From NCBI GenBank assembly GCA_035262825.1, contig DATFSB010000207.1, forward strand, positions 1 through 42,794: a DNA stretch of 42,794 nucleotides, in the 5' to 3' direction. Position numbers and translations under genes: made by a program. This DNA comes from Gemmatimonadales bacterium. Lineage in GTDB: Bacteria; Gemmatimonadota; Gemmatimonadetes; Gemmatimonadales; GWC2-71-9. The notes under the pieces were generated by a model. The model saw nothing but the letters and a program-made list of their open reading frames with translations, had not been told where the DNA came from and did no database searches. Positions within the stretch are counted from its first letter, which is position 1, and each line of letters opens with the position of its first letter. This document shows positions 1 through 42,794 of the stretch, in pieces.

Positions 1-969
1 GATCGCGTCCTCCCAGTTCGTGTTGGCGGGTCCCAGTGCCGCGAGGTGGGACGAGGGGAGGTTGCCTGCCGTCACCTGCTGTTGCACGAACGTGCGGAAC
101 TCGGAGCCGTTCAACACGTCGAGCTTGCGCAGCGGACTGGATGTCGCGGCGTAGCCGTCGTACTCGAACGAGGGGCCGTTGCCGCCGCTTTGCCCCTGCT
201 TCGTCTCGATCAGCACCACGCCGTTCGAGGCGCGGCTGCCGTAAATCGCGGTCGCCGACGCGTCCTTCAGGACGGTGATCGACGCAATGTCCGATGGGTT
301 GAGCAGGTTCAGCGGGTTGCGCGCCAGCGCGGGTGCGCCGCCGATACCCGTCGCGTCCGGCTCGGTCTGCACGTTATTGATCGGCACGCCGTCGATCACG
401 TAGAGCGGGTCGTTGGTCGCGCTGAGCGAGCTGCCACCGCGGATCAAGACCTGCACGCCAGATCCGGGCTCGCCACCGTTCTGCGTGACCTCCACGCCCG
501 CGGCGCGGCCCTGGAGCAGCTGGTCGACGTTGGTCTTCACACCCTTGTTTGCCGAGGAGGCGTCGACCGTCGACACGGATCCGGTGATCGCCTCGCGACG
601 CTGGCGGCCGTATCCGGTCGCAACGACCGGATCGAGAATCGCGGCCTGCGGCTGCATCGCGAAGTCGACGCTCGCCATTCCGCCGGCGTTGACCGTGACG
701 TCCTGCGTCACCGGGCTGTACCCGATGCGCGTCACGCGGACATGCTGGACGCCCGAGCCGAGGCCTGAGAGGGTGTAGGAGCCGTCGCTCTTGGAGAGGA
801 CGCTGTGGGAGGTTCCGGTGATGGTGATCGTGACGTCGGACAACGGCTGCTGCGTCGTGCCGTCGGTCACTTTGCCGCCGATCGCGCCAGTGGATTCCTG
901 GGCGCTCAGTCGAGCGGTACACAGCACAGCCAGAACCAAAACGGGAATGACATGACGGACTACTCTCAT
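1..969 (-). CDS. SusC/RagA-type TonB-linked outer-membrane receptor, N-terminal 323 aa (3' end runs off the window)
   Basis: Absent from the ORF track because it is open at the window edge. Minus-strand translation from ATG at 969-967 gives MRVVRHVIPVLVLAVLCTARLSAQESTGAIGGKVTDGTTQQPLSDVTITITGTSHSVLSKSDGSYTLSGLGSGVQHVRVTRIGYSPVTQDVTVNAGGMASVDFAMQPQAAILDPVVATGYGRQRREAITGSVSTVD...IRGGSS...PLYVIDGVP...VLKDASATAIYGSRASNGVVLIETK. That is a signal peptide, a carboxypeptidase-regulatory-like domain and plug motifs. There is no stop in 323 codons. Confidence 0.9.
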   Translation of the reverse strand, partial: MRVVRHVIPVLVLAVLCTARLSAQESTGAIGGKVTDGTTQQPLSDVTITITGTSHSVLSKSDGSYTLSGLGSGVQHVRVTRIGYSPVTQDVTVNAGGMASVDFAMQPQAAILDPVVATGYGRQRREAITGSVSTVDASSANKGVKTNVDQLLQGRAAGVEVTQNGGEPGSGVQVLIRGGSSLSATNDPLYVIDGVPINNVQTEPDATGIGGAPALARNPLNLLNPSDIASITVLKDASATAIYGSRASNGVVLIETKQGQSGGNGPSFEYDGYAATSSPLRKLDVLNGSEFRTFVQQQVTAGNLPSSHLAALGPANTNWEDAI

Positions 970-1082
970 ACGCCTGCCCCCCGGCAGAGTGAGAACGCGA
1001 CTAGGCGGATTAGCGCGGAATGGCTCTCAACGAGAGTCCCGCAGGGTCGATGATTCACCGAATTGGCGAGGTGTCAAGAACC

Positions 1083-1111
1083 CGGGCAGGTCCGGATTTT
1101 AGGCCTGCCCG
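1083..1111 (-). terminator. GC-rich hairpin just downstream of tRNA-Ala (possible terminator)
   Basis: CGGGCAGG (1083-1090) pairs with CCTGCCCG (1104-1111), plus an inner CC/GG pair, with an approximately 8-nt loop. The downstream U-tract on the minus strand is weak (GGTTCTTGAC). Confidence 0.3.
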
Positions 1112-1140
1112 CGGTGTTACGATGTGAATTGTGAAGGGAG

Positions 1141-1213
1141 TGGAGCTGAGGGGGCTCGAACCCCTGACCTCCTGGGTGCGATCCAGGCGCTCTCCCAGCT
1201 GAGCTACAGCCCC
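1141..1213 (-). tRNA. tRNA-Ala (anticodon CGC)
   Basis: The reverse complement GGGGCTGTAGCTCAGCTGGGAGAGCGCCTGGATCGCACCCAGGAGGTCAGGGGTTCGAGCCCCCTCAGCTCCA folds as a 73-nt cloverleaf. It has a 7-bp acceptor stem with the G3:U70 Ala identity pair, anticodon loop AUCGCAC (U33, CGC, A37) and a GTTCGAGC T-loop. CCA is not encoded. Confidence 0.95.
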
Positions 1214-1285
1214 AAGGCGGACGCTGAACTTAGACGGACACGGTTCGGCTGGCAATCGGGGCGCCAGTCCGTACCTTCGAGGCCC

Positions 1286-1711
1286 ATGAAACCTGCCACC
1301 TATACCCTCACGACCGTCGTACCCGCACCGGTGGAACGGGTGTTCCAGGCCCTGACCGATCCCCATACGATGGCGCAGTGGCTCCCTTCGGCCCGGGCGG
1401 TCGAGGCCGTCGCTCCATTAAAGAAAGGGAGCCGCTTGCGCGTCGTGTACGACACCCGGGAAGCCGAAATCGAGGTCGTCGACTTCAATCAACCGTCGGT
1501 CTTCGGCTGGAGCGAGCGCTCGGGCCGGCGTATGTGGCGCACGTTCTTCCGGCTCGAGTTCGCCGGCGCCTCGACCCGTCTCACCGTGCAGACGGTGTGG
1601 CAGGCGCCCTCGCTGATCGCGTGGATCAAGGTCAAGCTCCGCCAGAGCCGCAACGTCATGGGACAGATGGACGCGATGGTGCAGAACCTGCGGATGGCGT
1701 TGGAGAAGTAA
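1286..1711 (+). CDS. SRPBCC-family (polyketide cyclase/AHSA1-like) protein, 141 aa
   Basis: Internal ATG of ORF 1124..1711; the upstream part of that ORF overlaps the tRNA. The sequence MKPATYTLTTVVPAPVERVFQALTDPHTMAQWLP... is typical of SRPBCC N-termini. Confidence 0.7.
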   Translation: MKPATYTLTTVVPAPVERVFQALTDPHTMAQWLPSARAVEAVAPLKKGSRLRVVYDTREAEIEVVDFNQPSVFGWSERSGRRMWRTFFRLEFAGASTRLTVQTVWQAPSLIAWIKVKLRQSRNVMGQMDAMVQNLRMALEK

Positions 1712-1713
1712 AG

Positions 1714-2634
1714 TCAGCTGTCGGCAAACGGCACGTCTACGACCATGCCGTCTTTCGCAGCCGCGACGTCTGCGAACACTTCCTTGGCTTCCTTTACCAG
1801 CTCGTCCGCGGAAATCGAATAGCGCGCCGACAGGTGCGTGAGCACGAGCTTGCGCACCTTCGCCGCTTTAGCAACCTGGGCCGCCTCCCGCGCCGTCGAA
1901 TGAAACGTCTCCTTGGCCCGGTCCTTCTCCTCTTCTCCGAAGGTCGCCTCGTGCACCAGGAGGTCCGCGCCCGCCGCGGCATCGACCACCGACGCGCACG
2001 GCGCCGTATCACCGGTGATGACAACCTTGCGGCCGGGCCGGCGGGGGCCGACGACGCTGTCAGCGGTCACCTTCCGGCCGTCAGCCAGTTCAATCGTCTC
2101 GCCGCGCTGCAGCTTGCCCCAGAGAGGGCCCTCGGGAATTCCCAACGCCCGGGCTTTCTCCGGATCGAATTTGCCGTAGCGCTCCGATTCCACCAGCGCG
2201 TAGCCGATCGAGCCGGCGCCGTGATCGGTGGCGAACGCGGTGAGCGAGTAGCCGTCGCGCTGGCCGATCACCCCACCCGGCTTCACCTCATGGATCTCGA
2301 CGCCGAAGGGCACCCTTTCCACGCCGAGCAGCAGCGCGTTGTTCAGGACCTGCTTCGCCCCGCGGGGACCGTACAGTCGCAGCGGCTCCTCGCGTCCCTG
2401 CAGTCCCAGGGTACGCACCAATCCGATCATGCCGAGGAAGTGGTCGGCGTGGAAATGGGTGAAGAAGATCTCGGACAGGGCGAAGCTCACCCCGTAGCGC
2501 ATCATCTGCCGCTGCGTCCCTTCCCCGCAATCGAACAGCAGCGTTTCTCCCTCGCGCGCTAACGCGAGAGACGAGACGTTACGCTCGACGGTGGGGCGGG
2601 CGGCTGACGTGCCGAGAAATGTGAGTATCAACAC
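1714..2634 (-). CDS. rnz: Ribonuclease Z (MBL fold)
   Basis: LILTFLGTSAARPTVERNVSSLAL..LLFDCGEGTQRQM..FFTHFHADHFLGMIGL..LYGPRG..HEATF..HSTAREAA..LVLTHLS. I prefer the GTG at 2634 (VLILTFLGT), which avoids overlap with the upstream MCE gene ending at 2657. The ORF-track start is 2697. Confidence 0.85.
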   Translation of the reverse strand: MLILTFLGTSAARPTVERNVSSLALAREGETLLFDCGEGTQRQMMRYGVSFALSEIFFTHFHADHFLGMIGLVRTLGLQGREEPLRLYGPRGAKQVLNNALLLGVERVPFGVEIHEVKPGGVIGQRDGYSLTAFATDHGAGSIGYALVESERYGKFDPEKARALGIPEGPLWGKLQRGETIELADGRKVTADSVVGPRRPGRKVVITGDTAPCASVVDAAAGADLLVHEATFGEEEKDRAKETFHSTAREAAQVAKAAKVRKLVLTHLSARYSISADELVKEAKEVFADVAAAKDGMVVDVPFADS

Positions 2635-2656
2635 CGGCAGGAATATAGACCGCGTC

Positions 2657-3553
2657 TCAGAACACTTTGACGGTGAGGTACCTGCCCGGTCTCTCACGCA
2701 AATCGTTCAGCAAGCTCGACAATGCGTCCAATGTCTTGTGGATGTCCTGATACATCACCGTATCCGTCGCCATCTTGCCGAGCGTCCCCTGACCGCGGGC
2801 GATCTTCCCGAGCAGCGAATCGAGGCTCGCGGTGGAGTTGGCGAGCTGACTCGTCAACCGCGACAGGTTGGCGGTCAGCGTGTCCATCCGCATGCCGGTC
2901 TTGTGCACGTTGGCGTTGGCGAGCAGCGTGTCGAAGCGAGCCATCACGTGCTCCAGCTCGGAGAGCGCCTTGGTGCTCTGCGACACGAGCGGACCGTTGG
3001 TCGCGGCGGTGAGCGCCGCCATGCCGCGCTGCGTCGCGATCATGGTGTTGTGGATGTCGTCCGACAGCTGGGTCGACACCAGTCCTTTGGCGTTGCCGAT
3101 CAGCTCGTTGGCGTTGGTGGCGACGCCCGAAGCGATGTCGGACAGCTCCTGCGCTTTGGTGCCCGTGATGACCGACGTGGTGGGCAGGAACGAATCGGTT
3201 TCGGCGCCGGGGGAGTAGTCGATCATCTTGGCGCCGAAGAAATCCTTGGACATCACGACCGCGGAGGCGGTGGTGCGCGGGCGCACGCGGGGATCGCCCG
3301 ACAGCTCGAGCGTAACCACCACCTTGCCCACTCGCTCGAGACTCACCTTCGACACGCGGCCCACAGCGACGCCGGAGATCAGGACGGGGTCACCCTCTTT
3401 CAACCCGGCGACGTTGGTGAACACGACCCTGGTGAGGATTCCCCTGTGGCTGATCGAGCGCCCGCTGAACCAGAAGAGTCCCACGACGAACAGTACGAGC
3501 CCGGCAAGCACCATCGCTCCGACGCCCATCTCCTGCTTATAGGTCATGTCCAT
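2657..3553 (-). CDS. MCE/MlaD-family periplasmic protein with long helical C-terminal extension, 298 aa
   Basis: Starts at internal ATG 3553 (MDMTYKQEMGVGAMVLAGLVLFVVGLFWF, a TM anchor), followed by FTNVAGLKEGDPVLISGVAVGRVSKVSL, the MCE core. There is a 1-nt overlap with the ATPase stop. The upstream 135 aa of the track ORF is Arg-rich junk. Confidence 0.85.
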   Translation of the reverse strand: MDMTYKQEMGVGAMVLAGLVLFVVGLFWFSGRSISHRGILTRVVFTNVAGLKEGDPVLISGVAVGRVSKVSLERVGKVVVTLELSGDPRVRPRTTASAVVMSKDFFGAKMIDYSPGAETDSFLPTTSVITGTKAQELSDIASGVATNANELIGNAKGLVSTQLSDDIHNTMIATQRGMAALTAATNGPLVSQSTKALSELEHVMARFDTLLANANVHKTGMRMDTLTANLSRLTSQLANSTASLDSLLGKIARGQGTLGKMATDTVMYQDIHKTLDALSSLLNDLRERPGRYLTVKVF

Positions 3554-4320
3554 CAGGTCTTCTTCCCTCCGCCCTGGAGAGCCTCGAGGTCGAAGTCGCG
3601 CTCGAGGAACTGCTGCACCGCCTCGTCGCGCGAGGCGAGAATCTGTTCCGACGTGCCCACGGCGCGGATCTTCGCCTGCCACAGCAGGGCGATGCGGTCG
3701 GCCACGCGGAACGCGCCACGCACGTCGTGCGTCACCACGACGCTCGTCACGCCCAGCTCGTGCTGCAGCCGCTCGATCAGGCCGTCGATCACGTCCGAGT
3801 TGACGGGGTCGAGCCCCGACGTCGGCTCGTCGTACAACAGATAGGTCGGCTTGCCGGCGATCGCCCGCGCGATCCCGACGCGCTTGCGCATGCCGCCCGA
3901 CAGCTCCGCCGGCATCTTGATCTGGACGTCGGGACTCAGGTTCACGAGCCGCAGGCACTCCGTCACGCGGGCTTTCGCGAAGTCGTCGTCGCGATAGTTC
4001 TCCTCGTTCGTGATCCCGAGCCGGATGTTGTCGAACACGTCCATCGAATCGAACAGAGCCCCGTTCTGGAACACGTACCCGATGCGGGTCCGCAGCTGTG
4101 ACAGCTCGCGGCGTCGCAGCTTCGGCACGCTCAACCCGTCGACCAGCACGTCTCCCTTGTCGGGGCGGATGAGGCCGATGATGTGCTTCAGCAGGACGCT
4201 CTTGCCGACGCCCGACGGCCCGAGCAGCGCGAGGGTCTCGCCGTGCTGGACCTCGAGCGACACGTCGTCGAGCACGACGTTCTCGATGAACCGCTTGGAG
4301 ACGTGCCGCAGCTCGATCAT
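3553..4320 (-). CDS. ABC transporter ATP-binding protein (MlaF-like), 255 aa
   Basis: MIELRHVSKRF..., Walker A GPSGVGKS, signature LSGGMRKR, Walker B LLYDEPTSGLD. The start ATG at 4320 overlaps the permease stop (ATGA). Confidence 0.9.
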   Translation of the reverse strand: MIELRHVSKRFIENVVLDDVSLEVQHGETLALLGPSGVGKSVLLKHIIGLIRPDKGDVLVDGLSVPKLRRRELSQLRTRIGYVFQNGALFDSMDVFDNIRLGITNEENYRDDDFAKARVTECLRLVNLSPDVQIKMPAELSGGMRKRVGIARAIAGKPTYLLYDEPTSGLDPVNSDVIDGLIERLQHELGVTSVVVTHDVRGAFRVADRIALLWQAKIRAVGTSEQILASRDEAVQQFLERDFDLEALQGGGKKT

Positions 4321-5117
4321 TTGCCGAGCAGCACCTGGGCGAGGACGACGTCGAGCAGCAGGATCGTCACCGACGTGGTGACCACCGCCTGCGTCGTCGC
4401 GCGGCCCACACCTTCCGCGCCCTGCTGCGTGTTGAAGCCGATGTAGCACGGGATCGCCGTGATGGCGATGGCGAAGAACACCGCCTTGATGCCGGAATAC
4501 CACAGATCGAACGAACGGAAGAAATAGCGCGCGCCGTAGATGAAGTCGGCGTTGGTGATGCCGAGCGACTGTTTCGCCGCGGCCCAGCCGACGAGGAAGC
4601 CGGTGGCGTTCGAGAACATCACGAGTGCCGGGATCACGAGCACCCCGGCGAGACAGCGCGGCAGCAGGAGCTGCGTCACCGGCGAGCGGCCGAGGCTCTC
4701 GAGAGCATCGATCTGCTCGGTCACCCGCATCGTTCCGAGCTCGGCGGCGATGCGGGCGCCGACACGCCCCGCCAGGACGAGGCCGGTCATCACGGGGCCC
4801 AGCTCGAGGATCACCGTTTCGCCGATCAGGCCACCCGCGATGTACAGCGGGTACGCACCGGTGAACTGATAGCCGGTTTGCAACGCCGTCACCCCGCCCG
4901 CGAACCCGGAAATCAGCAACACAATGAAGAGGCTGCCGTAGCCGATGCTGTTCGCCTGCTCCACGAACTCCGGCACCCAGGCGCGCCAGGCGGGGAAGCC
5001 GCGGAACATGTCCACAATCATCATGAAGAACCGGCCGGCGTGGCCCACGACGTGGAGGCTCCAGCGGCCCACGTAGCGGCGCACCGGGAGCGCGCGCTCG
5101 ACGGTCGAGATCCTCAT
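4317..5117 (-). CDS. MlaE-family ABC permease, 266 aa
   Basis: GPVMTGLVLAGRVGARIAAELGTMRVTEQIDALESLG is the hallmark MlaE/YrbE motif. It is the first gene of the permease-ATPase-MCE operon. Confidence 0.9.
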   Translation of the reverse strand: MRISTVERALPVRRYVGRWSLHVVGHAGRFFMMIVDMFRGFPAWRAWVPEFVEQANSIGYGSLFIVLLISGFAGGVTALQTGYQFTGAYPLYIAGGLIGETVILELGPVMTGLVLAGRVGARIAAELGTMRVTEQIDALESLGRSPVTQLLLPRCLAGVLVIPALVMFSNATGFLVGWAAAKQSLGITNADFIYGARYFFRSFDLWYSGIKAVFFAIAITAIPCYIGFNTQQGAEGVGRATTQAVVTTSVTILLLDVVLAQVLLGK

Positions 5118-5138
5118 GTGCGTGTATCTTGGGCAGCC

Positions 5139-5915
5139 ATGCGGGTTTCGTCTACCCCCTCGGGAAGATCGACGGATGGCCGGACGGGTGGATCGCGGTC
5201 TTCTCTATCCGCGCATCCGCCGATCAGTCCCGCCGCCACTTTCCGGCGACGACTCCTGACATGGTTTGCCGTATATGCCCGTGAGCTGCCGTGGCGTCGC
5301 ACGCGCGACCCCTATCGCGTCCTGGTCAGTGAATTCATGCTGCAGCAGACACAGGTGCGTCGCGTGCTCGAGTACTACCCCCGGTTCCTGGCGCGCTTCC
5401 CGAGCGTCGGGCACCTCGCGCGCGCCCGGCCCCGCACGGTGCGCGAGGCGTGGGATGGCCTGGGGTACTATGCGCGGGCACGCAATCTTCACGCGCTGGC
5501 GCGCACCGTTATAGAACGGCACGACGGTACGTTGCCCGACGACCCCGCCCAATTGATCGAGTTACCAGGGGTAGGGCGGTACACGGCGGGCGCGGTGGCA
5601 TGTTTCGCGTACGAAAAGCCGGTAGCGGCGGTGGACACGAACATCGCGCGGGTGATCAGGCGCGTCTGGGGAATTGGCAACGCGAAAGTCGGAAACGGCA
5701 ATGCCGTCTCGAAGAAGGTCTGGGACATTGCCGCCCGCATCGTGCCCCGAAATGGAAAGACGGCGTGGAAGTTCAACCAGGCGATGATGGAGCTGGGGGC
5801 AACCATTTGCATCGCGAGAAAACCCAGGTGTTCTGAGTGCCCTGTCCGAGGACAATGCAGAACCGGCGCTTCTAGACGCACAGACGCAGAGGGGAGAACA
5901 GGGAGGAGAGAGTAG
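5139..5915 (+). CDS. mutY: A/G-specific adenine DNA glycosylase (MutY-like HhH-GPD/FeS), short form of 258 aa
   Basis: Internal ATG at 5139. Motifs: LPWRRTRDPYRVLVSEFMLQQTQV, GLGYYARARNLH, LPGVGRYTAGAV, VDTNIARV and the FeS loop CIARKPRCSECPVRGQC. The protein ends 18 aa after the cluster, so it has no NUDIX-like C-terminal domain. Confidence 0.75.
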   Translation: MRVSSTPSGRSTDGRTGGSRSSLSAHPPISPAATFRRRLLTWFAVYARELPWRRTRDPYRVLVSEFMLQQTQVRRVLEYYPRFLARFPSVGHLARARPRTVREAWDGLGYYARARNLHALARTVIERHDGTLPDDPAQLIELPGVGRYTAGAVACFAYEKPVAAVDTNIARVIRRVWGIGNAKVGNGNAVSKKVWDIAARIVPRNGKTAWKFNQAMMELGATICIARKPRCSECPVRGQCRTGASRRTDAEGRTGRRE

Positions 5916-6006
5916 ACAGGCCCGACGCCTACCCGTAGTCTAGAACCTGTTCACCCCGGTGCGCCTGTGCGTCTAGTCTTGCCGGTCCTGTCTTCCTGGA
6001 GCTCAC

Positions 6007-6408
6007 GTGCTGGCATCTGCCGTCATGATCGCTGATCCGCTCGTCGCCGCCGCCGGCGCCACGTCGGCAGAAGTCGCAGCCCTCATGCGCTCGCGCAACA
6101 TTTCGGTGGTGCCGGTGATCGACAATCCGAAGGACCGGCGCTACCTGGGCACGGTGTCTGATCGAGACATCGTGGTTCGTTGCGTCGCGATGGGACATGA
6201 CCCGAAAGAATGCTCCGCGCAGGAACACATGAGGACCGATACAATCGTGGTGAGGACCGAGCAGGAACTGAGCGGGTACCGGATGGCGAAGCAGCTGGAC
6301 CCCGATGATCACCACGTCAGATCAACGATCGTCGTCGTAGACGGACAGAACAGGGTCATGGGCTTTATCCCACACCCCGAAGCAATAGAAGGAATTCTGA
6401 TCAACTAG
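6007..6408 (+). CDS. CBS-pair domain protein, 133 aa
   Basis: GTG start. MRSRNISVVPVIDNPKDRRYLGTVSDRDIVVR... and ...IVVVDGQNRVMGFI are two CBS-like units. Confidence 0.7.
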   Translation: MLASAVMIADPLVAAAGATSAEVAALMRSRNISVVPVIDNPKDRRYLGTVSDRDIVVRCVAMGHDPKECSAQEHMRTDTIVVRTEQELSGYRMAKQLDPDDHHVRSTIVVVDGQNRVMGFIPHPEAIEGILIN

Positions 6409-6425
6409 TCTGTACATTCTCCTCT

Positions 6426-6842
6426 GTGCCCAAGTACTTCTCCGTCGCTGAAGCAGAGCGGACACTGCCGCTCGTCCGCCGCATCATCTCGGATATCACC
6501 ACGCTCTACCCGGAGTGGCGCGACCTCGTCAACCGTCACGAGCTCCTGTCCGCCCGCTCCAATCCGGAGTGGGGCGAGTCGCCCGAGCAGCTCGACCTGC
6601 AGCGCCAGATCGAATCCGTCGCGCGCAAGATCACCGACTGCCACGAAGAGCTGGATCGCGTCGGTTGCGTCCTCAAGGATCCGCAGCTCGGCCTGGTCGA
6701 CTTCTACGGCAAGCTGGACGGCCGCGACATCTTCTGGTGCTGGAAGCACGGCGAAGAGCGCATCGGCCACTGGCATGAGATTGAGGCCGGCTTCGCCGGG
6801 CGCCGGCCCCTTCCCACCGTTGTGGCCGAAAGGAAGACCTGA
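6426..6842 (+). CDS. DUF2203-like protein, 138 aa
   Basis: FSVAEAERTLPLVRRII..., GCVLKDPQLGLVDFYG..DGRDIFWCWKHGEERIGHWHEIEAGFAGRRPL matches my recollection of the DUF2203 pattern. Confidence 0.55.
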   Translation: MPKYFSVAEAERTLPLVRRIISDITTLYPEWRDLVNRHELLSARSNPEWGESPEQLDLQRQIESVARKITDCHEELDRVGCVLKDPQLGLVDFYGKLDGRDIFWCWKHGEERIGHWHEIEAGFAGRRPLPTVVAERKT

Positions 6843-7297
6843 TGCGTGGGTTCTGGTTGCTGGTCCATATGCTCGGCTTCACCCTGTGGCTCGGCGGCGG
6901 CATCGCGACGATGGTGCTGGGCGTGGCAGCCAAGCACTTCGCCCCCGACCTCCGACTGTCGGCGTATCGCCTGACCAGCTCCATTCAGCGGATTCTTCTG
7001 GGGCCGGGAGCAGCGGCCGTGGCCGTCTCGGGCATCCCGCTCTCGATGCCCTATATGAAGGAAGGGATCGTGCCCGGCTGGCTGATGCTGATGATGACGA
7101 CGGGGATCCTCGGGGCGCTGATCGCCATCGGCGTAACGGTACCGACGGCGGCCAGGTTGGGGCGGCTGGCGGTTGATCCGAGAGGCGAGCTGCCCGAGAG
7201 CTTCGCCGGGCTGCGGCGACGGCTCGTGTGGGCGGGATCGATATCAGGCGGCCTTGGTCTCGTGGCCCTCCTGGCGGGGACGGTGCTGCGGGCCTAG
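6842..7297 (+). CDS. Hypothetical integral membrane protein (about 4 TM), 151 aa
   Basis: Four hydrophobic spans. The start overlaps the upstream stop (ATGA). The family was not recognised. Confidence 0.55.
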   Translation: MRGFWLLVHMLGFTLWLGGGIATMVLGVAAKHFAPDLRLSAYRLTSSIQRILLGPGAAAVAVSGIPLSMPYMKEGIVPGWLMLMMTTGILGALIAIGVTVPTAARLGRLAVDPRGELPESFAGLRRRLVWAGSISGGLGLVALLAGTVLRA

Positions 7298-8103
7298 AGC
7301 GCCTGTTTCGTCGCCTCGTACCCGGCTGTGATGTAGCGCTGGATGTTCTGCACCGCGAACGTGGCTTCGCGCTCGTGGACCGGCCGCACCACGACCAGCT
7401 TCGCGCCATTGTTCGGCCAATCCCGGACTGCCTGCTCGGCCTGCGCGGCCATCATGATCCGCTCCGATGATCCGTGCGCGCGCACCAGTGCCGGCGGCAT
7501 CAGCTTGCTCACGCTGGGGCGTGGCGGCCCCTCATCGAAGCCGGGCCCGACGTGCACCGCCACCACGAGATCGGCGGGGATCCCCTTTGCTGGCCCGAGC
7601 GGCAACACCGCCCTCAGCCCACCATCGGCCAGGTGACGACCCCCGATCTCGGCCGGGGGATAGTACAACGGCAGCGCACAGGACGCGTACAACGCGTCGT
7701 GCAGATCGGTGCCGTCATCCCCGAAGACGACCAGCTCCCCTGAATCGAGATCCGTCGCGGTGATCTGCAGGGGGACGCGCAGACTCTCGAACCGGCGTGC
7801 CGGGACAATACGCGCGATCACCTCACGCAATGGGCCGGGCTTCAGCAGATGATCGGAGAAAAAGCCTTTGGCGAGTGCGACGTAGTCAAGCGAGACGACA
7901 GGTCGGGTCGAAGGGTGCAGCAGCTGGTCGGTCAGTGCTGCTGGAGTGGTCCCGCTGGCGAGCGCCGCGGCCATGACGGCGCCGAATGAGGTGCCCACGT
8001 AACACGAGGGAATCAGGCCGGCTTCGGCGAGCGCCTTTGCAGCGCCGACGTGCGCGACGGACTTGGCTCCGCCACCGCCGAAAACCGCCACGACCTTGGG
8101 CAT
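7294..8103 (-). CDS. Patatin-like phospholipase, 269 aa
   Basis: GGGGAKSVAH oxyanion motif, GTSFG nucleophile (GxSxG) and ADGGL (the DGG/A Asp). Confidence 0.85.
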   Translation of the reverse strand: MPKVVAVFGGGGAKSVAHVGAAKALAEAGLIPSCYVGTSFGAVMAAALASGTTPAALTDQLLHPSTRPVVSLDYVALAKGFFSDHLLKPGPLREVIARIVPARRFESLRVPLQITATDLDSGELVVFGDDGTDLHDALYASCALPLYYPPAEIGGRHLADGGLRAVLPLGPAKGIPADLVVAVHVGPGFDEGPPRPSVSKLMPPALVRAHGSSERIMMAAQAEQAVRDWPNNGAKLVVVRPVHEREATFAVQNIQRYITAGYEATKQAL

Positions 8104-8214
8104 TAGTTGATAGCCGCCCAGGTAGTCGCTCAGCCGCCGAGCCGCCGAGTGGACGCCCAGGACTCAGGATTGAGGCCCGTCCTCACCCCTTACACCTCGG
8201 CGTCTCCCTCACGT

Positions 8215-8700
8215 CTACTCCCCCCGACCCTGATCATATCGCCTATCCATTACTCGGGCCGCGCGGCGCTTCGCAGCCCGATCATAGCGCCGCTTCTCGT
8301 CGGCCGTCTCCGGCACGATCGGCGGCACCGCAGTCGGGCATCCCTTGTCATCCAGCGCGACGTAGGTCACGTAGCACGAATTGGTGTGCCGCTTCTCGCC
8401 CGACACCAGGTTTTCGGCGATGAGTTTCACTCCCACTTCCATCGAGGTCTTGCCGGCGAAATTGACACGCGCGAACGCCGTTACCAGCTCCCCGACATGA
8501 ATCGGCTCGCGGAAGTCGACCTTGTCGACCGAAACGGTGACGCACGGCCGCCGCGCATGACGAATCGCGCATACCGCCGCGACGCGGTCGACCAGCGCGA
8601 GGATCACACCGCCGAACACGTTCCCCATGAGATTCGCGTGCTGCGGCATCATCAGCTCGGACACGACGGCTTCGGATTCCGACGGGTGGCGTCCCTGCAT
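8215..8700 (-). CDS. Acyl-CoA thioesterase (hotdog fold, YciA-like), 161 aa
   Basis: MPQHANLMGNVFGGVILALVDRVAA...VSVDKVDFREPIHVGELV. ATGA overlap with the nadE stop. Confidence 0.8.
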   Translation of the reverse strand: MQGRHPSESEAVVSELMMPQHANLMGNVFGGVILALVDRVAAVCAIRHARRPCVTVSVDKVDFREPIHVGELVTAFARVNFAGKTSMEVGVKLIAENLVSGEKRHTNSCYVTYVALDDKGCPTAVPPIVPETADEKRRYDRAAKRRAARVMDRRYDQGRGE

Positions 8701-10514
8701 CAGTAGTCCACCGGACGAAGGTAGAACTCGCCGATCGCAGTCTGCGATAGCACGGCGACCGTCGGCAAGCGGCGTTTCCAGTGCGTCGAGTCGAGCCGCC
8801 GCTGCACCGCCACGACGGTCTTCGGATCGAAGCCCCGCGCCTCGAGCTCCTCCGGCCCGTACCCGCGGATCAGATAATAGAGGATAGGATCGGCCTGCTG
8901 GTAGGTGAACCCGTAGTCACGCTCCGTCTCCTGGCCGGGGATCAAATCGGGTGTGGCGGGCTTGGAGAGGATGACGTCGGGGACGCCGACGTGGCGCGCC
9001 AGCTCCCACACCTGCGTCTTGAAGAGATCGCCCAGCGGGTTGACCGGGGGCGAATCGTCGGCGTGCCAGGTGAAGTAGCCGAGCAGCCGCTCCGATTTGT
9101 TGCCGGTGCCGAGCGGCAGGGCGGCGTATTTCGCCGACAGGTCGAAGAGGACGATCATGCGCTCGCGCGCCATGACATTGCCTGCTCGCGTCGGTGACAC
9201 GCCGTCAGCCGACGACAGATACCCGTCCACCGCGTTCGTGATGTCGACGGTCACGGACTGGATGCCCAGCTTCTCGATCACGAGCTGCGCATGCGACAGA
9301 CTCTCCGGGCTCGACGAGCGGTACGGCATGCGCACGCCGATCACGTTGTCCTTCCCGAGCGCCCTGGCGGCCAGGAACGCGGTCAGCGCCGAGTCGACGC
9401 CTCCCGAAATCCCCACGATTCCTTTCGTGAAGTTGCGCCGCCGCACTACCTCGTCTTTCAGAAAACTCACGAGCCACTTTTCTACCAGCGCGCTGTCGAT
9501 GTGCAGGGGATCGCCCTCTCCGGCGGCGCGGCGGAAGACGTGAACCGGTGGCGCGGCGGGCGCGGCGCTGCTCGCTTTGGTGCGCGCGCCGTTGGTCGCC
9601 GGGTCGTACTTGACCGCTATCGCCTTACCACCCTTATCCCCGGTTCCCAACCCCTTGGTCAGGATCGGCAGCGCGCTTTGCAGGTCGGCGAGCAGCGGCG
9701 AATCCGCGCGCGCGTGGGTCAGCTGCTCGAGGTCGAGCTCGGCGGTGACCAGTCCCTCCTCGAACAACGGACCGCGTACCACCAGCTCTCCCATGGGGTC
9801 GATCACGACCGATGCCCCGGGGAACCCCTTCCCTCCCTCGAACCCGACGAGGTTCGCCAGCACCACGAACACGCCGTGCTCCTCGGCAATGCCCTGGACC
9901 ACGCGTTCCCAACGCACCATGCTCGCCGGCAGCTTCGTGCCGCCCTCGTCCACTCCGGTGCCGCGTGCCGGCGAGGCGCTCGGCACGATGATCAGCTGCG
10001 CCCCCTCGAGCGCCGCGATCGTCGCGGCGAGACTGTGCCAGGCGTCCTCGCAGATCAGGATCGCGGCCCGCCCGCCCCAGCTCGTGTCGAACGCGCGCAC
10101 GCCTTCCTGGCCGCGATCGACGAAACGTTCCTCGTCGAACACGCCGTAGGTGGGGAGAAACACCTTGCGATGGATGTGCCGCACCTCGGGGCGTTTGCCG
10201 CCGAGGGTGGCGTAAAGGCACGAATTGAAGAAGTGGTTCTGATATCGCTCGTAGAAGCCGATCGCCATGTCGAGCGGCGCGGCCCCCGCCGGGAACACAC
10301 GGGCGAGATCGTCAGCCAGGGTGCCTGCGGTGACCGCGACTTCCTTGACTCCGCCCTCGACGAAGTACCCCGACGTCGAGGTCTCGGGGAAGACGACGAG
10401 GTCGGGGCGGACGTCCAGCGCGCTCGCCTCGGCGAGCACGATGCCGATGCGCTCGAGGTTGGCGGCGTACTCGCCCTTCATAGGCCGGAATTGGGAAACG
10501 GCGAGCTTGAGCAT
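8700..10514 (-). CDS. nadE: Glutamine-dependent NAD+ synthetase (CN-hydrolase domain plus NAD synthetase domain), 604 aa
   Basis: N-terminal nitrilase-like domain (FPETSTSGY, ILICEDAWH) and C-terminal GISGGVDSAL P-loop. I prefer the ATG at 10514 (MLKLAVSQF); the track ORF start is 10613. Confidence 0.9.
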   Translation of the reverse strand: MLKLAVSQFRPMKGEYAANLERIGIVLAEASALDVRPDLVVFPETSTSGYFVEGGVKEVAVTAGTLADDLARVFPAGAAPLDMAIGFYERYQNHFFNSCLYATLGGKRPEVRHIHRKVFLPTYGVFDEERFVDRGQEGVRAFDTSWGGRAAILICEDAWHSLAATIAALEGAQLIIVPSASPARGTGVDEGGTKLPASMVRWERVVQGIAEEHGVFVVLANLVGFEGGKGFPGASVVIDPMGELVVRGPLFEEGLVTAELDLEQLTHARADSPLLADLQSALPILTKGLGTGDKGGKAIAVKYDPATNGARTKASSAAPAAPPVHVFRRAAGEGDPLHIDSALVEKWLVSFLKDEVVRRRNFTKGIVGISGGVDSALTAFLAARALGKDNVIGVRMPYRSSSPESLSHAQLVIEKLGIQSVTVDITNAVDGYLSSADGVSPTRAGNVMARERMIVLFDLSAKYAALPLGTGNKSERLLGYFTWHADDSPPVNPLGDLFKTQVWELARHVGVPDVILSKPATPDLIPGQETERDYGFTYQQADPILYYLIRGYGPEELEARGFDPKTVVAVQRRLDSTHWKRRLPTVAVLSQTAIGEFYLRPVDY

Positions 10515-10546
10515 CTCGCGGGAAAGATACGTTATCTTATCAGACC

Positions 10547-10612
10547 ATAGGCGATGGAGTTCGCCTCGAAACCGCCACGGCCAAGCGGCCGCCGGCTGAT
10601 GACTCCTACCCA
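10547..10612 (+). promoter_or_regulatory. Fluoride riboswitch (crcB RNA motif) aptamer
   Basis: AUAGGCGAUGGAGUUCGCCUCGAAACCGCCACGGCCAAGCGGCCGCCGGCUGAUGACUCCUACC carries the conserved GGCGAUGG..UUCGCC, AACCGCC and GGCUGAUGA..CCUAC blocks. It lies directly upstream of crcB. Confidence 0.85.
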
Positions 10613-10633
10613 ACTCGAGGGGGGAGTTTTTTT
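10602..10633 (+). terminator. Riboswitch expression platform: candidate intrinsic terminator
   Basis: ACUCCUACC (10602-10610) pairs with GGGGGGAGU (10619-10627), with one G-U pair and one mismatch and an 8-nt loop. It is followed by U7 (10627-10633). The 5' arm is shared with the aptamer 3' end. Confidence 0.6.
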
Positions 10634-10634
10634 C

Positions 10635-11009
10635 TTGATCCTTTACATCGCGGCAGGCGGCGTCGCCGGCACGCTGGCGCGCTGGTATCTCCAGGGTTGG
10701 ATCCAGACCCGCTCGGGGCTCAGTGGCTTTCCGATCGGGACACTGGCGATCAACCTGGCGGGGTCGTTGATCCTCGGCTTCATCATCCGGCTCGCGACCG
10801 GATCGACGGTGATCACCCCCGAGCTGCGGGCAGGTTTGACGATCGGATTTTGCGGCGGGTTCACGACGATGAGCACGTTCGCGTTCGAGAGCGTACGGCT
10901 CCTGGGCGACGGCGAATATTGGTGGGCGACGCTCTACATGAGCGGGACGATCGTCGGCTGCCTGGTCGCGGTCATCGCGGGAACGATGCTGGCGGAGCGG
11001 GTGCTCTGA
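10635..11009 (+). CDS. crcB: Fluoride ion channel CrcB/FluC, 124 aa
   Basis: LILYIAAGGVAGTLARW...GFCGGFTTMSTF. I prefer the TTG at 10635, preceded by GAGGGGGGAG. The ATG at 10599 used by the track lies inside the conserved CUGAUGA of the riboswitch. Confidence 0.85.
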   Translation: MILYIAAGGVAGTLARWYLQGWIQTRSGLSGFPIGTLAINLAGSLILGFIIRLATGSTVITPELRAGLTIGFCGGFTTMSTFAFESVRLLGDGEYWWATLYMSGTIVGCLVAVIAGTMLAERVL

Positions 11010-11413
11010 TGGAGGACCGCATGCATAACCGGTTCAAGGGCGAGCGCACCCTGATGCGCATCTTCATCGGGGAGAGCGACAAGTATCGCGGCAAGCCACT
11101 GTACGAGGCGCTGGTAGAGCGGCTCCGGGAGAAAGGCCTGGCGGGAGCGACGGTGCTGCGCGGCGTCGCCGGATTCGGCGCGTCGAGCACCGTGCACACG
11201 GAGAAGATCCTGCGCCTCTCCCTCGACCTTCCGATCATCGTCGAGGTGGTCGAGACGGAAGACGCCATCCAAGCCGTGCTTCCCGACCTCGATGAGATGA
11301 TCGGCGGCGGATTGATCACGCTGGAGCGCGCCCGGGTGATCATGTATCGACCGGGCAACGTGCGCCCCAGCCAACGGGAGACGCACCGCATCGAGGGGCT
11401 CGAGCCGTCGTGA
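11009..11413 (+). CDS. DUF190 domain protein (crcB-associated), 134 aa
   Basis: LMRIFIGESDKYRGKPLYEALVERLREKGLAGATVLRGVAGFG. The start ATG shares one nt with the crcB stop codon TGA. Confidence 0.8.
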   Translation: MEDRMHNRFKGERTLMRIFIGESDKYRGKPLYEALVERLREKGLAGATVLRGVAGFGASSTVHTEKILRLSLDLPIIVEVVETEDAIQAVLPDLDEMIGGGLITLERARVIMYRPGNVRPSQRETHRIEGLEPS

Positions 11414-12009
11414 AGCTCATCCTCTGGCTCCCGGCGGGATTCTCCGCGGTTGCCATCGCCGTCACCGCCGGCTGGACGGCTCCGCTCGATCAGGCGGTCG
11501 TGATGAGCGTCGCCGGCCACCGCACCGATCTCTTGAACGCCCTCGCCGTCAATTTCACCGCCCTGGGCAGCGCTCCAGTTATCACTCTCGTCACGTTGTT
11601 CGTGACGCTCTACGCCCTCGCCGCAGGCCGGCAGCGCATCGCTCTCGCCCTGCTCTGGACGCCCCTCTCGTTTCTCCTCGACGAGGTGTTGAAGCTCCTG
11701 TTTCAACACCCCCGACCCACCATGGCCATCATCGCCATTCCCGATTCCTACAGCTTCCCGAGCGGCCATGCCGTGGCGGCGAGCGCGCTGTACACCACCC
11801 TGGCCCTGATAGCGGCACAGAGCGAACGGCGCCGACGCCCACGCCGCATCATCGTCTGGGCCGGCGTGCTGGTCCCAATAGTGGTGGCGTGGAGCAGGGT
11901 GTACCTGGGAGTGCACTACTTATCAGATGTGGTGGGAGGATTGTTACTCGGGGGAGCGGGGGCGGTAGCGGCTGCGGCTTTTCTAGTCCACGAGTCGGTC
12001 AGACAGTGA
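11410..12009 (+). CDS. PAP2-family phosphatase (membrane), 199 aa
   Basis: KLLFQHPRP, PSGH and SRVYLGVHYLSD are the three PAP2 motifs. GTGA overlap with the DUF190 stop. Confidence 0.85.
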   Translation: MKLILWLPAGFSAVAIAVTAGWTAPLDQAVVMSVAGHRTDLLNALAVNFTALGSAPVITLVTLFVTLYALAAGRQRIALALLWTPLSFLLDEVLKLLFQHPRPTMAIIAIPDSYSFPSGHAVAASALYTTLALIAAQSERRRRPRRIIVWAGVLVPIVVAWSRVYLGVHYLSDVVGGLLLGGAGAVAAAAFLVHESVRQ

Positions 12010-12058
12010 CCCCTGAGGCCAAGCCGCTTAGCGGGTCTTAGTTGATGGTTGTAGCCAC

Positions 12059-13393
12059 TTAGTTACTCTCGTTCCTTCTGTCGACTACCGAGACGACGCT
12101 GAGGGTGTATGTCGCTGCCATCACCAATATTGAGATGATCACTACTGTCGGCTGAGCGATTGCGGTTCCGACAAATAGCGCCGCGTAGATCATGACAAAC
12201 ACAATCGGCAGCACCGGGTAGAGCGGCGCCAGGAACGGCGCCGCTGGATTCTTGCGTCGCGCCACGACCAGCGCGAGGACGGCGATCGAGTCCACGATCA
12301 GAATCAGCGTGATCGTGAGTGCCAGCAGCTGTTCGAACGTGCCGCTCAGCGCCAGCAGTATCGCCGTGAATCCTACCAGCGTCATCGCCGCCCATGGCGT
12401 GCCACCCGCATTGACTCGCGCAAGGTCCTTGGGGCCCAAACCTTCCCGCGCCAGGCCGAAGATGACACGAGGCGTGACGAAGATGTTGCCGTTGAGCGAT
12501 GCGATCACGACGAGCAGCGACAACGCGAGGAACGCCACGCCCGCCGCCTCTCCGAACAGCGCCGTCATCACATCGGCTGCGACCAGCTTCGATGCCCCCA
12601 CCTTGTCGAGCGGCAGCACGTGGACGTATGCCGCATTGAGGGCGAGATACAGCACCGTCACGAGCGTGATCCCGCCGAGGTAGATCCGCGGCAGGCTCGT
12701 CGACGGTTGGACGACTTCTTCGGCGATCTTCCCGCCATCGAGGTAGCCGTAGTAGGACCACACCACCGCCTGGAAGGCGACCGCCATCGCGGCAAACAGC
12801 GCCGCGCCATGCGGAGCCGCGGGGAGTGAGGTCGACCAGCCGACACCGGTGCCGCGAGCAAACGCGGCGATGACCACGACGACGAGACCGGCCACTTTCA
12901 GCGTGGTGGAGACGTTCTGCACCCAGCGACCTGAGGCTACACCGGTGAGGTTGACGCCCGTAAACAGGACGAGCAGGCCGACTCCGAGCCCCTGCGCCGC
13001 TCCGTCCGGCTCCCCGATGAGCCGACCCAGATACTCGCCGCACACCACGGCGATCGCGGCGATCGCCGCGATGTAGATGACCGCCTCCACCCAGCCGACG
13101 ACGAACCCGATGCGAGGCCCGAACGCCTCGCGCGCATAGACGTACTTCCCACCGGCCTGCGGGTATCGCGTCGCCAGCTCGGCGAAAATGAGGCAGCCCA
13201 TGAACGCGACGATACCGCCCGCCAGCCAGGCGAAGAACGTGAGCCCGGGCCGACCCAGCTGCGACGCCACGCCGCCCGGCGTGCGGAAGATCCCCGAACC
13301 GACCATGATCCCGACGACCATCGCCAGGCCGTCGCGGACACGAAGCGACCGTTTGAGCTCGATCATGCGAGGCCCAAACGGTCGCTTCAACAA
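12059..13393 (-). CDS. APC-superfamily amino acid permease, 444 aa
   Basis: About 12 TM spans. MVVGIMVGSGIFRTPG is the N-terminal APC motif. Confidence 0.85.
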   Translation of the reverse strand: MLKRPFGPRMIELKRSLRVRDGLAMVVGIMVGSGIFRTPGGVASQLGRPGLTFFAWLAGGIVAFMGCLIFAELATRYPQAGGKYVYAREAFGPRIGFVVGWVEAVIYIAAIAAIAVVCGEYLGRLIGEPDGAAQGLGVGLLVLFTGVNLTGVASGRWVQNVSTTLKVAGLVVVVIAAFARGTGVGWSTSLPAAPHGAALFAAMAVAFQAVVWSYYGYLDGGKIAEEVVQPSTSLPRIYLGGITLVTVLYLALNAAYVHVLPLDKVGASKLVAADVMTALFGEAAGVAFLALSLLVVIASLNGNIFVTPRVIFGLAREGLGPKDLARVNAGGTPWAAMTLVGFTAILLALSGTFEQLLALTITLILIVDSIAVLALVVARRKNPAAPFLAPLYPVLPIVFVMIYAALFVGTAIAQPTVVIISILVMAATYTLSVVSVVDRRNESN

Positions 13394-13410
13394 TCAGATG
13401 TCGCTAGTGG

Positions 13411-14754
13411 TCAGGGACGCCGGCGACCCCCGCCGCCGTTGGACGGGCGCGATCCGCCGGACGACGAGCTTGGCGCCGACCGGCCGCCTCCACCTGCGGA
13501 CGACCCACCGCCTCCGCTGCGCTCGCCGCGGCCACCGCCATTGTCCCCGCCGCTCGAGCGGGGTCGGTCCGCGGAGCGCGGGGAGTCGCGCCGTCCGCCT
13601 CCGTTGTCACCACCGCTGTACGAGCCGCCGCTCGAGCGCGGACGCGACTCGGTGGACGACGGCGGATCGCGCCGACCGCCACCATTGTCACCACCACTGT
13701 ACGAGCCACCGTTCGAGCGCGGACGCGATTCGGTGAACGGCGGCGGATCGCGCCGCCAGGTGCCGCGATCACCGGACGGAGACGCCGCGCGCCGCCGCGG
13801 ATCGACCTGCGGCTGGTTGCGGCTGCCGACACTCGACGGGTCGTCCCACCGCACCGGCGTGCCAAACGACGGGAACCGCTGCCGCGGCAGCACGAGCGGC
13901 GGCTGCGGCGCGGGCCGCTTGAACGTCAACCCCGGGAACGGGCGTCCGCCACCGGCAAAGTAGGTGCGGCGACCGCCGTAACAGAACGGATTGCCGTAGC
14001 AGCCGTACCCGTAAGGCCGATACGGCCGGTAGATCGCGCCATAATAGAACGGATCGTAGTAGTACGGATCGTAATAGAACGAATCGCAAAAGAACGGATC
14101 ATAAAGGAATGGGTCGCAGTAGCGGCGGTAATAAGGAGACCCGAAGTACAAACCGACGGAGAAGCGCGGGTAGTATCCCGGGCCGTAGTACCCGTCGTAG
14201 TACGAGTAAGACGGTCGATATCCCCCGCCGCCGACGCTGTAGCTCGTCACGTCGTAGTCGTAGTGGGCGGAGTCCGCCATCTGATCGACGATGTCCAGCA
14301 GGCCCGCTTCCGCGTCGTCCCGCATGCGGTCGCTCGCGAACACCCGATAATCCCAGTGGTCGCCGCGCACGAAGCGATCGTAGCGGAACGGCGTCGCCGA
14401 GCGCGCGGCGAGAATCGTCCCAGTGCCGCGGACGTCGTCGACGAAGAACGTCTCACGATCGCCGCGCCCGCGCAGCTCGAATTCATGGCCGCCACGGACG
14501 AAGTCGTCGTCGCCCGGATCGAGTGGAAACAGCACGCGCACGCGCCCGTCTGCGTCGCTGCGCAACACCAGCAGGTAGCCGTCTTCGGCCACGCGCACCC
14601 GCACCTTGGCGCGATCGCCCTGGTAGAAGTAGCCGCCCGAGTTGAGGGAAATACGAATCGGCGGGTCGTCGGCTGCCACCATGCGCGTTACCACGGCGGG
14701 TGAACCAACCGATCCGGTCGAAGCGACCAGGACAGCGAACAGTGCGGAGATCAT
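13411..14754 (-). CDS. Secreted DUF4384-like protein with Tyr/Pro/Phe-rich core and Gly/Ser/Arg-rich repetitive tail, 447 aa
   Basis: ATG at 14754 is preceded by GGGAGGA. It has a signal peptide (MISALFAVLVASTG). The segment YFYQGDRAKVRVRVAEDGYLLVLRSDADGRVRVLFP is DUF4384-like, followed by YYDGYYGPGYYP...YYDPYYYDPFYYG and then 27-aa repeats. Confidence 0.75.
   Translation of the reverse strand: MISALFAVLVASTGSVGSPAVVTRMVAADDPPIRISLNSGGYFYQGDRAKVRVRVAEDGYLLVLRSDADGRVRVLFPLDPGDDDFVRGGHEFELRGRGDRETFFVDDVRGTGTILAARSATPFRYDRFVRGDHWDYRVFASDRMRDDAEAGLLDIVDQMADSAHYDYDVTSYSVGGGGYRPSYSYYDGYYGPGYYPRFSVGLYFGSPYYRRYCDPFLYDPFFCDSFYYDPYYYDPFYYGAIYRPYRPYGYGCYGNPFCYGGRRTYFAGGGRPFPGLTFKRPAPQPPLVLPRQRFPSFGTPVRWDDPSSVGSRNQPQVDPRRRAASPSGDRGTWRRDPPPFTESRPRSNGGSYSGGDNGGGRRDPPSSTESRPRSSGGSYSGGDNGGGRRDSPRSADRPRSSGGDNGGGRGERSGGGGSSAGGGGRSAPSSSSGGSRPSNGGGGRRRP
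13531..13755 (-). repeat. In-frame tandem coding repeat (2 x 81 nt plus one degenerate 63-nt unit)
   Basis: RRDPPPFTESRPRSNGGSYSGGDNGGG / RRDPPSSTESRPRSSGGSYSGGDNGGG / RRDSPRSADRPRSSGGDNGGG. The DNA units are about 85% identical by eye. Confidence 0.85.
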
Positions 14755-14931
14755 GCTTCCTCCCAGGTCCAAACTACATCTATCACGCGAGGTTAGTCAC
14801 GCCATCCTCTCTCAAGAATCGCGCCGGGAGTCCTGAGCGCGCCAGGAGACCTGAAGCGTCTCACAGGGTGGACAGTGTGTGCCCTTTCGAGGCCAGTTAC
14901 TTTTGGCGGCGTGAGCGCCTTGCTCGACGCC

Positions 14932-15399
14932 ATGGCCGGGGCTGCCAACGCTAGTGAGCCCGTCGCGGGGCTCGTCACGAGCGGCCAACCGACCGCGCAA
15001 CAGCTCGCGGCCCTGAAACGTGTGGGATGCGAGCTGGTGCTCGATTGCCGGGACCCCATGGAGCCCCGCCCGCTTTCCGAGTCCGACGAAGTCAAGCGGG
15101 CGGGGATGGAATACATCGTGATCCCGGTGGGCCACACGCGCGGAGAAGATGAGACGCTGCGGCGCATCCGGGACGTGCTGGCGGCCAATGTGGGGAAACG
15201 GAAAATGCTGTACCACTGCGCGAGCGGAAATCGCGTTGGGGCGACGCTGATCCCCTATCTCATGCTCGATCAGCAGTTCTCCGAAGACGACGCGGTCATG
15301 ACCGCCATGCGGACAGGGGCCCGCAACGCAGAGTTAATTGAGTGGGCTCTGGAGTTCGTGAAAACGAACCAGATGGGTAGGCGGGCAGACGGTGGCTAA
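14932..15399 (+). CDS. DUF442-like Cys-X5-Arg phosphatase-fold protein, 155 aa
   Basis: SGQPTAQQLAALKRVGCELVLDCR and HCASGNRVG (the CX5R loop). An alternative GTG start exists at 14875. Confidence 0.65.
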   Translation: MAGAANASEPVAGLVTSGQPTAQQLAALKRVGCELVLDCRDPMEPRPLSESDEVKRAGMEYIVIPVGHTRGEDETLRRIRDVLAANVGKRKMLYHCASGNRVGATLIPYLMLDQQFSEDDAVMTAMRTGARNAELIEWALEFVKTNQMGRRADGG

Positions 15400-15413
15400 G
15401 CGGCACCGGGCAA

Positions 15414-15815
15414 CTAGGGTTTTGGCTCTTCTCTTCCTCCCGCGTATCTGTGCCAGTACATCCGCATCTCGCTGATCTTGCCATCCTTCGTCTCGCAGAA
15501 GATCGCCCCGCGGGCGTCGACCCACTCGCCGCTGCTGCGCCGCCGAAAGGTGCAGCGAAACTCGGTGGCGAACCACGGTCCCACCTCGAAGATTTCCCCG
15601 GAGCGGAAAGACACCTCGGCCTGCGTCGTGGGGAGGTCCTGCCAGTAGGCCCGGACGGCACCGATGCCGACGTCCTTGCGGCTGAAGGGGGTCTCGACGA
15701 AAACGGCATCGGTCGTAAAGACCGAAACCAGGCGATCGATGTCGGCCGCCTGCCAGGCGTCGCCGAAGGTGTCGATGAGCTCGCGATAGACCGGGGTGGG
15801 CGCCATGGGCCGCAC
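15414..15815 (-). CDS. NTF2/SnoaL-like family protein, 133 aa
   Basis: FGDAWQAADIDRLVSVFTTDAVFVETPF...GAVRAYW...GKISEMRMYW. Confidence 0.65.
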   Translation of the reverse strand: MRPMAPTPVYRELIDTFGDAWQAADIDRLVSVFTTDAVFVETPFSRKDVGIGAVRAYWQDLPTTQAEVSFRSGEIFEVGPWFATEFRCTFRRRSSGEWVDARGAIFCETKDGKISEMRMYWHRYAGGREEPKP

Positions 15816-15908
15816 AATATACAGACATCCGGAACTCGCGGCCGCGGCGTACGTAACAACGGAGTGTCCCGTTCGGGGACGCTCATCACGTCATGAGGAG
15901 GACACACC

Positions 15909-16286
15909 ATGTTGAAGCGCATGCTGGCCACGACCGCCGCGCTGGCACTCTTCGCCCTGCCGCTCCGGGCGCAGGCTGCCGCCGCCGGCAGCGGTGACCA
16001 GGTCACCCTCACGGGTCAGGTCATCGACGTCAACTGTTATTCGACGCACCAGCAGTCCGGCGCCCAGCACAAGAGCTGCGCGACGGCCTGCGCGAAACAG
16101 GGAGTGTCGCTGGCGATTCTCACCAACGATGGCACGATCTACATGGCGGTGAGCTCCAAGCCCGCCGATCCACAGAACTCACGCCTCCTGCCGTTCGTCG
16201 AAGGCAAGGTGAAGGTCACCGGAACGCACCGGATGGCGAGCGGCCTGCATACGATCGAGATCGCCACGATCGAAGCCGCGAGCTGA
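15909..16286 (+). CDS. Secreted hypothetical protein with 4 Cys, 125 aa
   Basis: Signal peptide MLKRMLATTAALALFALPLRAQA and SD GAGGAGG upstream. It sits 5 nt upstream of the next gene. Confidence 0.6.
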   Translation: MLKRMLATTAALALFALPLRAQAAAAGSGDQVTLTGQVIDVNCYSTHQQSGAQHKSCATACAKQGVSLAILTNDGTIYMAVSSKPADPQNSRLLPFVEGKVKVTGTHRMASGLHTIEIATIEAAS

Positions 16287-16291
16287 GCTTC

Positions 16292-18472
16292 GTGCGTCAC
16301 GCGCTGGGCGCCGCATTCGTGGTCGTGGCCGCGGCGTCGTGCCGGCCCGACCACGAGGCGCCCAGCGGCTTTACCCTCCTGTTCTTCAATCATTCCCCGG
16401 CGGCCACGATCGGCGACCGGTCGTGGGCTCCCGATCCCGACCACAGCCGGCTCGTGGCGTTCGATCGCGCGCTGCAGCCGGTGCGGACGCTGGCGGGTCC
16501 GGCGATCGCCCTGCCGATGAGCGTGACGGCGCTGGGCGCCGATCTGCTCGTCAGCGAAGAAGCGGGTGATGGCGTGGTGCTCGACACTGCCGGGCAGCAG
16601 CTGCGGGAATGGTCGAGCCCGGCGCCGTTCGCCGTCGCGTCGTACAACGCAGCGGCGGGGCGCATCGTCGCGACGCGCTCGCCCTACCGCGTGCCGACGC
16701 TCGCCGCCGAGCCCGCCAATGCGCCGCTCGTGCAGCTGCTCGACACGCTGGGACGCCCCGTCGATCGCCTGGCGGTGATCCACGTGCCGCCCACCCCGTT
16801 CTTGACCGCAATCACAAACGCGGGTCCGGCGGTGCTCGACGGCGGGGGCGCGGTCTACTACGCACCGCTGGTGCGCGACGAGATCGTCAAATTCGATCGC
16901 AGCGGGATGCAGCGCTGGGTCACGCGGCGAGGATTGTATCCGAAGGAGCGCGATCCCGTCTATCTCCCCGCCAGGGGCCGCGAACTCCGCATCGACCAGG
17001 CCGTCGTCAATGTCGCCCTCGTCCTCGGACCAGACGGCCGGCTGTACGTGCTCGGCGCCGATGACTCGGCGGGGACGAAACTGCGCGTCGACGTGCTCGA
17101 CACAGCGGGCGGCGCTATCCTCGCAACACGCCACCTCGGACGGCGCGAGACGGCGGTGGCGCTCGATGCCGGCGGCCGGCTCGCGACGTTCGACGCCGAG
17201 TCGCTCGCGGCACGCGTGCCGGGCGACGGCCGTGAGCCGTTCGCGCCGGCATTCACTCTACCCGACACGAGCGGCGACACGCTGACCCTGGCCCGCTTCG
17301 CGGGCAAGGTGACGCTCGTCGACTTCTGGGCGAGCTGGTGCGACCCGTGCCGGGAAGAATTTCCGCACATGATCGACCTGTACCGCCGCTACCAGCGCAG
17401 CGACTTCGACATCGTCGCGATTTCCGACGACGTCGATCGGGCCAAGATGCTGGCGTTCGTGCGCCGGTATCGCCCGCCGTTCGCGGTGCTGGTCGGCGGC
17501 GGCCGGATGAAGCAGCAGTATCATTACCGCGGCCTCCCCTACTCCGTTCTGCTGGACCGGAGCGGCCGGGTGATCGAGCGCTATTTCGGATTTGGTGGCG
17601 CCGCAGAATTCCAGCGGCTGGCGGCGACGGTGGAACGCGAGCTAGCCGCGAGTCCCGCCCCGGCCGGCGAGCGGTCCGGCGACAGCGGCACGACGCTGGT
17701 CGGCGCGGGGGACATCGCCGATTGCGACTCGCACGGTGACGAACAAACGGCCGCCCTGCTCGACCGCATCGCCGGCACCGTGTTCACAGCCGGCGACAAC
17801 GCGTACAGCGATGGAACGGCGGAGCAGTTTGCGCGCTGCTACGCGGGGAGCTGGGGACGGCACAGGGCGCGGACACGACCCGCCCCCGGGAACCACGATT
17901 ACAGGAGCGACGACGGGGCGCCCTACTTTCATTATTATGGCGCGCTCGCGGGACCCGCGGGGCGCGGGTACTACAGCTACGACGTCGGGACGTGGCACGT
18001 GATCTCGCTCAACAGCAACATCGACATGCGCGCCGGATCGCCGCAGGAGCGGTGGCTGCGGGACGACCTGGCGGCGCACCCGAGCGCGTGCGTGCTCGCC
18101 TACTGGCACCATCCGCGCTTCAGCTCGGGCACGGAACACGGCAGCGACCGGCGTACGCGCTTCCTGTGGCAGGCGCTGTACGACCACGGCGCCGACGTCG
18201 TACTCGCCGGTCACGAGCACAACTACGAGCGCTTCGCTCCGCAGACTGCGGAGGGGGCGGCGGATGCGGCGCGGGGAATCAGGGAATTCGTGGTCGGAAC
18301 GGGCGGGGCGGATCGCTACGCCTTCGGTCCGCCTCTCCCCAATAGCGAAGTGCGCAACGGCGACGTGTGGGGCGTGCTGAAGCTGACGCTCCTGCCCGGA
18401 CGCTATCGCTGGGAGTTCGTCCCCGTCGCCGGGATGTCCTTCAGCGATTCGGGGCTGGGACGCTGCCACTAG
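16292..18472 (+). CDS. Lipoprotein fusion: propeller-like N-domain + TlpA-like thioredoxin + calcineurin-like metallophosphoesterase, 726 aa
   Basis: Lipobox VAAASC. FWASWCDPCREEFP is the thioredoxin CxxC. GDIADC, GDNAYSDG, GNHDY and GHEHNYERF are metallophosphoesterase motifs. Confidence 0.8.
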   Translation: MRHALGAAFVVVAAASCRPDHEAPSGFTLLFFNHSPAATIGDRSWAPDPDHSRLVAFDRALQPVRTLAGPAIALPMSVTALGADLLVSEEAGDGVVLDTAGQQLREWSSPAPFAVASYNAAAGRIVATRSPYRVPTLAAEPANAPLVQLLDTLGRPVDRLAVIHVPPTPFLTAITNAGPAVLDGGGAVYYAPLVRDEIVKFDRSGMQRWVTRRGLYPKERDPVYLPARGRELRIDQAVVNVALVLGPDGRLYVLGADDSAGTKLRVDVLDTAGGAILATRHLGRRETAVALDAGGRLATFDAESLAARVPGDGREPFAPAFTLPDTSGDTLTLARFAGKVTLVDFWASWCDPCREEFPHMIDLYRRYQRSDFDIVAISDDVDRAKMLAFVRRYRPPFAVLVGGGRMKQQYHYRGLPYSVLLDRSGRVIERYFGFGGAAEFQRLAATVERELAASPAPAGERSGDSGTTLVGAGDIADCDSHGDEQTAALLDRIAGTVFTAGDNAYSDGTAEQFARCYAGSWGRHRARTRPAPGNHDYRSDDGAPYFHYYGALAGPAGRGYYSYDVGTWHVISLNSNIDMRAGSPQERWLRDDLAAHPSACVLAYWHHPRFSSGTEHGSDRRTRFLWQALYDHGADVVLAGHEHNYERFAPQTAEGAADAARGIREFVVGTGGADRYAFGPPLPNSEVRNGDVWGVLKLTLLPGRYRWEFVPVAGMSFSDSGLGRCH

Positions 18473-18475
18473 CCG

Positions 18476-18913
18476 CTAATCGACGGCTTTGCCCTCGGGA
18501 TCGTAGGTGAGGAACCGCGAGCGACCGTTGAGCCGCAGCTGCACCTCGAACAGAATGACCGTCCCGCGCGTCACCCGCTCGGCACCGACCAGCTTTCCCC
18601 CGGCAACGCGCCGCTCCGCGGCGGCGCGCACCACCGCAGGAACCGAATCCACCGGTATCCGTTCCTCGATTTCGAGCACGGCGCCCGTCGTGCTGTAGAT
18701 CAGGTCGCGGCGGGTCTCGCCGTCGCGGCTCTCGATCTCATAGACCACTTTCCCGTCGCGCCGCTCCTTGCTCACGTTGAGCACTCGTGCAGCGGGGTAG
18801 GTCTGGTGAAAGGCGCTCGCAACCGCGGGCGGGAGCGAATCCTGTCCACTGAGACTCGCCCCGGGGAGGGCGACCGCGCCGGCGATTGCGGCGAACAAGC
18901 GGCGGACGGTCAT
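18476..18913 (-). CDS. PepSY-like (beta-lactamase-inhibitor-like) periplasmic protein, 145 aa
   Basis: Signal peptide, then two units: LPPAVASAFHQTYPAARVLNVSKERRDGKVVYEIE and VPAVVRAAAERRVAGGKLVGAERVTRG..LFEVQL. Last gene of the supercluster. Confidence 0.6.
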   Translation of the reverse strand: MTVRRLFAAIAGAVALPGASLSGQDSLPPAVASAFHQTYPAARVLNVSKERRDGKVVYEIESRDGETRRDLIYSTTGAVLEIEERIPVDSVPAVVRAAAERRVAGGKLVGAERVTRGTVILFEVQLRLNGRSRFLTYDPEGKAVD

Positions 18914-18917
18914 CGCT

Positions 18918-19754
18918 TCAGAAGTTGAACATGACGCCCACTTCGGGGGCGATGTCGGTCGCGTTGGGTGTGAATCCCCAGCCGTTGTTCAGCTTGATGA
19001 TTGCGTTGCGCGCGAACCGCCATTGCACCTCTGTGAGGAGCGAGATTTCATCGACCTGGCTGCCCTCGATCGCCGTGATGATCCGCCAGGACTGCGACAC
19101 CTGCCGCATGTACTCGATCGCGTATTCCCCGGCGTCGACCACGTGGTCTGTGTACTCCGCGCCGGCTCGGAAGGTCATGGTGCCCCAACTGAAGCCGCGC
19201 GTGAGGCCGAAGCCCGCACTGAACTCCCAGTCCTGCGTCCCGATGATGTGCCGCGTGCGCTGGAGTGGGAGAACTGTCTCGAAGAATGTGAAGACCTCGG
19301 GCCGGTGCTCGTTCTCTCGCTGCACGCGCCAGCGGATCTGTCCTTCGACGTCGCCGAGCCCCGATTCGCGGATCCGCTGCGGCACGGTGGCCGAGTCCAG
19401 ACGGTCCTTCCGGAGCTCGGCGGTGATCACCGCGGATTCGAATTCCACCATGAGATCGGGCGTCAGGCCATAAGCGAAATACAGGATCCCCTCGGACGCG
19501 CGGAACCGACCTCGGTAATCGTGATTCAGGCCATACCCCAGTTCGCTCGGCTTGTATTCGAGGTTGTGATCGGCGTACCACTCGAAGAAGGGGTAGATCA
19601 GCAGCTCGCCGTCGCGGACGTACGTGCCGAGCATCGACGTCCGGACGCCGGTGCCCCGATCACGCAGATAGGAAGGGAGGGGCTGGGTCTGCGCCGAGGC
19701 GATTGCAGGAGCTGCGGCCAACGCGATGAGCAGTGCTGCGGAGCGCCAAGCCAT
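18918..19754 (-). CDS. Outer-membrane beta-barrel protein, family not recognised, 278 aa
   Basis: Signal peptide ending ASAQ, alternating amphipathic strands and C-terminal ...VGVMFNF (terminal Phe). Confidence 0.65.
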   Translation of the reverse strand: MAWRSAALLIALAAAPAIASAQTQPLPSYLRDRGTGVRTSMLGTYVRDGELLIYPFFEWYADHNLEYKPSELGYGLNHDYRGRFRASEGILYFAYGLTPDLMVEFESAVITAELRKDRLDSATVPQRIRESGLGDVEGQIRWRVQRENEHRPEVFTFFETVLPLQRTRHIIGTQDWEFSAGFGLTRGFSWGTMTFRAGAEYTDHVVDAGEYAIEYMRQVSQSWRIITAIEGSQVDEISLLTEVQWRFARNAIIKLNNGWGFTPNATDIAPEVGVMFNF

Positions 19755-19943
19755 TCAGCCTCCCCGTTTGAGGAGCTTCTGAGCAGCGCCCACTATGAAA
19801 GTTCCTGCACCGACCAACGTTCCGTCGACGGCGTTAGCGGGCGTGTCGAACTGCCCCGCATCATACTGTTCCTTGAGTTGCAAAACCACGAAAGCGATCA
19901 CGGCGATCTTCAGTGCTTCGCCCAGGATGCTCTTCCAGCTCAT
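19755..19943 (-). CDS. Small membrane protein, 62 aa (hypothetical)
   Basis: Fits exactly between the porin stop (19954) and the barrel start (19754). It has two hydrophobic segments, and its 3' end supplies GGGGAGG before the next ATG. Confidence 0.5.
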   Translation of the reverse strand: MSWKSILGEALKIAVIAFVVLQLKEQYDAGQFDTPANAVDGTLVGAGTFIVGAAQKLLKRGG

Positions 19944-19953
19944 GGTGCCTCAC

Positions 19954-21045
19954 TCAGAAGGTGACGGTGGCGTTGAGGCGCACCCGATGCTGCCGCTCAC
20001 GCGGCGCGCTGGGCGCCACTAAATGGGGGCGGTAGAGGTACCAGGTCGCGTTCAGCAGCAGGCCACTCAAGGGGATCGCGTCAAAGGCCAGCGTGTGCGT
20101 CTCTGTGTTGGTGCCGATCGTGGTATTGTCGTGCGAAAAGGCCGCGAGCACGGCGTCGGTTTCGACGACCGCATACCCATAGCGCCAGCGCCAGTCGCGC
20201 GGGCGTTGCGCCCGGCCGACGTACAGATCGGCCTGCCAGCCGGTGTTGAGATCAGCGGCCCCGCCATTGTGAACGTAATCCCCCACTACCCGGAGCGGCC
20301 AGCGCTCTCCCAGTCCCAGGTGCTCGACGGTGAGCGTTGCATTGAGCAGATCGAAGTCCGAGAGGTAGCGACCTCCACCCGGGGCGAGCCGGTTGGTCCG
20401 GGTGTCGCCTGCATCGGCGTTGAGCAGGCTGCGGACCCGGTAGTCGTAGTACGCGGCCGCCGCGGCGACGCGCCAGGCGCTGTCGGGCGTCGCCCGCAGA
20501 GTGAGCTGGGCTCCCCCCATGTCGCTACCGAGGCCGCCGGTCTGTTGATCCACGATGAAATAAAGGCCGGTGAGCGTTCCCGTGACGCGCGCGGGACTGC
20601 CGGCGATCAATCGGCCTCCCACGCCTTGCGGGTTCACATCGCCGTCCCATACCAGCTCGGTGGGCGCGAAGAAGGGATTGTTGAATTTTCCGCCCACCGC
20701 GCCCCAGCGGCGCCGATTCACTTCGATGGCGGCGATGTCGAGACTCATCTCGAGGTCGTTGACGAACTGGCTCAGCGTCACGTCGGTCGAGTTGGGGTCG
20801 TTCCCCGATCCGGTCGCGAGTCGCGCGCGAACCGCCACGTCCTCGCGCAGCGCGTAGGCGATACCCGCGCGCAACCGCACGACCTCCTTGCTGCTCGACA
20901 GCGCGCCGTTCGCCTGACTGGTGTTCTCGTAGCGCACCCGGAAATCGCCGGTAAAGCGAAGCGGCGAGTGCGTCTGCGCCGGCGCGCCTTTCGCAGCGAG
21001 CGCCAGCGTAACGGTCGCGCACAGGACGCGCGCGCTATTCCTCAT
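19954..21045 (-). CDS. Putative porin (Porin_5-like beta-barrel), 363 aa
   Basis: Signal peptide, LRFTGDFRVRYENT opening strand and C-terminal RLNATVTF. Confidence 0.6.
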   Translation of the reverse strand: MRNSARVLCATVTLALAAKGAPAQTHSPLRFTGDFRVRYENTSQANGALSSSKEVVRLRAGIAYALREDVAVRARLATGSGNDPNSTDVTLSQFVNDLEMSLDIAAIEVNRRRWGAVGGKFNNPFFAPTELVWDGDVNPQGVGGRLIAGSPARVTGTLTGLYFIVDQQTGGLGSDMGGAQLTLRATPDSAWRVAAAAAYYDYRVRSLLNADAGDTRTNRLAPGGGRYLSDFDLLNATLTVEHLGLGERWPLRVVGDYVHNGGAADLNTGWQADLYVGRAQRPRDWRWRYGYAVVETDAVLAAFSHDNTTIGTNTETHTLAFDAIPLSGLLLNATWYLYRPHLVAPSAPRERQHRVRLNATVTF

Positions 21046-21349
21046 GAGTATCCACCGCTCCGGTCAGCGCGTCGACGCTGACTTCGGTGATGCCGCGCTT
21101 GCCGGCGATCTTGACGTCCCATACCCACACCAGTTTTCCGTGCTCGCGCAGCAGCTCCACCGCCTCGATGCTGCCGGGGAGCTTGGTGAGCGCCAGCACG
21201 CGGGCCGAATCCTCACTGATCTTGGCCTGTGCGAGGAGCGCTGGCGGAATATCGCGCTCATACGCCGGCCGCTGCGGCTGCTGGGCGGACACAGTCTGCG
21301 GTCCGAGGGCGAGCGCAAGCACGAATGCCCCTGCGACGAGATGCTTCAT
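21035..21349 (-). CDS. PepSY domain protein, 104 aa
   Basis: Internal ATG at 21349 with GGGAG SD, and a signal peptide. ISEDSARVLALTKLPGSIEAVELLREHGKLVWVWDVKIAGKRGITEVSVDALTGAV is a PepSY fold signature. Confidence 0.7.
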   Translation of the reverse strand: MKHLVAGAFVLALALGPQTVSAQQPQRPAYERDIPPALLAQAKISEDSARVLALTKLPGSIEAVELLREHGKLVWVWDVKIAGKRGITEVSVDALTGAVDTHEE

Positions 21350-21398
21350 GCGACACTCCCGTTTCTGTTGGGTCCTGCGGGCTCGAGCACGGTGCGGG

Positions 21399-23702
21399 TT
21401 ACGCACCGCCGCCCGCGTCGATCTCACGATGCCGCCGGCGATAGACCATGAAGATGATCGCGCCCAGCACGACGGGTCCTCCGATGGCGTACGGCAGCAC
21501 GCCGCCTGGGTTGAGCCGCGTGTACTTCGTGACGATCAAGTGCATTCCTGGGCTGGTCACCGGATGGCTCGTCGCTTCTGGCCCAGCCGGCGCCGGAATG
21601 CCGACGGTGTACACCATGAAATTGCCGTCGAGAATCGCGTTGACCCGCCAGGCGAGGCTGACCGACTGCCCGGGAGCGACCGGCTCGGTGTACTGCGTGC
21701 GCTGCGGCGACCAGTCTTCCGGGTCGACGACGTCCCCGCTCGCGTTGAGGTTGATGATGTTCATCGCCACGATGAGCGGCGGCGTCGGACTCGACCCGTT
21801 GTTGGTCAGAACGGTGTTGTATTCGATGGGAGTCCCCGCTCGGACCGTCTTGGCGGTGACGTCGATCGACAGCTGGACCTGCGGATCGGCCACCTGTTGC
21901 GCCAGCAGCGGGGCCGCTCCGAGCCCGAGCAGCGCCGCGAGGAGCAGCACGGCTGCAACCCGCTCCCGCGCCGCCTGGAAGAGGCGCGTGCGGCCGGCTT
22001 CCAGTCGCAGCTCGGGACCGGCGTACCAGAACAACAGTGCGAACGCGAAGACGGCGAACACGATGCACGACAACATCCACGACCACGCCCGGTCCAACGT
22101 CCAGTTGTTCACGAGGATGGCGGCGAGGAAGAATTTCGGCGCCGCTAACGGATTCAACCATTGAAAGAGGAGTCCCATGAATCCACCTTGGGCGTGCCCG
22201 GTGAGTTGAGTGGGGAGCAGGAAGAGGACGTACAGACACAGACTGATGAACAGGCTGGTCTTGTTCGAGTTGCACCAGAAACCCACGAACATCGCCATTG
22301 CCGTGAAGCCGAGCGTCAGCACGAGGCCGAGCCCCCCACCCCACAGCACTGCCTGGCTGAACACCTCGTCACCCTGCGACAGCACCCACATGTAGGGAAT
22401 GGCGATCAGCATCGCCACCGGCCCGGGGGACGCCGCCGCGAGGAACTTGCCGAGCACGATCTGGCGGCGACTGGTCGGGGTGAGCAGCAGCCCCTCGAGC
22501 GTGGCGCGCTCCCGTTCCCCGCTCAAGCTGTCGGCGCCGATAATGAGGCTGACGAACACGCTCGCGATCATCGCGGCTTTGGTGAGCTCGAACACCATCT
22601 CCTTCGGCGGGATGAGGCTCAGGCTCGAGTCACGCGCCGTGATGTAGGTGTAGATCCCCAGTACGATGGTGTAAGCGACGGTCAACTGCAGCGCTTTCCC
22701 TCCCACCCAGAGGTCGCTGAGCTCTTTCCTGAACACCACCCACCAGGTTGCGACGCTGCCCGCCGGTACCGGAGTGGCCAGGCGCTCGCCACGCGGTTTC
22801 GGAGCGGGAACGGGCAGTGCTGCTTCCGGCCAGACGGTGGTGGTGGGCGCCCGCCGGGACGGCCGCGGCGCTTTGGCGCTCCAGCGCTTCCAAAGGCGGC
22901 CTAACCGTGTTGCCATCGCAGCGTCGAGTCGCAGACGACGCGCGGCTAAGGCGAACAACACGAGCAGAACGATCGCGGCGAACGAACCCGCCAGGATGGG
23001 GAGATACCACGCCTCCGACACGGGCCGGCCCTGGCCCACCACCTTGCCAAGGAATTGCGCCGCTGCTTCCCATGGGTTCACGAACGTATAAAGCAGCGTG
23101 CGCCGCACCTCGATCACGGTTTGATGGATTCGCGGCCGGGACAACTCGGTCGGCAACAACAGCAGGAGGTAGAGACAGAGACTGACCATCATGCTGGTCT
23201 TGTTCGAGTTGCAGGCCATGCTGACGAGCAGGCCAATGCCGACCAACAGGGCGGCCAGGATCGTACCCAGCACGGTCCCCCACAGCAGCGCCTGCCAGAA
23301 GACCGGATTGCCTTTGGCAAGCACCGCCCAATAGGGGATCGCGATCATGAGCGCGACGGGCCAGGCGGAGAAGGCAGCGAGAAACTTGCCCACCGTGATC
23401 TGCCGCCGGCTCGCCGGGGTCAGGAGCAGCACTTCGAGCGTGGCCCGCTCCCGGTCGCCGGCGAAGGCGTCCGCCGCTGCCACGAGGCAAATGAACGCGG
23501 CGATGGCGATCGAATGCCGCACCATCTCCTGGATCATTTCGGGCACCGGCAGCAGCAAGGTGTCGGCGTTGCTGGCGAGCAGATAGGAGTATCCGCCCAG
23601 CAGCAGGCTGTAGATGAGGATCAAGTACAGTGCCTTGCCGCCGACCCACAGATCCCTGGTCTCGCGCCGGCAGACCACCCACCACGAAGTCGAAATAGCC
23701 AT
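21399..23702 (-). CDS. Fused double ABC-2 permease (two homologous 6-TM modules) + TM + Ig-like periplasmic domain + TM anchor, 767 aa
   Basis: Module 1 is aa 1-262 (WWVVCRRETRDLWVGGKAL, GDRERATLEVLLLTPASRRQI, CNSNKTS). Module 2 is aa 318-572 (WWVVFRKELSDLWVGGKAL, GERERATLEGLLLTPTSRRQI, CNSNKTS). An Ig-like domain spans aa 604-730, followed by TM VLPYAIGGPVVLGAIIFMVY. Confidence 0.85.
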   Translation of the reverse strand: MAISTSWWVVCRRETRDLWVGGKALYLILIYSLLLGGYSYLLASNADTLLLPVPEMIQEMVRHSIAIAAFICLVAAADAFAGDRERATLEVLLLTPASRRQITVGKFLAAFSAWPVALMIAIPYWAVLAKGNPVFWQALLWGTVLGTILAALLVGIGLLVSMACNSNKTSMMVSLCLYLLLLLPTELSRPRIHQTVIEVRRTLLYTFVNPWEAAAQFLGKVVGQGRPVSEAWYLPILAGSFAAIVLLVLFALAARRLRLDAAMATRLGRLWKRWSAKAPRPSRRAPTTTVWPEAALPVPAPKPRGERLATPVPAGSVATWWVVFRKELSDLWVGGKALQLTVAYTIVLGIYTYITARDSSLSLIPPKEMVFELTKAAMIASVFVSLIIGADSLSGERERATLEGLLLTPTSRRQIVLGKFLAAASPGPVAMLIAIPYMWVLSQGDEVFSQAVLWGGGLGLVLTLGFTAMAMFVGFWCNSNKTSLFISLCLYVLFLLPTQLTGHAQGGFMGLLFQWLNPLAAPKFFLAAILVNNWTLDRAWSWMLSCIVFAVFAFALLFWYAGPELRLEAGRTRLFQAARERVAAVLLLAALLGLGAAPLLAQQVADPQVQLSIDVTAKTVRAGTPIEYNTVLTNNGSSPTPPLIVAMNIINLNASGDVVDPEDWSPQRTQYTEPVAPGQSVSLAWRVNAILDGNFMVYTVGIPAPAGPEATSHPVTSPGMHLIVTKYTRLNPGGVLPYAIGGPVVLGAIIFMVYRRRHREIDAGGGA

Positions 23703-23717
23703 CAGCTTCCTCCAGCC

Positions 23718-24551
23718 TCAGCGGGTCGCGGACAACCGAAACGGACTCGTTCCGCCCGATTGCAGACGGAGCCGTGGTCCGGCATACACGAACAGCAGGG
23801 CGACCACGACGATGAGAAACACGACCGGCCCTTGCAGCCAGTCGCCGTAGGTATGCAGGGTCTGGTTATTGACAATGAGCCGTTCCAGCAGCTGGTCGGC
23901 GGCCGCCAGCGGGTTCGAGCGCTGGAAGAACTTCCCGACTAGTCCCTTCTGCGCCCGGCCGGGTAAGAGCGCGGGCAAGAGGAACAGCAGGTACATCGAG
24001 AGACTGATGAACAGGCTGGTGCGATTGGAATTGGACCAGTAGCTGACGAGCATCCCGAGCCCCGTAAATCCGATGACCACCATCGTGCCGACGAAGACGG
24101 CGTACAGGAGCGCGGGCATGAGAATCGGATCGCCTTGGGAAACGACGAGCACGCACGGGAATGTGACGGCCAACGCCGCCGGCCACGGCGACATGCTGGC
24201 GAGGAACTTGCCGACGACGATCTGGGTCCGGCTGGCGGGCGTCAACAACAGCGTTTCCAGCAGCTCCCGGTCGCGCGCGCCGCTCAAGGTGTCGGCGCCG
24301 ATGAGCAGGCCCATGAACACACCGACGTACATGCAGGTCTGCAGGATCGACCAGACCATCTCTTTGGGGGGCGTCAAGTCCATCTGACTCCACCTGACCT
24401 GGAGATAGGTCAGCACTCCGATCACGACCGTGTACACGAGCAGCAGCGTCAGCGCTCGACCGCCGACCCAGAGCTCCTGCAGGTCGCGGCGGCAGACCAC
24501 CCACCAGGCCGCGAGACCCGGGCCGACAGGCGCCGGACGGCCGTCCCTCAC
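23718..24551 (-). CDS. ABC-2 family permease (module B), 277 aa
   Basis: I prefer the GTG at 24551, which forms a GTGA overlap with the upstream stop. Motifs: WWVVCRRDLQELWVGGRAL, GARDRELLETLLLTPASRTQI, SNSNRTS. Confidence 0.8.
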   Translation of the reverse strand: MRDGRPAPVGPGLAAWWVVCRRDLQELWVGGRALTLLLVYTVVIGVLTYLQVRWSQMDLTPPKEMVWSILQTCMYVGVFMGLLIGADTLSGARDRELLETLLLTPASRTQIVVGKFLASMSPWPAALAVTFPCVLVVSQGDPILMPALLYAVFVGTMVVIGFTGLGMLVSYWSNSNRTSLFISLSMYLLFLLPALLPGRAQKGLVGKFFQRSNPLAAADQLLERLIVNNQTLHTYGDWLQGPVVFLIVVVALLFVYAGPRLRLQSGGTSPFRLSATR

Positions 24552-25396
24552 GTGGGTCTCACCCGCAAGCGCCGCATACCAACTTCCAGCTGCAGGGACG
24601 GTCCGGCGTAGACGAAGAGCACGGCGAGCACGACGGCCGGCAGGAGAATCGGGCTGGTCATCCACAGCCACAGCTGTGAGGCCGGGGCGTCCGCCATGAT
24701 GCTCTCATGGAGCAAGCGACTGCTTGCGCCCAGCGGGTTGACCAATTGGAAGAGGTCGGACAGGCCTGTCGATTGGGCGCCGACTGTCGTGGTCGCCAGG
24801 CCCGAGTACTCGGACGGCAGAATCATGAGAAGGTAAAGGCCGATGCTGACGAGCATGCTGGGCTTGTTGGAATTGCTCCAGATGCTGGCGAGCATGCCGA
24901 TGCCGGCGAATGCAGGGGCGAGCAGCGTTCCCACGACCGGCCCCCACAGCAGCGCCGCCCGCAGCACCGGATCGCCCTTGGAGAGCACCACCCAGTACGG
25001 GATGGCGATCATCAACGTCGCCGGCCAGAGGGACAGGGCGGACAGGAATTTTCCCAAGATGATCTGCCGCCGGCTGGTGGGGGTGAGCAGCAGTCCTTCC
25101 AGCGTGGCGCGCTCGCGCTCGCCCGACACAGTGTCGGCACCGACGATCAGGCAGATGAACAATCCCACGAACACCGCAGCCTTGACGATCTCCAGCACCA
25201 CCTCTTTCAACGGCAGCAGCTGCAGCTCCGAGTTGCTCGCGAACAGGTACGCGTAGATCCCGAGCAGCAGGGTATAGATCAGGATCATGACCAGCGCTTT
25301 GCCGCCGACCCAGTGATCCCGCAGCTCCCGCCAGAACACGATGCGCCAGACCGGCGCCGCACGCGGCGCCGGTGAGCGATCGTCGGCTAAACTCAC
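24548..25396 (-). CDS. ABC-2 family permease (module A), 282 aa
   Basis: I prefer the GTG at 25396 (GTGA overlap with the ATPase stop). Motifs: VWRIVFWRELRDHWVGGKAL, GERERATLEGLLLTPTSRRQI, SNSNKPS. The longer track ORF, extending to 25747, would overlap the ATPase by 350 nt. Confidence 0.8.
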   Translation of the reverse strand: MSLADDRSPAPRAAPVWRIVFWRELRDHWVGGKALVMILIYTLLLGIYAYLFASNSELQLLPLKEVVLEIVKAAVFVGLFICLIVGADTVSGERERATLEGLLLTPTSRRQIILGKFLSALSLWPATLMIAIPYWVVLSKGDPVLRAALLWGPVVGTLLAPAFAGIGMLASIWSNSNKPSMLVSIGLYLLMILPSEYSGLATTTVGAQSTGLSDLFQLVNPLGASSRLLHESIMADAPASQLWLWMTSPILLPAVVLAVLFVYAGPSLQLEVGMRRLRVRPT

Positions 25397-26376
25397 TTGA
25401 TGCCCCCCGCCGTGAGCTGCAGGAAGACGTCTTGCAGCCGCCCGCCTTCGGGCTCGAAGCTCAAGACCGGGATCTCCGCGCGCAGCAACGTGTCGAGGAC
25501 GCGATTGTTGACAAACGGATCCGCCGCGGCGGCTTCGTCCAGCTCCACCCGCAACCACCCCGGCATGCCGCTCGCCGGCAGAACCTGGCGAACAGAGGCG
25601 ATGGTGCCGAGCTCCCGCTGGGCGTCTTCCAAGGACTCGGGCGGCACGCGAATCCGCATCATGTTCTGCTCGGTGCGCCCGATGACGTCGGCCACGGTCC
25701 CGGAGGCGACACATTCTCCGGAGCTCATGATGACGACATCGTCGCACACGCTTTCCACCTCCGGCAGGAGATGGCTGCAGAGAATGACACCCGCGCTGCG
25801 CTCTTCGGCGATCTGCTGTACCAGGCCGAGCAGCTCCTGTTGCCCACGCGGGTCGAGGCCGATGGTCGGCTCGTCGAGGAACACGACCACGGGGTCGTTC
25901 ACCAGCGCGCGCGCGATGCCGATCCGTTGCCGCATGCCGTGGCTGTACGTGCTCACGAGCGAGCGGGCGCGCTGCTTGAGTCCCACCTCCTCCAGCAGCT
26001 CCATCCCCACCGCCCGGGCATCGCTCGCGGTGCGTCCGTAGAGCTGACCGAAGTAGGTCAGGTACTCGATACCGGTCATTTGCTTCGGCAACCCGAAGCT
26101 CTCGGGCAGCACCCCGATGCGGCGGCGGATCTGATCGGGATATTCGTGGCTGATCCCGTCGACGGAGAAATGACCGGCGTCGGGCTCCATGATCGTGGTC
26201 AGGATGCGGATCGAGGTCGTCTTCCCCGCGCCGTTCGGTCCGAGGAAGCCCAGCAGCCGGCCCGCTTTGAGGACGAAGGAGAGCCCCCGCAGAGCCATTC
26301 TCGGTCCGTACGATTTCTGCAGACCTTCGGCAACGAGCACTTCGGTCCGCCGCGGAGTCGTTTCACTGTAGGTCAT
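25393..26376 (-). CDS. ABC transporter ATP-binding protein (ABC-2 type) with C-terminal accessory domain, 327 aa
   Basis: Walker A GPNGAGKTT, Q-loop, signature YSHGMRQR, Walker B VVFLDEPTIGLD, H-loop CSH. Confidence 0.9.
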   Translation of the reverse strand: MTYSETTPRRTEVLVAEGLQKSYGPRMALRGLSFVLKAGRLLGFLGPNGAGKTTSIRILTTIMEPDAGHFSVDGISHEYPDQIRRRIGVLPESFGLPKQMTGIEYLTYFGQLYGRTASDARAVGMELLEEVGLKQRARSLVSTYSHGMRQRIGIARALVNDPVVVFLDEPTIGLDPRGQQELLGLVQQIAEERSAGVILCSHLLPEVESVCDDVVIMSSGECVASGTVADVIGRTEQNMMRIRVPPESLEDAQRELGTIASVRQVLPASGMPGWLRVELDEAAAADPFVNNRVLDTLLRAEIPVLSFEPEGGRLQDVFLQLTAGGIK

Positions 26377-26402
26377 AGCGGGTCACCGCTCCTTCGGGTG
26401 CG

Positions 26403-29400
26403 TCAGGGGTTTGCCAAGCTCGGCGCCGGCCCGCCGGCGCTCCGCGCGATGCCGAACCGCAGGTAGAGGCTGGGTGCCACGAACAGATTCAACAGCGTCG
26501 ACGTGATCAGACCGCCGAGGATGACGATCGCCATCGGATACTCGATTTCGTGCCCGGGCTTATCGCCGGCGATCAGCAGCGGCACGAGCGCGAGCCCGGT
26601 CGCCAAGGCCGTCATGAGAATCGGCGACAGCCGCTCGCGGGCGCCGCGCAACACCAGCGCCGGGCCGAGCGCTTCGCCTTCGAAACGCTCCAGGTGCTGG
26701 TAATGGCTCATCAGCATGATCTGGTTGCGCGCGGCGATGCCGAAGATCGTGAGGAAGCCGACCATCGACCCCAGCGAAATCACGTCGCCCGTGAAGTACA
26801 CGGCCAGCACGCCGCCGACGAGCGCGGAGGGCAGGGTCAGGAAGCCGAGCACCGCGAGCCGGGTGTTCTCGAACGAGGCGAGGAGGATCAGGAACACGCC
26901 GATCCCCGCCGCGATCGCGAAACTCAGCAGCCGGGTCTGGGCCTCGTCGCGCTCGGCGTACTCGCCCAGCACGACGGCGTGGTAGCCGAGCGGGAACTTG
27001 ATGTGCTCGAGGCGGTCGTCGACCTCATCCATCACGCCGGCCAGGTCGCTCCCGGTCACTTCGGCGCCGACGTCGATGCGGCGTGAATCGTTTTCACGGT
27101 AGATCACGCTCTGCGCCGGTACGATGCGGACGGTAGCGACGTCCCCCAGCCGCACCTGCCCGCCCTTGGGCGTGTCGATCGGCAGATTGCGGACGCTGGT
27201 GAGGCTCTGGCGGGTGGCGGGGGTGCTCCAGACGTTGACGTCGTACGCCTTGCCGTCCCGGAAAATGTCGCCCACCTCTTCCCCCGCGAGCAGCGTGCCC
27301 GACGCCCGCCGCACGTCGCCCGGTTTGAGCCCGTAGCGCTGTGCCGCGGCGAGATCGACTTCGACCTGAATCTGCGGGACCTGCGACTGCAGCTGCACGT
27401 TCAGGTCGGAGAGGCCGGCGATCCCCGCGAGCGAATCGCGCACCTCCTCCGCCTTTTCGTGGATCACGTCGAGGTTGGGTCCGTAGATCCGCACCACGAA
27501 CGTCTGACTCGAGCCCGACAGCACCTCGTCGATCCGCTCGTTGAGGTAGGTCTCGACGTTGTGGAACAGTCCGGGATAGCCGTAGACGACTCCCTCGATA
27601 CGGGAGATCGTCTCGTCGTAGTCCGCCGCCGGATCGACGCTGATCCAATTCTCCCCGAAGTTGACGCCGTTGAGCTCGTCGGCCAGCAGCGCCTGCCCGA
27701 TGTGCGAGCCGAAGTTGCGGACGCCGGGAATGGCGCGCAGCTCGCGGCTCAATCGCGTGACGATGCGCCGTTCCTCGTTCACGGAGCTGCCGGGCTTCGT
27801 GATCCAGTGGATCAGGAAATCGCGCTCCTTGAAATGGGGGAACAGCGACTCGCCGAGCAGCGGGACGATGGCGGCCCCCACCACCATGACGACGGCGGTG
27901 GCCAGGAACGCGTGCCGCGGACGCGCGACGATGCGCCGCAACGCCCGCTCGTAGATCCCCTGCAGCCACCGCACCAGAGGCTGGCGCTGGTGCTCAATGG
28001 GAGTGCGGCGCAGCAGCAGGTAGCACATCGCGGGCGTGACGGTGAGCGCGACGACCATGGATGCCAGCACCGCGAGCCCGTACGCGATCGCCATCGGCTG
28101 GAAGAAGGCGCCGGAGAGGCCGCCCATGAAGATGACGGGGATCACCACGACGGCGTCGATCAGCGTGGCGTGCACGATCGCCTGGCGCACCTCGAGCGAC
28201 GCCTCGAGGATGATGCGGGCGGTCGACAGGCTGCGCCCTTCCTGACGTGCCAGGCGCAGGCGCCGGGTGATGTTCTCGACGTCGATGATCGCGTCATCGA
28301 CCACGACGCCGATCGCGATCACGAAACCGGCCAACATCATGGTGTTGATGGTCGCCCCGCTGAGGTACAGCACCAGCGCGCCGGCCGTCAGCGACAGCGG
28401 GATGGCGACCATGCTGATCAGCGCAGTGCGCCACTGGAACAGGAAGGCGATGATCACCAGCATCACGAGGATGCAGCCGAGAATCAGGGCGTGCGACAGG
28501 TTGTCGAGCGCGACCTGAATGAAGTCCGCGGGGCGGAAAATCGTCGGATCGAGGTCGACGCCCTTCAACCCGGGGCGCAGCTCGTCGAGCGCCGCTTCCA
28601 CGCCGTGCGTGACGTCCAAGGTGTTGGCCCACGGGAACTTCTCGACGACCAGCATCAGTCCCGGACCGTCGTTGATGACGGCGTCGCCGAACAGCGGCCA
28701 CGTGTCCCATACGACGTCCGCCACATCGCTGAGTCGCAACGGAGTGCCGTCGCTCTTGCGCCGGTCCTGGATGGGCACCTGCCCGAGGTCCTCCGGCGAG
28801 GAAATGGCGAGAACGTGGCGGATGCCGAGCCGCTGGTTGGGCGTCTGGATGAAGCCGCCGGTGCCGATCACCGCTCCTTTGGAGAACTGCAGGATGCCCA
28901 CGTCGAGCGCGTCGGCGGTGACTTCCATGACCTGATCGAGCGAGACGCGCCGCTCCCGCAGCCGGTCGGGATCGACCTGCACCTGCGGCATCTTGATGCG
29001 CTCCCCCCAGATCGCCACGTTGGCGACCCCCGGCACGCCCAGCAGGCGCGCGCGGATCGTCCAATAGGAGATCATCGAGAGGTCCATCAGCGAGATGTCC
29101 TTCGACGACACGCCGATCTTCATCACGCGACCGGTCGAGGAGACCGGAGGGATGATGACCGGCGGCGCCGCCCAGGTCGGCAGCGTCGTGAGGACGTTGG
29201 TGAGACGCTCCTGCACGAGCTGCCGCGCCCGCACGACGTCGGTCCCAGGCTTGAAGAGCAGCTCGATCGACGACAGATCGGGGATCGACTTGGAGCGCAT
29301 CAGATCGAGCCGATCGAGACCGTTGAAGGCCTGCTCCAGCGGCACGGTGACCAGCGCCTCGACCTCCTCGGCGGACAGCCCGAGGCTCGGCGTCTGGACC

Positions 29401-29546
29401 TCAACCCGGGGCGGCGCAAACTCGGGGAACGCGTCCACTGGAGTGTTGGGGAGCTGGGCGATGCCATACACCATCATCGCGACGGCCCCGGCCAGCACGA
29501 TGAACCGGAACCGCAAGCTCGCGCCGACGATCGCTCGCATCATCAT
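26403..29546 (-). CDS. CzcA/CusA-like RND efflux permease (RND-1), 1047 aa
   Basis: PVDAFPEFAPPRVEVQTPSLGLSAEEVE N-terminus, TM4 AIGVVVDDAIIDVENITRRL and a 12-TM, two-large-loop layout. Confidence 0.9.
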   Translation of the reverse strand: MMMRAIVGASLRFRFIVLAGAVAMMVYGIAQLPNTPVDAFPEFAPPRVEVQTPSLGLSAEEVEALVTVPLEQAFNGLDRLDLMRSKSIPDLSSIELLFKPGTDVVRARQLVQERLTNVLTTLPTWAAPPVIIPPVSSTGRVMKIGVSSKDISLMDLSMISYWTIRARLLGVPGVANVAIWGERIKMPQVQVDPDRLRERRVSLDQVMEVTADALDVGILQFSKGAVIGTGGFIQTPNQRLGIRHVLAISSPEDLGQVPIQDRRKSDGTPLRLSDVADVVWDTWPLFGDAVINDGPGLMLVVEKFPWANTLDVTHGVEAALDELRPGLKGVDLDPTIFRPADFIQVALDNLSHALILGCILVMLVIIAFLFQWRTALISMVAIPLSLTAGALVLYLSGATINTMMLAGFVIAIGVVVDDAIIDVENITRRLRLARQEGRSLSTARIILEASLEVRQAIVHATLIDAVVVIPVIFMGGLSGAFFQPMAIAYGLAVLASMVVALTVTPAMCYLLLRRTPIEHQRQPLVRWLQGIYERALRRIVARPRHAFLATAVVMVVGAAIVPLLGESLFPHFKERDFLIHWITKPGSSVNEERRIVTRLSRELRAIPGVRNFGSHIGQALLADELNGVNFGENWISVDPAADYDETISRIEGVVYGYPGLFHNVETYLNERIDEVLSGSSQTFVVRIYGPNLDVIHEKAEEVRDSLAGIAGLSDLNVQLQSQVPQIQVEVDLAAAQRYGLKPGDVRRASGTLLAGEEVGDIFRDGKAYDVNVWSTPATRQSLTSVRNLPIDTPKGGQVRLGDVATVRIVPAQSVIYRENDSRRIDVGAEVTGSDLAGVMDEVDDRLEHIKFPLGYHAVVLGEYAERDEAQTRLLSFAIAAGIGVFLILLASFENTRLAVLGFLTLPSALVGGVLAVYFTGDVISLGSMVGFLTIFGIAARNQIMLMSHYQHLERFEGEALGPALVLRGARERLSPILMTALATGLALVPLLIAGDKPGHEIEYPMAIVILGGLITSTLLNLFVAPSLYLRFGIARSAGGPAPSLANP

Positions 29547-29989
29547 TCTTCTTCGAACTCCGATTCACTGCCGAACAGCTCGGCGGCCCCGACGGTCACG
29601 ACCGTTTCGCCGAGACCGGGACCGGTCGACAGCACCGCGAGATCGCCTGTGACCGATTCCACCGTGACCCGCGTGCGGATGTAGGTGAACGGCTCCGGGT
29701 TGGTGTACGCCCACGCCTGACCCTCCGCGTCATAGAGGATCGCGGCGTACGGGATCACCTTGCGCATCAGGCCGTTGACCGTGGACCGCCGCACACCGAC
29801 GGTTTGAATGTCGAGACGCCGGGCGGCTTCCTCGGTGAGGATGAGGCGGTTGACATCGTCGCCGGCGATCGGCTCGACCTTCACCGCCTTCGCCGTGCTC
29901 TCTTCGCTCGCCTGATTGCGACCGCACGCTACCAGCGGCAGCCAGGCGACGATCAGCGCCGCTCGCCACGCGGGTATCCGCGAACTCAT
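29543..29989 (-). CDS. Small lipoprotein resembling only the membrane-proximal part of an RND periplasmic adaptor, 148 aa
   Basis: ATG at 29989 is preceded by AGGAGG. Lipobox LPLVAC. LILTEEAARRLDIQTVGV is an MFP N-terminal strand. VIPYAAILYDAEGQAWAYT..FTYIRTRVTVESVTGDLAVLSTGPGLGETVVTVGAAELFGSE is an MFP C-terminal pattern. ATGA overlap with RND-1. Confidence 0.75.
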   Translation of the reverse strand: MSSRIPAWRAALIVAWLPLVACGRNQASEESTAKAVKVEPIAGDDVNRLILTEEAARRLDIQTVGVRRSTVNGLMRKVIPYAAILYDAEGQAWAYTNPEPFTYIRTRVTVESVTGDLAVLSTGPGLGETVVTVGAAELFGSESEFEEE

Positions 29990-30002
29990 GCGTTCCTCCT
30001 GA

Positions 30003-33000
30003 TCACGATTTAGTGACGCCCAACGCGGCAACGTCCGCCAGGCCGGCGGGTAATTCCACGTCGCCCCGTTGCGCGGCTGTGACTTGCAGTACCAGGTACA
30101 TCGAGGGCAGCACGAACAGGGAGATCAGCGTCGCGGTCACGAGGCCGCCCAGCACCACGACCACCGCGCCACGCACGACTTCGAGCCCGGGGCGGTCGCC
30201 CGCCAACAGCGTGGGAAGGAGCGCCAGGGCAGTGACTACCGCGGTCATGAGGATCGGCGCCGCGCGCTCGACCGCCCCGCGCATCACGAGCCCCGCGCCG
30301 AACGGCTCGCGACCCTCAGCTTCCAGCTGGTGATAGCGCGAGAAGAGCTGCAGGGTGTTGCGGATGGTGAAGCCGAGCACGATGAGCAATCCGACGAGCG
30401 ATCCGATGGAGATCGTGTCTCCGCGCGCGGCCGCCGCCGCGAGTCCGCCCACCAGCGCGGCCGCTGCGGTCGCGAGGCCGATCCCGGCGAGTCGCCAGCT
30501 CCCGATCGCCGCCTGCAACAGCAGCAGCATTCCAATCATGGCCGCCACCGCCAGCAGCAATGCCCGTTGATGGGCTGTCTCGCGCTCGGCGAACCCGCCG
30601 AGCACCTCCGCGTGATGCTCCAACGGCATTGGAACGGTCTGCAGGCGGGCCTCGATGTCACCAGCGACGGTGCCGAGATCGCGCCCGCGCACTCCGACGA
30701 TCACGTCGAGGTAGCGCTTCACGGCCTCGTGCCGAATTGCGCGGGCACTCGACACGATGCGGACTTGCGCCACGTCTCCCAGCCGGACGCTGCCGCCGCC
30801 AGGCGTATCGATCATCAGGTCGCGCACACTGTTGAGGCTGTGGCGCGTTGCCGGCTCCCCCCACACTACCACGTCGAAGACCTTTTGCTCTTCGAACAGA
30901 TTGCCGACCTGCAGTCCGGAAAACATCGTGGCCGCGGAACGCCGCACGTCACCGGGCTTGATGCCGTGACGCTGTGCCGCAGCGAGATCGACCTCGACCT
31001 CCAGCACCGGTTCTTGCGCCGGCTGATCCAGCCGCGCGCTGGTCACGCCTCCGACCTCGCTGACCGCTTTCGCCACAGCACCCGCCGCGGTGCGCAGCAC
31101 CGCATCGGCGTCGCCGTAGACGCGGACAACGATGGAGTCACGGGCCTGCGCGTTCAGCGGCTCCGTGCGCTCGCTGAGGTACGTCTCCACTCGCGGACGC
31201 AGGCCGGGGTAGCCATTGACCACCGTGCGGACGGCGGCGACGGTGCGATCGTAATCCGCCGTCGAATCGACGCTGACCCAAAGCTCGGCGGAATTGACGT
31301 TGACGACCTGGTCGCCGAAGATCGCCCGGCCCAGGTGTGCACCGACATTGGAGACGCCGCGGATGGACCGCAGCTCGAGGCTGACGCGTCCGGAGATGCG
31401 GCTCATCTCGGGCTGCGACGTGCCCGGGGCGCTGGTGAGATGGACCAGCAGGTCCCGCTCGGCGAACTTGGGCAACGACCCGCCGGAGCGCCCCACGAGC
31501 GGCAGCAGGGCGAATCCGACGATCAGAACCGGCGCGACAATCGCCACCGGACGCCACGGCCGCTGCAGCGTTCGCGCCAGAGCTCCTTCGTACCACGCCT
31601 GCAGCCGTCGGACGAACGGCACCTCGCGCGACGGCGCGGGCGCGCGCGGCAACAGCACGAGACCGAGGGCAGGCGTGACCGTCAGGGCGACCACCATCGA
31701 CGCCAGGACGGCGAGGACATACGAGCCCCCGAACGGGCGCCAGAACGCCGCGGGCACGCCGCCGAAGACGAGCAGCGGCAGCAGGGACAGCAGCAGGATC
31801 AACGTGGCGAACACCGCCGCACCGCGCAGCTCGGCGACGGCGGCGACGACGGCAGCCGCGGGCGATTCGCCGCGACCGTCGCGGAAGCGGCGCCGCATGG
31901 CGTCGACGTGAAGGATCGCGTCGTCGACGATCACGCCGAGTGCCATGAGCATCCCGCCAAGCACCACGACGTTGACCGTCGCACCGCGCAGATAGAGGAC
32001 CCAGGCGCCGGCAATGAACGAGGTGGCGATGGCGCTGATCGCAATCAGCGTCGCACGCCAGTCGGAGAAACCGATGGCGATCGCAATGGCCGCAAGCGCG
32101 AATCCGATGAGCGCGACCCAGCCGAGGTTGTGCAACGCCGATTCGATGAAGCCGGCGGGCCGGAAGATCGACGAATTCACCTCGAGGCCGGTCATACCGG
32201 GGCGCAGCTCGGCGAGGGCCGCTTCGACGCCGCGCGTCACATTGTGCAGATTCGCACCGGGGAAGCGGTCGACGACCAGGAGCAGGTTGGCGCTGCCGTT
32301 CGTCAGCGCGTCGCCGATGAGCGGCTGGTGTCCTTCGACTACGTCGGCCACGTCGCCCAGGCGCACGCCGGTGGCTTCGATCGGCACCTGCGCCAGACCT
32401 TCCGGCGACACGATCGGCAGGATGTGGCGGATCCCGAGCCGCTGATTGGCGTTGTCGATGAAGCCGCCGGTGCCTGGCGTCGAAGCCTCAACGAAGCTGA
32501 GCGACGAGACCCACAGCGCGTTGCCGGTGGTTTCGAGCACCTGCAGCAACGACACGCGGCGATCGTGGAGCCGTTTCGGATCGACCAGCACCTGCAGCTG
32601 GCGGTCGCGCTGCCCCCAGATGGCCACGTTCGCGACGCCTTGGACGCCGAGCAGGCGCGGAGCGATGGTCCAGCGCGCCAGGACCGACATCTGGATCGGG
32701 GACAACGTCTTCGAGGACAACCCGATCAACATGACCCGGCTCGTGGACGACATCGGCTGCAGCATTGTGGGCGGCCGGGACACGTGCGGCAGGGCAAACG
32801 CCTGGGTGAGCCGCTCCGACACCATCTGACGGGCTCGCATCAGATCCGTCCCAGGCCGGAAAGTCAGGACGATCGACGACAAGCCCGGGACCGATTCCGA
32901 ACGCAGCGACTCGAGCCACGGTACGCCATTGAGCAGGTCCTGCTCCAGCCCGAGCGTTACCAGCTGCTCCACCTCCTGGGCAGAGAGTCCCAGGGCTTCG

Positions 33001-33152
33001 GTCTGTATCTCGACGCGCGGCGGCGAGAATTCGGGCAGCACGTCGACCGGCAGCTCGCGCAGCTGCCGCACGCCGACGACGAGCAGCGCCACGGCGATGG
33101 CCACCACCGTCACGCGATACTTGGTGCTCCAGTTCACGAGCGAACCCATCAT
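30003..33152 (-). CDS. CzcA/CusA-like RND efflux permease (RND-2, paralog of RND-1), 1049 aa
   Basis: Internal ATG at 33152 (MMGSLVNWSTKYRV...) overlaps the upstream stop (ATGA). Motifs: PVDVLPEFSPPRVEIQTEALGLSAQEVE and TM4 ALGVIVDDAILHVDAMRRRF. The upstream 93 aa of the track ORF is Arg-rich junk. Confidence 0.9.
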   Translation of the reverse strand: MMGSLVNWSTKYRVTVVAIAVALLVVGVRQLRELPVDVLPEFSPPRVEIQTEALGLSAQEVEQLVTLGLEQDLLNGVPWLESLRSESVPGLSSIVLTFRPGTDLMRARQMVSERLTQAFALPHVSRPPTMLQPMSSTSRVMLIGLSSKTLSPIQMSVLARWTIAPRLLGVQGVANVAIWGQRDRQLQVLVDPKRLHDRRVSLLQVLETTGNALWVSSLSFVEASTPGTGGFIDNANQRLGIRHILPIVSPEGLAQVPIEATGVRLGDVADVVEGHQPLIGDALTNGSANLLLVVDRFPGANLHNVTRGVEAALAELRPGMTGLEVNSSIFRPAGFIESALHNLGWVALIGFALAAIAIAIGFSDWRATLIAISAIATSFIAGAWVLYLRGATVNVVVLGGMLMALGVIVDDAILHVDAMRRRFRDGRGESPAAAVVAAVAELRGAAVFATLILLLSLLPLLVFGGVPAAFWRPFGGSYVLAVLASMVVALTVTPALGLVLLPRAPAPSREVPFVRRLQAWYEGALARTLQRPWRPVAIVAPVLIVGFALLPLVGRSGGSLPKFAERDLLVHLTSAPGTSQPEMSRISGRVSLELRSIRGVSNVGAHLGRAIFGDQVVNVNSAELWVSVDSTADYDRTVAAVRTVVNGYPGLRPRVETYLSERTEPLNAQARDSIVVRVYGDADAVLRTAAGAVAKAVSEVGGVTSARLDQPAQEPVLEVEVDLAAAQRHGIKPGDVRRSAATMFSGLQVGNLFEEQKVFDVVVWGEPATRHSLNSVRDLMIDTPGGGSVRLGDVAQVRIVSSARAIRHEAVKRYLDVIVGVRGRDLGTVAGDIEARLQTVPMPLEHHAEVLGGFAERETAHQRALLLAVAAMIGMLLLLQAAIGSWRLAGIGLATAAAALVGGLAAAAARGDTISIGSLVGLLIVLGFTIRNTLQLFSRYHQLEAEGREPFGAGLVMRGAVERAAPILMTAVVTALALLPTLLAGDRPGLEVVRGAVVVVLGGLVTATLISLFVLPSMYLVLQVTAAQRGDVELPAGLADVAALGVTKS

Positions 33153-34042
33153 GGGGATGTCATCCCTTCCACTGGCGGCGTGTGCGCGTAAACGCTGCTG
33201 CTGCGTTGATAGCCACTCTGGTCCAGCTTTTTCGCTTCCATTCGCGCAGCGGCGAGCGCCTGCGCATCGAGCCGCTCGACCCGCGCGAGCTCCAGGACTT
33301 CCTGCGTTTTTTCGCCCGCGCCGCGCCACCCGACGCGGACATTGCCGGTGCCGCGGGCGTAGTACTTGAGCTGCGTCGCGTCCGGCTCGCCGGAGCTCGT
33401 CTCGGCGATCACCAGCGCGCTGTCGTAGCACGCGGCGGGGACACAGGTGCGCTGCCCCATCTGGTCGACTTGCCCACGATCAGTCCACTCGACCGCCGGT
33501 CCCCATCCTTCGGCATAGCTGGGCGTCCCGAGGCGCGGAGCGGCGGGCATCATGATTCCCGCGCTCGCCCCCTCGAGGCCGTGGATCCAGGGCCGAGCGG
33601 CGACGAATTTTCCGTCCTCGTACTCCTCCGGGTATTCCCCGAGGTACCACACCGTGCCCGTGGAGTCCTGCGCGTAGAAGGCCAGCTCCGCCTCCACCAG
33701 CTCGCCGTCGTTGAAGTCGGTGTCCCAGGTGACGGCGGTGCGCACGCCGCCGATGACCTTGGTGAGGTCGGTGACCGTGACGACGATGCGATGCGGGACT
33801 TTCTTGCCGTCGTCCTCGACCGCCGTGCCTTCGTAGACGAACCGCGTCCCCGGTGCGAGCGGCATCCAGGGGTTGTTGATGGCGCTGGGTCGGAGGAAGC
33901 GGCCGGCATCGAAGGCCGGCAGATCGGGCGTCTGCGGCGGTGCTGCCTGCGCCGTGCGATCGGGGGCCCGCCCGCAGGCGAGCGTCAGCGCCGTAGCGAC
34001 GGCGAGGGCGGCTGCTGCCGCGATCCTACAGGCGGTAGGCAT
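33149..34042 (-). CDS. Lipoprotein of unknown function, 297 aa
   Basis: ATG at 34042. Lipobox ALTLAC. NPWMPLAPGTRFVYEG...VTDLTKVIGGVRTAVTWD...AFYAQDSTGTVWYLGEYPEE. No MFP motifs were recognised. Confidence 0.7.
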   Translation of the reverse strand: MPTACRIAAAAALAVATALTLACGRAPDRTAQAAPPQTPDLPAFDAGRFLRPSAINNPWMPLAPGTRFVYEGTAVEDDGKKVPHRIVVTVTDLTKVIGGVRTAVTWDTDFNDGELVEAELAFYAQDSTGTVWYLGEYPEEYEDGKFVAARPWIHGLEGASAGIMMPAAPRLGTPSYAEGWGPAVEWTDRGQVDQMGQRTCVPAACYDSALVIAETSSGEPDATQLKYYARGTGNVRVGWRGAGEKTQEVLELARVERLDAQALAAARMEAKKLDQSGYQRSSSVYAHTPPVEGMTSP

Positions 34043-36923
34043 ACTGTAGCTTGACCAGCAGCTGGTTGGAGTCGAACGCGAAGCGGTCATTGAGATTACG
34101 CAGCATGTTGTGATTGAAGACGACGAACAGGTCGCCGAGGGGATTGAAGGTCCAGCGGAGCCGCGTGTTGGTGCCGAGGTTGCGGCTTTCGTTGTCGTAT
34201 TGCAGGAAGCTCGACACTTGCAAGTCGGCCGAGACGTTCACCTGCACCCGGCCGCTGTAGAGCCGCTGCACGAAGTCTCCAACCGGCAGCCGCGCGCTGT
34301 TGCGCTCCCAGCCCAGCTCCGCGGTGAGGAAAGCCGACGGCTTCATGCGCACCGTCAGCGCGAGACTGTGGAGGTGACCGCCGTAGAACGAGCCGGTCGA
34401 CCACGTCGCCTCGCCGTTGAAACGGCGTTTGGCCGCGAGCGCTCCCTGCACGGTGTAGCGGGTCCAGCGGTACGAACCCGCGGGCACGACGACCGACGTG
34501 GTATCGCTGCTGAACAGCTCGAAGTCTTCGGTCGGGCGATCGCCCTGCGGCTCGATGTCGAACTCGAAGCGGTCGCCGCTTTCCAGCTGCCAGTCGAGCG
34601 GCTTGAAGGACAGGATGTAGCTCTCCCACCGCCCATGCAGGTCGCTGATCACCGCCGGGTTGAACTCGAAGAACATCTGGCGCACCAGCGGCCACGCCGG
34701 GCGCGGCCGGAACCCGGCCTCGACCTGCCACAGCTGCACGCCCGTGCGGGGGACGAAGGACAGCGACGGGTTGAAGCGCTCGCCGATGCGCTTGTAGCGC
34801 AGCGAGACGTCCCACAAGTCATTGGGATAATCGATCATCCCGCCGAAGGCGTTGTCGCTCCCGATGTCATCGCGGTGGTTGTGCAGCCCCCACACACCCA
34901 TGATGAGATTCTTGTCGCCCTTGAATTCGGACGTCTGGAAGGTGAAGTCGGCCCCGGTCATCCAGCTGCCGGCGATGCCGAGGGGATCGCCGAAGGTGGC
35001 GATCAGTCCCGCCGACGATTCCGACAGCACGTTCTGCTTGACGCGAAACGCGCCCATCGTGGCGTCGGTCGGCAGCGAATCGACGCCGCGCGTGCGCACG
35101 GCCAGGGCGCCGACATTGGTGTTGCCCATACGACCGTTGAGCTTGCCGCCGACGGTGATGGGGATCTGGAGTTGATCCTCAGCCTCGCCCTGCAGTCCGA
35201 TGCGGCGGCTGTGAAACGCGATCAGATCCTCGTCGTTGCCGACGCCGAACTCGAAGATGTCCGCGCCTTCGAGGAAGAACGTCCGCTTCTCGGGGAACAG
35301 CAGGTCGAACCGGGTCAGATTGGTCTGCCGCGCGTCCACCTCGGTCTCGCCGAAGTCGGTGTTCACGGTGAGCGAGGCGATCATGTTGGGACCCAGCTTC
35401 TTCGTCGCATCGAGACTGCCCTGGGTCTTGTAGACCCGCTCGGCGCCGGGGGCGGGCCGGTTGGCGTTGCCGACGATGCCGGGGCGGATGCTCAGCCCGA
35501 GACCGAGGTTGAACGCCGGCAGATCGGTGAGGTGCCCCGAATGGCTCGTCTGGTAGATCTCGTAGTCGCGGTTGGCCCCGGCCCAGCGACTGACCTCCAA
35601 CAGGCGCTGGACACGGCGCTGCACGTTGAAGCCCCACCCGGTCAGGTCCTGCTTGAAGCTCAGCGTCTTGATCGGGATGCGGATCTCGACGCTCCAGCCG
35701 CGCGCATCGCGCGCCGTGGCGGCTTCCCAGATACCGTCCCAATCGGTGTTGACGTCCTCGCCGTAGGCGGAGACGAGCCCATCGAACCGCGCGCCGTTGG
35801 GATTGACGGCGAAGACGTAACCGGTGCGCCCGTCCTCGAACGGATCGAGCACCAGCATGACGTGATCCTCGAGCTCGAGATCGAAGTCGCGCGTCTTCGC
35901 GAAGGCGACGATACCGGCGGGGTTCGAATCGCGGCACAGGATGCCGAAGATCAGCTCGCTGGGATTCGCGAGCACCTTCACGATCGTTTGGCCGGCCGGC
36001 CTGGCGCCCTCGGTCGGCTCGATGGTGACGAGGTCGACGATCGAATCCGCGCTGCTCCACGCCGGCTCGTCGAGGCGGCCGTCCAGCGTCACTTCGCTCT
36101 CGAACGTACTGGCGCGCAGGGTGGTCAGCGCCGCGGCGGCGGGCGCTCCCTCCGCCGCGCCGACGTCGAACGTGGCGCTCGTCACGGGACCGAGCCCCGG
36201 TGCCTTGACGGTGAGCGAGTACGTCCCCGGCTTGTCGATACGGAGATCGCCGAACGCGGCGACGCCGGCCACGGCGGTGACGGTGGTGGTGCCCGTCAGC
36301 TCGGCCTCCTCGTCGCCCGTTCCATCGGTGATCTCGACGGTCACGTTCGCGGTGAAGCTCTCGAGCGTCTGGCCGGTGGCGTCCCGCACTGTGATAGCGA
36401 CGGTCGGCTGAATGGGTGCGCCCGCCGCGGTGTGGCTCGGCTGCACGGTGAACTCGGCGCGCGCTGCTCCAGCGCCCGACCCTCCACCCGGTGCAGCCGT
36501 CACGACGGAGGTCGCGACGGCGACCGGCGCCGCCGCGGCAGCCGGGGCCGTCACGGCGAACGGCGCGCTCGTGACCTCGCCCACGCCCTCGACGGTAGCC
36601 GTGAGCTTGTACTCGGCTGCGGCGCTGTCGATGGAGAGCGCACTGAAGATTGCGACGCCGGCGACGGCGGTGACCTTCGTCGTGCCTGAAAGCTCCGCGT
36701 CTTCATTCCCAGAACCGTCGGAGATCTCCAGGGTAACGGCGCGCGCGAACGTCGTCACGGTCTGACCGGCCGCGTCGACCACACTCACCTGTACCGCCGG
36801 TGTGATCGTCGCGCCCGCAACCGTAGCGCTCGGTTGGACGGTGAAGACGAGATGCAGCGAGTCGAGCGGGACGGCGGGGCGTGAGACGAGCACGGTGCTG
36901 AACAGCAGGATTGTGGAGAGCAT
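34026..36923 (-). CDS. Outer-membrane DUF5916/CBM9-like barrel protein with two N-terminal Ig-like repeats, 965 aa
   Basis: ATG at 36923 is preceded by GGAGG. The CBM9-like segment is LDGRLDEPAWSSADSI...DHVMLVLDPFEDGRTGYVFAVNPNGARFDG...GWSVEIRIPIKTL. The DUF5916-like segment is TVNTDFGETEVDARQTNLTRFDLLFPEKRTFFLEG. The C-terminus is an aromatic-rich barrel end, ...LQYAYRL. Confidence 0.75.
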   Translation of the reverse strand: MLSTILLFSTVLVSRPAVPLDSLHLVFTVQPSATVAGATITPAVQVSVVDAAGQTVTTFARAVTLEISDGSGNEDAELSGTTKVTAVAGVAIFSALSIDSAAAEYKLTATVEGVGEVTSAPFAVTAPAAAAAPVAVATSVVTAAPGGGSGAGAARAEFTVQPSHTAAGAPIQPTVAITVRDATGQTLESFTANVTVEITDGTGDEEAELTGTTTVTAVAGVAAFGDLRIDKPGTYSLTVKAPGLGPVTSATFDVGAAEGAPAAAALTTLRASTFESEVTLDGRLDEPAWSSADSIVDLVTIEPTEGARPAGQTIVKVLANPSELIFGILCRDSNPAGIVAFAKTRDFDLELEDHVMLVLDPFEDGRTGYVFAVNPNGARFDGLVSAYGEDVNTDWDGIWEAATARDARGWSVEIRIPIKTLSFKQDLTGWGFNVQRRVQRLLEVSRWAGANRDYEIYQTSHSGHLTDLPAFNLGLGLSIRPGIVGNANRPAPGAERVYKTQGSLDATKKLGPNMIASLTVNTDFGETEVDARQTNLTRFDLLFPEKRTFFLEGADIFEFGVGNDEDLIAFHSRRIGLQGEAEDQLQIPITVGGKLNGRMGNTNVGALAVRTRGVDSLPTDATMGAFRVKQNVLSESSAGLIATFGDPLGIAGSWMTGADFTFQTSEFKGDKNLIMGVWGLHNHRDDIGSDNAFGGMIDYPNDLWDVSLRYKRIGERFNPSLSFVPRTGVQLWQVEAGFRPRPAWPLVRQMFFEFNPAVISDLHGRWESYILSFKPLDWQLESGDRFEFDIEPQGDRPTEDFELFSSDTTSVVVPAGSYRWTRYTVQGALAAKRRFNGEATWSTGSFYGGHLHSLALTVRMKPSAFLTAELGWERNSARLPVGDFVQRLYSGRVQVNVSADLQVSSFLQYDNESRNLGTNTRLRWTFNPLGDLFVVFNHNMLRNLNDRFAFDSNQLLVKLQYAYRL
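36162..36854 (-). repeat. Internal tandem duplication encoding two ~100-aa Ig-like domains
   Basis: LVFTVQPSATVAGATITPAVQVSVVDAAGQTVTTFARAVTLEISDGSGNEDAELSGTTKVTAVAGVAIFSALSID aligns with EFTVQPSHTAAGAPIQPTVAITVRDATGQTLESFTANVTVEITDGTGDEEAELTGTTTVTAVAGVAAFGDLRID. Confidence 0.7.
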
Positions 36924-37224
36924 ATCCGTCCTCCGCAGCAAATTCTCTGCGCGCATTTCCCCGTGCGTGCGTCGTCCAACCCGGCTAACGGCGGAGTAAC
37001 GGTGGGGTCGAACGTTCCGCGTCACCATACATGCGCGGATAGGACGACGTATAACTTTTGGTAGCATGGTTCTATTGCCGAGCCCGCGCATCATCGCGGC
37101 CGTTCTGCCACAGAAGGGTGCGACATTTTCTCCTATCGGCATCACCGCGCGCGGGCTATTTTTTCGCCTGTCGCATCGCCGTCTATCGCAAGACCGAGAG
37201 TGAACCGGGCGCGAGACATCGCCT

Positions 37225-38949
37225 ATGGCTGATGTGGAAATGACGAAGCGGGTCGTCGGTGATTACGCGCCGCGCATCCGTGCCGAGCGCCTGATCGCGA
37301 CGAGTCGCGTTGTCCTGGCCGGGTTCTCGCTCCTGGCGGTCTGGCTGGACCCGTACACCCCCACAGCGCACGGCCAGACACTCTATATCCTGCTGCTGGG
37401 CTACGTCGTGTTCGCGCTGGCGGTGGCCGCTGTGGTATGGCTCGCTCACGTTCCGCTGGCACAGCTGGGGCTCGGCAGCCACGTTCTCGACGTCTCGCTG
37501 TTCTGCGTGCTGACCTACCTCACCGAAGGTCCGACGAGTCCGTTCTTCACCTACTTCATGTTCTCGATCGTCGGCGCCACGCTGCGCTGGCATCTGCGCG
37601 GTGCGCTATGGACCGCGGCGGTCGCGCTGGTCGCGTTCAATGGGATCGGGGTGTACGGCAGCGAGGTGATGAACGACCCAGCGTTCGAGGAGAACCGGTT
37701 CATCATCCGCAGCGTCTACCTCGCGGTGATGGCCGGCCTCCTGGGATATCTCGGCGCCTACGAGGACCGGCGGCGCCGGGAGATGTCGGCTCTCGCGGGG
37801 TGGCCGTGGACCACCGCGCGCGAACAGATGGTGCCACACCCCGAGATCCTGCAGAGCGCGGCGCGCATCCTCGCCGCCCCGCGCGTGCTGCTGGCCTGGG
37901 AAGAGCCGGACGAGCCGTGGCTCCATCTGGCCACCTGGAACAGCGGCGAATACCGGACGTGGCGGGAAGCCCCTGAGACGTTCCAGCCGGTGGTCGCCGA
38001 GCCGCTCGCCGGGCTGACGTTTCTGTCGAAAGACGTCCGCGGCCAGGCGCCGGTGATCCTGCGGCAAGCCCCCCACGAGCGCCGCGGCTGGCGTGGGGCC
38101 CCCATCCACCCGGCGTTGCAGGAGCGCTTCGGGATTGCTGCGGTCCTGTGTCTCCCACTCCACGGCGAATGCCTGGACGGTCACCTGTTCGCCCTCGATA
38201 AACGGCGCATGACGGGGGACGACCTGTTGCTCGGAGACGTCGTCGCCCACCAGGTTGTCTCCTCCATGGATCAATCCTTGCTGTCTCGACGGCTGCGGCA
38301 GGCTGCGGCGGCGGAAGAGCGCATTCGCCTGTCGCGGGACCTGCACGACGGCGTGCTGCAATCTCTGACGGGAGCGGCGCTCCAGCTGCAGACGGTGCAG
38401 CGCCTGTGGGAGGCAGAGCCCGATGGCGCGCGGGAACGGGTGGGAGCGATCCAGCGGCTCATCGCCGAGGAGCAGCGCAACCTGCGCGGCTTCATTCGCG
38501 ACTCGCAGCTGGCGCCGGCCGGACTCACGACGGGCACCGAGGGCCTGCACGCCGGGTTGCGCGAGCTCGTACACCGTCTCGAGGGACTGTGGGGGCTACG
38601 GGTGATGCTGCAGCTCGATCACCTCGAGGAGCAAGCCTCGGACGCGCTGACGTACGACCTCTGCCTCATCGTCCAGGAGGCGCTGGTCAACGCCGCGCGG
38701 CACGCAGCGGCCTCGGACGTCCGGGTCGACGTCGCATCGGCGGACGGACAGGTCCACGTGGTCGTGACCGACAACGGTCGCGGCTTTCCTTTCCTAGGAG
38801 ATTATGACCACGCGGCTCTCATGTCCCTCGGGATCGGACCGGTGATGCTGAAGCAGCGCATCAAATCGCTCGGCGGGACGCTCGCCATCCGTTCGACGCC
38901 GGCGGGTGCCCGTCTCGACATCCGCGTGCCGCGCGGCCCGGGAAACTGA
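37225..38949 (+). CDS. Sensor histidine kinase (multi-TM N-domain + GAF-like + HisKA_3 + HATPase_c), 574 aa
   Basis: Five to six N-terminal TM spans, H-box LSRDLHDGVLQSLTGAAL, N-box IVQEALVNAARHA and G-box DNGRGF. Confidence 0.85.
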   Translation: MADVEMTKRVVGDYAPRIRAERLIATSRVVLAGFSLLAVWLDPYTPTAHGQTLYILLLGYVVFALAVAAVVWLAHVPLAQLGLGSHVLDVSLFCVLTYLTEGPTSPFFTYFMFSIVGATLRWHLRGALWTAAVALVAFNGIGVYGSEVMNDPAFEENRFIIRSVYLAVMAGLLGYLGAYEDRRRREMSALAGWPWTTAREQMVPHPEILQSAARILAAPRVLLAWEEPDEPWLHLATWNSGEYRTWREAPETFQPVVAEPLAGLTFLSKDVRGQAPVILRQAPHERRGWRGAPIHPALQERFGIAAVLCLPLHGECLDGHLFALDKRRMTGDDLLLGDVVAHQVVSSMDQSLLSRRLRQAAAAEERIRLSRDLHDGVLQSLTGAALQLQTVQRLWEAEPDGARERVGAIQRLIAEEQRNLRGFIRDSQLAPAGLTTGTEGLHAGLRELVHRLEGLWGLRVMLQLDHLEEQASDALTYDLCLIVQEALVNAARHAAASDVRVDVASADGQVHVVVTDNGRGFPFLGDYDHAALMSLGIGPVMLKQRIKSLGGTLAIRSTPAGARLDIRVPRGPGN

Positions 38950-38951
38950 CA

Positions 38952-39590
38952 GTGTCCATCCGCCTCGTGCTCGCCGACGATCACCCGATCGTGCTCGACG
39001 GTCTCGAGACCCTGTTCCGCCTGGAGCCGGACTTCGAGGTCGCGGCCCGCTGCGTGAGCGGCGAAGAAACGGTGGTCGCGGTGCGGCGCCACCGCCCCGA
39101 CGTCCTGGTGCTCGACATTCACATGCCGCGCAAGGACGGCCTCGCGGTGCTGCGCGACCTGCAACACGACAAGCTGCCGACGAAAGTCGTCCTGCTGGCC
39201 GCAGTCCTGGAAGAGGAGGAGGTGCTCGAGGCGTTGCGACTGGGCGTGCGCGGCATGGTCCTGAAGGAGCTCGCCCCGCAGATGGTGGTCCAATGCGTGC
39301 GCAAAGTGCACGCGGGGGAGCAGTGGCTCGAGAAGCATGCAGTGAGCCGGGTGGTCGATTCCTTGCTGCGCCGCGAGGCCGGTGAGCGCGAGGCCGCGAA
39401 CGTGCTCACGCCGCGGGAGATCGAGATGGTCGCGATGGTCGCTCGAGGATTGCGCAACAAGGAGATGTCGAAGCGCCTCGCGATCAGCGAGGGCACGGTC
39501 AAAATCCACCTGCACCACATCTACCGGAAGTTGAAGGTCGAGAACCGGGTGGAGTTGATCCTGTACGCGCAGTCCAAGCGTCTGGTGTGA
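38952..39590 (+). CDS. NarL/LuxR-family response regulator, 212 aa
   Basis: GTG start 2 nt after the kinase stop. Motifs: LADDHPIV, DVLVLDIHMPRKDG and the HTH LTPREIEMVAMVARGLRNKEMSKRLAISEGTVKIHLHHIYRKL. Confidence 0.9.
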   Translation: MSIRLVLADDHPIVLDGLETLFRLEPDFEVAARCVSGEETVVAVRRHRPDVLVLDIHMPRKDGLAVLRDLQHDKLPTKVVLLAAVLEEEEVLEALRLGVRGMVLKELAPQMVVQCVRKVHAGEQWLEKHAVSRVVDSLLRREAGEREAANVLTPREIEMVAMVARGLRNKEMSKRLAISEGTVKIHLHHIYRKLKVENRVELILYAQSKRLV

Positions 39591-39636
39591 TACAACGGCT
39601 ATTGCCAAGGAGTTAGCCGGCCCGTAGGCTTACGCC

Positions 39637-40602
39637 GTGCCCGAGGCAGCATCCCAGTCCCGAGCCCCGCGTCCCGTCATCATCGACACGGATCCCGGGA
39701 TCGACGACACCATCGCCTTGCTCCTCGCCCTGCAGTCCCCCGAGCTCGAGGTGCGAGGCCTCGCCGCGACGTACGGCAACACCACTGTCGAGCACGCCTA
39801 CCGCAACTGCATCGCCATCCTGCGCCGGCTCAACCGGCGCCTGCCCCTCGCCGTCAGCGCCCGGCGTCCGCTGAAACGCGCCCTCGCCACGGCCCCGGAG
39901 ACACATGGCGCATCGGGCCTGGGCGACGCGCCCGTTCCGAGCGCGGGAGTGATCCTCGATTACGTCAAGCCGCTCGATCGCCTGCTCGCCGAGCAGCCGG
40001 AGCCGGTGACGCTCGTGACGCTGGGGCCGGTGACCGGGCTCGCCCTCGCGCTGCGCCGCGACGCGGAGCTGGTCCGTGAAAAGGTGTCGCGCCATCTCGC
40101 GATGATCGGGAACATCAAGTCCGCCGGCAACACGACGAAGTACAGCGAGTTCAACGCGTGGTGCGACCCCGAGGCGCTGCGCGAGGTGTTGCGCGCCGAG
40201 CTGCCCACCGAGATCATCGGACTCGATGTGACGCGGCAGTTCGTCCTGCCGGGGTCCACGATTGACCGCCTCGGTCAGTCCGGCGACGACGGTCAGCAAT
40301 GGCTCTTTGCCGCGCTGCGCTACTACCTCGCCTTCCACCGCGAGCGCGAGCATCTCGACGGCTGCGTTCTGAACGATGTGCTGCCGATCGCGGAGCTGCT
40401 GGCGCCGGGGACGCTCACATTCGAACCTTTGCGGATCAAGGTCGAAGTCGCAGACGGTGAAAACCGGGGCCGCACCCGGGTCGATCCCGAAGGCTCGAAA
40501 GCGCGCGTCGCCACGGCGGTGCGGGCGGACGTCGCCCATCGCCTCGTCGCCGACCGCGTTCTGGCAGCTTCCCCGCCGGCCTGGGCTGGCGCGGCGCCGT
40601 GA
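39637..40602 (+). CDS. Nucleoside hydrolase (IUNH family), 321 aa
   Basis: VIIDTDPGIDDTIALLLAL signature. GTG start. Confidence 0.85.
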   Translation: MPEAASQSRAPRPVIIDTDPGIDDTIALLLALQSPELEVRGLAATYGNTTVEHAYRNCIAILRRLNRRLPLAVSARRPLKRALATAPETHGASGLGDAPVPSAGVILDYVKPLDRLLAEQPEPVTLVTLGPVTGLALALRRDAELVREKVSRHLAMIGNIKSAGNTTKYSEFNAWCDPEALREVLRAELPTEIIGLDVTRQFVLPGSTIDRLGQSGDDGQQWLFAALRYYLAFHREREHLDGCVLNDVLPIAELLAPGTLTFEPLRIKVEVADGENRGRTRVDPEGSKARVATAVRADVAHRLVADRVLAASPPAWAGAAP

Positions 40603-41564
40603 CCGCCCCCGACGGGGGCGCCCTTCCCCGCAAGGTGGCGGTGATCGGGGCCGGCTCGATCGGCGGCGGATGGGCGGCGCTGTGCGCCTCCGCGGGATGG
40701 CCGGTCACGATCTTTGACACCAACGCACGCGCTACCGAGGACGCCGTGGTAGATGTCCCGCGCCGGGCCCGCGCGTTGATCGGCCTGGGACGGGCGACCC
40801 CTGGGATCGTCGAGCGCGGACTCATGGAGTTTCAGCAGGCCAAGAGCCTGCTGCAGGCGGTGCGCGATGCGGACTGGGTGATCGAAGCGATCCACGAAGA
40901 CCTCGGCGCCAAGCAGCGTTTGCTCGAATCGATCGAGCAGGTCGCGGACCCCGAGGCGATCGTGACGTCGTCGTCGTCGGGGCTCGCCCCGGGCGACCTG
41001 TTCGGGCGGTTGCTGCAGCGGCAACGCTGCCTGGTGGCGCACCCCCTGAACCCGCCAGAGCTGCTGCCGATCGTGGAGCTGGTTCCTGCCGAAGAGACAG
41101 AGGCGGCGACCGTGGAGCGCGCCAAGACCTATCTGCACGCGCTGGGCCGCATGCCGATCGTGCTGCACAAGGCCGTGCCCGGATACGTCGTCGGGCGCAT
41201 CGCCGCGGCGGTCTGGCGCGAGTGCATCGACCTCGTCTTGAAGGGCGCCATCGACGTCTCGGATCTCGACCGGGCCGTGTCGCTCGGCCCGGCGCTGGGC
41301 TGGGCCGCGGCGGGACCCCACCTGACCTACCACCTCGGCGCCGGCGCGGGAGGCGTCCATATCTTCCTGCAGCAGCTACTCACCAGTTTCGAGCAGTGGT
41401 GGGGCGACCTGGCGTCGTGGGAACGGCTCGACGCGAGCCAGCAGCGGGCCCTGATCGCGGCGATCGAGAAAGCGTACGACGACAAGATTGTGATGCTGCG
41501 GTTTGCACGCGATAAGAGACTTGGAGCGATACTCCGGGCATTGGAGCAGGCCAGAAATACGTAA
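40599..41564 (+). CDS. 3-hydroxyacyl-CoA dehydrogenase family protein (L-carnitine dehydrogenase-like), 321 aa
   Basis: Rossmann motif VAVIGAGSIGGGWA, plus HPLNPPELLPIVELVP. GTGA overlap with the upstream stop. Confidence 0.75.
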   Translation: MTAPDGGALPRKVAVIGAGSIGGGWAALCASAGWPVTIFDTNARATEDAVVDVPRRARALIGLGRATPGIVERGLMEFQQAKSLLQAVRDADWVIEAIHEDLGAKQRLLESIEQVADPEAIVTSSSSGLAPGDLFGRLLQRQRCLVAHPLNPPELLPIVELVPAEETEAATVERAKTYLHALGRMPIVLHKAVPGYVVGRIAAAVWRECIDLVLKGAIDVSDLDRAVSLGPALGWAAAGPHLTYHLGAGAGGVHIFLQQLLTSFEQWWGDLASWERLDASQQRALIAAIEKAYDDKIVMLRFARDKRLGAILRALEQARNT

Positions 41565-41600
41565 GGAGAAGGCGTCTTGTCCTTACGTCTTTTGCTTTCC
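41560..41600. terminator. Hairpin between convergent genes (possible bidirectional terminator)
   Basis: CGTAAGGA (41560-41567) pairs perfectly with TCCTTACG (41580-41587) around a 12-nt loop, followed by TCTTTTGCTTT. It overlaps both stop codons. Confidence 0.45.
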
Positions 41601-42017
41601 AGCTCGGACCATCAACACCGGCACCGTCGTGATGTGCCTCAACTCGCTGGCGACACTCCCTCGAACGACGTCGGCCAGCAGCCGGTGCCCGTGCGTCGCC
41701 ATGGCGATGAGGTCGCACTTCTCCCGCTCCGCGGCGGCGGCGATTTCGCGCGCCGGATCGCCCGCCGCCAGGACGGCTTCGACGTTGAACCCATCCTGCC
41801 GCAGCTCGTTGCAGACCCGGTCGAGGTAGCCGAAGTCCTCCTTCATCTCCTCCGATTCCCGCAGGTCGAGCTGCTGGATGTTGCGCGCCACCCACCCATC
41901 GGCGACGTGAATCAGCACGAGCGCCGCGTGGGACGAGTTGGCGAGCGGGCGGATGTAGGTGAGGATCGCCTCGTCGGTGGGCGAGTGCTCGAGCGGCACG
42001 AGGATGCGCTTGAACAT
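41583..42017 (-). CDS. Universal stress protein (UspA family), 144 aa
   Basis: Internal ATG at 42017 ([12 protein letters not shown]...). Motifs: LIAMATHGH and VASELRHITTVPVLMV. ATGA overlap with the Nramp stop. Confidence 0.85.
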   Translation of the reverse strand: MFKRILVPLEHSPTDEAILTYIRPLANSSHAALVLIHVADGWVARNIQQLDLRESEEMKEDFGYLDRVCNELRQDGFNVEAVLAAGDPAREIAAAAEREKCDLIAMATHGHRLLADVVRGSVASELRHITTVPVLMVRAGKQKT

Positions 42018-42794
42018 CAGGACCAGAGTCCCTGCGCCGTGCGGAACAACAGCCAGGCGTTGAGCGCGGCGATCACGAAGGCGACAGTGTAAGCGAGCAC
42101 TTTGAGCCACGTCGGGTTCACGAATTCGCCCATCTTCGCACGCTCCGAGGTGAACCGCACCAGCGGAAATACCGCGAACGACAGCTGCAGGCTCAGGATC
42201 ACCTGGCTCAGGATGAGGAGCTGCGCGGTTCCGTGCTCGCCGAAGAAGATGGCGGTGATGGCCGCCGGCACGATCGCGATCGCCCGGGTGATAAGGCGGC
42301 GCAGCCACGGCCGGATCCGGATATTGAGAAATCCCTCCATCACGATCTGCCCGGCCAGAGTTCCGGTGAGCGTCGAATTCTGGCCGGAAGCCAGGAGCGC
42401 CAATGCAAAAACGGCGCTCGCGCCCACGACCCCGAGCAGCGGGGTCAGCAGCTTGTACGCGTCCTGAATCTCGGCCACCTCGGTGTGGCCCGTGCTGTGG
42501 AACGTCGCTGCCGCGACGATCAGGATCGCGGCATTAATGAAGAGGGCGAAGGTCAGGGCGATCGTCGAATCGATGAACGCAAAGCGTACCGCCGTACGCT
42601 TCCCCTCGGTCGTCTCGTCGTACGCGCGGGTCTGCACTATAGAGGAATGCAGATACAGGTTGTGCGGCATCACCGTCGCGCCGAGGATCCCGATGGCGAT
42701 GTACAGTTGATCCCGATTTGAGAGGATGGTAGCGCTCGGCACGAACCCGCCCGCAATGCCCCAGCCGTCGGGCCGAGAGATGAAGATCTCGAAC
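42017..42794 (-). CDS. mntH: Nramp-family divalent metal transporter, C-terminal ~258 aa (5' end beyond window)
   Basis: [22 protein letters not shown] is the Nramp consensus. The frame stays open upstream of the track's GTG (…[24 protein letters not shown]) to the window edge. Confidence 0.9.

Follow-up and report, generated by a model that had tools for sequence, protein, structure and literature searches.

Layout and gene content of the cluster

Do the 14 minus-strand genes at positions 18476-36923 of the window (the whole stretch of 42,794 nucleotides analyzed here), among which are two RND permeases, an ABC-2 exporter and three putative outer-membrane barrels, constitute one transport system and, if so, what does it transport? 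Coordinates were taken from in-frame starts and stops, using the starts of the first-pass annotation, and the 14 genes and 13 junctions reported there all match the values recomputed from the coordinates. In the order of transcription, gene 1 (DUF5916 protein, 34026..36923) overlaps gene 2 (297-aa lipoprotein, 33149..34042) by 17 nt, and an ATGA overlap leads into gene 3 (RND-2, 30003..33152); a 13-nt gap containing AGGAGG precedes gene 4 (148-aa lipoprotein, 29543..29989), which is joined to gene 5 (RND-1, 26403..29546) by another ATGA overlap. Gene 6 (ABC ATPase, 25393..26376) follows after 26 nt and is linked by GTGA overlaps to gene 7 (permease A, 24548..25396) and, in turn, gene 8 (permease B, 23718..24551), with gene 9 (double permease, 21399..23702) located beyond a 15-nt gap containing GGAGGA. 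The remaining junctions are a 49-nt gap before gene 10 (PepSY protein, 21035..21349), an 11-nt overlap with gene 11 (Porin_5 porin, 19954..21045), a 10-nt gap before gene 12 (62-aa protein, 19755..19943), a 0-nt gap to gene 13 (278-aa protein, 18918..19754) and a 4-nt gap to gene 14 (PepSY-like protein, 18476..18913). The same tight junctions are seen again in relatives. None of the nine terminator-like matches, a number close to background (7.8 expected), falls between genes of the cluster. A convergent gene ending at 18472 flanks the cluster on one side; on the other, a 300-nt divergent region is followed by genes for a histidine kinase and a response regulator.

The plus-strand sensor histidine kinase (37225..38949) combines a 6-TM PilS-like membrane domain, in which a periplasmic sensor is not obvious, with GAF, HisKA_3 and HATPase domains (Pfam), and its partner is a NarL/LuxR-type response regulator (38952..39590, plus strand; Response_reg and GerE in Pfam). 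A homologous kinase, with 70-84% identity, occupies the same divergent position in Gemmatimonadota loci L007, L008, L014, L047 and L074, and the response regulator is likewise kept beside the cluster in relatives (79-92% identity); the kinase probably regulates the cluster. When the intergenic regions of the window, L007, L008 and L014 were aligned, a conserved leader block emerged, AAGTTATAC...TATCC...TATGGTG (37020..37060, minus strand); this block, located 5' of the first ATG at a distance of about 100-140 nt, is a putative promoter or operator. An Rfam search of the leader detected no element at the conserved block and no metal riboswitch.

The domain assignments made previously hold in a profile search against Pfam and NCBIfam, in which the 297-aa lipoprotein, the 148-aa lipoprotein, the 62-aa protein and the 278-aa protein had no match even at E = 10. 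The three proposed outer-membrane barrels stand as putative ones, judging from the sequence itself, in which each has a signal peptide and a C-terminal OMP signal of alternating hydrophobicity (..YAYRL, ..ATVTF, ..VMFNF). Gene 1 encodes a 965-aa secreted protein (DUF5916, 37 bits; cut-off, 22.6) that has two Ig-like domains and a middle domain besides the DUF5916 region, which forms the C-terminal part and has an OMP-type end; a PDB sequence search found no relative of this protein. A DUF5916 gene is present in 8/8 long Gemmatimonadota loci, at one or the other end of the cluster. Gene 11, encoding a 363-aa outer-membrane porin (Porin_5, 80 bits against 22), is a variable insert in the cluster. 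The third putative barrel, the small secreted product of gene 13 (signal peptide, ..GVMFNF end), has no match in the PDB and is conserved in 8-12 Gemmatimonadota loci, and gene 12, encoding a conserved small membrane protein with two hydrophobic segments, was detected by tblastn in about 10 (46-95% identity).

The lipoprotein of gene 2 (lipobox LTLAC) belongs to a large unnamed family, with more than 3,146 homologs, none of which carries a Pfam domain or a name. Its AF2 model (pLDDT 83) predicts an open beta-barrel of the LolA/RseB/YmcC type, with YmcC-like, DUF1849, LolA3, RseB and MucB proteins as the best Foldseek matches. The secreted 104-aa PepSY protein of gene 10 (29 bits against a cut-off of 24) has homologs limited to the close relatives L001, L006, L007 and L014, and the secreted 145-aa product of gene 14 scores just below the PepSY_like cut-off (26.3 against 28.3 bits) and is homologous over its full length (30% identity, E 8e-14) to PepSY-like proteins encoded beside a Hymenobacter tripartite relative of RND-1.

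The ATPase is of the ABC-2 class (type V, DrrA/NosF/ABCA-like; ABC_tran in Pfam and NCBIfam), its best PDB matches being the lipid-transporting ABCA NBDs and NosF (E 5e-43). It is accompanied by four ABC2_membrane_2 modules, those of permease A (282 aa, 72 bits) and permease B (277 aa, 54 bits) and two stretches in the 767-aa double permease, which ends with an extracytoplasmic Ig-like domain (weakly NEW3-like) and a last TM helix; the sole PDB relative of the latter is NosY, full length but weak (E 0.09). The ABC genes share the permease Pfam family with NosDFY, GldAFG and DrrAB (ABC-2, type V) but score far under every NCBIfam equivalog cut-off, and differ from the NosDFY type in having four permease modules per ATPase and an extra Ig-like domain; the NosD, NosL and GldG partners are missing from the cluster.

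The RND permeases and the stub adaptor

RND-1 (1047 aa; ACR_tran, 734 bits, with an MMPL match of just 26 bits) and RND-2 (1049 aa; 556 bits) are paralogs with 50% identity, and a single adaptor gene lies between them; contrary to the original description of two RND pumps, one machine is likelier. The permeases, described before as CzcA/CusA-like, are nearest to CzcA, ZneA and CusA, but both score under the HME family cut-off (TIGR00914), and their proton relay is of the AcrB type (DD and R in TM4/TM10, VDD...R), unlike the DFG...DGA of the CzcA type. The nearest solved structure to RND-1 is ZneA (E 6e-106), followed by CusA (6e-86). RND-1 is a member of an unnamed clade adjoining the heavy-metal (HME) pumps.

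The relay residues D417, D418 and R940, and four glutamates of the periplasmic cleft, E624, E632, E670 and E674, are each invariant in 70/70 RND-1 orthologs. These glutamates align with D602, E610, D654 and D658 of ZneA, which we take to be its proximal Zn site, and the cluster stays acidic in canonical RND-1 relatives, except for Met at 670 in Acetobacter. In the upstream-RND class represented by RND-2, the cleft is degenerate, with Q at position 624 in 45/64 sequences, and so is the TM4 motif (VEN). RND-1 is the conserved and probably the catalytic subunit.

The 148-aa lipoprotein, named mini-lipoprotein in the first-pass annotation, is no unrelated small protein but a periplasmic adaptor (MFP) cut down to the membrane-proximal (MP) domain, as shown by both predicted fold and sequence homology. 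The best Foldseek matches of its AF2 model (pLDDT 81) are CusB, a SilB N-terminus plus MP construct, ZneB, MexA and AcrA; over its last 58 aa it shares 45-50% identity with annotated adaptors, and longer relatives contain a HlyD_D23/lipoyl insert. The lipobox and the acidic C-terminal tail (SESEFEEE) are conserved among the homologs, the tails in relatives reading SExEFEEE or GAEFEVGH. The stub, which keeps only the membrane-proximal domain, is unable to reach an outer-membrane channel.

The HME-RND pumps ZneCBA, CzcCBA and CusCBA/SilCBA share with the cluster the RND permease fold with an acidic cleft, two-component regulation and, in CusB, SilB and ZneB, homology to the stub in the membrane-proximal domain. 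The cluster, however, has two paralogous RND genes, lacks an outer-membrane factor, and the barrel, lipoyl and hairpin domains are missing from its adaptor. Two paralogous RND genes and one adaptor gene per operon are likewise found in MdtABC and MuxABC, where one RND subunit type is thought to be specialized; by analogy, a heteromer may form here, although those systems have a full-length adaptor, use TolC/OpmB and show the order adaptor-RND-RND rather than RND-adaptor-RND. Reduced domain content, without the alpha-hairpin, is known for the RND adaptor of BesABC of Borrelia (PMC4446572), but BesA keeps the lipoyl, barrel and MP domains and works with the TolC-like BesC, whereas the stub comprises the MP part only and has no OMF.

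Distribution and linkage in relatives

The triad of RND-2, the 148-aa lipoprotein and RND-1 was found in 85/85 related loci examined, from Gemmatimonadota, Chloroflexota, Actinomycetota, Planctomycetota and other phyla, including an intact triad in the isolate Amycolatopsis sp. NPDC049868 (Actinomycetota). The Actinomycetota are single-membrane bacteria, and monoderm bacteria have no TolC; unlike the HME-RND pumps, the triad extends to monoderm phyla. The reported lack of a full MFP and TolC applies to the window and to 80 related loci: in 1.32 Mb of these loci, there was no TolC match and no full-length adaptor, the full-length adaptors used for comparison matching through their last 70-119 residues only. 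A literature search found no description of the stub-adaptor RND triad or of the whole cluster in the accessible literature, in agreement with the initial view that no system of this combination had been described. The triad is a widespread yet undescribed efflux module without a TolC channel.

The gene set of the cluster is found again in related soil bacteria, and all eight Gemmatimonadota loci of at least 18 kb carry the DUF5916 gene, the 297-aa lipoprotein, both RNDs, the ATPase and ABC-2 permeases. The gene order is shuffled, or the ABC block interleaved, in many Gemmatimonadota and Chloroflexota loci; in a second common arrangement, this block lies between the first RND gene and the pair of the stub adaptor and RND-1, an insertion not expected of independent operons. 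The 297-aa lipoprotein gene adjoins the triad in 43/85 loci, from Gemmatimonadota, Chloroflexota and Actinomycetota. In Actinomycetota and Planctomycetota, the triad is found with neither the ABC block nor the outer-membrane block. Porin_5 is represented in 6/8 long Gemmatimonadota loci but is absent at the gene 11 position from L006 and L001, both close relatives (identity to the window about 66-99% and 66-95%, respectively, in the proteins that they share with it); the Porin_5 and PepSY genes are variable add-ons. The first-pass annotation had regarded the 14 genes as one unit and called for a check of neighborhood conservation. The linkage of the RND, ABC and DUF5916 genes is indeed kept in Gemmatimonadota; the 14-gene cluster is no chance neighborhood, and its genes behave as a functionally connected set, but it is modular, with no fixed 14-gene block.

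Proposed function and its alternatives

Our preferred reading, held tentatively and with somewhat less than even confidence, is that the cluster is a Gemmatimonadota elaboration of the TolC-free RND module that removes a toxic cation, probably a metal, from the envelope under two-component control. In such a system, RND-1, with its invariant proton relay and cleft glutamates, would be the working subunit, and RND-2, with its degenerate cleft, would join it in a mixed trimer comparable to MdtB2C, contributing structure or specificity. The stub would clamp the RND cleft, and its Glu-rich or Glu/His tail could pass cations to the glutamate cluster, like the tails of CusB and SilB. The ABC-2 exporter would take this same cargo out of the cytoplasm or inner leaflet into the periplasm, forming with the RND pair a two-step relay comparable to a P-type ATPase plus CzcCBA; accessory roles in the periplasm would fall to the LolA-like lipoprotein and the PepSY proteins, the non-TolC barrels (DUF5916, Porin_5 and the 278-aa protein) would provide outer-membrane passage, and the divergent NarL-type two-component system would turn the cluster on.

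The substrate had been considered unreadable from the sequence; we infer it from several lines that point to cations. Cation cargo is favored by ZneA and CusA being the nearest solved RNDs, the invariant glutamates, the acidic adaptor tails and the neighbors of the canonical relatives. These relatives (38-55% identity) encode TolC, an adaptor and an RND permease, and are located on plasmids, where metal regulators, lipid-A-modifying genes and PepSY-like proteins are their neighbors: the Acetobacter relative adjoins MerR and a cation transporter, that of Acidithiobacillus ArsR, and those of Hymenobacter, Sphingomonas, Burkholderia and Rhodanobacter OmpR-type two-component systems and PAP2, DedA or ArnT-like envelope charge modifiers, with the homolog of gene 14 found again beside the Hymenobacter set. 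Against a metal cation stand the lack of metal-specific genes (P-type ATPase, CDF, metallochaperone, MerR/ArsR), none of which is present in the window or recurs in 80 stub-adaptor loci, the lack of a metal riboswitch in the leader, the sub-HME scores and the AcrB-like relay. A LolA-like fold usually binds acyl chains and the usual cargo of ABC-2 exporters is lipids, polymers or drugs, which also counts against a cation.

The PAP2, DedA and ArnT-like neighbors suit cationic peptides equally well as metals, and with the same architecture the cargo could be a cationic organic toxin, such as polymyxin-like lipopeptides, other cationic antimicrobial peptides, aminoglycosides or polyamines, which we consider unlikely. 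A peptide-antibiotic detoxification module would then be made up of the ABC-2 transporter and the membrane-sensing kinase, with the lipoprotein binding the acyl tail. PAP2 phosphatases, DedA and ArnC/ArnT/GtrA-like proteins, encoded next to canonical RND-1 relatives, are classic polymyxin and cationic-peptide resistance functions, and the acidic RND-1 cleft and adaptor tail, the LolA-like fold, the DrrA-like ATPase, the 6-TM kinase with no obvious periplasmic sensor and the AcrB-type relay are all consistent with such a cargo. The nearest solved homologs, however, are metal pumps, MerR, ArsR or a cation transporter adjoin some clade members, and the tight cluster of four invariant carboxylates resembles an ion site more than a peptide pocket. 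Export or insertion of a lipid or glycolipid of the envelope, or of another hydrophobic component of the surface, with no detoxification, as with MmpL/MmpS or HpnN, is distinctly unlikely: genes for lipid or polysaccharide biosynthesis do not recur around the triad in the loci examined, the permeases are full AcrB/CusA-type proteins, RND-1 being 51-55% identical to plasmid-borne, tripartite, TolC-dependent RNDs, a glutamate cluster is unexpected in a lipid path, and the location of the canonical relatives on plasmids and transposons, close to mer genes, suggests a resistance cargo.

In that lipid scheme, flipping or extraction of the lipid would fall to the ABC-2 transporter, its removal from the membrane to the RND pair, its transport to the LolA-like lipoprotein and its insertion into the outer membrane to the barrels. 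This division of labor accords with the LolA/RseB-like fold, the lipid-transporting ABCA NBDs as best PDB matches of the ATPase and the dedicated barrels. MmpS-MmpL (HAE2) and HpnN are also RNDs without an outer-membrane channel, including in Actinomycetota, as is the triad, and the MmpS gene, encoding a small (about 140 aa) membrane-anchored accessory, precedes the MmpL gene as the stub gene precedes RND-1; MmpL and HpnN belong to another RND family, however, MmpS is no adaptor homolog, and their cargo is lipids or siderophores. It is very improbable that the 14 genes are several ordinary transport operons packed together, with the stub a minor accessory and the RND pair using a normal adaptor and TolC encoded elsewhere in the genome. 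Although the RND docking domain is wholly kept in comparison with TolC-dependent relatives (18 gap positions in 1043), the triad can occur without the ABC and OM blocks, and Porin_5 and PepSY genes come and go among close relatives, this arrangement is at odds with the gene set kept despite shuffling, the ABC block inside the RND set, the stop/start overlaps at five of the junctions (one of 17 nt, two ATGA and two GTGA) without an intergenic terminator, the intact triads in monoderm isolates, and the 1.32 Mb of loci devoid of TolC and full adaptors.

The two-step relay proposed for toxic cations has a counterpart in czrCBA-zntA of Caulobacter, where an RND pump and a primary inner-membrane pump are encoded in one metal operon (PMC4176598). 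In Caulobacter, a P-type ATPase acts as the primary pump and the RND belongs to a normal tripartite pump, which differs from the cluster, but both combine, in one regulated operon, a periplasm-to-outside RND with an ATP-driven cytoplasm-to-periplasm exporter.

An RND module with a stub adaptor and without TolC

The 14 minus-strand genes at 18476-36923, together with the 13 junctions between them, matched the first-pass annotation exactly in a listing of in-frame starts and stops when its start codons were used. The junctions are either overlaps (17, 4, 4, 4, 4 and 11 nt) or short gaps (13, 26, 15, 49, 10, 0 and 4 nt), with AGGAGG located 5' of the mini-lipoprotein gene and GGAGGA 5' of the double permease gene, in a window of ~66% G+C. 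Searches against Pfam and NCBIfam also bore out the domain calls, namely, DUF5916, two ACR_tran RND permeases, a DrrA/GldA-like ABC ATPase, four ABC2_membrane_2 modules, PepSY, and Porin_5; the 297-aa and 148-aa lipoproteins and the 62-aa and 278-aa proteins gave no family match even at E = 10.

RND-2 (gene 3) and RND-1 (gene 5) are full-length members of the RND superfamily (AcrB/AcrD/AcrF), matching ACR_tran (PF00873) with 556 and 734 bits, respectively (cut-off 28), over profile positions ~3-1020. TIGR00914, the HME model for CusA/CzcA, was the top-scoring model for both, although at 397 and 556 bits they fall below its cut-off of 701. The nearest solved relatives of RND-1 are ZneA and CusA, with the multidrug pumps further off. 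In the alignment, TM4 of RND-1 is AIGVVVDDAIIDVEN and the ZneA equivalent is DFGIIVDGAIVVMEN; RND-1 lacks the ZneA-type HME signature of this helix (DFG..DGA..VEN), and its proton relay, VDD...R (DD and R940), is AcrB-like rather than ZneA-like.

Residue conservation was compared between 70 permeases of the downstream (RND-1) type and 64 of the upstream (RND-2) type. In the RND-1 type, D417/D418, E424/N425, R940, R140 and glutamates 624, 632, 670 and 674 are invariant or nearly so. The upstream paralog is degenerate, with glutamine at position 624 in 45 of the 64 sequences, variable residues at 670 and 674, and frequent loss of the VEN motif. In the HMMER alignment, the four glutamates correspond to D602, E610, D654 and D658 of ZneA, which we take to be its proximal Zn(II) site.

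The gene between the two permeases encodes a 148-aa mini-lipoprotein, for which an exact-sequence look-up returned no record. Its homologs number 669 in a collection clustered at 90% identity, none with a Pfam domain and only two with a (stray) source name, and its relatives form 2,359 clusters at 50% identity; the lipobox and the C-terminal tail are conserved across the alignment. An AlphaFold2 model was confident for residues 33-148, and the best PDB matches in Foldseek were all RND adaptors: CusB, ZneB, MexA, AcrA, BesA, TriA, and a SilB construct engineered as "N-terminus + membrane-proximal domain". Cores of ~60 residues superimposed on CusB, ZneB, MexA and AcrA with an rmsd of 1.5-2.0 A, and residues 79-136 are 45-50% identical to proteins annotated as "efflux RND transporter periplasmic adaptor subunit". 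In many relatives of 240-340 aa, two separate stretches match the profile, with an insert near profile position 70. Ten of the longer relatives were scanned; in four of them (321-336 aa), matches to HlyD_D23, HlyD_3 or lipoyl domains exceed the Pfam cut-offs and lie between these stretches, and the other six showed sub-threshold or no matches. The fold matches, the identity to adaptors over residues 79-136, and the domain insert in longer relatives together identify the mini-lipoprotein as a genuine adaptor (MFP) homolog, by its membrane-proximal (MP) domain, that has lost all but this pump-binding part. Its 148 residues leave no room for lipoyl, barrel-sandwich or hairpin domains, and HlyD_D23, HlyD_3 and Biotin_lipoyl_2 gave no Pfam match at E = 10. 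The sole reduced adaptor named in a 2015 review of the family is BesA, which lacks the hairpin (PMC4446572), and a term search of a 2026 review yielded no further one.

The first-pass annotation had reported neither a full MFP nor a TolC-like factor, and this absence extends to the relatives of the cluster. None of the window products scanned matched OEP/TolC, and the rest of the window outside the cluster encodes no TolC or adaptor. None of seven TolC queries taken from canonical relatives had a tblastn match in the window plus 80 related loci (1.32 Mb), and seven full-length adaptors matched only the stub gene, via the last 70-119 adaptor residues. At all these loci, the pump is thus encoded without the TolC-family outer-membrane factor that defines a tripartite RND system. 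The triad of RND-2, stub adaptor and RND-1 is a conserved, TolC-less RND module.

The stub gene always precedes the RND-1-type gene, and the module duplicates as adaptor-RND pairs, as seen in L080, L083, L037, L055 and L066. Such duplications include tandem repeats of stub and RND-1 in Gaiellaceae (L080:6151-10297; L083:8438-15455), a second stub-RND pair in L037, with the ABC block between the pairs (3991-13550), and two complete triads on single contigs of Caldilineaceae and Thermoleophilaceae. The presence of two paralogs, 50% identical, around a single adaptor speaks against two independent RND pumps, a reading that we rejected also for the constant pairing of the adaptor with the downstream RND type and for the repeats in L080, L083 and L037.

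Distribution and gene order

Relatives of the module were collected by scanning a collection that holds a single genome for each species with a sequence pattern, which returned 282 stretches; 80 loci from at least eight phyla were kept (Actinomycetota, 24; Gemmatimonadota, 22; Chloroflexota, 16; Planctomycetota, 6; Pseudomonadota, 4; Eisenbacteria, 3; Bacteroidota, 2; others, 3). The window proteins were mapped onto these and five metagenomic loci. In this neighborhood search, of the kind proposed in the first-pass annotation, RND/stub/RND was present in 85 of the 85 loci, and the 297-aa lipoprotein family in 43, from three phyla, where its gene may flank the triad on one side or the other.

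The proposal that the entire cluster is one linked set held in part. All 8 Gemmatimonadota loci that reach 18 kb have the ABC-2 block, DUF5916 and the 297-aa lipoprotein alongside the triad, and 6 of these 8 have Porin_5; at this length, the ABC-2 block was found in 4 of 9 Chloroflexota loci and in 0 of 12 from Actinomycetota. In Gemmatimonadota, the module thus shows a conserved link to an ABC-2 exporter, to the 297-aa lipoprotein, which is LolA-like at the fold level, and to putative barrels other than TolC.

The cluster occurs in two arrangements, the first being the order seen in the window. In the second, lipoprotein-RND-ABC-permeases-stub-RND-Porin_5-278aa-62aa-DUF5916, the RND set encloses the ABC block. 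That the order is shuffled while the gene content stays the same speaks for a functional coupling of the cluster genes. The stub genes of L006-L085 have two types of C-terminal tail: SExEFEEE goes with the window-type order, and GAEF(E/G)VGH (as in GAEFEVGH) is the tail in most Gemmatimonadota loci with the interleaved ABC block.

Porin_5 is present in the window (19954-21045) and in locus L007; in L006 (9318-9375) and L001 (14211-14271), no such gene separates the PepSY gene from that of the 62-aa protein, although the rest of the cluster is collinear and the shared proteins are ~66-99% and 66-95% identical to those of the window, respectively. Given its absence from such close relatives, this is a recent insertion or loss.

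An intact triad is found in the isolate Amycolatopsis sp. NPDC049868. An ABC-2 transporter is encoded ~2 kb downstream of it, on the opposite strand (L017:15348-17529, -), with 46% identity to the window in the ATPase and 31-40% in the permease, so there may be some ABC-2 linkage in Actinomycetota as well, despite the result under the stricter criteria. Other companions recur near the triad: a 320-aa Phenol_MetA_deg barrel in Planctomycetota and Eisenbacteria, a Porin_O_P porin in several diderm loci, and an fn3-containing secreted protein of 247 aa in 10 loci. These companion genes lie in L013, L019, L023, L029, L031 and L072 (~2-6 kb downstream of RND-1) and in L032, L037, L044, L062 and L070. 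Different diderm lineages seem to have recruited different small barrels.

Companion proteins and proposed function

The ABC block qualifies as an ABC-2 exporter, with 96 bits for ABC_tran in the ATPase and 72, 54 and 110 bits for ABC2_membrane_2 in the permeases (the last over two stretches), and is of type V. The PDB matches of the ATPase are NosF and the ABCA nucleotide-binding domains; the sole PDB relative of the permease is NosY, a weak match (E 0.09), and no product of the cluster resembles the NosD or NosL of a NosDFY system. The double permease ends in an Ig-like domain followed by a TM helix.

The first gene of the cluster matches DUF5916 (PF19313) with 37.4 bits (cut-off 22.6), over profile positions 46-100 of 572 only, and the L004 homolog carries the same PF19313 assignment. 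Porin_5 (PF16930) scored 80.4 bits against a cut-off of 22, and the PepSY protein (gene 10) 29.2 against 24; the PepSY_like product of gene 14 fell just under its cut-off (26.3 against 28.3) and aligns full-length with annotated PepSY-like proteins (E 8e-14). The 297-aa lipoprotein belongs to an unnamed family of more than 3,146 members and has no sequence-family match. Its model (pLDDT 83) shows a likeness, at the fold level only, to the open barrels of LolA, RseB, YmcC and DUF1849 (Foldseek matches to YmcC-like, DUF1849, LolA3, RseB and MucB; E 2e-6 to 1e-2, TM-scores only 0.34-0.48), and a PDB search gave a single non-significant match (2okq, E 0.095). A 472-aa protein encoded after the Hymenobacter RND is not a relative of this lipoprotein. 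The DUF5916 and 278-aa proteins had no matches in the PDB sequence search, and profile-profile comparison of the latter with the MetA-pathway-type barrels near Planctomycetota triads gave a probability of 12.6%, and the idea of a kinship between them was dropped.

Plasmid-borne RNDs that are 51-55% identical to RND-1 and share its motifs belong to ordinary TolC-adaptor-RND sets with an OmpR-type two-component system in Methylomonas, Hymenobacter and Sphingomonas; the Hymenobacter set also has two PepSY-like proteins, full-length homologs of the gene 14 product, and two PAP2 phosphatases, and the Sphingomonas set also has PAP2 and DedA. More distant relatives (~40% identity) adjoin GT2, GT39 (ArnT-like) and GtrA genes within a Rhodanobacter Tn3 element, a DedA/PAP2 fusion in Burkholderia, ArsR in Acidithiobacillus, and MerR with a cation transporter in Acetobacter. 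The acidic cleft positions are kept in all these canonical relatives except that of Acetobacter, which has Met at 670. Metal regulators and genes for reducing the negative charge of the envelope thus accompany the RND-1 clade, and both point to a cationic stressor. The substrate, which the first-pass annotation considered unreadable from the sequence, is most likely a cation, a class suggested by these neighbors.

Under the explanation that we tentatively favor over its rivals, at somewhat less than even probability, the cargo would be metal ions. The active subunit, RND-1, would assemble with RND-2 into mixed trimers; the stub would clamp the cleft and use its acidic tail to feed it; cargo from the cytoplasmic side would be supplied by the ABC-2 part, the barrels would provide the exit across the outer membrane, and the two-component system would control expression. 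Cationic peptides or antibiotics as cargo would fit the envelope-charge genes equally, and the metal regulators and the closest solved homologs, which are metal pumps, less well; we consider them improbable. Export of envelope lipids, to which the LolA-like fold could be related, is less probable still. Clustering of the neighbors of the 80 loci recovered regulators, porins and the fn3 protein, and neither lipid-synthesis nor metal-specific genes from which the substrate could be told. That the cluster consists of independent operons, with TolC encoded elsewhere, agrees with the lack of the ABC-2 block in long Actinomycetota loci and runs against the recurrent gene content in Gemmatimonadota, and is the least probable of these alternatives.

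Beyond the metal-ion explanation, the triad could represent a distinct, previously unrecognized RND class that needs neither TolC nor a bridging adaptor, occurs in Actinomycetota, Chloroflexota and diderms, and in Gemmatimonadota is wired to the ABC-2 exporter, the LolA-like lipoprotein and the DUF5916/Porin_5/278-aa barrels as a new trans-envelope route. We regard this broader proposition as rather unlikely; if true, it would give the first functions for DUF5916, the lipoprotein family of more than 3,000 members and the PepSY-like proteins. AcrB/CusA-type RND pumps are treated as tripartite Gram-negative machines. A recent family-wide RND survey excluded Gram-positive phyla outright (PMC10872679). 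Literature searches found no description of the stub-adaptor triad, its spread to monoderms or its coupling to ABC-2 and DUF5916, no papers on DUF5916, and nothing describing such a system among combinations of PepSY, RND, ABC-2, porin, PAP2 and DedA, in agreement with the initial view that no described system combines these parts. All components fall into known superfamilies, so what is described here is not new in kind. If confirmed, the module would show how the MP adaptor domain functions alone and how RND pumps operate in single-membrane cells, and would reveal a second way across the outer membrane. It links four families without known function to a testable process and is present in a cultured Amycolatopsis isolate.

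Borders of the cluster and the rest of the window

The 3' end of the cluster lies 3 nt from the stop of a convergent gene (16292-18472, +) for a 726-aa fusion of a thioredoxin/AhpC-like and a calcineurin-like phosphoesterase domain. In a Thermomicrobiales locus (L021:9262-10149), a homolog with 55% identity immediately follows RND-1, and two loci from Bacteroidota and one from Roseiflexaceae (L044, L052, L062) have weaker homologs (31%) in the vicinity of the triad. Because homologs occur near triads in other loci, the fusion may be loosely associated with the module.

At the other border, a divergent HisKA_3 kinase and NarL-type regulator lie 300 nt from the cluster start. A leader block ~100-140 nt upstream of the first ATG is conserved in L007, L008 and L014 and is likely a promoter or operator, judging from this conservation. 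No riboswitch or known RNA element was found in the leader; a sigma-70 consensus scan, which is uninformative for this phylum, returned no sites. No intergenic terminator-like sites were detected within the cluster, and their total count was at background.

Elsewhere in the window, the genes for the N-terminus of a TonB-dependent receptor (CarboxypepD_reg and Plug; 1-1026, -), an MlaE permease (4317-5204, -), a patatin-like phospholipase (7294-8163, -) and an Nramp-family metal transporter truncated at the end of the window (42017-42793, -) showed no link to the cluster. The region 10541-12009 (+) is an ordinary fluoride-response unit, in which a fluoride riboswitch (RF01734; 10541-10615, +; 53 bits against 34, E 5e-12) is followed by a CrcB-family gene (ORF 10554-11009, +), a DUF190-like ORF (~11020-11413, +) and a PAP2 phosphatase gene (11410-12009, +). 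The riboswitch overlaps both the start of the longest CrcB ORF and the listed 5' end of an NAD synthase ORF on the opposite strand, so the true starts of these two genes must be further in.

Follow-up and report, generated by a model that had tools for sequence, protein, structure and literature searches.

One ATPase gene and two complete membrane sets in an export-pump operon of a soil bacterium

How do four membrane modules make use of the one ATPase gene that stands beside them? The question is raised by an export-pump operon of a soil bacterium, a member of the Gemmatimonadales, in which a single ATP motor gene is accompanied by two complete membrane sets, which makes it an uncommon form of a familiar kind of pump. 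The operon lies on a stretch of 42,794 nucleotides, the whole of which is called the window here. Its genes run on the minus strand in the order ABC ATPase (NBD; 25393-26376, 327 aa, PF00005 match 5e-27), permease A (24548-25396, 282 aa), permease B (23718-24551, 277 aa) and a two-module protein of 767 aa (21399-23702). The GTG start of A overlaps the stop of the NBD gene (GTGA), the start of B overlaps the stop of A in the same way, and the fusion gene, which starts with ATG, has its GGAGGA ribosome-binding site 15 nt past the stop of B. Re-derivation returned exactly the gene lengths and coordinates given in an earlier note on this DNA, and the observation at the center of that note, four homologous ABC-2 modules following a single ATPase gene, has been borne out.

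All four modules are intact homologues that match ABC2_membrane_2 (PF12679) in a Pfam profile search; the scores of A (72.5 bits, 4.5e-20), B (54.2 bits, 1.7e-14) and the fusion (110.4 bits, spread over two stretches, one for each of its modules, C1 and C2) are all far above the 27.2-bit cut-off. Pairwise identities, computed over approximately 260-270 aligned residues, are 50.8% for A-C1, 49.6% for both A-C2 and B-C2, 45.2% for C1-C2, 43.9% for A-B and 38.7% for B-C1. This range of 39-51% is well beyond chance, and the proposed homology is upheld by both measures. The motifs first read by eye are also present, with small deviations: WWVV..RE...LWVGGKAL at the N terminus (C1 has RET instead of RE/DL), GERERATLE.LLLTP.SR.QI..GKFL (A ends in FLS), (C/S)NSN(K/R)(T/P)S, and a closing AGP.L.LE.G; B has LRLQ and, as had been said, C1 has AARRLRLDAA. 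The connecting helix at the N terminus and the (G)ERERATLE coupling-helix motif are retained in all four.

The 767-aa protein does not end with the two halves that had been described; beyond the two modules lies a tail that had been overlooked. The AF2 model (pLDDT 76.8, pTM 0.72) has two units, each a connecting helix with six TM helices, followed by this tail. Module C1 (22893-23702, aa 1 to ~270), of type 1, is modeled with pLDDT mostly 83-97; the cytoplasmic, Pro/Arg-rich linker (22758-22892, aa ~271-315), which varies in length and sequence among homologues, falls below 50 at residues 276-310; and module C2 (21990-22757, aa ~316-571), of type 2, has its helices between 319 and 561. In the tail (21399-21989, aa ~572-767), a predicted 13th TM helix (572-592) and a 14th (736-766) enclose a predicted periplasmic beta-sandwich of about 115 aa (strands 610-725), and the cytoplasmic end reads RRRHREID. 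Foldseek aligns the sandwich with the CARDB structure 3idu (TMt 0.74, E 0.01). No other part of the fusion is as well conserved as the tail (VDPEDWSPQRTQY, WRVNAILDG..MVY), and in 82 of 82 loci it is joined to the last module; a free-standing form, a protein of about 180 aa, also occurs.

Permeases A and B look like a second, tail-less version of the same arrangement. In our module tree, which is a neighbor-joining tree only, type-1 modules separate from the rest with a bootstrap of 95, A forms a monophyletic clade (99) inside the C1-type clade, and B is monophyletic as well (100); the C2-type clade has a bootstrap of 83, the exact sister group of B only 18-43. Profiles built solely from one- and two-module loci assign A to type 1 (C1-like) by 32-50 bits and B to type 2 (C2/single-like) by 55-75 bits, identically in every ortholog. 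Loop signatures agree, G.AQ.G..G..Q..NP / VNN being common to B and C2. Five relatives (numbered L006, L016, L017, L020 and L084 in our survey) encode A and B as one fused ORF, and the pairing of A with B gains a Rosetta-stone argument because of it. The A-B linker is 60-90 aa and P/R-rich in the first four, and an independent gene caller reports the L084 fusion as a 613-aa gene. The L017 AB protein is collinear with C1C2 fusions at 40-52% identity, and is modeled as a compact two-TMD unit (pLDDT 83.2, pTM 0.79) whose two-domain packing is partly inherited from paralogous C1C2 sequences in the alignment. Standalone orthologs of A fall in more than 70 clusters, as do those of B. A recent local duplication is ruled out by the monophyly of A and of B across loci whose fusions are 52-96% identical to that of the window.

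We favor the view that the operon specifies an exporter of type V (ABC-2 fold) in which one ATPase gene serves two alternative paralogous pairs, A·B and C1C2-tail, each on an NBD dimer, and we put its probability at roughly 0.55. The core pair would be the C1-linker-C2 fusion with its membrane-anchored, CARDB-like periplasmic domain; the other would be A+B, again a type-1 module followed by a type-2 module. The ancestral A+B was probably one fused gene, split in the window into two that are translationally coupled. Most probably the single NBD forms a homodimer on which either pair can dock, a stoichiometry that would yield NBD2·A·B and NBD2·C1C2-tail as two transporters, sharing and possibly competing for one ATPase. 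The earlier note had offered two pairs on one ATPase as an option; the A-B fusions strengthen its pairing, whereas we infer that the ATPase is shared and that no higher-order assembly forms.

Such an assembly, in which A, B, C1C2-tail and the NBDs would join in one complex (two transporters dimerized, say, or a ring of four TMDs), is unlikely in our judgment. It would fit the tight translational coupling within the operon (the GTGA overlaps and the gap of 15 nt), the service of all modules by one NBD gene, and the broadly congruent trees of A, B, C1 and C2, as expected of modules inherited together. Against it stands the structural precedent of two TMDs per NBD dimer in solved type V exporters, the fused Rv1217c included (PMC11406275), and the makeup of related loci. 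We surveyed 83 of these, fetched by tail motifs, so that A+B loci without a tail lie outside the survey's reach. One module stands between ATPase and tail in 46 loci, two in 19, four in 7 and five in 1; in 65 of the 73 complete loci, then, one or two modules suffice for the system, and from these counts we take the tail-bearing module to be the core. Most relatives have a core system of just one or two modules, never lacking the tail. L005 accommodates a fifth module. Modules are often joined or split in this family; where there are two modules, they are fused in 6 loci and separate genes in 12. A+B is found in a Gemmatimonadales clade of 12 loci, the window included, but is absent from three relatives (L002, L011 and L012) that share the synteny of the four-module loci L016 and L017 and nest with them in both module trees, C1 and C2 (bootstrap 100). 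A+B is therefore an accessory pair, dispensable in some lineages while the rest persists. The fourfold arrangement that had been proposed as a system is intact, old and conserved within its clade; it is not obligatory.

Alternatively, A and B may no longer pair now that their gene is split, each forming a homodimer (A2 or B2), so that up to three transporters would depend on the ATPase. We regard this as rather improbable. In the lineage of the window the two are indeed separate proteins, the commonest state of the family is a single-module homodimeric system (46 loci), and the best profile for B is the single-module one. However, the A-B fusions in five relatives favor an A·B pair, the two genes always occur together, in constant order and translationally coupled, and their combination of type 1 with type 2 mirrors C1C2.

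We see only a slight chance that A+B is driven by an ATPase encoded elsewhere in the genome. Cases of this kind exist in the family, for L018 carries, in the same cluster, an extra tail-less B-like module with an NBD gene of its own. In the window, however, A begins at the stop codon of the NBD gene next to it, and the sole other NBD in these 42.8 kb, at a distance of 17 kb, is the MlaF protein of an MlaFED operon, not a second one of the ABC-2 type; every four-module locus has just one NBD gene beside its modules, and none of the four modules has lost the coupling-helix motif.

That A and B are redundant leftovers of duplication, drifting to loss without a function of their own, is very unlikely and the least probable reading of all: some relatives nested among the four-module loci do lack them, but their dN/dS (A 0.08-0.32, B 0.11-0.23) falls in the range of C1 and C2 (0.06-0.37), their ORFs are intact in at least 10 loci at only 57-67% ortholog identity, they are better conserved between the window and L016 (A 59%, B 67%) than C1 (48%) and C2 (58%), and every motif is kept. 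Decay of the modules, which the earlier note had named as a sign against its proposal, is not apparent: A and B are free of stop codons and frameshifts in the window and in nine relatives (L001, L004, L005, L006, L016, L017, L084, L085 and L087). Judged from these sequences, A+B should be a functional pair.

Both the tail and the genomic setting bear on function. Immediately upstream of the NBD gene, after a 26-nt gap, lies the gene of a 1047-aa RND pump (26403-29546, minus strand; PF00873 2.8e-220), whose best NCBIfam match is CusA/CzcA (TIGR00914, 556 bits, below the 701-bit cut-off). A second RND pump of about 1047 aa (30003-33146, minus; PF00873 2.6e-166) has an uncertain start codon, its ORF running to 33431. 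Between the two is p162 (29543-30031, minus), a small predicted lipoprotein with an LVAC|G lipobox and no Pfam or NCBIfam match, and beyond them p313 (33149-34090, minus), a predicted periplasmic lipoprotein with a TLAC|G lipobox and no family or PDB match. Among 42 well-flanked loci, 38 have an RND gene no more than 10 kb from the ABC genes, and 25 have at least two; p162 is present in 33 and p313 in 25. The ABC genes, two RND pumps and two lipoproteins make up a cluster conserved across several phyla, a setting that had been overlooked. Downstream, a block on the same strand (18918-21427) encodes a PepSY protein (21035-21427; Pfam 2e-06), a Porin_5 outer-membrane protein (19954-21045; Pfam 1.4e-22) and p278 (18918-19754), of no assigned family; these genes recur in Gemmatimonadota and Acidobacteriota loci.

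The closest solved relatives of the NBD are those of ABCA4/3/7/1 (1e-54 to 1e-49), followed by NosF (5e-43). Together with its likeness to DrrA, the RND linkage and the precedent of DrrABC with MmpL7 and LppX, this suggests a lipid-like substrate: the exporter may use ATP to extract or flip a hydrophobic or lipid-like compound of the envelope in concert with the two RND pumps and the lipoproteins. The tail could serve as an element for periplasmic docking or hand-off, and A·B, without it, might widen the substrate range or act uncoupled from periplasmic partners.

Of the known systems, NosFY, part of the NosDFY(L) copper-center assembly machinery (PDB 7O0Y and others), belongs to the same Pfam family, PF12679. 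NosY is the best structural match of our models (TMt 0.73-0.75, the fusion at 0.75) and the only sequence-level PDB match, at about 20% identity; the matching PDB titles in Foldseek name only NosDFY and NosDFYL complexes. NosY is a single-module homodimer that docks NosD, a periplasmic beta-helix protein. No NosD, NosZ or NosL gene is among the scanned ORFs of the window, and 'multi-copper enzyme maturation permease', the JGI name of many homologues, is no more than a label at the COG level. Rv1217c of Mycobacterium tuberculosis is a solved permease with two TMDs in one polypeptide, which binds an Rv1218c homodimer (PMC11406275; PDB 8K1M-8K1P). It shares with the window the type V fold, two non-identical TMDs in one chain and a separate NBD gene, and aligns over both halves with the C1C2 model (~616 columns) and with the AB model (574 columns, TMq 0.52, C1C2 paralogues being part of that model's alignment). 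It differs in its low identity (14-16%), its single TMD pair, its known drug (rifampicin) phenotype, and the lack of a C-terminal periplasmic domain and of RND neighbors. DrrABC, which likewise combines a single NBD gene with two different ABC-2 TMDs, exports the lipid PDIM in mycobacteria together with MmpL7, an RND protein, and LppX, a lipoprotein (PMC11539658); in the window, gene linkage may point to such a cooperation. The top NCBIfam match of our NBD is drrA (TIGR01188), but at 229 bits it is below the 312-bit cut-off; moreover, DrrABC lacks a tail domain and has a single TMD pair, and the RND proteins of the window resemble AcrB/CusA rather than MmpL. GldF is the best permease-level NCBIfam match (47.7 bits, far below the 288.5-bit cut-off), and the NBD scores 185 bits against GldA (cut-off 403). 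GldG, an accessory protein, has a periplasmic domain flanked by two TM anchors, a topology that the tail, which also occurs free-standing, resembles; the tail is, however, a small CARDB-like domain, and we detected no GldG homologue (ABC_transp_aux). One ATPase energizes several sets of membrane components in the multitask ATPases MsmX, MsiK and MsmK and in group II ECF transporters. Those are importers, usually with genes that are dispersed and folds that are unrelated, whereas in the window the two membrane sets consist of paralogous TMDs of a type V exporter, encoded in the ATPase's own operon.

Four homologous membrane modules follow a single ABC ATPase gene, and the coordinates, domain matches, and pairwise identities bear out the earlier note's claim to that effect. 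The ATPase gene (NBD, 327 aa, 25393-26376, minus strand; PF00005 match 5e-27) lies directly upstream of permease A (282 aa, 24548-25396, minus), which starts on the NBD stop codon (GTGA); permease B (277 aa, 23718-24551, minus) starts in the same way on the A stop codon (GTGA), and the gene for the 767-aa fusion of modules C1 and C2 with a C-terminal tail (21399-23702, minus) begins 15 nt past B, preceded by a GGAGGA site. Against PF12679 (ABC2_membrane_2, curated gathering cut-off 27.2 bits), A scores 72.5 bits, B 54.2 bits, and the fusion 110.4 bits across two stretches, and A, B, C1, and C2 are mutually 39-51% identical across ~265 aligned positions. The N-terminal connecting helix and an ERERATLE-type coupling helix are kept in all four, and the motifs listed in the earlier note recur in the modules with minor deviations. 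Its description of the fusion as two halves captures the two PF12679 modules and overlooks the last ~195 residues, which lie outside C2.

An AF2 model of the fusion (pLDDT 76.8, pTM 0.72), built on a 79-sequence alignment, resolves two units, each consisting of a connecting helix and six TM helices, with a disordered linker (residues 276-310) between them; past the second unit, TM helices 13 and 14 flank a beta-sandwich (610-725). Both the C1C2 model (pTM 0.72) and a model of an AB ortholog (pTM 0.79) match NosY at TMt 0.73-0.75; the window's own A and B are covered by sequence alignment. Sequence and fold alike place A, B, and the fusion in the ABC-2/type V permease family on every count. The tail (window 21399-21989, fusion residues ~572-767) carries invariant VDPEDWSP.R.QY and W..N.I.DG motifs and is the best-conserved part of the fusion among homologues (VDPEDWSPQRTQY, WRVNAILDG(N/D)(F/Y)MVY). 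It matches no Pfam family, and structure comparison of the model relates its sandwich to a CARDB domain (3idu, TMt 0.74, E 0.01). In a sample that was itself seeded with tail motifs, the tail is fused to the last module in 82/82 loci; free-standing tail proteins of ~170-210 aa account for 337 representatives at E <= 1e-3 in a 50%-identity representative library.

Sequence and modelling indicate that A and B form a pair. One ORF encodes both in four related loci (L006, L016, L017, and L020), with A, a 60-90-residue Pro/Arg-rich linker, and B in succession, a layout that mirrors C1-linker-C2, and an independent gene caller places a 613-aa protein with two PF12679 domains between the NBD gene and an 800-aa fusion in L084. 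The split form, with GTGA or ATGA overlaps, is found in the lineage of the window (the window, L004, L005, L001, L085, and L087). The L017 AB protein and C1C2 fusions are collinear in alignment (40-52% identity), and AF2 models the former as a compact unit of two TMDs (pLDDT 83.2, pTM 0.79) that superposes on Rv1217c over 574 aligned columns (TMq 0.52); the alignment behind this model consists mainly of paralogous C1C2 fusions, which makes the model less independent. Aligning the AB fusion by MAFFT with A and B orthologs that stand alone placed all A orthologs on the B half, and that alignment was dropped.

ABC exporters are usually described as two TMDs with two NBDs. At the level of genes, the locus holds two complete TMD pairs for a single NBD gene, and the most economical reading of the sequences is that they would form two alternative transporters on one shared ATPase: an NBD dimer with the tail-bearing C1C2 fusion as the core transporter, and an NBD dimer with A and B as an accessory, tail-less form. 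The gene arrangement could also be accommodated if all four modules entered one higher-order assembly; we regard such an assembly as unlikely.

Duplication of a whole two-module gene, followed by loss of the tail, is the simplest origin for A and B. In a neighbor-joining tree of 116 modules (257 columns, Kimura-corrected distances, 100 bootstraps), a type-1 clade containing C1, the first modules of Gemmatimonadota and Acidobacteriota two-module loci, and a monophyletic A clade (bootstrap 99) separates from everything else with a bootstrap of 95. A type-2 clade (bootstrap 83) unites C2 with the second modules, and B is monophyletic (bootstrap 100) on the side of the type-2 and single modules, its sister group lacking support in this tree. 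Two signatures after TM5, G.AQ.G..G..Q..NP and LVNN, are common to B, C2, and the single modules and are missing from A and C1. When scored against profiles that draw solely on one- and two-module loci, A orthologs all come out as type-1, with margins of 32-50 bits, and B orthologs all as type-2/single-like, with margins of 55-75 bits. Tree, signatures, and profiles thus identify A and B as a second type-1 plus type-2 pair. A recent local duplication, the alternative against which the earlier note had set a functional four-module system, is ruled out because A and B are old monophyletic clades.

Nor do the modules show signs of pseudogenisation, the other ground for doubt that had been raised. 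Nei-Gojobori dN/dS for seven locus pairs, close to distant, spans 0.08-0.32 (A), 0.11-0.23 (B), 0.06-0.37 (C1), 0.07-0.29 (C2), and 0.04-0.23 (NBD); when the window is compared with L016, conservation is higher for A (59%) and B (67%) than for C1 (48%) and C2 (58%). Standalone orthologs populate more than 70 metagenomic clusters for A and more than 70 for B. On the conditions that the earlier note set for refutation, the outcome is mixed, for relatives that retain a single pair do exist; in the tail-seeded sample the retained pair is always the tail-bearing one. For three such loci of two modules (L002, L011, and L012), both the C1 tree and the C2 tree place them in a group with L016 and L017, which have four (bootstrap 100), and their gene order is the same except that A and B are missing; A and B have therefore been lost at least once, or else moved laterally. 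Judged from sequence, A and B appear to be functional and old, yet dispensable.

Full-length homologues of the fusion fall into more than 100 clusters at 52-91% identity, in MAGs of Gemmatimonadales, Acidobacteria, and Binatia. Scanning one genome per species with the tail motifs gave 214 confirmed matches, and among the best 80 of these, which were fetched, 46 complete loci have one module between NBD and tail (mostly Chloroflexota, Vicinamibacterales, and KSB1), 19 have two, seven have four, and one, L005, has five, the fifth being a second B copy. The modules of two-module loci are fused in six loci and are separate genes in 12. These counts indicate that module number is the variable part and a tail-bearing ABC exporter in an RND cluster the conserved core. 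At least four modules are present in 12 loci (the window, L001, L004, L005, L006, L016, L017, L020, L021, L084, L085, and L087); L001, L085, and L087 are metagenome contigs, and those from genome assemblies are Gemmatimonadota, leaving L084 (GCA_009772025.1) aside. One NBD lies upstream of the modules in every four-module locus. L021 (nanopore MAG, 7956-13153) was excluded. There the NBD gene seems to read through into A, and the frame is broken between C2 and tail; these are probably assembly indels and not signs of pseudogenes.

Further gains are visible among the relatives. The extra B of L005 (9052-10780) is intact and branches basally in the B clade of the window lineage, in a locus whose fusion is 91% identical to that of the window; module number is therefore still changing. 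The two modules of L022 (10001-11710, a MAG labelled Intrasporangium) are each other's closest relatives (bootstrap 96), which points to an independent, recent internal duplication, and the Anaerolineae loci L019, L060, L075, and L076 seem to stem from separate duplications too, as does the L018/L039 group. L018 (Acidobacteriota) also carries, at 1794-3580 and ~6 kb upstream of its main NBD/two-module/tail set, an additional NBD gene with a tail-less B-like module, by its sequence a putative accessory transporter with its own ATPase.

In transcription order, the minus-strand block of the window (18918-37145) reads DUF5916, p313, RND2, p162, RND1, NBD, A, B, C1C2-tail, PepSY, Porin_5, and p278, where RND1 and RND2 are RND pumps and p162, p313, and p278 match no known family. 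The part from p313 through RND2, p162, RND1, NBD, and TMD modules to the tail recurs as a supercluster in Chloroflexota, Gemmatimonadota, Acidobacteriota, KSB1, and others; PepSY, Porin_5, p278, and DUF5916 are additions in diderm lineages. With components mapped onto the surveyed loci by phmmer, an RND gene lies within 10 kb in 38 of 42 well-flanked loci and at least two in 25/42, p162 is present in 33/42, and p313 in 25/42; both are conserved beside RND genes in many phyla. Both RND proteins are divergent, with CusA/CzcA as the best-matching subfamily at scores under its cut-off, and we detected no conventional membrane-fusion protein gene for either pump. Lipoprotein signal peptides open p162 (29543-30031, minus; LVAC|G) and p313 (33149-34090, minus; TLAC|G), neither of which has a match in Pfam (E up to 10) or NCBIfam, nor p313 in a PDB sequence search. 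A second NBD nearby for the modules is ruled out: the only other NBD of the window, 17 kb off, is the MlaF of an MlaFED-type operon (2657-5117, minus; MlaE 4317-5117, ABC ATPase 3553-4503, MlaD-domain protein 2657-3958) that is irrelevant to the four-module finding.

Divergent from the cluster, a GAF/HisKA_3 histidine kinase gene (37225-38949, plus) with an adjoining 212-aa ORF (38952-39590) encodes a candidate regulator. On the other side, 16292-18472 (plus) encodes a 726-aa fusion of thioredoxin/AhpC-TSA and calcineurin-like metallophosphatase domains; L087 has a 727-aa protein with the same Pfam domains near its cluster, and L001 and L086 have Metallophos-domain proteins near theirs. Numerous spurious long antisense ORFs are usual for high-GC DNA; the window is 64-70% GC throughout, and many such ORFs occur (e.g., 27459-29684 and 30069-33191, opposite the RND genes).

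The strongly conserved periplasmic tail and, over several phyla, the near-obligatory linkage to two RND and two lipoprotein genes suggest an envelope export system as yet uncharacterised, carried by bacteria that are abundant in soil. Pressed further, the ABC genes, the tail, the two paralogous RND pumps, p162, and p313 might constitute one previously undescribed envelope export machine extending from Chloroflexota to Gemmatimonadota, a reading to which we give a probability of roughly 0.15. A type V ABC exporter would then feed the RND pumps, or couple to them mechanically, via the tail; the Gemmatimonadales clade would have added a second, tail-less TMD pair that competes for the same ATPase, and that pair would give it an inbuilt switch from RND-coupled to uncoupled export and back. 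Here we infer any ABC-RND contact, as we do the stoichiometry and the substrate.

ATPase sharing is well known among importers; to our knowledge it is hardly documented among type V exporters. This lineage has long retained a second TMD pair, complete and paralogous to the first, behind its one ATPase gene, and the locus would suit study of how one NBD dimer picks its membrane partners. The family also offers a series from homodimer (one module) through pseudo-heterodimer (two, fused or split) and duplicated pair (four) to five modules, with steps repeated, that should be useful for understanding how ABC transporters turn asymmetric.

Among solved systems, NosFY (in the same Pfam family, TMt ~0.75) and Rv1217c-Rv1218c come closest; in the latter, one NBD forms a homodimer that carries a single polypeptide with both TMDs (PMC11406275). 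The window's C1C2 shares with the latter two TMDs per polypeptide and a separate NBD gene, as do the AB fusions of L006, L016, L017, L020, and L084, whereas A and B of the window are split. The resemblance is at the level of fold and architecture only: Foldseek identity to the 8K1x chains is 14-16%, and a PDB profile search returns NosY alone. NosFY/NosDFY identity, suggested by a JGI name, is ruled out for want of Nos gene context, Pfam scans of neighbouring and other large window ORFs having found no NosD, NosZ, or NosL domains; related loci have RND, porin, and lipoprotein genes in place of Nos genes. A GldAFG assignment fails on the GldF scores (47.7, 19.2, and 52 bits against a cut-off of 288.5); GldA scores 185.5 bits (cut-off 402.6), and a domain scan of the neighbourhood ORFs found no GldG-like gene. 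For the NBD, the nearest relatives are the NBDs of ABCA lipid exporters, NosF, and the DrrA subfamily (TIGR01188), which is its closest subfamily; at 229.1 bits against NCBI's threshold of 312.45 the NBD falls outside that subfamily, and DrrABC identity is ruled out. Literature searches on NosY-like permeases in fused or tandem form, on Gemmatimonadetes clusters of RND with ABC-2 genes, and on type V systems with a single ATPase gave the analogies cited here but no description of this arrangement or of the supercluster, and neither a doubled TMD pair with one NBD gene, nor a CARDB-like tail, nor RND embedding appeared in the literature searched. DrrABC, a type V exporter that acts with an RND protein and a lipoprotein in lipid export (PMC11539658), offers a functional parallel to the linkage of ABC, RND, and lipoprotein genes in these loci. 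The doubled-pair operon, in short, belongs to a known exporter family, and the doubled TMD pair, the tail, and the RND embedding are what seem new about it as far as the literature searches reach.

Follow-up and report, generated by a model that had tools for sequence, protein, structure and literature searches.

A conserved gene module of a Gemmatimonadales bacterium with paired RND permeases, a stump adaptor and no linked TolC-like channel

The window analysed here, a 42.8 kb stretch of DNA from a Gemmatimonadales bacterium, carries two paralogous RND permease genes (RND-1 and RND-2) on either side of a short lipoprotein gene (sLP). The region can tentatively be read, with a probability of about 45%, as the centre of a conserved module for envelope export without a TolC-like channel, in which the RND pair would be heteromeric, the adaptor a stump and the cargo cationic. 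The pair is part of a larger conserved module that also includes an ABC-2 transporter, a two-component system, a LolA-like lipoprotein and barrels of the outer membrane; the module occurs across hundreds of soil bacterial species, many with a single membrane. The RND clade is uncharacterised and its names in the sources are generic only; JGI labels the proteins 'CzcA family'. The features of the window are as follows:

18918..19754, minus strand: 278-aa signal-peptide protein ending in ...MFNF, presumed outer-membrane barrel (conserved neighbour)
19755..19943, minus strand: small conserved membrane protein, ~62 aa (matched by tblastn in 8 Gemmatimonadota module loci)
19954..21045, minus strand: Porin_5-family outer-membrane barrel (PF16930, 1.5e-22)
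21399..23702, minus strand: fused double ABC-2 permease, 767 aa (two PF12679 stretches)
23718..24671, minus strand: ABC-2 permease 2 (PF12679)
24548..25396, minus strand: ABC-2 permease 1, NosY/GldF-like (PF12679)
25393..26376, minus strand: ABC transporter ATPase, DrrA/GldA/NodI-like (PF00005; TIGR01188, 229 bits, under the cutoff)
26403..29546, minus strand: RND-1, 'downstream-type' RND permease, 1047 aa (PF00873, 734 bits)
29543..29989, minus strand: sLP, lipoprotein, 148 aa (lipobox, AF2 fold matches, profile matches)
30003..33152, minus strand: RND-2, 'upstream-type' paralogue, 1049 aa (PF00873, 556 bits)
33149..34042 (ORF extends to 34090), minus strand: LP300, lipoprotein, ~297 aa (homologues, AF2 model)
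34026..37145 (start codon uncertain), minus strand: large exported protein, Ig-like repeats, C-terminal DUF5916 region, presumed outer-membrane barrel (Pfam DUF5916, 1.9e-9)
37225..38949, plus strand: divergent sensor kinase, 6TM PilS-like, with GAF, HisKA_3 and HATPase domains
38952..39590, plus strand: NarL/LuxR-type response regulator (Response_reg and GerE domains)

A Pfam scan indicated that PF00873 covers RND-1 and RND-2 end to end, identifying both as full-length RND permeases. The BLASTP alignment of the two proteins shows 50% identity over 1031 columns (861 bits) and takes in VDDAIIDVEN / VDDAILHVDAM and the blocks GTGGFIQTPNQRLGIRHVL / GTGGFIDNANQRLGIRHIL, on which an earlier note on this DNA had based its claim of paralogy; that claim is borne out, and the lengths it gave for the permeases and the lipoprotein (1047, 1049 and 148 aa) agree with the ORF coordinates. 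The closest solved relatives of RND-1 are ZneA (6e-106, 358 bits) and then CusA (6e-86). TIGR00914 is the top NCBIfam model for the pair, and both scores, 556 and 397 bits, are below its cutoff of 701. The start codon of RND-1 overlaps the stop codon of sLP in the sequence ATGA, as does the start codon of RND-2 with the stop codon of LP300; a 13-nt spacer with AGGAGGA follows RND-2 directly ahead of sLP.

At least 336 species representatives, belonging to about ten phyla, have the gene order RND-2, stump adaptor, RND-1. Gene content, pairing and phyla were counted in 80 fetched loci anchored on sLP, and an RND gene flanks sLP on both sides in 65 of them; the other 15 are explained by contig-end truncations or frameshifts, except for locus L051, the sole exception to pairing, where neither RND type is present. 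The two RND genes lie 2.5-5 kb apart, with ABC genes in between, in 14 of the 65 paired loci. A neighbour-joining tree splits the RND proteins into two clades (71+2 and 70+1), and the duplication is ancient. RND-1 proteins are on average 64% identical across phyla, reaching 77% between Gemmatimonadales and Chloroflexota; conservation this high is unusual for accessory metal-resistance pumps.

Residue equivalences were taken from a MAFFT alignment that includes the actual sequence of E. coli CusA. It pairs FLIHWITKPG of RND-1 and LLVHLTSAPG of RND-2 with LLYMPSTLPG of CusA, in agreement with the earlier placement by eye. The methionines M573, M623 and M672 of CusA (PMC8092243) correspond to H580, F630 and V675 in RND-1 and to H571, S621 and L666 in RND-2; the methionine triad is absent, as had been claimed, and the proteins are therefore not a Cu/Ag pump of the CusA type. 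The positions of CusA M573, M410, M755 and M1009 are occupied in the RND-1 type by invariant H580, D422, E757 and E1002, and four of the five positions of the proximal Zn(II)-site of ZneA by invariant glutamates, the fifth (E136) being an invariant arginine, R140. The putative substrate cleft of RND-1 has invariant charged residues common to CusA and ZneA and not to AcrB, and 69 of the 73 RND-1 orthologues carry the 17-site signature DDDERNRTEHHEEEEEE unchanged. The description of TM4 of RND-1 (VDDAIIDVEN) as CusA-like did not hold, because CusA reads VDAAIVMIEN there; the VDDAI of RND-1 follows the AcrB/MdtBC pattern AIGX3DDAX3VEN.

The AcrB-type proton relay of RND-1 is intact (D417, D418, R940, R972, T979), and so, in this window, is that of RND-2 (D410, D411, R931, R963, T970). 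The RND-2-type proteins are degenerate at sites invariant in the RND-1 type: the cleft residues of RND-2 have diverged (Q615, P665, Q748, V993, H415), the relay is kept in only 40 of 71 proteins, and in eight loci from three phyla a paired D-to-Y and R-to-C change has removed the relay charge pair. The invariance of RND-1 against the degeneracy of RND-2 favours a heteromer. The idea of a heteromeric pump, raised in the earlier note, thus gains from the two ancient clades, the near-obligate co-occurrence and the relay losses of RND-2, but the co-retention as such is compatible with two homotrimers as well.

The lipoprotein between the permeases, previously treated as a mere separator, proved to be an adaptor remnant according to fold and profile matches. 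Its lipobox Cys22 is invariant, and no Pfam or NCBIfam model matches it. The best ~32 PDB fold matches of its AF2 model (pLDDT 81.6) are adaptors only, including the SilB MP construct 5a4g, CusB, AcrA, MexA, ZneB, BesA and TriA; a search of the sLP profile against PDB sequences gave the membrane-proximal (MP) segments of TriAB as the top match. The profile also fits both ends of relatives of 321-336 aa, whose inserts score above the Pfam thresholds of HlyD_D23 / HlyD_3, and these longer relatives, found in the equivalent gene slot of the module, retain the HlyD barrel and lipoyl domains and have no hairpin. The family forms a nested deletion series of 336, 281, 255 and 148 aa, and an alpha-hairpin was found in none of these length classes, so no version of the adaptor can reach an outer-membrane factor (OMF). 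sLP is an HlyD-family periplasmic adaptor reduced to the MP domain, without the beta-barrel, lipoyl and hairpin domains; an MP-only adaptor is not described in the adaptor reviews PMC4446572 and PMC13328181.

Pfam scans of all plausible ORFs of the window found neither an OEP domain nor HlyD, lipoyl or hairpin domains, which upholds the claim that the 42.8 kb lack genes for a full-length adaptor and an OMF. More than half of the fetched loci (44 of 80 come from Actinomycetota, Chloroflexota or Dormibacterota) belong to monoderm phyla, with the gene order unchanged, and the absence of an OMF is explained by most hosts being monoderm. The present host is diderm, having a TonB-dependent receptor, MlaFED and porins within the window; the linked outer-membrane proteins of diderm hosts are porin-like barrels, never OEP.

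Among the neighbouring genes, LP300 is highly conserved (more than 3700 homologues, two invariant cysteines), has no Pfam domain and is present in 41 of the 80 module loci. Its AF2 model (pLDDT 83.8) combines an open, LolA-like beta-barrel and a C-terminal helix; fold matches include YmcC-like 3fzx (7e-6), BDI_3050, DUF1849, LolA3, VioE, RseB and EPDR1, with TM-scores of just 0.34-0.47. The position of the DUF5916 protein is kept in the Gemmatimonadales loci L001, L004 and L008-L011, and the protein occurs in 10 of the 80 loci overall. The ABC ATPase is found in 30 of the 80, at times between RND-2 and sLP; the GTG start of ABC-2 permease 1 (25396) overlaps the stop codon of the ATPase gene. 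The fused permease has a conserved extracytoplasmic domain at its C-terminus, closed by a TM anchor; its last 182 aa are conserved in Gemmatimonadota and Chloroflexota and more weakly in Actinomycetota loci. The Porin_5 barrel follows RND-1 in seven Gemmatimonadota loci, and the 278-aa protein (46-67% identity), which has no Pfam match, adjoins the module in 11. The sensor kinase has the equivalent divergent position in L004 and L009, and the response regulator has an 82% identical counterpart in L004. Neither a metal regulator nor a riboswitch was found beside the module in the window and 35 scanned loci.

In the preferred reading, RND-1 and RND-2 would assemble into one heteromeric trimer, where RND-1, with its AcrB-type relay and cleft of invariant histidine and carboxylates, may be the conserved working subunit, and RND-2 a partner that has specialised and partly degenerated. 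The stump adaptor would clamp onto or activate the porter domain and bridge to nothing. Proton influx would drive the lifting of a cationic substrate, most likely a divalent metal ion held by E624, E632, E670, E674 and H580, off the membrane or periplasmic face, and the pump funnel would let it out into the periplasm or wall; the DUF5916, Porin_5 and 278-aa barrels of this diderm host could pass it through the outer membrane. LP300, whose gene is translationally coupled to that of RND-2, is probably an accessory part, as is the NosY-like ABC-2 transporter. A cation is the best guess suggested by the sequence comparisons, because the relatives are ZneA and CusA, TIGR00914 is the best model, glutamates occupy four of the five ZneA positions, and H580, D422, E757 and E1002 are invariant counterparts of CusA methionines. 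Against this reading stand R140, the TM4 signature and relay, which are of the HAE-1 and not the HME type, the TIGR00914 scores below the cutoff, the absence of a metal regulator or riboswitch beside the module in the window and the 35 scanned loci, and the high conservation of RND-1 across phyla. Linked genes for an ABC-2 exporter, a LolA-like lipoprotein and a HisKA_3 kinase of the intramembrane type are, moreover, commoner in lipid or hydrophobe and envelope-stress systems than in metal systems.

The same architecture might serve a lipid, lipoprotein or other hydrophobe, which ABC-2 would extract or flip, LP300 carry and the RND pair move outward, OMF-free as in MmpL, HpnN and aryl-polyene export. 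The LolA-superfamily fold matches of LP300, its translational coupling to RND-2 and its presence in about half of the loci (41/80), the ABC-2 genes embedded within the module, the AcrB-type TM4 signature and relay, and the HisKA_3 kinase with a 6TM sensor speak for such a cargo, as does the extreme conservation of RND-1, which suggests a housekeeping envelope role. However, the LP300 matches are weak by TM-score, the closest relatives are HME pumps and the charged RND-1 cleft is shared with CusA/ZneA and not AcrB, HAE-type pockets being hydrophobic; we regard this reading as rather unlikely. It is unlikelier still that RND-1 and RND-2 are two separate homotrimeric pumps, with differing substrates or acting in series, merely co-regulated in one operon. 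The homotrimer is the usual state of RND pumps, ABC genes separate the two RND genes in 14 of 65 loci, sLP is directly coupled to RND-1 only while RND-2 is coupled to LP300, and the RND-2 relay is intact here; yet the invariant cleft residues are missing from the RND-2 type, the two types stand together wherever flanks suffice (L051 has neither), and the proteins without the D/R charge pair in eight loci remain full length and conserved, which is hard to explain for a proton-driven pump that works by itself.

A canonical tripartite pump that draws on a full adaptor and a TolC-like channel from genes at other sites in the genome would suit the diderm host, and OMF genes are often unlinked, e.g., tolC in E. 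coli. This is very improbable, since the module has its own adaptor homologue, hairpin-less in every length class, the gene order is identical in the monoderm phyla that hold more than half of the fetched loci, and the linked barrels of diderm hosts are never OEP. A CusA-type Cu(I)/Ag(I) pump has next to no chance, even though CusA ranks second among the solved relatives and the JGI label points to CzcA: CusF, CusB and CusC are lacking. It is refuted at the sequence level, as the methionine triad and all methionine pairs are replaced, excepting the equivalent of M391, and R and I stand in place of the CusA relay residues E939 and K984.

Among known systems, the HME-RND divalent-cation pumps ZneCAB / CzcCBA include the best solved relative of RND-1 (ZneA, 4k0e) and resemble the module in the complete docking and porter architecture, the carboxylates at four of five proximal Zn(II) positions and an adjoining two-component regulator. 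The module differs in its score of 556 bits, under the family cutoff of 701, in TM4 (AIGX3DDAX3VEN instead of DFGX3DGAX3(V/M)EN), in the arginine at the E136 position, and in having two paralogous permeases, an MP-only adaptor, no OMF and mostly monoderm hosts. CusCFBA, the E. coli Cu/Ag pump, is ~27% identical and has in common the charged cleft residues E567, D569, E584, D617, E625 and D742, whereas the transmembrane Met-pair positions are D422 and E1002 in the module and the triad is H/F/V. The B2C heterotrimeric HAE-1 pumps MdtABC / MuxABC likewise have, in one operon, a pair of paralogous RND genes that arose by ancient duplication, and their TM4 pattern and relay Arg and Thr positions match, with the TM10 Lys being Arg in the module; identity is only ~23%, however, and the module's duplication is independent (a separate NJ clade). 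MdtA is a full four-domain adaptor docking to TolC, unlike the MP-only adaptor of the module, and MdtBC is confined to Proteobacteria, while the heteromer of the module is a putative one. Modular loss of adaptor domains, as in sLP, is known from the hairpin-less BesA of Borrelia and from EmrA, which lacks the MP domain; the 321-336 aa relatives of sLP, with lipoyl, barrel and MP domains and no hairpin, are similar to BesA, and sLP, with the MP domain only, is more extreme and the converse of EmrA. HpnN / MmpL3 and other OMF-independent RND lipid exporters also have no OMF or bridging adaptor and have periplasmic lipid-binding lipoprotein partners, but they are of the HAE-2 / HAE-3 type without an AcrB-type docking domain, whereas both permeases of the module are complete ACR_tran proteins (~1050 aa) whose charged cleft is HME-like.

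Two RND permeases lie on either side of a 148-aa ORF in a tight run of genes on the minus strand, with a further lipoprotein at its upstream end:

33149–34042 (−): LP300, a lipoprotein of about 297 aa, upstream of RND-2
30003–33152 (−): RND-2, the upstream-type permease (1049 aa)
29543–29989 (−): sLP, a small lipoprotein of 148 aa, referred to below as the stump adaptor
26403–29546 (−): RND-1, the downstream-type permease (1047 aa)

The operon is translationally coupled; direct reading of the junctions revealed an ATGA overlap between the LP300 stop and the RND-2 start, a 13-nt spacer with AGGAGGA between RND-2 and sLP, and a second ATGA overlap between the sLP stop and the RND-1 start.

Pfam searches assigned both permeases to ACR_tran (PF00873; 734 bits for RND-1 and 556 bits for RND-2, cutoff 28), with matches spanning profile positions 5–1019 and 3–1020 of 1021, respectively, and alignments indicated that both are collinear end to end with ZneA, CusA and AcrB; RND-1 and RND-2 belong to the RND superfamily. 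They share 50% identity (861 bits, 1031 columns), and all the common blocks quoted in the earlier note are present in this pairwise alignment, which bears out the paralogy proposed there. The top NCBIfam model for both proteins is TIGR00914 (CusA/CzcA), with scores of 555.8 bits for RND-1 and 397.3 bits for RND-2, which do not reach the HME cutoff of 701.45 bits; the score with TIGR00915 (HAE-1) was 355 bits, the cutoff being 940. Among the relatives with solved structures, ZneA ranked best, followed by CusA and then by the HAE-1 pumps.

The key residues were compared by aligning E. coli CusA, AcrB, MdtB and MdtC with orthologues of the downstream type (73) and the upstream type (71). The TM4 signatures of the HME family, DFGX3DGAX3VEN (HME1/2/3a) and AVGX3DAAX3IEN (HME4) (PMC3637150; supplementary table, PMC7060636), are matched neither by RND-1 (AIGvvvDDAiidVEN) nor by RND-2 (ALGvivDDAilhVDA); the TM4 of RND-1, which had been called CusA-like, follows the AcrB pattern AIGX3DDAX3VEN instead. 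CusA uses the Met triad M573/M623/M672 and the relay D405/E939/K984 (PMC8092243). The triad had been placed by eye, and the full alignment with CusA agrees with that placement: the positions are occupied by H580/F630/V675 in RND-1 and H571/S621/L666 in RND-2, with no Met. The CusA relay positions read D/R/I in RND-1, where the relay residues D417, D418, R940, R972 and T979 correspond to D407, D408, K940, R971 and T978 of AcrB, Arg replacing Lys. Judged by these residues, the transmembrane machinery is unlike that of CusA.

The periplasmic cleft presents a different set of residues. The carboxylates of the proximal Zn(II) site of ZneA, E136, D602, E610, D654 and D658 (supplementary table, PMC7060636), align with R140, E624, E632, E670 and E674 of RND-1, four of the five being carboxylates and all five positions being invariant in the 73 orthologues, and with R139, Q615, E623, E661 and P665 of RND-2. 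Charged cleft residues common to RND-1 and CusA are absent from AcrB, and CusA M573, M410, M755 and M1009 are replaced in RND-1 by H580, D422, E757 and E1002, all invariant. The cleft is HME-like as far as its predicted lining goes, and the combination of this charged cleft with an AcrB-type relay and TM4 makes RND-1 a putative hybrid in which an engine of HAE-1 type is joined to a cleft of HME type. A CusA-type Cu/Ag pump is ruled out by the Met triad and relay residues, and HME membership by scores under the curated cutoff and by the TM4 sequence. Every defining HME feature that was tested fails: the cutoff is missed, the TM4 signature and the Met triad are absent, and there is no linked pair of periplasmic adaptor (MFP) and TolC-like channel (OMF). 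The label 'CzcA family heavy metal efflux', which automated annotation gives these proteins, has no defining HME feature behind it.

Pfam and NCBIfam searches with sLP gave no matches, including to HlyD, lipoyl and hairpin domains; the protein belongs to a uniform family of lipoproteins of about 148 aa with an invariant lipobox Cys. The AlphaFold model (pLDDT 81.6) retrieved periplasmic adaptors as all of its top ~32 fold matches in the PDB, the best being a SilB construct made up of the N-terminus and the membrane-proximal domain, after which came CusB, TMexC, AcrA, MexA, ZneB, BesA and TriA, with a common core of about 60 residues at 1.6–1.9 Å. A profile search against 1.84 billion representative proteins revealed 2388 relatives, many of them 240–336 aa long, in which the profile matches N- and C-terminal pieces around an insert of 100–190 residues; in four of five tested forms of 321–336 aa, this insert exceeded the Pfam thresholds of HlyD_D23 and HlyD_3. 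The top match of the profile among PDB sequences was to the membrane-proximal (MP) segments of the fused TriA-TriB adaptor. Three independent lines, the fold, the long relatives and the PDB-sequence match, identify sLP as an adaptor remnant; the alternatives, a chaperone resembling CusF and a random lipoprotein, were rejected, as all the top folds are adaptors and the long relatives bear HlyD domains.

According to the alignment, the relatives of 321–336 aa retain lipoyl, barrel and MP domains, those of 255–281 aa retain barrel and MP domains, and the form of 148 aa is left with the MP domain alone, the entire deletion falling between residues 71 and 72. The MP domain of sLP is predicted by both model and alignment to be made of its N- and C-terminal strands. 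A 336-aa relative is found at the sLP position of this module (RND-2, sLP, RND-1 and their partners). The alpha-hairpin is absent in every length class of the family, which suggests that the adaptor of this lineage was never able to reach an OMF. Reviews of adaptor architecture describe BesA without a hairpin and EmrA without an MP domain and do not describe an MP-only form (PMC4446572, PMC13328181); literature searches on MP-only adaptors, the RND clade and DUF5916 returned nothing specific. The statement that no full-length adaptor is present was correct, with the addition that sLP is itself an MP-only adaptor homologue.

Every plausible ORF of the 42.8-kb window was scanned against Pfam, and no OEP (PF02321), HlyD, lipoyl or hairpin domain came up, in agreement with the claimed absence of an OMF and a full-length adaptor from the window, and no OEP protein was found among the recurrent neighbours in 80 module loci. 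The host is evidently diderm, since the window holds a TonB-dependent receptor plug, MlaFED and porins; an MlaD/MlaF/MlaE-like lipid-transport cluster at 2657–5117 (−), with MlaD and ABC_tran domains and an MlaE score of 227 bits, confirms this. Several other features of the window were recorded:

1140–1213 (−): tRNA-Ala(CGC), near the left end
10541–10615 (+): fluoride riboswitch (Rfam RF01734; 53 bits, gathering score 34) that lies antisense to a spuriously extended 5' part of the NAD synthetase ORF; an ORF for a CrcB-like fluoride channel (to 11009, +; motif ...GFCGGFTTMSTF...) follows immediately downstream
13414–14796 (−): DUF4384 protein with a long Tyr/Gly/Pro/Arg-rich low-complexity tail, YYDPYYYDPFYYG..., in which SRPRSSGGSYSGGDNGGGRRD units are repeated; these units are encoded by an 81-nt tandem repeat (2.6 copies, 13547–13773)
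15998–18469 (+): 824-aa ORF, an unusual fusion of thioredoxin/AhpC-TSA-like and calcineurin-like metallophosphoesterase domains
42017–42793 (−): truncated Nramp (MntH-like) metal transporter gene, running off the right end

A scan with the sLP profile of one genome per GTDB species gave 336 confirmed matches, the best 80 of which were fetched; these 80 loci were chosen via sLP, so that RND pairs without it fall outside the sample. The hosts of the module are mostly monoderm, and the RND lineage is also represented by thousands of metagenomic homologues. A large phylogeny of HME, NFE and HAE-1 proteins left out Actinobacteria and Chloroflexi by design (PMC10872679).

Distribution of the 80 fetched module loci
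Actinomycetota: 24 of 80 loci, including Kribbella alba JCM 14306 and Amycolatopsis sp. NPDC049868
Gemmatimonadota: 21 of 80 loci
Chloroflexota: 19 of 80 loci
Planctomycetota: 5 of 80 loci
Bacteroidota: 3 of 80 loci
Eisenbacteria: 2 of 80 loci
Other phyla or groups: 6 of 80 loci

An RND gene is found on both sides of sLP in 65 of the 80 loci; the remaining 15 have a contig-end cut or a frameshifted RND gene, except for a Vicinamibacterales locus (L051), where the stump adaptor (8001–8459) lies beside ABC/ABC-2 genes with no RND within 8 kb on either side, the sole fetched locus of that kind. Wherever an RND is present in the fetched loci, sLP is always directly upstream of the RND-1-type gene, and the RND-2-type gene is located within 400 nt upstream of sLP (51 loci) or 2.5–5.2 kb off with ABC-2 genes in between (14 loci). 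The sLP/RND-1-type unit occurs twice in single loci of Thermoleophilaceae (L072, 650–11530) and Gemmatimonadales (L039, 1991–11550), with the orders sLP-RND1-RND2-sLP-RND1 or sLP-RND-ABC-permease-sLP-RND1, which indicates re-duplication of the module.

A neighbour-joining tree, built from one alignment with CusA, AcrB, MdtB and MdtC as references and no TCDB set, grouped the module RNDs into a single clade that excludes these references and contains two subclades matching gene position; the duplication is therefore older than the spread across phyla. The two ancient paralogues are always kept as a pair. The RND-1 type has a mean identity of 64%, and 69 of its 73 members carry an identical 17-site signature composed of relay and cleft residues. 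In the RND-2 type the mean identity is 54%, the cleft sites are variable and the canonical relay is kept in 40 of 71 proteins; in eight loci of Gemmatimonadota, Planctomycetota and Eisenbacteria, the relay is lost by Asp→Tyr together with partner Arg→Cys. Loss of this charge pair in a full-length conserved paralogue seems ill-suited to an autonomous proton-driven pump and would be hard to explain in one, while a relay-dead RND-2 type could readily be explained as the subunit of a mixed trimer; relay loss is the strongest argument for a heteromer, though an indirect one. Sliding-window comparison of conservation across the paralogues also revealed, near the inter-protomer loop, stretches that are specific to one paralogue and conserved within it, which were set aside as heteromer evidence for being too indirect.

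The partners of the permeases vary between hosts. LP300 has more than 3700 homologues of 50–90% identity and is present in 41 of the 80 loci, sometimes duplicated into a protein of about 500 aa; it has no Pfam or NCBIfam match, and its profile found nothing meaningful among PDB sequences. The LP300 model (pLDDT 83.8) resembles the open barrels of the LolA superfamily, with Foldseek E-values from 7e-6 to 1e-3 and probability of about 1.0 but TM-scores of only 0.22–0.47, and a LolA-like fold is assigned to it with moderate confidence. An ABC ATPase lies beside the module in about 30 of 80 loci, together with ABC-2 permeases of the NosY/GldF kind. In the window, a fused double ABC-2 permease (21399–23702, −) ends in 182 aa comprising a conserved extracytoplasmic domain and the last TM helix; this C-terminal domain, which has no Pfam match, is kept in the module loci of Gemmatimonadota and Chloroflexota and, more weakly, of Actinomycetota. 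A single database protein from an NCBI metagenome contig (P0346, 1375 aa) consists of an RND-1-type permease fused in frame to the module ABC ATPase through a linker of about 35 residues; it could be a real Rosetta-stone fusion, topologically possible with the RND C-terminus cytoplasmic, or the product of a lost stop codon. Among the additions in Gemmatimonadota, all found in the window, are a DUF5916 protein, a barrel of the Porin_5 family, a membrane protein of 62 aa, a barrel-like protein of 278 aa and a divergent HisKA_3 kinase paired with a regulator of the LuxR type; other diderm hosts have Porin_O_P or MetA-like barrels instead, with no OEP protein in any.

The module is predicted to work like an RND proton antiporter. 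RND-1 and RND-2 would form a mixed trimer, in which RND-1 would perform proton-coupled binding and translocation and RND-2 would act as a specialised partner; the stump adaptor may bind the porter domain and stabilise or activate it, and the substrate would be let out of the funnel into the wall or periplasm, leaving diderm hosts via the linked barrels. The favoured substrate is a cation, probably a divalent metal, given that the permeases show HME affinity and that invariant His and carboxylates line the RND-1 cleft. A lipid or hydrophobic cargo is a serious alternative in view of the LolA-like partner LP300, the ABC-2 exporter in the module and the AcrB-type engine, as well as a kinase of intramembrane type and an unusually high degree of conservation. 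The neighbourhood does not name the substrate: Rfam scans of the window and 35 loci revealed no substrate-revealing riboswitch beside the module, and the Pfam-scanned neighbours in Amycolatopsis and Kribbella comprise generic regulators, ABC-2 genes and unrelated enzymes only, with no metal-specific regulator among them.

The module is best filed as an RND lineage of its own, characterised by two paired permeases and a minimal adaptor. The fuller reading is tentative, with a probability of about 0.3: it may represent a new family-level lineage that is an obligate heteromer of one proton-driven, substrate-binding paralogue and another that is structurally retained and sometimes relay-dead, activated by an MP-only adaptor, wired to a LolA-like carrier and a mechanotransducer ABC-2 system, and offering a TolC-independent route common to monoderm and diderm phyla. 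Knowledge of RND pumps comes almost wholly from the tripartite systems of Proteobacteria; here is a widespread, strongly conserved lineage with at least 336 species representatives, largely in single-membrane bacteria, and a naturally occurring minimal system in which to study the effect of an adaptor's MP domain on a transporter that has nothing to be bridged to. The cultured hosts Kribbella alba JCM 14306 and Amycolatopsis sp. NPDC049868 make such questions directly testable. In MdtBC, as here, two paralogous RND permeases are encoded in one operon, but the module RNDs are only 22–24% identical to MdtB and MdtC, form their own clade in the neighbour-joining tree and are not orthologous to them; the module may offer an independent second case of paralogue specialisation within RND trimers, one that includes lineages in which one paralogue is relay-less.

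Follow-up and report, generated by a model that had tools for sequence, protein, structure and literature searches.

A putative adaptor lipoprotein reduced to the membrane-proximal domain of RND membrane fusion proteins and encoded between two RND permeases

The membrane-proximal (MP) domain of the membrane fusion proteins (MFPs) AcrA, MexA, CusB and MacA contacts the porter domain of the RND transporter and is needed for activation of the transporter. AcrA/MexA and TriA/TriB are built of four domains and form a hexameric tunnel to TolC or OprM, and CusF and the N-terminus of CusB feed cations to CusA. MdtABC is a heterotrimeric MdtB2C pump, encoded by two adjacent paralogous RND genes that lie next to a single adaptor gene. 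Small membrane-anchored accessory proteins, such as AcrZ, YajC and MmpS (the partner of the mycobacterial MmpL proteins), are also encoded next to RND transporters. RND adaptors have been defined by bridging, and the known variation runs the opposite way to that described here: the adaptors of MFS and type-I ABC transporters have no MP domain, and in BesA only the hairpin is missing. The hairpin-less MFP BesA of Borrelia burgdorferi is the known example of an RND adaptor that has lost a domain in nature (PMC4446572, PMC8277102) and is the most reduced adaptor named in reviews. For some HAE-1 transporters, the RND permease has been reported to be a heterotrimer of two different subunits (PMC10872679), and a 2015 review gave YknX as the single Gram-positive PAP then known to possess an MP domain (PMC4446572).

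The window analysed here is a stretch of 42,794 nucleotides from a Gemmatimonadales bacterium (assembly GCA_035262825.1, contig DATFSB010000207.1). The first-pass annotation of the window had proposed a 148-aa lipoprotein at 29543..29989, without naming the strand, as an RND adaptor remnant with only the MP domain. The ORF was confirmed on the minus strand, from the ATG at 29989-29987 to the TGA at 29545-29543, and the N-terminal sequence of this “mini-adaptor” reads MSSRIPAWRAALIVAWLPLVAC, followed by GRNQ. A longer ORF with a TTG start (to 30031) was dismissed in favor of the ATG, because the Shine-Dalgarno sequence GGAGGA (29994..29999, minus strand) precedes this codon and because the homologues (669 at E≤1e-3 in a 90%-clustered database) were nearly all 147-150 aa. 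The L-V-A-C lipobox with Cys22, as well as both peptide segments quoted in the annotation, were read in the translation. Residues 1-22 (29924..29989, minus strand) form the signal peptide and the LVAC lipobox, with Cys22, invariant in family alignment A1, as the predicted lipidated residue. A Cys lipobox pattern was matched in 77 of the 85 copies from other genomes; among the remaining eight, two contained a lipobox that the pattern had missed and six had an uncleaved hydrophobic anchor. Membrane anchoring, as predicted from these N-termini, is kept across the family. The mini-adaptor gene lies between two permease genes on the same strand, with the spacings first described. The ATG of RND-1 (29546-29544) shares the stop codon of the mini-adaptor in an ATGA overlap, by which the two genes would be translationally coupled, and the RND-2 stop at 30003-30005 leaves a gap of 13 nt, containing the GGAGGA, to the mini-adaptor ATG. 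RND-1 (26403..29546, minus strand, 1047 aa, ACR_tran 2.8e-220) and RND-2 (30003..33152, minus strand, 1049 aa from MMGSLVNW, ACR_tran 2.6e-166) are both full-length ACR_tran proteins with 50% identity to each other; the ORF list extends RND-2 to 33431, and the ACR_tran match starts at residue 100 of that ORF.

The case for homology between the mini-adaptor and the MFPs rested on profile, fold and transitive arguments, and the direct sequence evidence was modest (E about 1e-3). The search of the family profile against PDB sequences revealed a sole match below 1e-3, the TriA-TriB fused MFP 6vej (E=8.4e-4), in which both MP-domain C-terminal halves aligned to profile positions 69-139. The Bacteroides MFP 4l8j ranked second, above 1e-3, and reached E=0.79 in a single-sequence phmmer search, which was suggestive only. 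The AF2 model had a mean pLDDT of 82, with about 94-97 over residues 50-140. A comparison of this fold with MFP structures had been recommended at the outset, and CusB, AcrA, MexA and BesA were all found among the Foldseek matches. The matches ranked 1-34 were all MFP chains and, together with the TriA/TriB profile match, bore out the proposed MFP relationship. The best were CusB (3ne5_C, 5.2e-4) and the SilB N-terminus+MP construct 5a4g (5.8e-4), and the others included TMexC, AcrA, MexA, BesA (4kku, 4kkt), ZneB (3lnn), MacA and TriAB. Local Foldseek superpositions on CusB, MexA, AcrA, ZneB, BesA and TriAB covered 58-74 residues at 1.5-2.8 Å; the TM-scores normalised to the query were just 0.35-0.44, because only about 60-75 of the 148 residues superpose locally. 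The resemblance to the CusB C-terminus, which the first-pass annotation had proposed, was upheld only in part: hhalign of the family profile with the single CusB sequence paired the segments named there, FTYIRTRVTVESVTGDLAVLSTGPGLGETVVTVG with GRFVPKRVAVFQASQGVTALRSGLAEGEKVVSSG, but the pairing was not significant alone. Both this comparison and the corresponding one with AcrA, in which the right segments were paired too, had a probability of about 1% and were given no weight as evidence. No match to the mini-adaptor of the window was found in Pfam or NCBIfam scans, and a Pfam scan of 42 family members at E≤10 returned no MFP family, only scattered noise. The protein satisfied the criteria for the MFP family (TC 8.A.1; Pfam HlyD clan) of an N-terminal membrane anchor, an MP domain built from N- and C-terminal segments and a transporter-linked gene, whereas it failed those of the beta-barrel, lipoyl and alpha-helical hairpin domains and of recognition by curated HMMs (Pfam HlyD_*, NCBIfam RND_mfp). 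The evidence supports the mini-adaptor as a true homologue of RND MFPs, from a lineage akin to CusB, SilB and ZneB, which are heavy-metal adaptors.

In the AF2 model, the N-terminal part of the MP domain (residues 36-72, 29774..29884, minus strand) consists of a beta-hairpin, the short helix TEEAARRL and strands up to DIQTVGVRRSTV. This part ends at the deletion junction and is colinear with the N-termini of the longer relatives P0150 and P0153. It contains the RLDIQT motif, in which R58, L59, D60 and Q62 are invariant and I61 and T63 are at least 90% conserved in A1. The N-terminal motif LILTEEAARRLDIQTVGV resembles the corresponding CusB sequence, VKIDPTQTQNLGVKTATV. The C-terminal beta-roll (residues 73-134, RKVIPYAAILYD ... 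VLSTGPGLGETVVTVG, 29588..29773, minus strand) was delineated by the TriA/TriB profile match and Foldseek. It is followed by a C-terminal helix, predicted at residues 135-146, and the acidic tail AAELFGSESEFEEE (29546..29587, minus strand). Residues E144, F145, E146, E147 and E148 were nearly invariant in A1; across the family, 109 of 270 sequences ended in EFEEE and the remainder in FE[VI]GH, GVGK or GGGGH.

The longer relatives showed where the other MFP domains had been, in agreement with the initial claim that these were missing. P0150 (336 aa) and P0153 (328 aa) reached E-values near 1e-46 with the family profile and passed the Pfam gathering scores (HlyD_3, 47.6 bits vs 22.2; HlyD_D23, 45.8 vs 30), and such long relatives were the only ones to satisfy curated MFP HMMs (Pfam HlyD_*). 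They were colinear with the 148-aa protein apart from a single block, which fell as one clean gap between V72 and N73 and held the lipoyl and beta-barrel module. The lipoyl domain, recognized by an ITAPxSGT motif, by HlyD_D23 and HlyD_3 and, below threshold, by Biotin_lipoyl_2, was confined to the relatives of 328-336 aa. Relatives of 255-281 aa were intermediate. Of the block, P0137, P0139 and P0124 retained the barrel portion only, and P0133 a short linker. The beta-barrel is absent from the mini-adaptor since no residues remain to build it in 148 aa, and the lack of any long helical segment in the AF2 model indicated that the hairpin is missing too. The hairpin also appears to be absent from P0150 and P0153, the longest relatives examined, because the insert, judged from the alignment, leaves no room for it. 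A single in-frame internal deletion, which would have removed the beta-barrel and lipoyl domains in the mini-adaptor lineage, is supported by this comparison. The P0150 gene itself lies in the same cassette, in the order ACR_tran, ABC, ABC-2, P0150, ACR_tran.

Compared with known adaptors, the MP domain of CusB (“domain 1”), SilB and ZneB gave the best fold matches, and CusB shares with the mini-adaptor a C-terminal beta-roll with G..G..VV..G, if the hhalign pairing, which was not significant by itself, is accepted. The engineered construct 5a4g showed that such a module can fold alone. Unlike CusB, SilB and ZneB, the natural mini-adaptor has no beta-barrel, lipoyl or hairpin domain, and additional strands at its N-terminus (residues 36-51) and an acidic helix at its C-terminus set it apart; on reading its sequence, no Met or His metal site was noticed near the N-terminus, and its cassette contains no CusC-like or CusF-like genes. 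The architecture of BesA (lipoyl, barrel and MP domains) is similar to that of P0150 and P0153. BesA retains the lipoyl and barrel domains and partners the OMF BesC, whereas the mini-adaptor has lost both domains and has no linked OMF. A lipoprotein anchor and an RND-adjacent gene are common to the mini-adaptor, AcrA/MexA and TriA/TriB, but the mini-adaptor is the pump-contacting domain only. Monoderms have MFP homologues besides the mini-adaptor family, namely YknX and further Gram-positive MFPs; however, YknX has a prominent hairpin and an ABC transporter as partner, whereas the mini-adaptor family is MP-only and its partner is an AcrB-type RND. The likeness to MmpS, AcrZ and YajC is an analogy only, since MmpS and AcrZ are not MFP-derived; no sequence or fold relation to MmpS was detected, and no MmpS was present among the 50 Foldseek matches listed.

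The mini-adaptor family is large, with representatives of 2,387 clusters (50% identity) found at E≤1e-3, and among the best 150 of the cluster representatives 100 were no longer than 200 aa. More than 2,000 protein clusters of the family are annotated as “hypothetical” because it has no Pfam or NCBIfam model, and no description of the family was found in the literature on MP-only, truncated or minimal adaptors, RND transporters in monoderms, or RND transporters with LolA-like proteins. Relatives were found in at least 309 species genomes. The best 80 loci included 27 from Actinomycetota, 19 from Chloroflexota and 18 from Gemmatimonadota; the family occurs in monoderms (Actinomycetota and Chloroflexota) as well as in the diderm Gemmatimonadota. 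AcrB-like RND transporters in bacteria without an outer membrane have been called unexpected (PMC11170357), and large RND surveys leave out these phyla (PMC10872679). The cassette provides a concrete answer to what the partners and role of such transporters may be. One carrier is a cultured isolate, Kribbella alba JCM 14306 (Actinomycetota, locus L063), which makes experiments feasible.

A survey of whether the short protein always accompanies this RND subfamily had been suggested, and the linkage proved nearly universal: an RND gene lay less than 400 nt downstream in 77 of the 80 testable copies. In two of the three exceptions only fragmented RND matches were present there, apparently frameshifted or misassembled. 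A second, paralogous RND gene was located upstream of the mini-adaptor in 67 of 69 loci. Classes of the upstream RNDs taken from tblastn bit scores were misleading and were dropped, as was a two-cluster UPGMA cut, which merely separated three outliers; the lineages were assigned by a nearest-neighbour test and mean identities instead. The upstream and downstream RNDs formed two lineages, since 129 of the 130 sequences had a nearest neighbour from their own positional class. The downstream (RND-1 type) lineage was conserved across phyla. As in MdtABC, the cassette has two paralogous RNDs and one adaptor, here with two lineages in a fixed order. The MdtA gene, in contrast, precedes both permease genes and encodes a full-length MFP, whereas the mini-adaptor gene lies between the RNDs, which are nearer to the HME type. 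That a canonical MFP or OMF might lie hidden nearby was also considered and was rejected from phmmer over six-frame ORFs, in agreement with the Pfam-annotated contexts. In the 83 loci and the window, no OMF was found with CusB, AcrA, TolC and CusC as single-sequence queries of limited sensitivity, and MFP-like ORFs were present at three unrelated flank positions only (L008, L075 and, weakly, L047). As far as these searches can tell, the cassette itself contains no canonical MFP or TolC-like gene; the search covered the loci only and the genomes were mostly fragmentary, so canonical genes elsewhere are not excluded.

We consider it probable that the mini-adaptor is an MFP-derived lipoprotein consisting of the MP domain only and a dedicated accessory subunit of the two-RND cassette. 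By analogy with CusBA and AcrAB, and in the absence of contact data, the lipid-anchored MP domain would dock on the periplasmic porter domain of one or both RNDs. Once docked, it would help the pump to assemble and/or to become active, and would not bridge to an outer-membrane duct. The homology, the domain content, the deletion junction, the synteny and the fusions described below were observed directly in the data, whereas docking and activation are inferred, as is the inability of the mini-adaptor to reach an outer-membrane channel, which the first-pass annotation had also anticipated. An accessory, non-bridging role would explain how the same protein can occur in monoderm Actinomycetota and Chloroflexota and in diderm Gemmatimonadota. 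A large MP-only family tied to AcrB/CzcA-type pumps separates the function of “talking to the pump” from that of “reaching the outer membrane”.

The gene upstream of RND-2 encodes a second lipoprotein, lip313 (33149..34045, minus strand, 297/298 aa, lipobox LTLAC), the stop codon of which overlaps the RND-2 start (ATGA). Homologues of this protein number over 3,700; neither a Pfam match nor any other sequence-level match to the LolA/YmcC superfamily was found for it. Its AF2 model (pLDDT 82.6, pTM 0.80) matched the YmcC-like structures 3fzx (3.9e-6) and 4fvs (1.1e-5), LolA3 (9tp6, 4.4e-4) and DUF1849 (6ntr, 9e-4) in Foldseek, with TM-scores of only 0.26-0.50; the modelled fold appears to resemble the LolA/YmcC open beta-barrel. 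Homologues of lip313 were present in 39 of the 80 loci, i.e. within ±10 kb in about half. In at least six 90%-identity clusters, of 416-418 aa, the lip313 domain was nested at adaptor profile position 72-77, and this insertion point was the exact domain-deletion junction of the mini-adaptor; one nested fusion lies between two ACR_tran genes. Altogether, lip313 and the adaptor were joined in one protein, by insertion or by appending, in P0169, P0393, P0394, P0422, P0424, P0425, P0162 and P0163, the last two representing two further architectures. From these gene fusions, the mini-adaptor appears to work with lip313, which would functionally replace the lost upper adaptor domains and would probably take cargo from the pump or pass cargo to it. 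The hand-off is an inference, for which the nested fusions of a LolA-like domain and an adaptor provide a testable model. We propose tentatively, as a possibility that still falls short of the probable, an undescribed, widely distributed export machine with four core parts, namely two RNDs (possibly a hetero-oligomer), an MP-only adaptor and a lipoprotein of LolA/YmcC type, frequently accompanied by an ABC-2 transporter. In this machine the tunnel domains would have been exchanged for a soluble carrier. If this is true, the RND would deliver cargo to a carrier that is tethered, much as happens in Lol, Lpt or Mla-type transfer, and not to a TolC duct, and the carrier hand-off would explain how an AcrB-type RND operates in monoderm Actinomycetota and Chloroflexota.

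The substrate of the pumps can only be inferred, and the clues conflict: the likeness to ZneA and CusA and the acidic tail suggest cations, whereas the LolA-like partner suggests hydrophobic cargo. The solved structures closest to RND-1 were ZneA (6e-106) and then CusA, its best NCBIfam model was CusA/CzcA (TIGR00914), and the top fold matches of the mini-adaptor were the metal adaptors CusB, SilB and ZneB. The EFEEE tail is near-invariant in its own subfamily, the other subfamilies ending in FE[VI]GH or GGGGH, and lip313 contains many invariant Asp, Glu and His residues. The mini-adaptor could on these grounds be mainly a periplasmic metal-cation chaperone, with an acidic or His-ending tail that feeds an HME-like RND and an MP-like fold that is a mere scaffold. 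We regard this as unlikely. The two pumps scored 556 and 397 bits with the CusA/CzcA model, under its cut-off of 701; neither RND-1 nor RND-2 has a Met at M573, the sole position of the CusA Met triad that was checked; and the TM4 sequence, AIGVVVDDAIIDVEN, contains a DD pair like that of AcrB. On these observations, the partner pumps failed the HME-RND criteria of family cut-off and metal-site signatures, which for this family are the CusA Met triad and the CzcA DFG-D-EN motif. In addition, the tail varies across the whole family, and the LolA-like fold predicted for lip313 is typical of carriers of hydrophobic ligands. A chaperone function is also compatible with docking and would be an addition to it rather than an alternative.

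A link across the envelope may also be imagined for the diderm hosts, where the mini-adaptor and lip313 would connect the pump to a non-TolC outer-membrane protein, either a DUF5916 barrel or Porin_5, in a novel tripartite system. Directly upstream of lip313 in the window lies a gene for a DUF5916 protein (34026..37145, minus strand, Pfam DUF5916 1.9e-9, start uncertain), which has N-terminal Ig-like repeats and is likely an outer-membrane component, and a Porin_5 gene closes the window operon; in the nested fusions, moreover, lip313 takes the place of the adaptor upper domains. DUF5916 homologues were present in 14 of the 80 loci, mostly of Gemmatimonadota, including the equivalent position in L081, and were found almost only in diderm (mainly Gemmatimonadota) versions of the cassette. 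DUF5916 is missing from most loci and from nearly all Actinomycetota and Chloroflexota loci, from which it follows that the core of the cassette does not need it. The link has no structural or interaction evidence behind it, and one LolA-like domain is short compared with a hairpin tunnel that spans the periplasm, so that such a system seems improbable to us.

The mini-adaptor might instead be an unrelated small beta-rich lipoprotein whose likeness to the MP domain is convergent or due to chance, considering that direct comparisons reach E-values no better than about 1e-3 to 1e-4 and small beta-rolls are common. This is very hard to reconcile with the colinear longer relatives (about 1e-46), which carry genuine HlyD_D23/HlyD_3 at the nested position expected for MFP topology, with the 34 top Foldseek matches being MFPs without exception, and with the obligate linkage to RND genes. 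A decaying, non-functional fragment of a full-length MFP gene, produced by frameshift or deletion, is next to impossible: three of the four MFP domains are gone and no curated HMM is matched, but hundreds of homologues of 147-150 aa, 22 invariant columns in A1, a conserved lipobox, a Shine-Dalgarno sequence, tight gene packing with translational coupling, a coding-like GC3 of 0.80, a confident AF2 fold and the absence of a neighbouring MFP-like frame refute it. The first-pass annotation had likewise seen no adjacent MFP-like reading frame, and its view held: the deletion is in-frame, the 148-aa form is the majority of a large family, and no space is left for the lost domains beside the gene, where the gaps to the neighbours measure 13 nt and -4 nt.

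The MP-only lipoprotein and its RND partners are accompanied in the window by an ABC module that extends the operon on the minus strand (21399..26376; Pfam ABC_tran and ABC2_membrane_2), with an ABC ATPase at 25393-26376 and ABC-2 permeases at 24548-25747, 23718-24671 and 21399-23702. A close homologue of the ATPase was present in 21 of the 80 loci, and in other loci the module either followed RND-1 or stood between RND-2 and the mini-adaptor. A divergent two-component system (37225..39590, plus strand), identified by Pfam, consists of a HisKA_3 kinase with a GAF domain and a LuxR-type response regulator, and the HisKA_3 kinase was retained beside the cassette in four other loci (L002, L003, L045 and L072).

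The adaptor gene was located on the minus strand, from its ATG start at 29989 to its TGA stop at 29543, and encoded a protein of 148 aa whose N-terminus, MSSRIPAWRAALIVAWLPLVAC followed by G, formed a standard lipoprotein signal with the lipobox LVAC. The first-pass annotation had placed a 148-aa lipoprotein with a lipobox at 29543-29989 without giving the strand, and both peptide segments that it quoted were found in the translation. The 13-nt spacing and the ATGA overlap that it described were also read directly off the sequence. The stop codon of the upstream permease RND-2 (TGA, 30005-30003) was followed by a gap of 13 nt containing a Shine-Dalgarno sequence (GGAGGA, 29994-29999), and the adaptor stop overlapped the start codon of the downstream permease RND-1 (ATG, 29546-29544), so that the adaptor was translationally coupled to RND-1 in the window. 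A full-length membrane fusion protein (MFP) broken by a frameshift could be excluded, since the distances to the neighbouring genes (13 and -4 nt) left no space for the lost domains and no MFP-like frame adjoining the gene was found. In a 90%-clustered protein database, 669 homologues were identified at E<=1e-3; nearly all had 147-150 aa, and a Pfam domain was present in none of them. An exhaustive search of 1.84 billion cluster representatives yielded 2,387 that matched the adaptor profile at E<=1e-3 and 1,855 at E<=1e-10. The alignment of 42 family members contained 22 invariant columns, including the lipobox Cys, the RLDIQT motif, PYAAxLYD, W93, R105, and the C-terminal VVTVGAAELYGSE, and terminated in the nearly invariant acidic tail EFEEE. 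The Cys lipobox pattern was matched in 77 of 85 adaptor copies; two of the other eight had a lipobox that the pattern missed, and six had an uncleaved hydrophobic anchor, which also occurs in MFPs. Judged from these sequences, membrane anchoring is conserved in the family. The C-terminal tail (29546-29587, minus strand, in the window) was of the EFEEE type in 109 of 270 sequences, the other types being FE[VI]GH, GVGK, and GGGGH. These types varied between phyla, and the tail might serve for docking, as a peptide, or for the binding of cations.

Pfam and NCBIfam scans of the window adaptor gave no match, and a Pfam scan of the 42 aligned members found no MFP family even at E<=10. The protein was nevertheless identified as the membrane-proximal (MP) domain of an MFP by three independent lines of evidence, namely the profile, the fold, and colinear HlyD-positive longer relatives, which support its earlier description as an MP-domain-only remnant of an RND adaptor. 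When the family profile was compared with all PDB sequences, the sole match below 1e-3 was the TriA-TriB fused adaptor 6vej (E=8.4e-4), in which the C-terminal halves of both MP domains aligned with profile positions 69-139; the second match was the Bacteroides adaptor 4l8j. The AlphaFold2 model, with the family alignment as input, had a mean pLDDT of 82 (94-97 over residues 50-140). In the Foldseek search against the PDB, a check proposed by the first-pass annotation, ranks 1-34 were adaptor chains only, including CusB in the CusBA complex (5.2e-4), the SilB "N-terminus + MP domain" NMR construct (5.8e-4), TMexC, AcrA, MexA, BesA, ZneB, MacA, and TriAB, with local superpositions of 58-74 residues at 1.5-2.8 Å. 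For the CusB C-terminus, to which the first-pass annotation had drawn a parallel, hhalign paired the same segment, but the single comparison was not significant.

In the exhaustive search, relatives of 235-336 aa matched the profile with separate N-terminal and C-terminal segments, at E-values of ~1e-40 to 1e-54. Two of them, P0150 (336 aa) and P0153 (328 aa), exceeded the HlyD_3 and HlyD_D23 gathering scores of Pfam and carried the lipoyl signature ITAPxSGT inside the insert. Joint alignment revealed that a single clean gap, from V72 to N73, separated the 148-aa adaptor from these otherwise colinear proteins; the β-barrel and lipoyl domains, correctly suspected to be missing, were absent at this one point, where the longer relatives bear the HlyD_3 and HlyD_D23 insert. 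Relatives P0137, P0139, and P0124 (255-281 aa) kept the β-barrel part of the insert alone, and P0133 (178 aa) had a short linker left at the same position. Because MFP domains are nested, with the MP domain outside the barrel, the barrel outside the lipoyl domain, and the lipoyl domain outside the hairpin, this series was as expected from stepwise inside-out loss. P0150 was encoded in the same cassette (in the order ACR_tran, ABC, ABC-2, P0150, ACR_tran), so that short and long forms are orthologous by position. The top 150 representatives comprised 100 proteins of 200 aa or less, 42 of 201-300 aa, five of 301-400 aa, and three longer ones. Another architecture variant was P0128 (220 aa), in which the C-terminal MP half was duplicated in tandem (two IPYSAL...GPPxGT repeats). 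The adaptor belongs to the MFP superfamily by homology; since it satisfied only one of the four domain criteria and matched no curated HMM, it was filed as an MFP variant and not as a canonical member. That it is an MP-only MFP derivative and an RND accessory subunit is held with high confidence. BesA, the most reduced adaptor named in reviews (PMC4446572, PMC8277102), is without the hairpin only, whereas the window adaptor has lost three of the four MFP domains. In a full-text literature search of limited coverage, neither an MP-only adaptor nor an RND-adaptor-RND cassette was found described, which is no proof of absence.

Both permeases of the window were full-length AcrB-type proteins on the minus strand: RND-1 (26403-29546, 1047 aa, ACR_tran E=2.8e-220) and RND-2 (true start MMGSLVNW at 33152, 1049 aa, ACR_tran E=2.6e-166). 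The co-occurrence survey suggested by the first-pass annotation found the adaptor followed by an RND gene at a distance below 400 nt in 77 of 80 testable copies, and two of the three exceptions had only fragmented RND matches downstream, apparently frameshifted or misassembled. A second RND gene was found upstream in 67 of 69 cases (54 adjacent, 13 with an ABC ATPase and ABC-2 permease module between). The upstream and downstream permeases formed two paralogous lineages: 129 of 130 sequences had their nearest neighbour in their own positional class. Mean identity was 0.63 among the downstream permeases, 0.55 among the upstream ones, and 0.50 across the two groups. The adaptor is an anchored MP domain whose gene is obligately linked to those of paired RND permeases and often to that of a LolA-like lipoprotein. 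Some genomes had a locus with two adaptor copies (L031, L054, L061, L077, L079, and L083), as repeated adaptor-RND units or whole triads; the order was RND-mini-RND-mini-RND in L077 and L079, and L083 had two RND-mini-RND triads. The sole locus in which no RND match lay 10 kb or less from the mini-adaptor was that of a Vicinamibacterales MAG (L044, 10001-10435), where an ABC ATPase and ABC-2 permease module preceded the mini-adaptor, which may be paired with the ABC-2 transporter.

The lipoprotein lip313 (33149-34045, minus strand, 297 aa, lipobox LTLAC) was encoded directly upstream of RND-2, with its stop overlapping the RND-2 start as ATGA. More than 3,700 homologues were found, and no Pfam or NCBIfam model exists for the family. 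Of 80 loci, 39 encoded a homologue no more than 10 kb from the mini-adaptor, located upstream of RND-2 in some and downstream of RND-1 in others. The AlphaFold2 model (pLDDT 82.6, pTM 0.80) matched the YmcC-like BF2203 (3.9e-6), BDI_3050, LolA3, DUF1849, and other LolA-family proteins, as well as nitrobindins, ependymin-related proteins, and VtrC. These folds are open β-barrels, typically with hydrophobic ligands. Since the TM-scores were only moderate (0.26-0.50), the predicted LolA/YmcC-like fold remains provisional. A strong functional link to the adaptor was provided by nested fusions (P0169, P0393, P0394, P0422, P0424, and P0425; six 90%-identity clusters, 416-418 aa), in which the lip313 domain interrupted the adaptor at profile position 72-77, precisely the junction of the barrel/lipoyl loss; one such fusion was flanked by two ACR_tran genes. 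In P0162 the lip313 domain was C-terminal, and in P0163 the insert consisted of lip313 and the barrel. The alignment of 32 lip313 members showed ~65-95% identity; ~90 columns were invariant, among them two with Cys and many with Asp, Glu, His, or Trp. Among the related proteins (P0271-P0504), many were tandem duplications of ~575 aa, which made up 109 of the 115 best matches to P0169.

No TolC-like outer-membrane factor (OMF) was detected by phmmer with CusB, AcrA, TolC, and CusC queries in all six-frame ORFs of 83 loci and the whole window, and the same scan found MFP-like ORFs only at three unrelated flanks, L008, L075, and L047 (weak). The Pfam-annotated contexts of the cassette loci were consistent with the absence of a canonical adaptor or TolC-like gene. 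Adaptor relatives occurred in at least 309 species (one genome per species), a lower bound because the scan was seeded by two peptide patterns. Its 80 best loci, used for the phylum and synteny tallies, came from Actinomycetota (27, including the isolate Kribbella alba JCM 14306), Chloroflexota (19), Gemmatimonadota (18), Planctomycetota (5), Bacteroidota (3), Proteobacteria (3), Eisenbacteria (2), and other phyla (3). Phyla generally regarded as monoderm made up over half of these. Window proteins were 95-99% identical to those of the Gemmatimonadales MAG L001. RND-1 shared 76-79% identity with Chloroflexota copies and ~60% with other Gemmatimonadales/Gemmatimonadota copies (loci L006, L007, L012, L017, L043, L051 and L011, L020, L027-L029 compared), and these identities alone suggest several cassette subtypes and possible cross-phylum horizontal transfer of the whole module. 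A 2015 review noted that hairpins were unexpectedly kept in Gram-positive adaptors and that YknX was then the only Gram-positive adaptor with an MP domain (PMC4446572). A 2024 RND phylogeny left out Actinobacteria and Chloroflexi (PMC10872679), and another 2024 paper called an AcrB orthologue in a monoderm unexpected and sought the other components (PMC11170357).

The original observation was confirmed, and its interpretation was supported and extended. A role of the MP domain is established in CusBA, AcrAB-TolC, MexAB-OprM, and MacAB. By analogy with these systems (background reviews PMC4446572, PMC8277102), the adaptor is inferred to dock near the membrane on the porter domain of one or both permeases, where it would support pump assembly and/or activation, and it would be unable to form the hairpin/lipoyl tunnel to an outer-membrane duct. 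The lack of such a tunnel fits the presence in monoderm phyla and the missing OMF genes. Judging by the nested fusions, the LolA-like domain seems to fill the structural place of the adaptor's upper domains, and it may receive pump cargo or deliver cargo to the pump. The full statement of an MP-only adaptor, including docking and cooperation with the LolA-like protein, is considered probable, and the transfer of pump cargo to a LolA-like carrier remains a tentative model. The nearest solved structures to RND-1 were ZneA (6e-106) and CusA, and its best NCBIfam model was CusA/CzcA, with a score under the cut-off. Met was absent from both permeases at the CusA Met-triad position M573, the sole position checked; in both, TM4 carried an AcrB-like DD pair, and the residue corresponding to AcrB K940 was Arg. 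The acidic tail and HME kinship point to cations as the substrate; the LolA-like partner points to a hydrophobic molecule.

In transcription order on the minus strand, the operon consisted of a DUF5916 protein with Ig-like repeats (37145-34026), lip313, RND-2, the adaptor, RND-1, an ABC ATPase (26376-25393), three ABC-2 permease genes (down to 21399), a PepSY protein (21427-21035), and a Porin_5 putative porin (21045-19954); the operon appears to end with the last two, after the permease array. A HisKA_3/GAF kinase and a LuxR-type regulator (37225-39590) were divergent from it. A DUF5916 gene lay beside the cassette at 14 of 80 loci, mainly in Gemmatimonadota. The window protein, ~1000 aa with an uncertain start codon, contained two Ig-like repeats and a C-terminal DUF5916 region, matched CarboxypepD_reg weakly, and is probably an outer-membrane barrel. 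Unrelated to the adaptor, an ORF on the plus strand (16292-18472, 726 aa) combined thioredoxin-like AhpC/TSA-Redoxin and calcineurin-like metallophosphoesterase domains.
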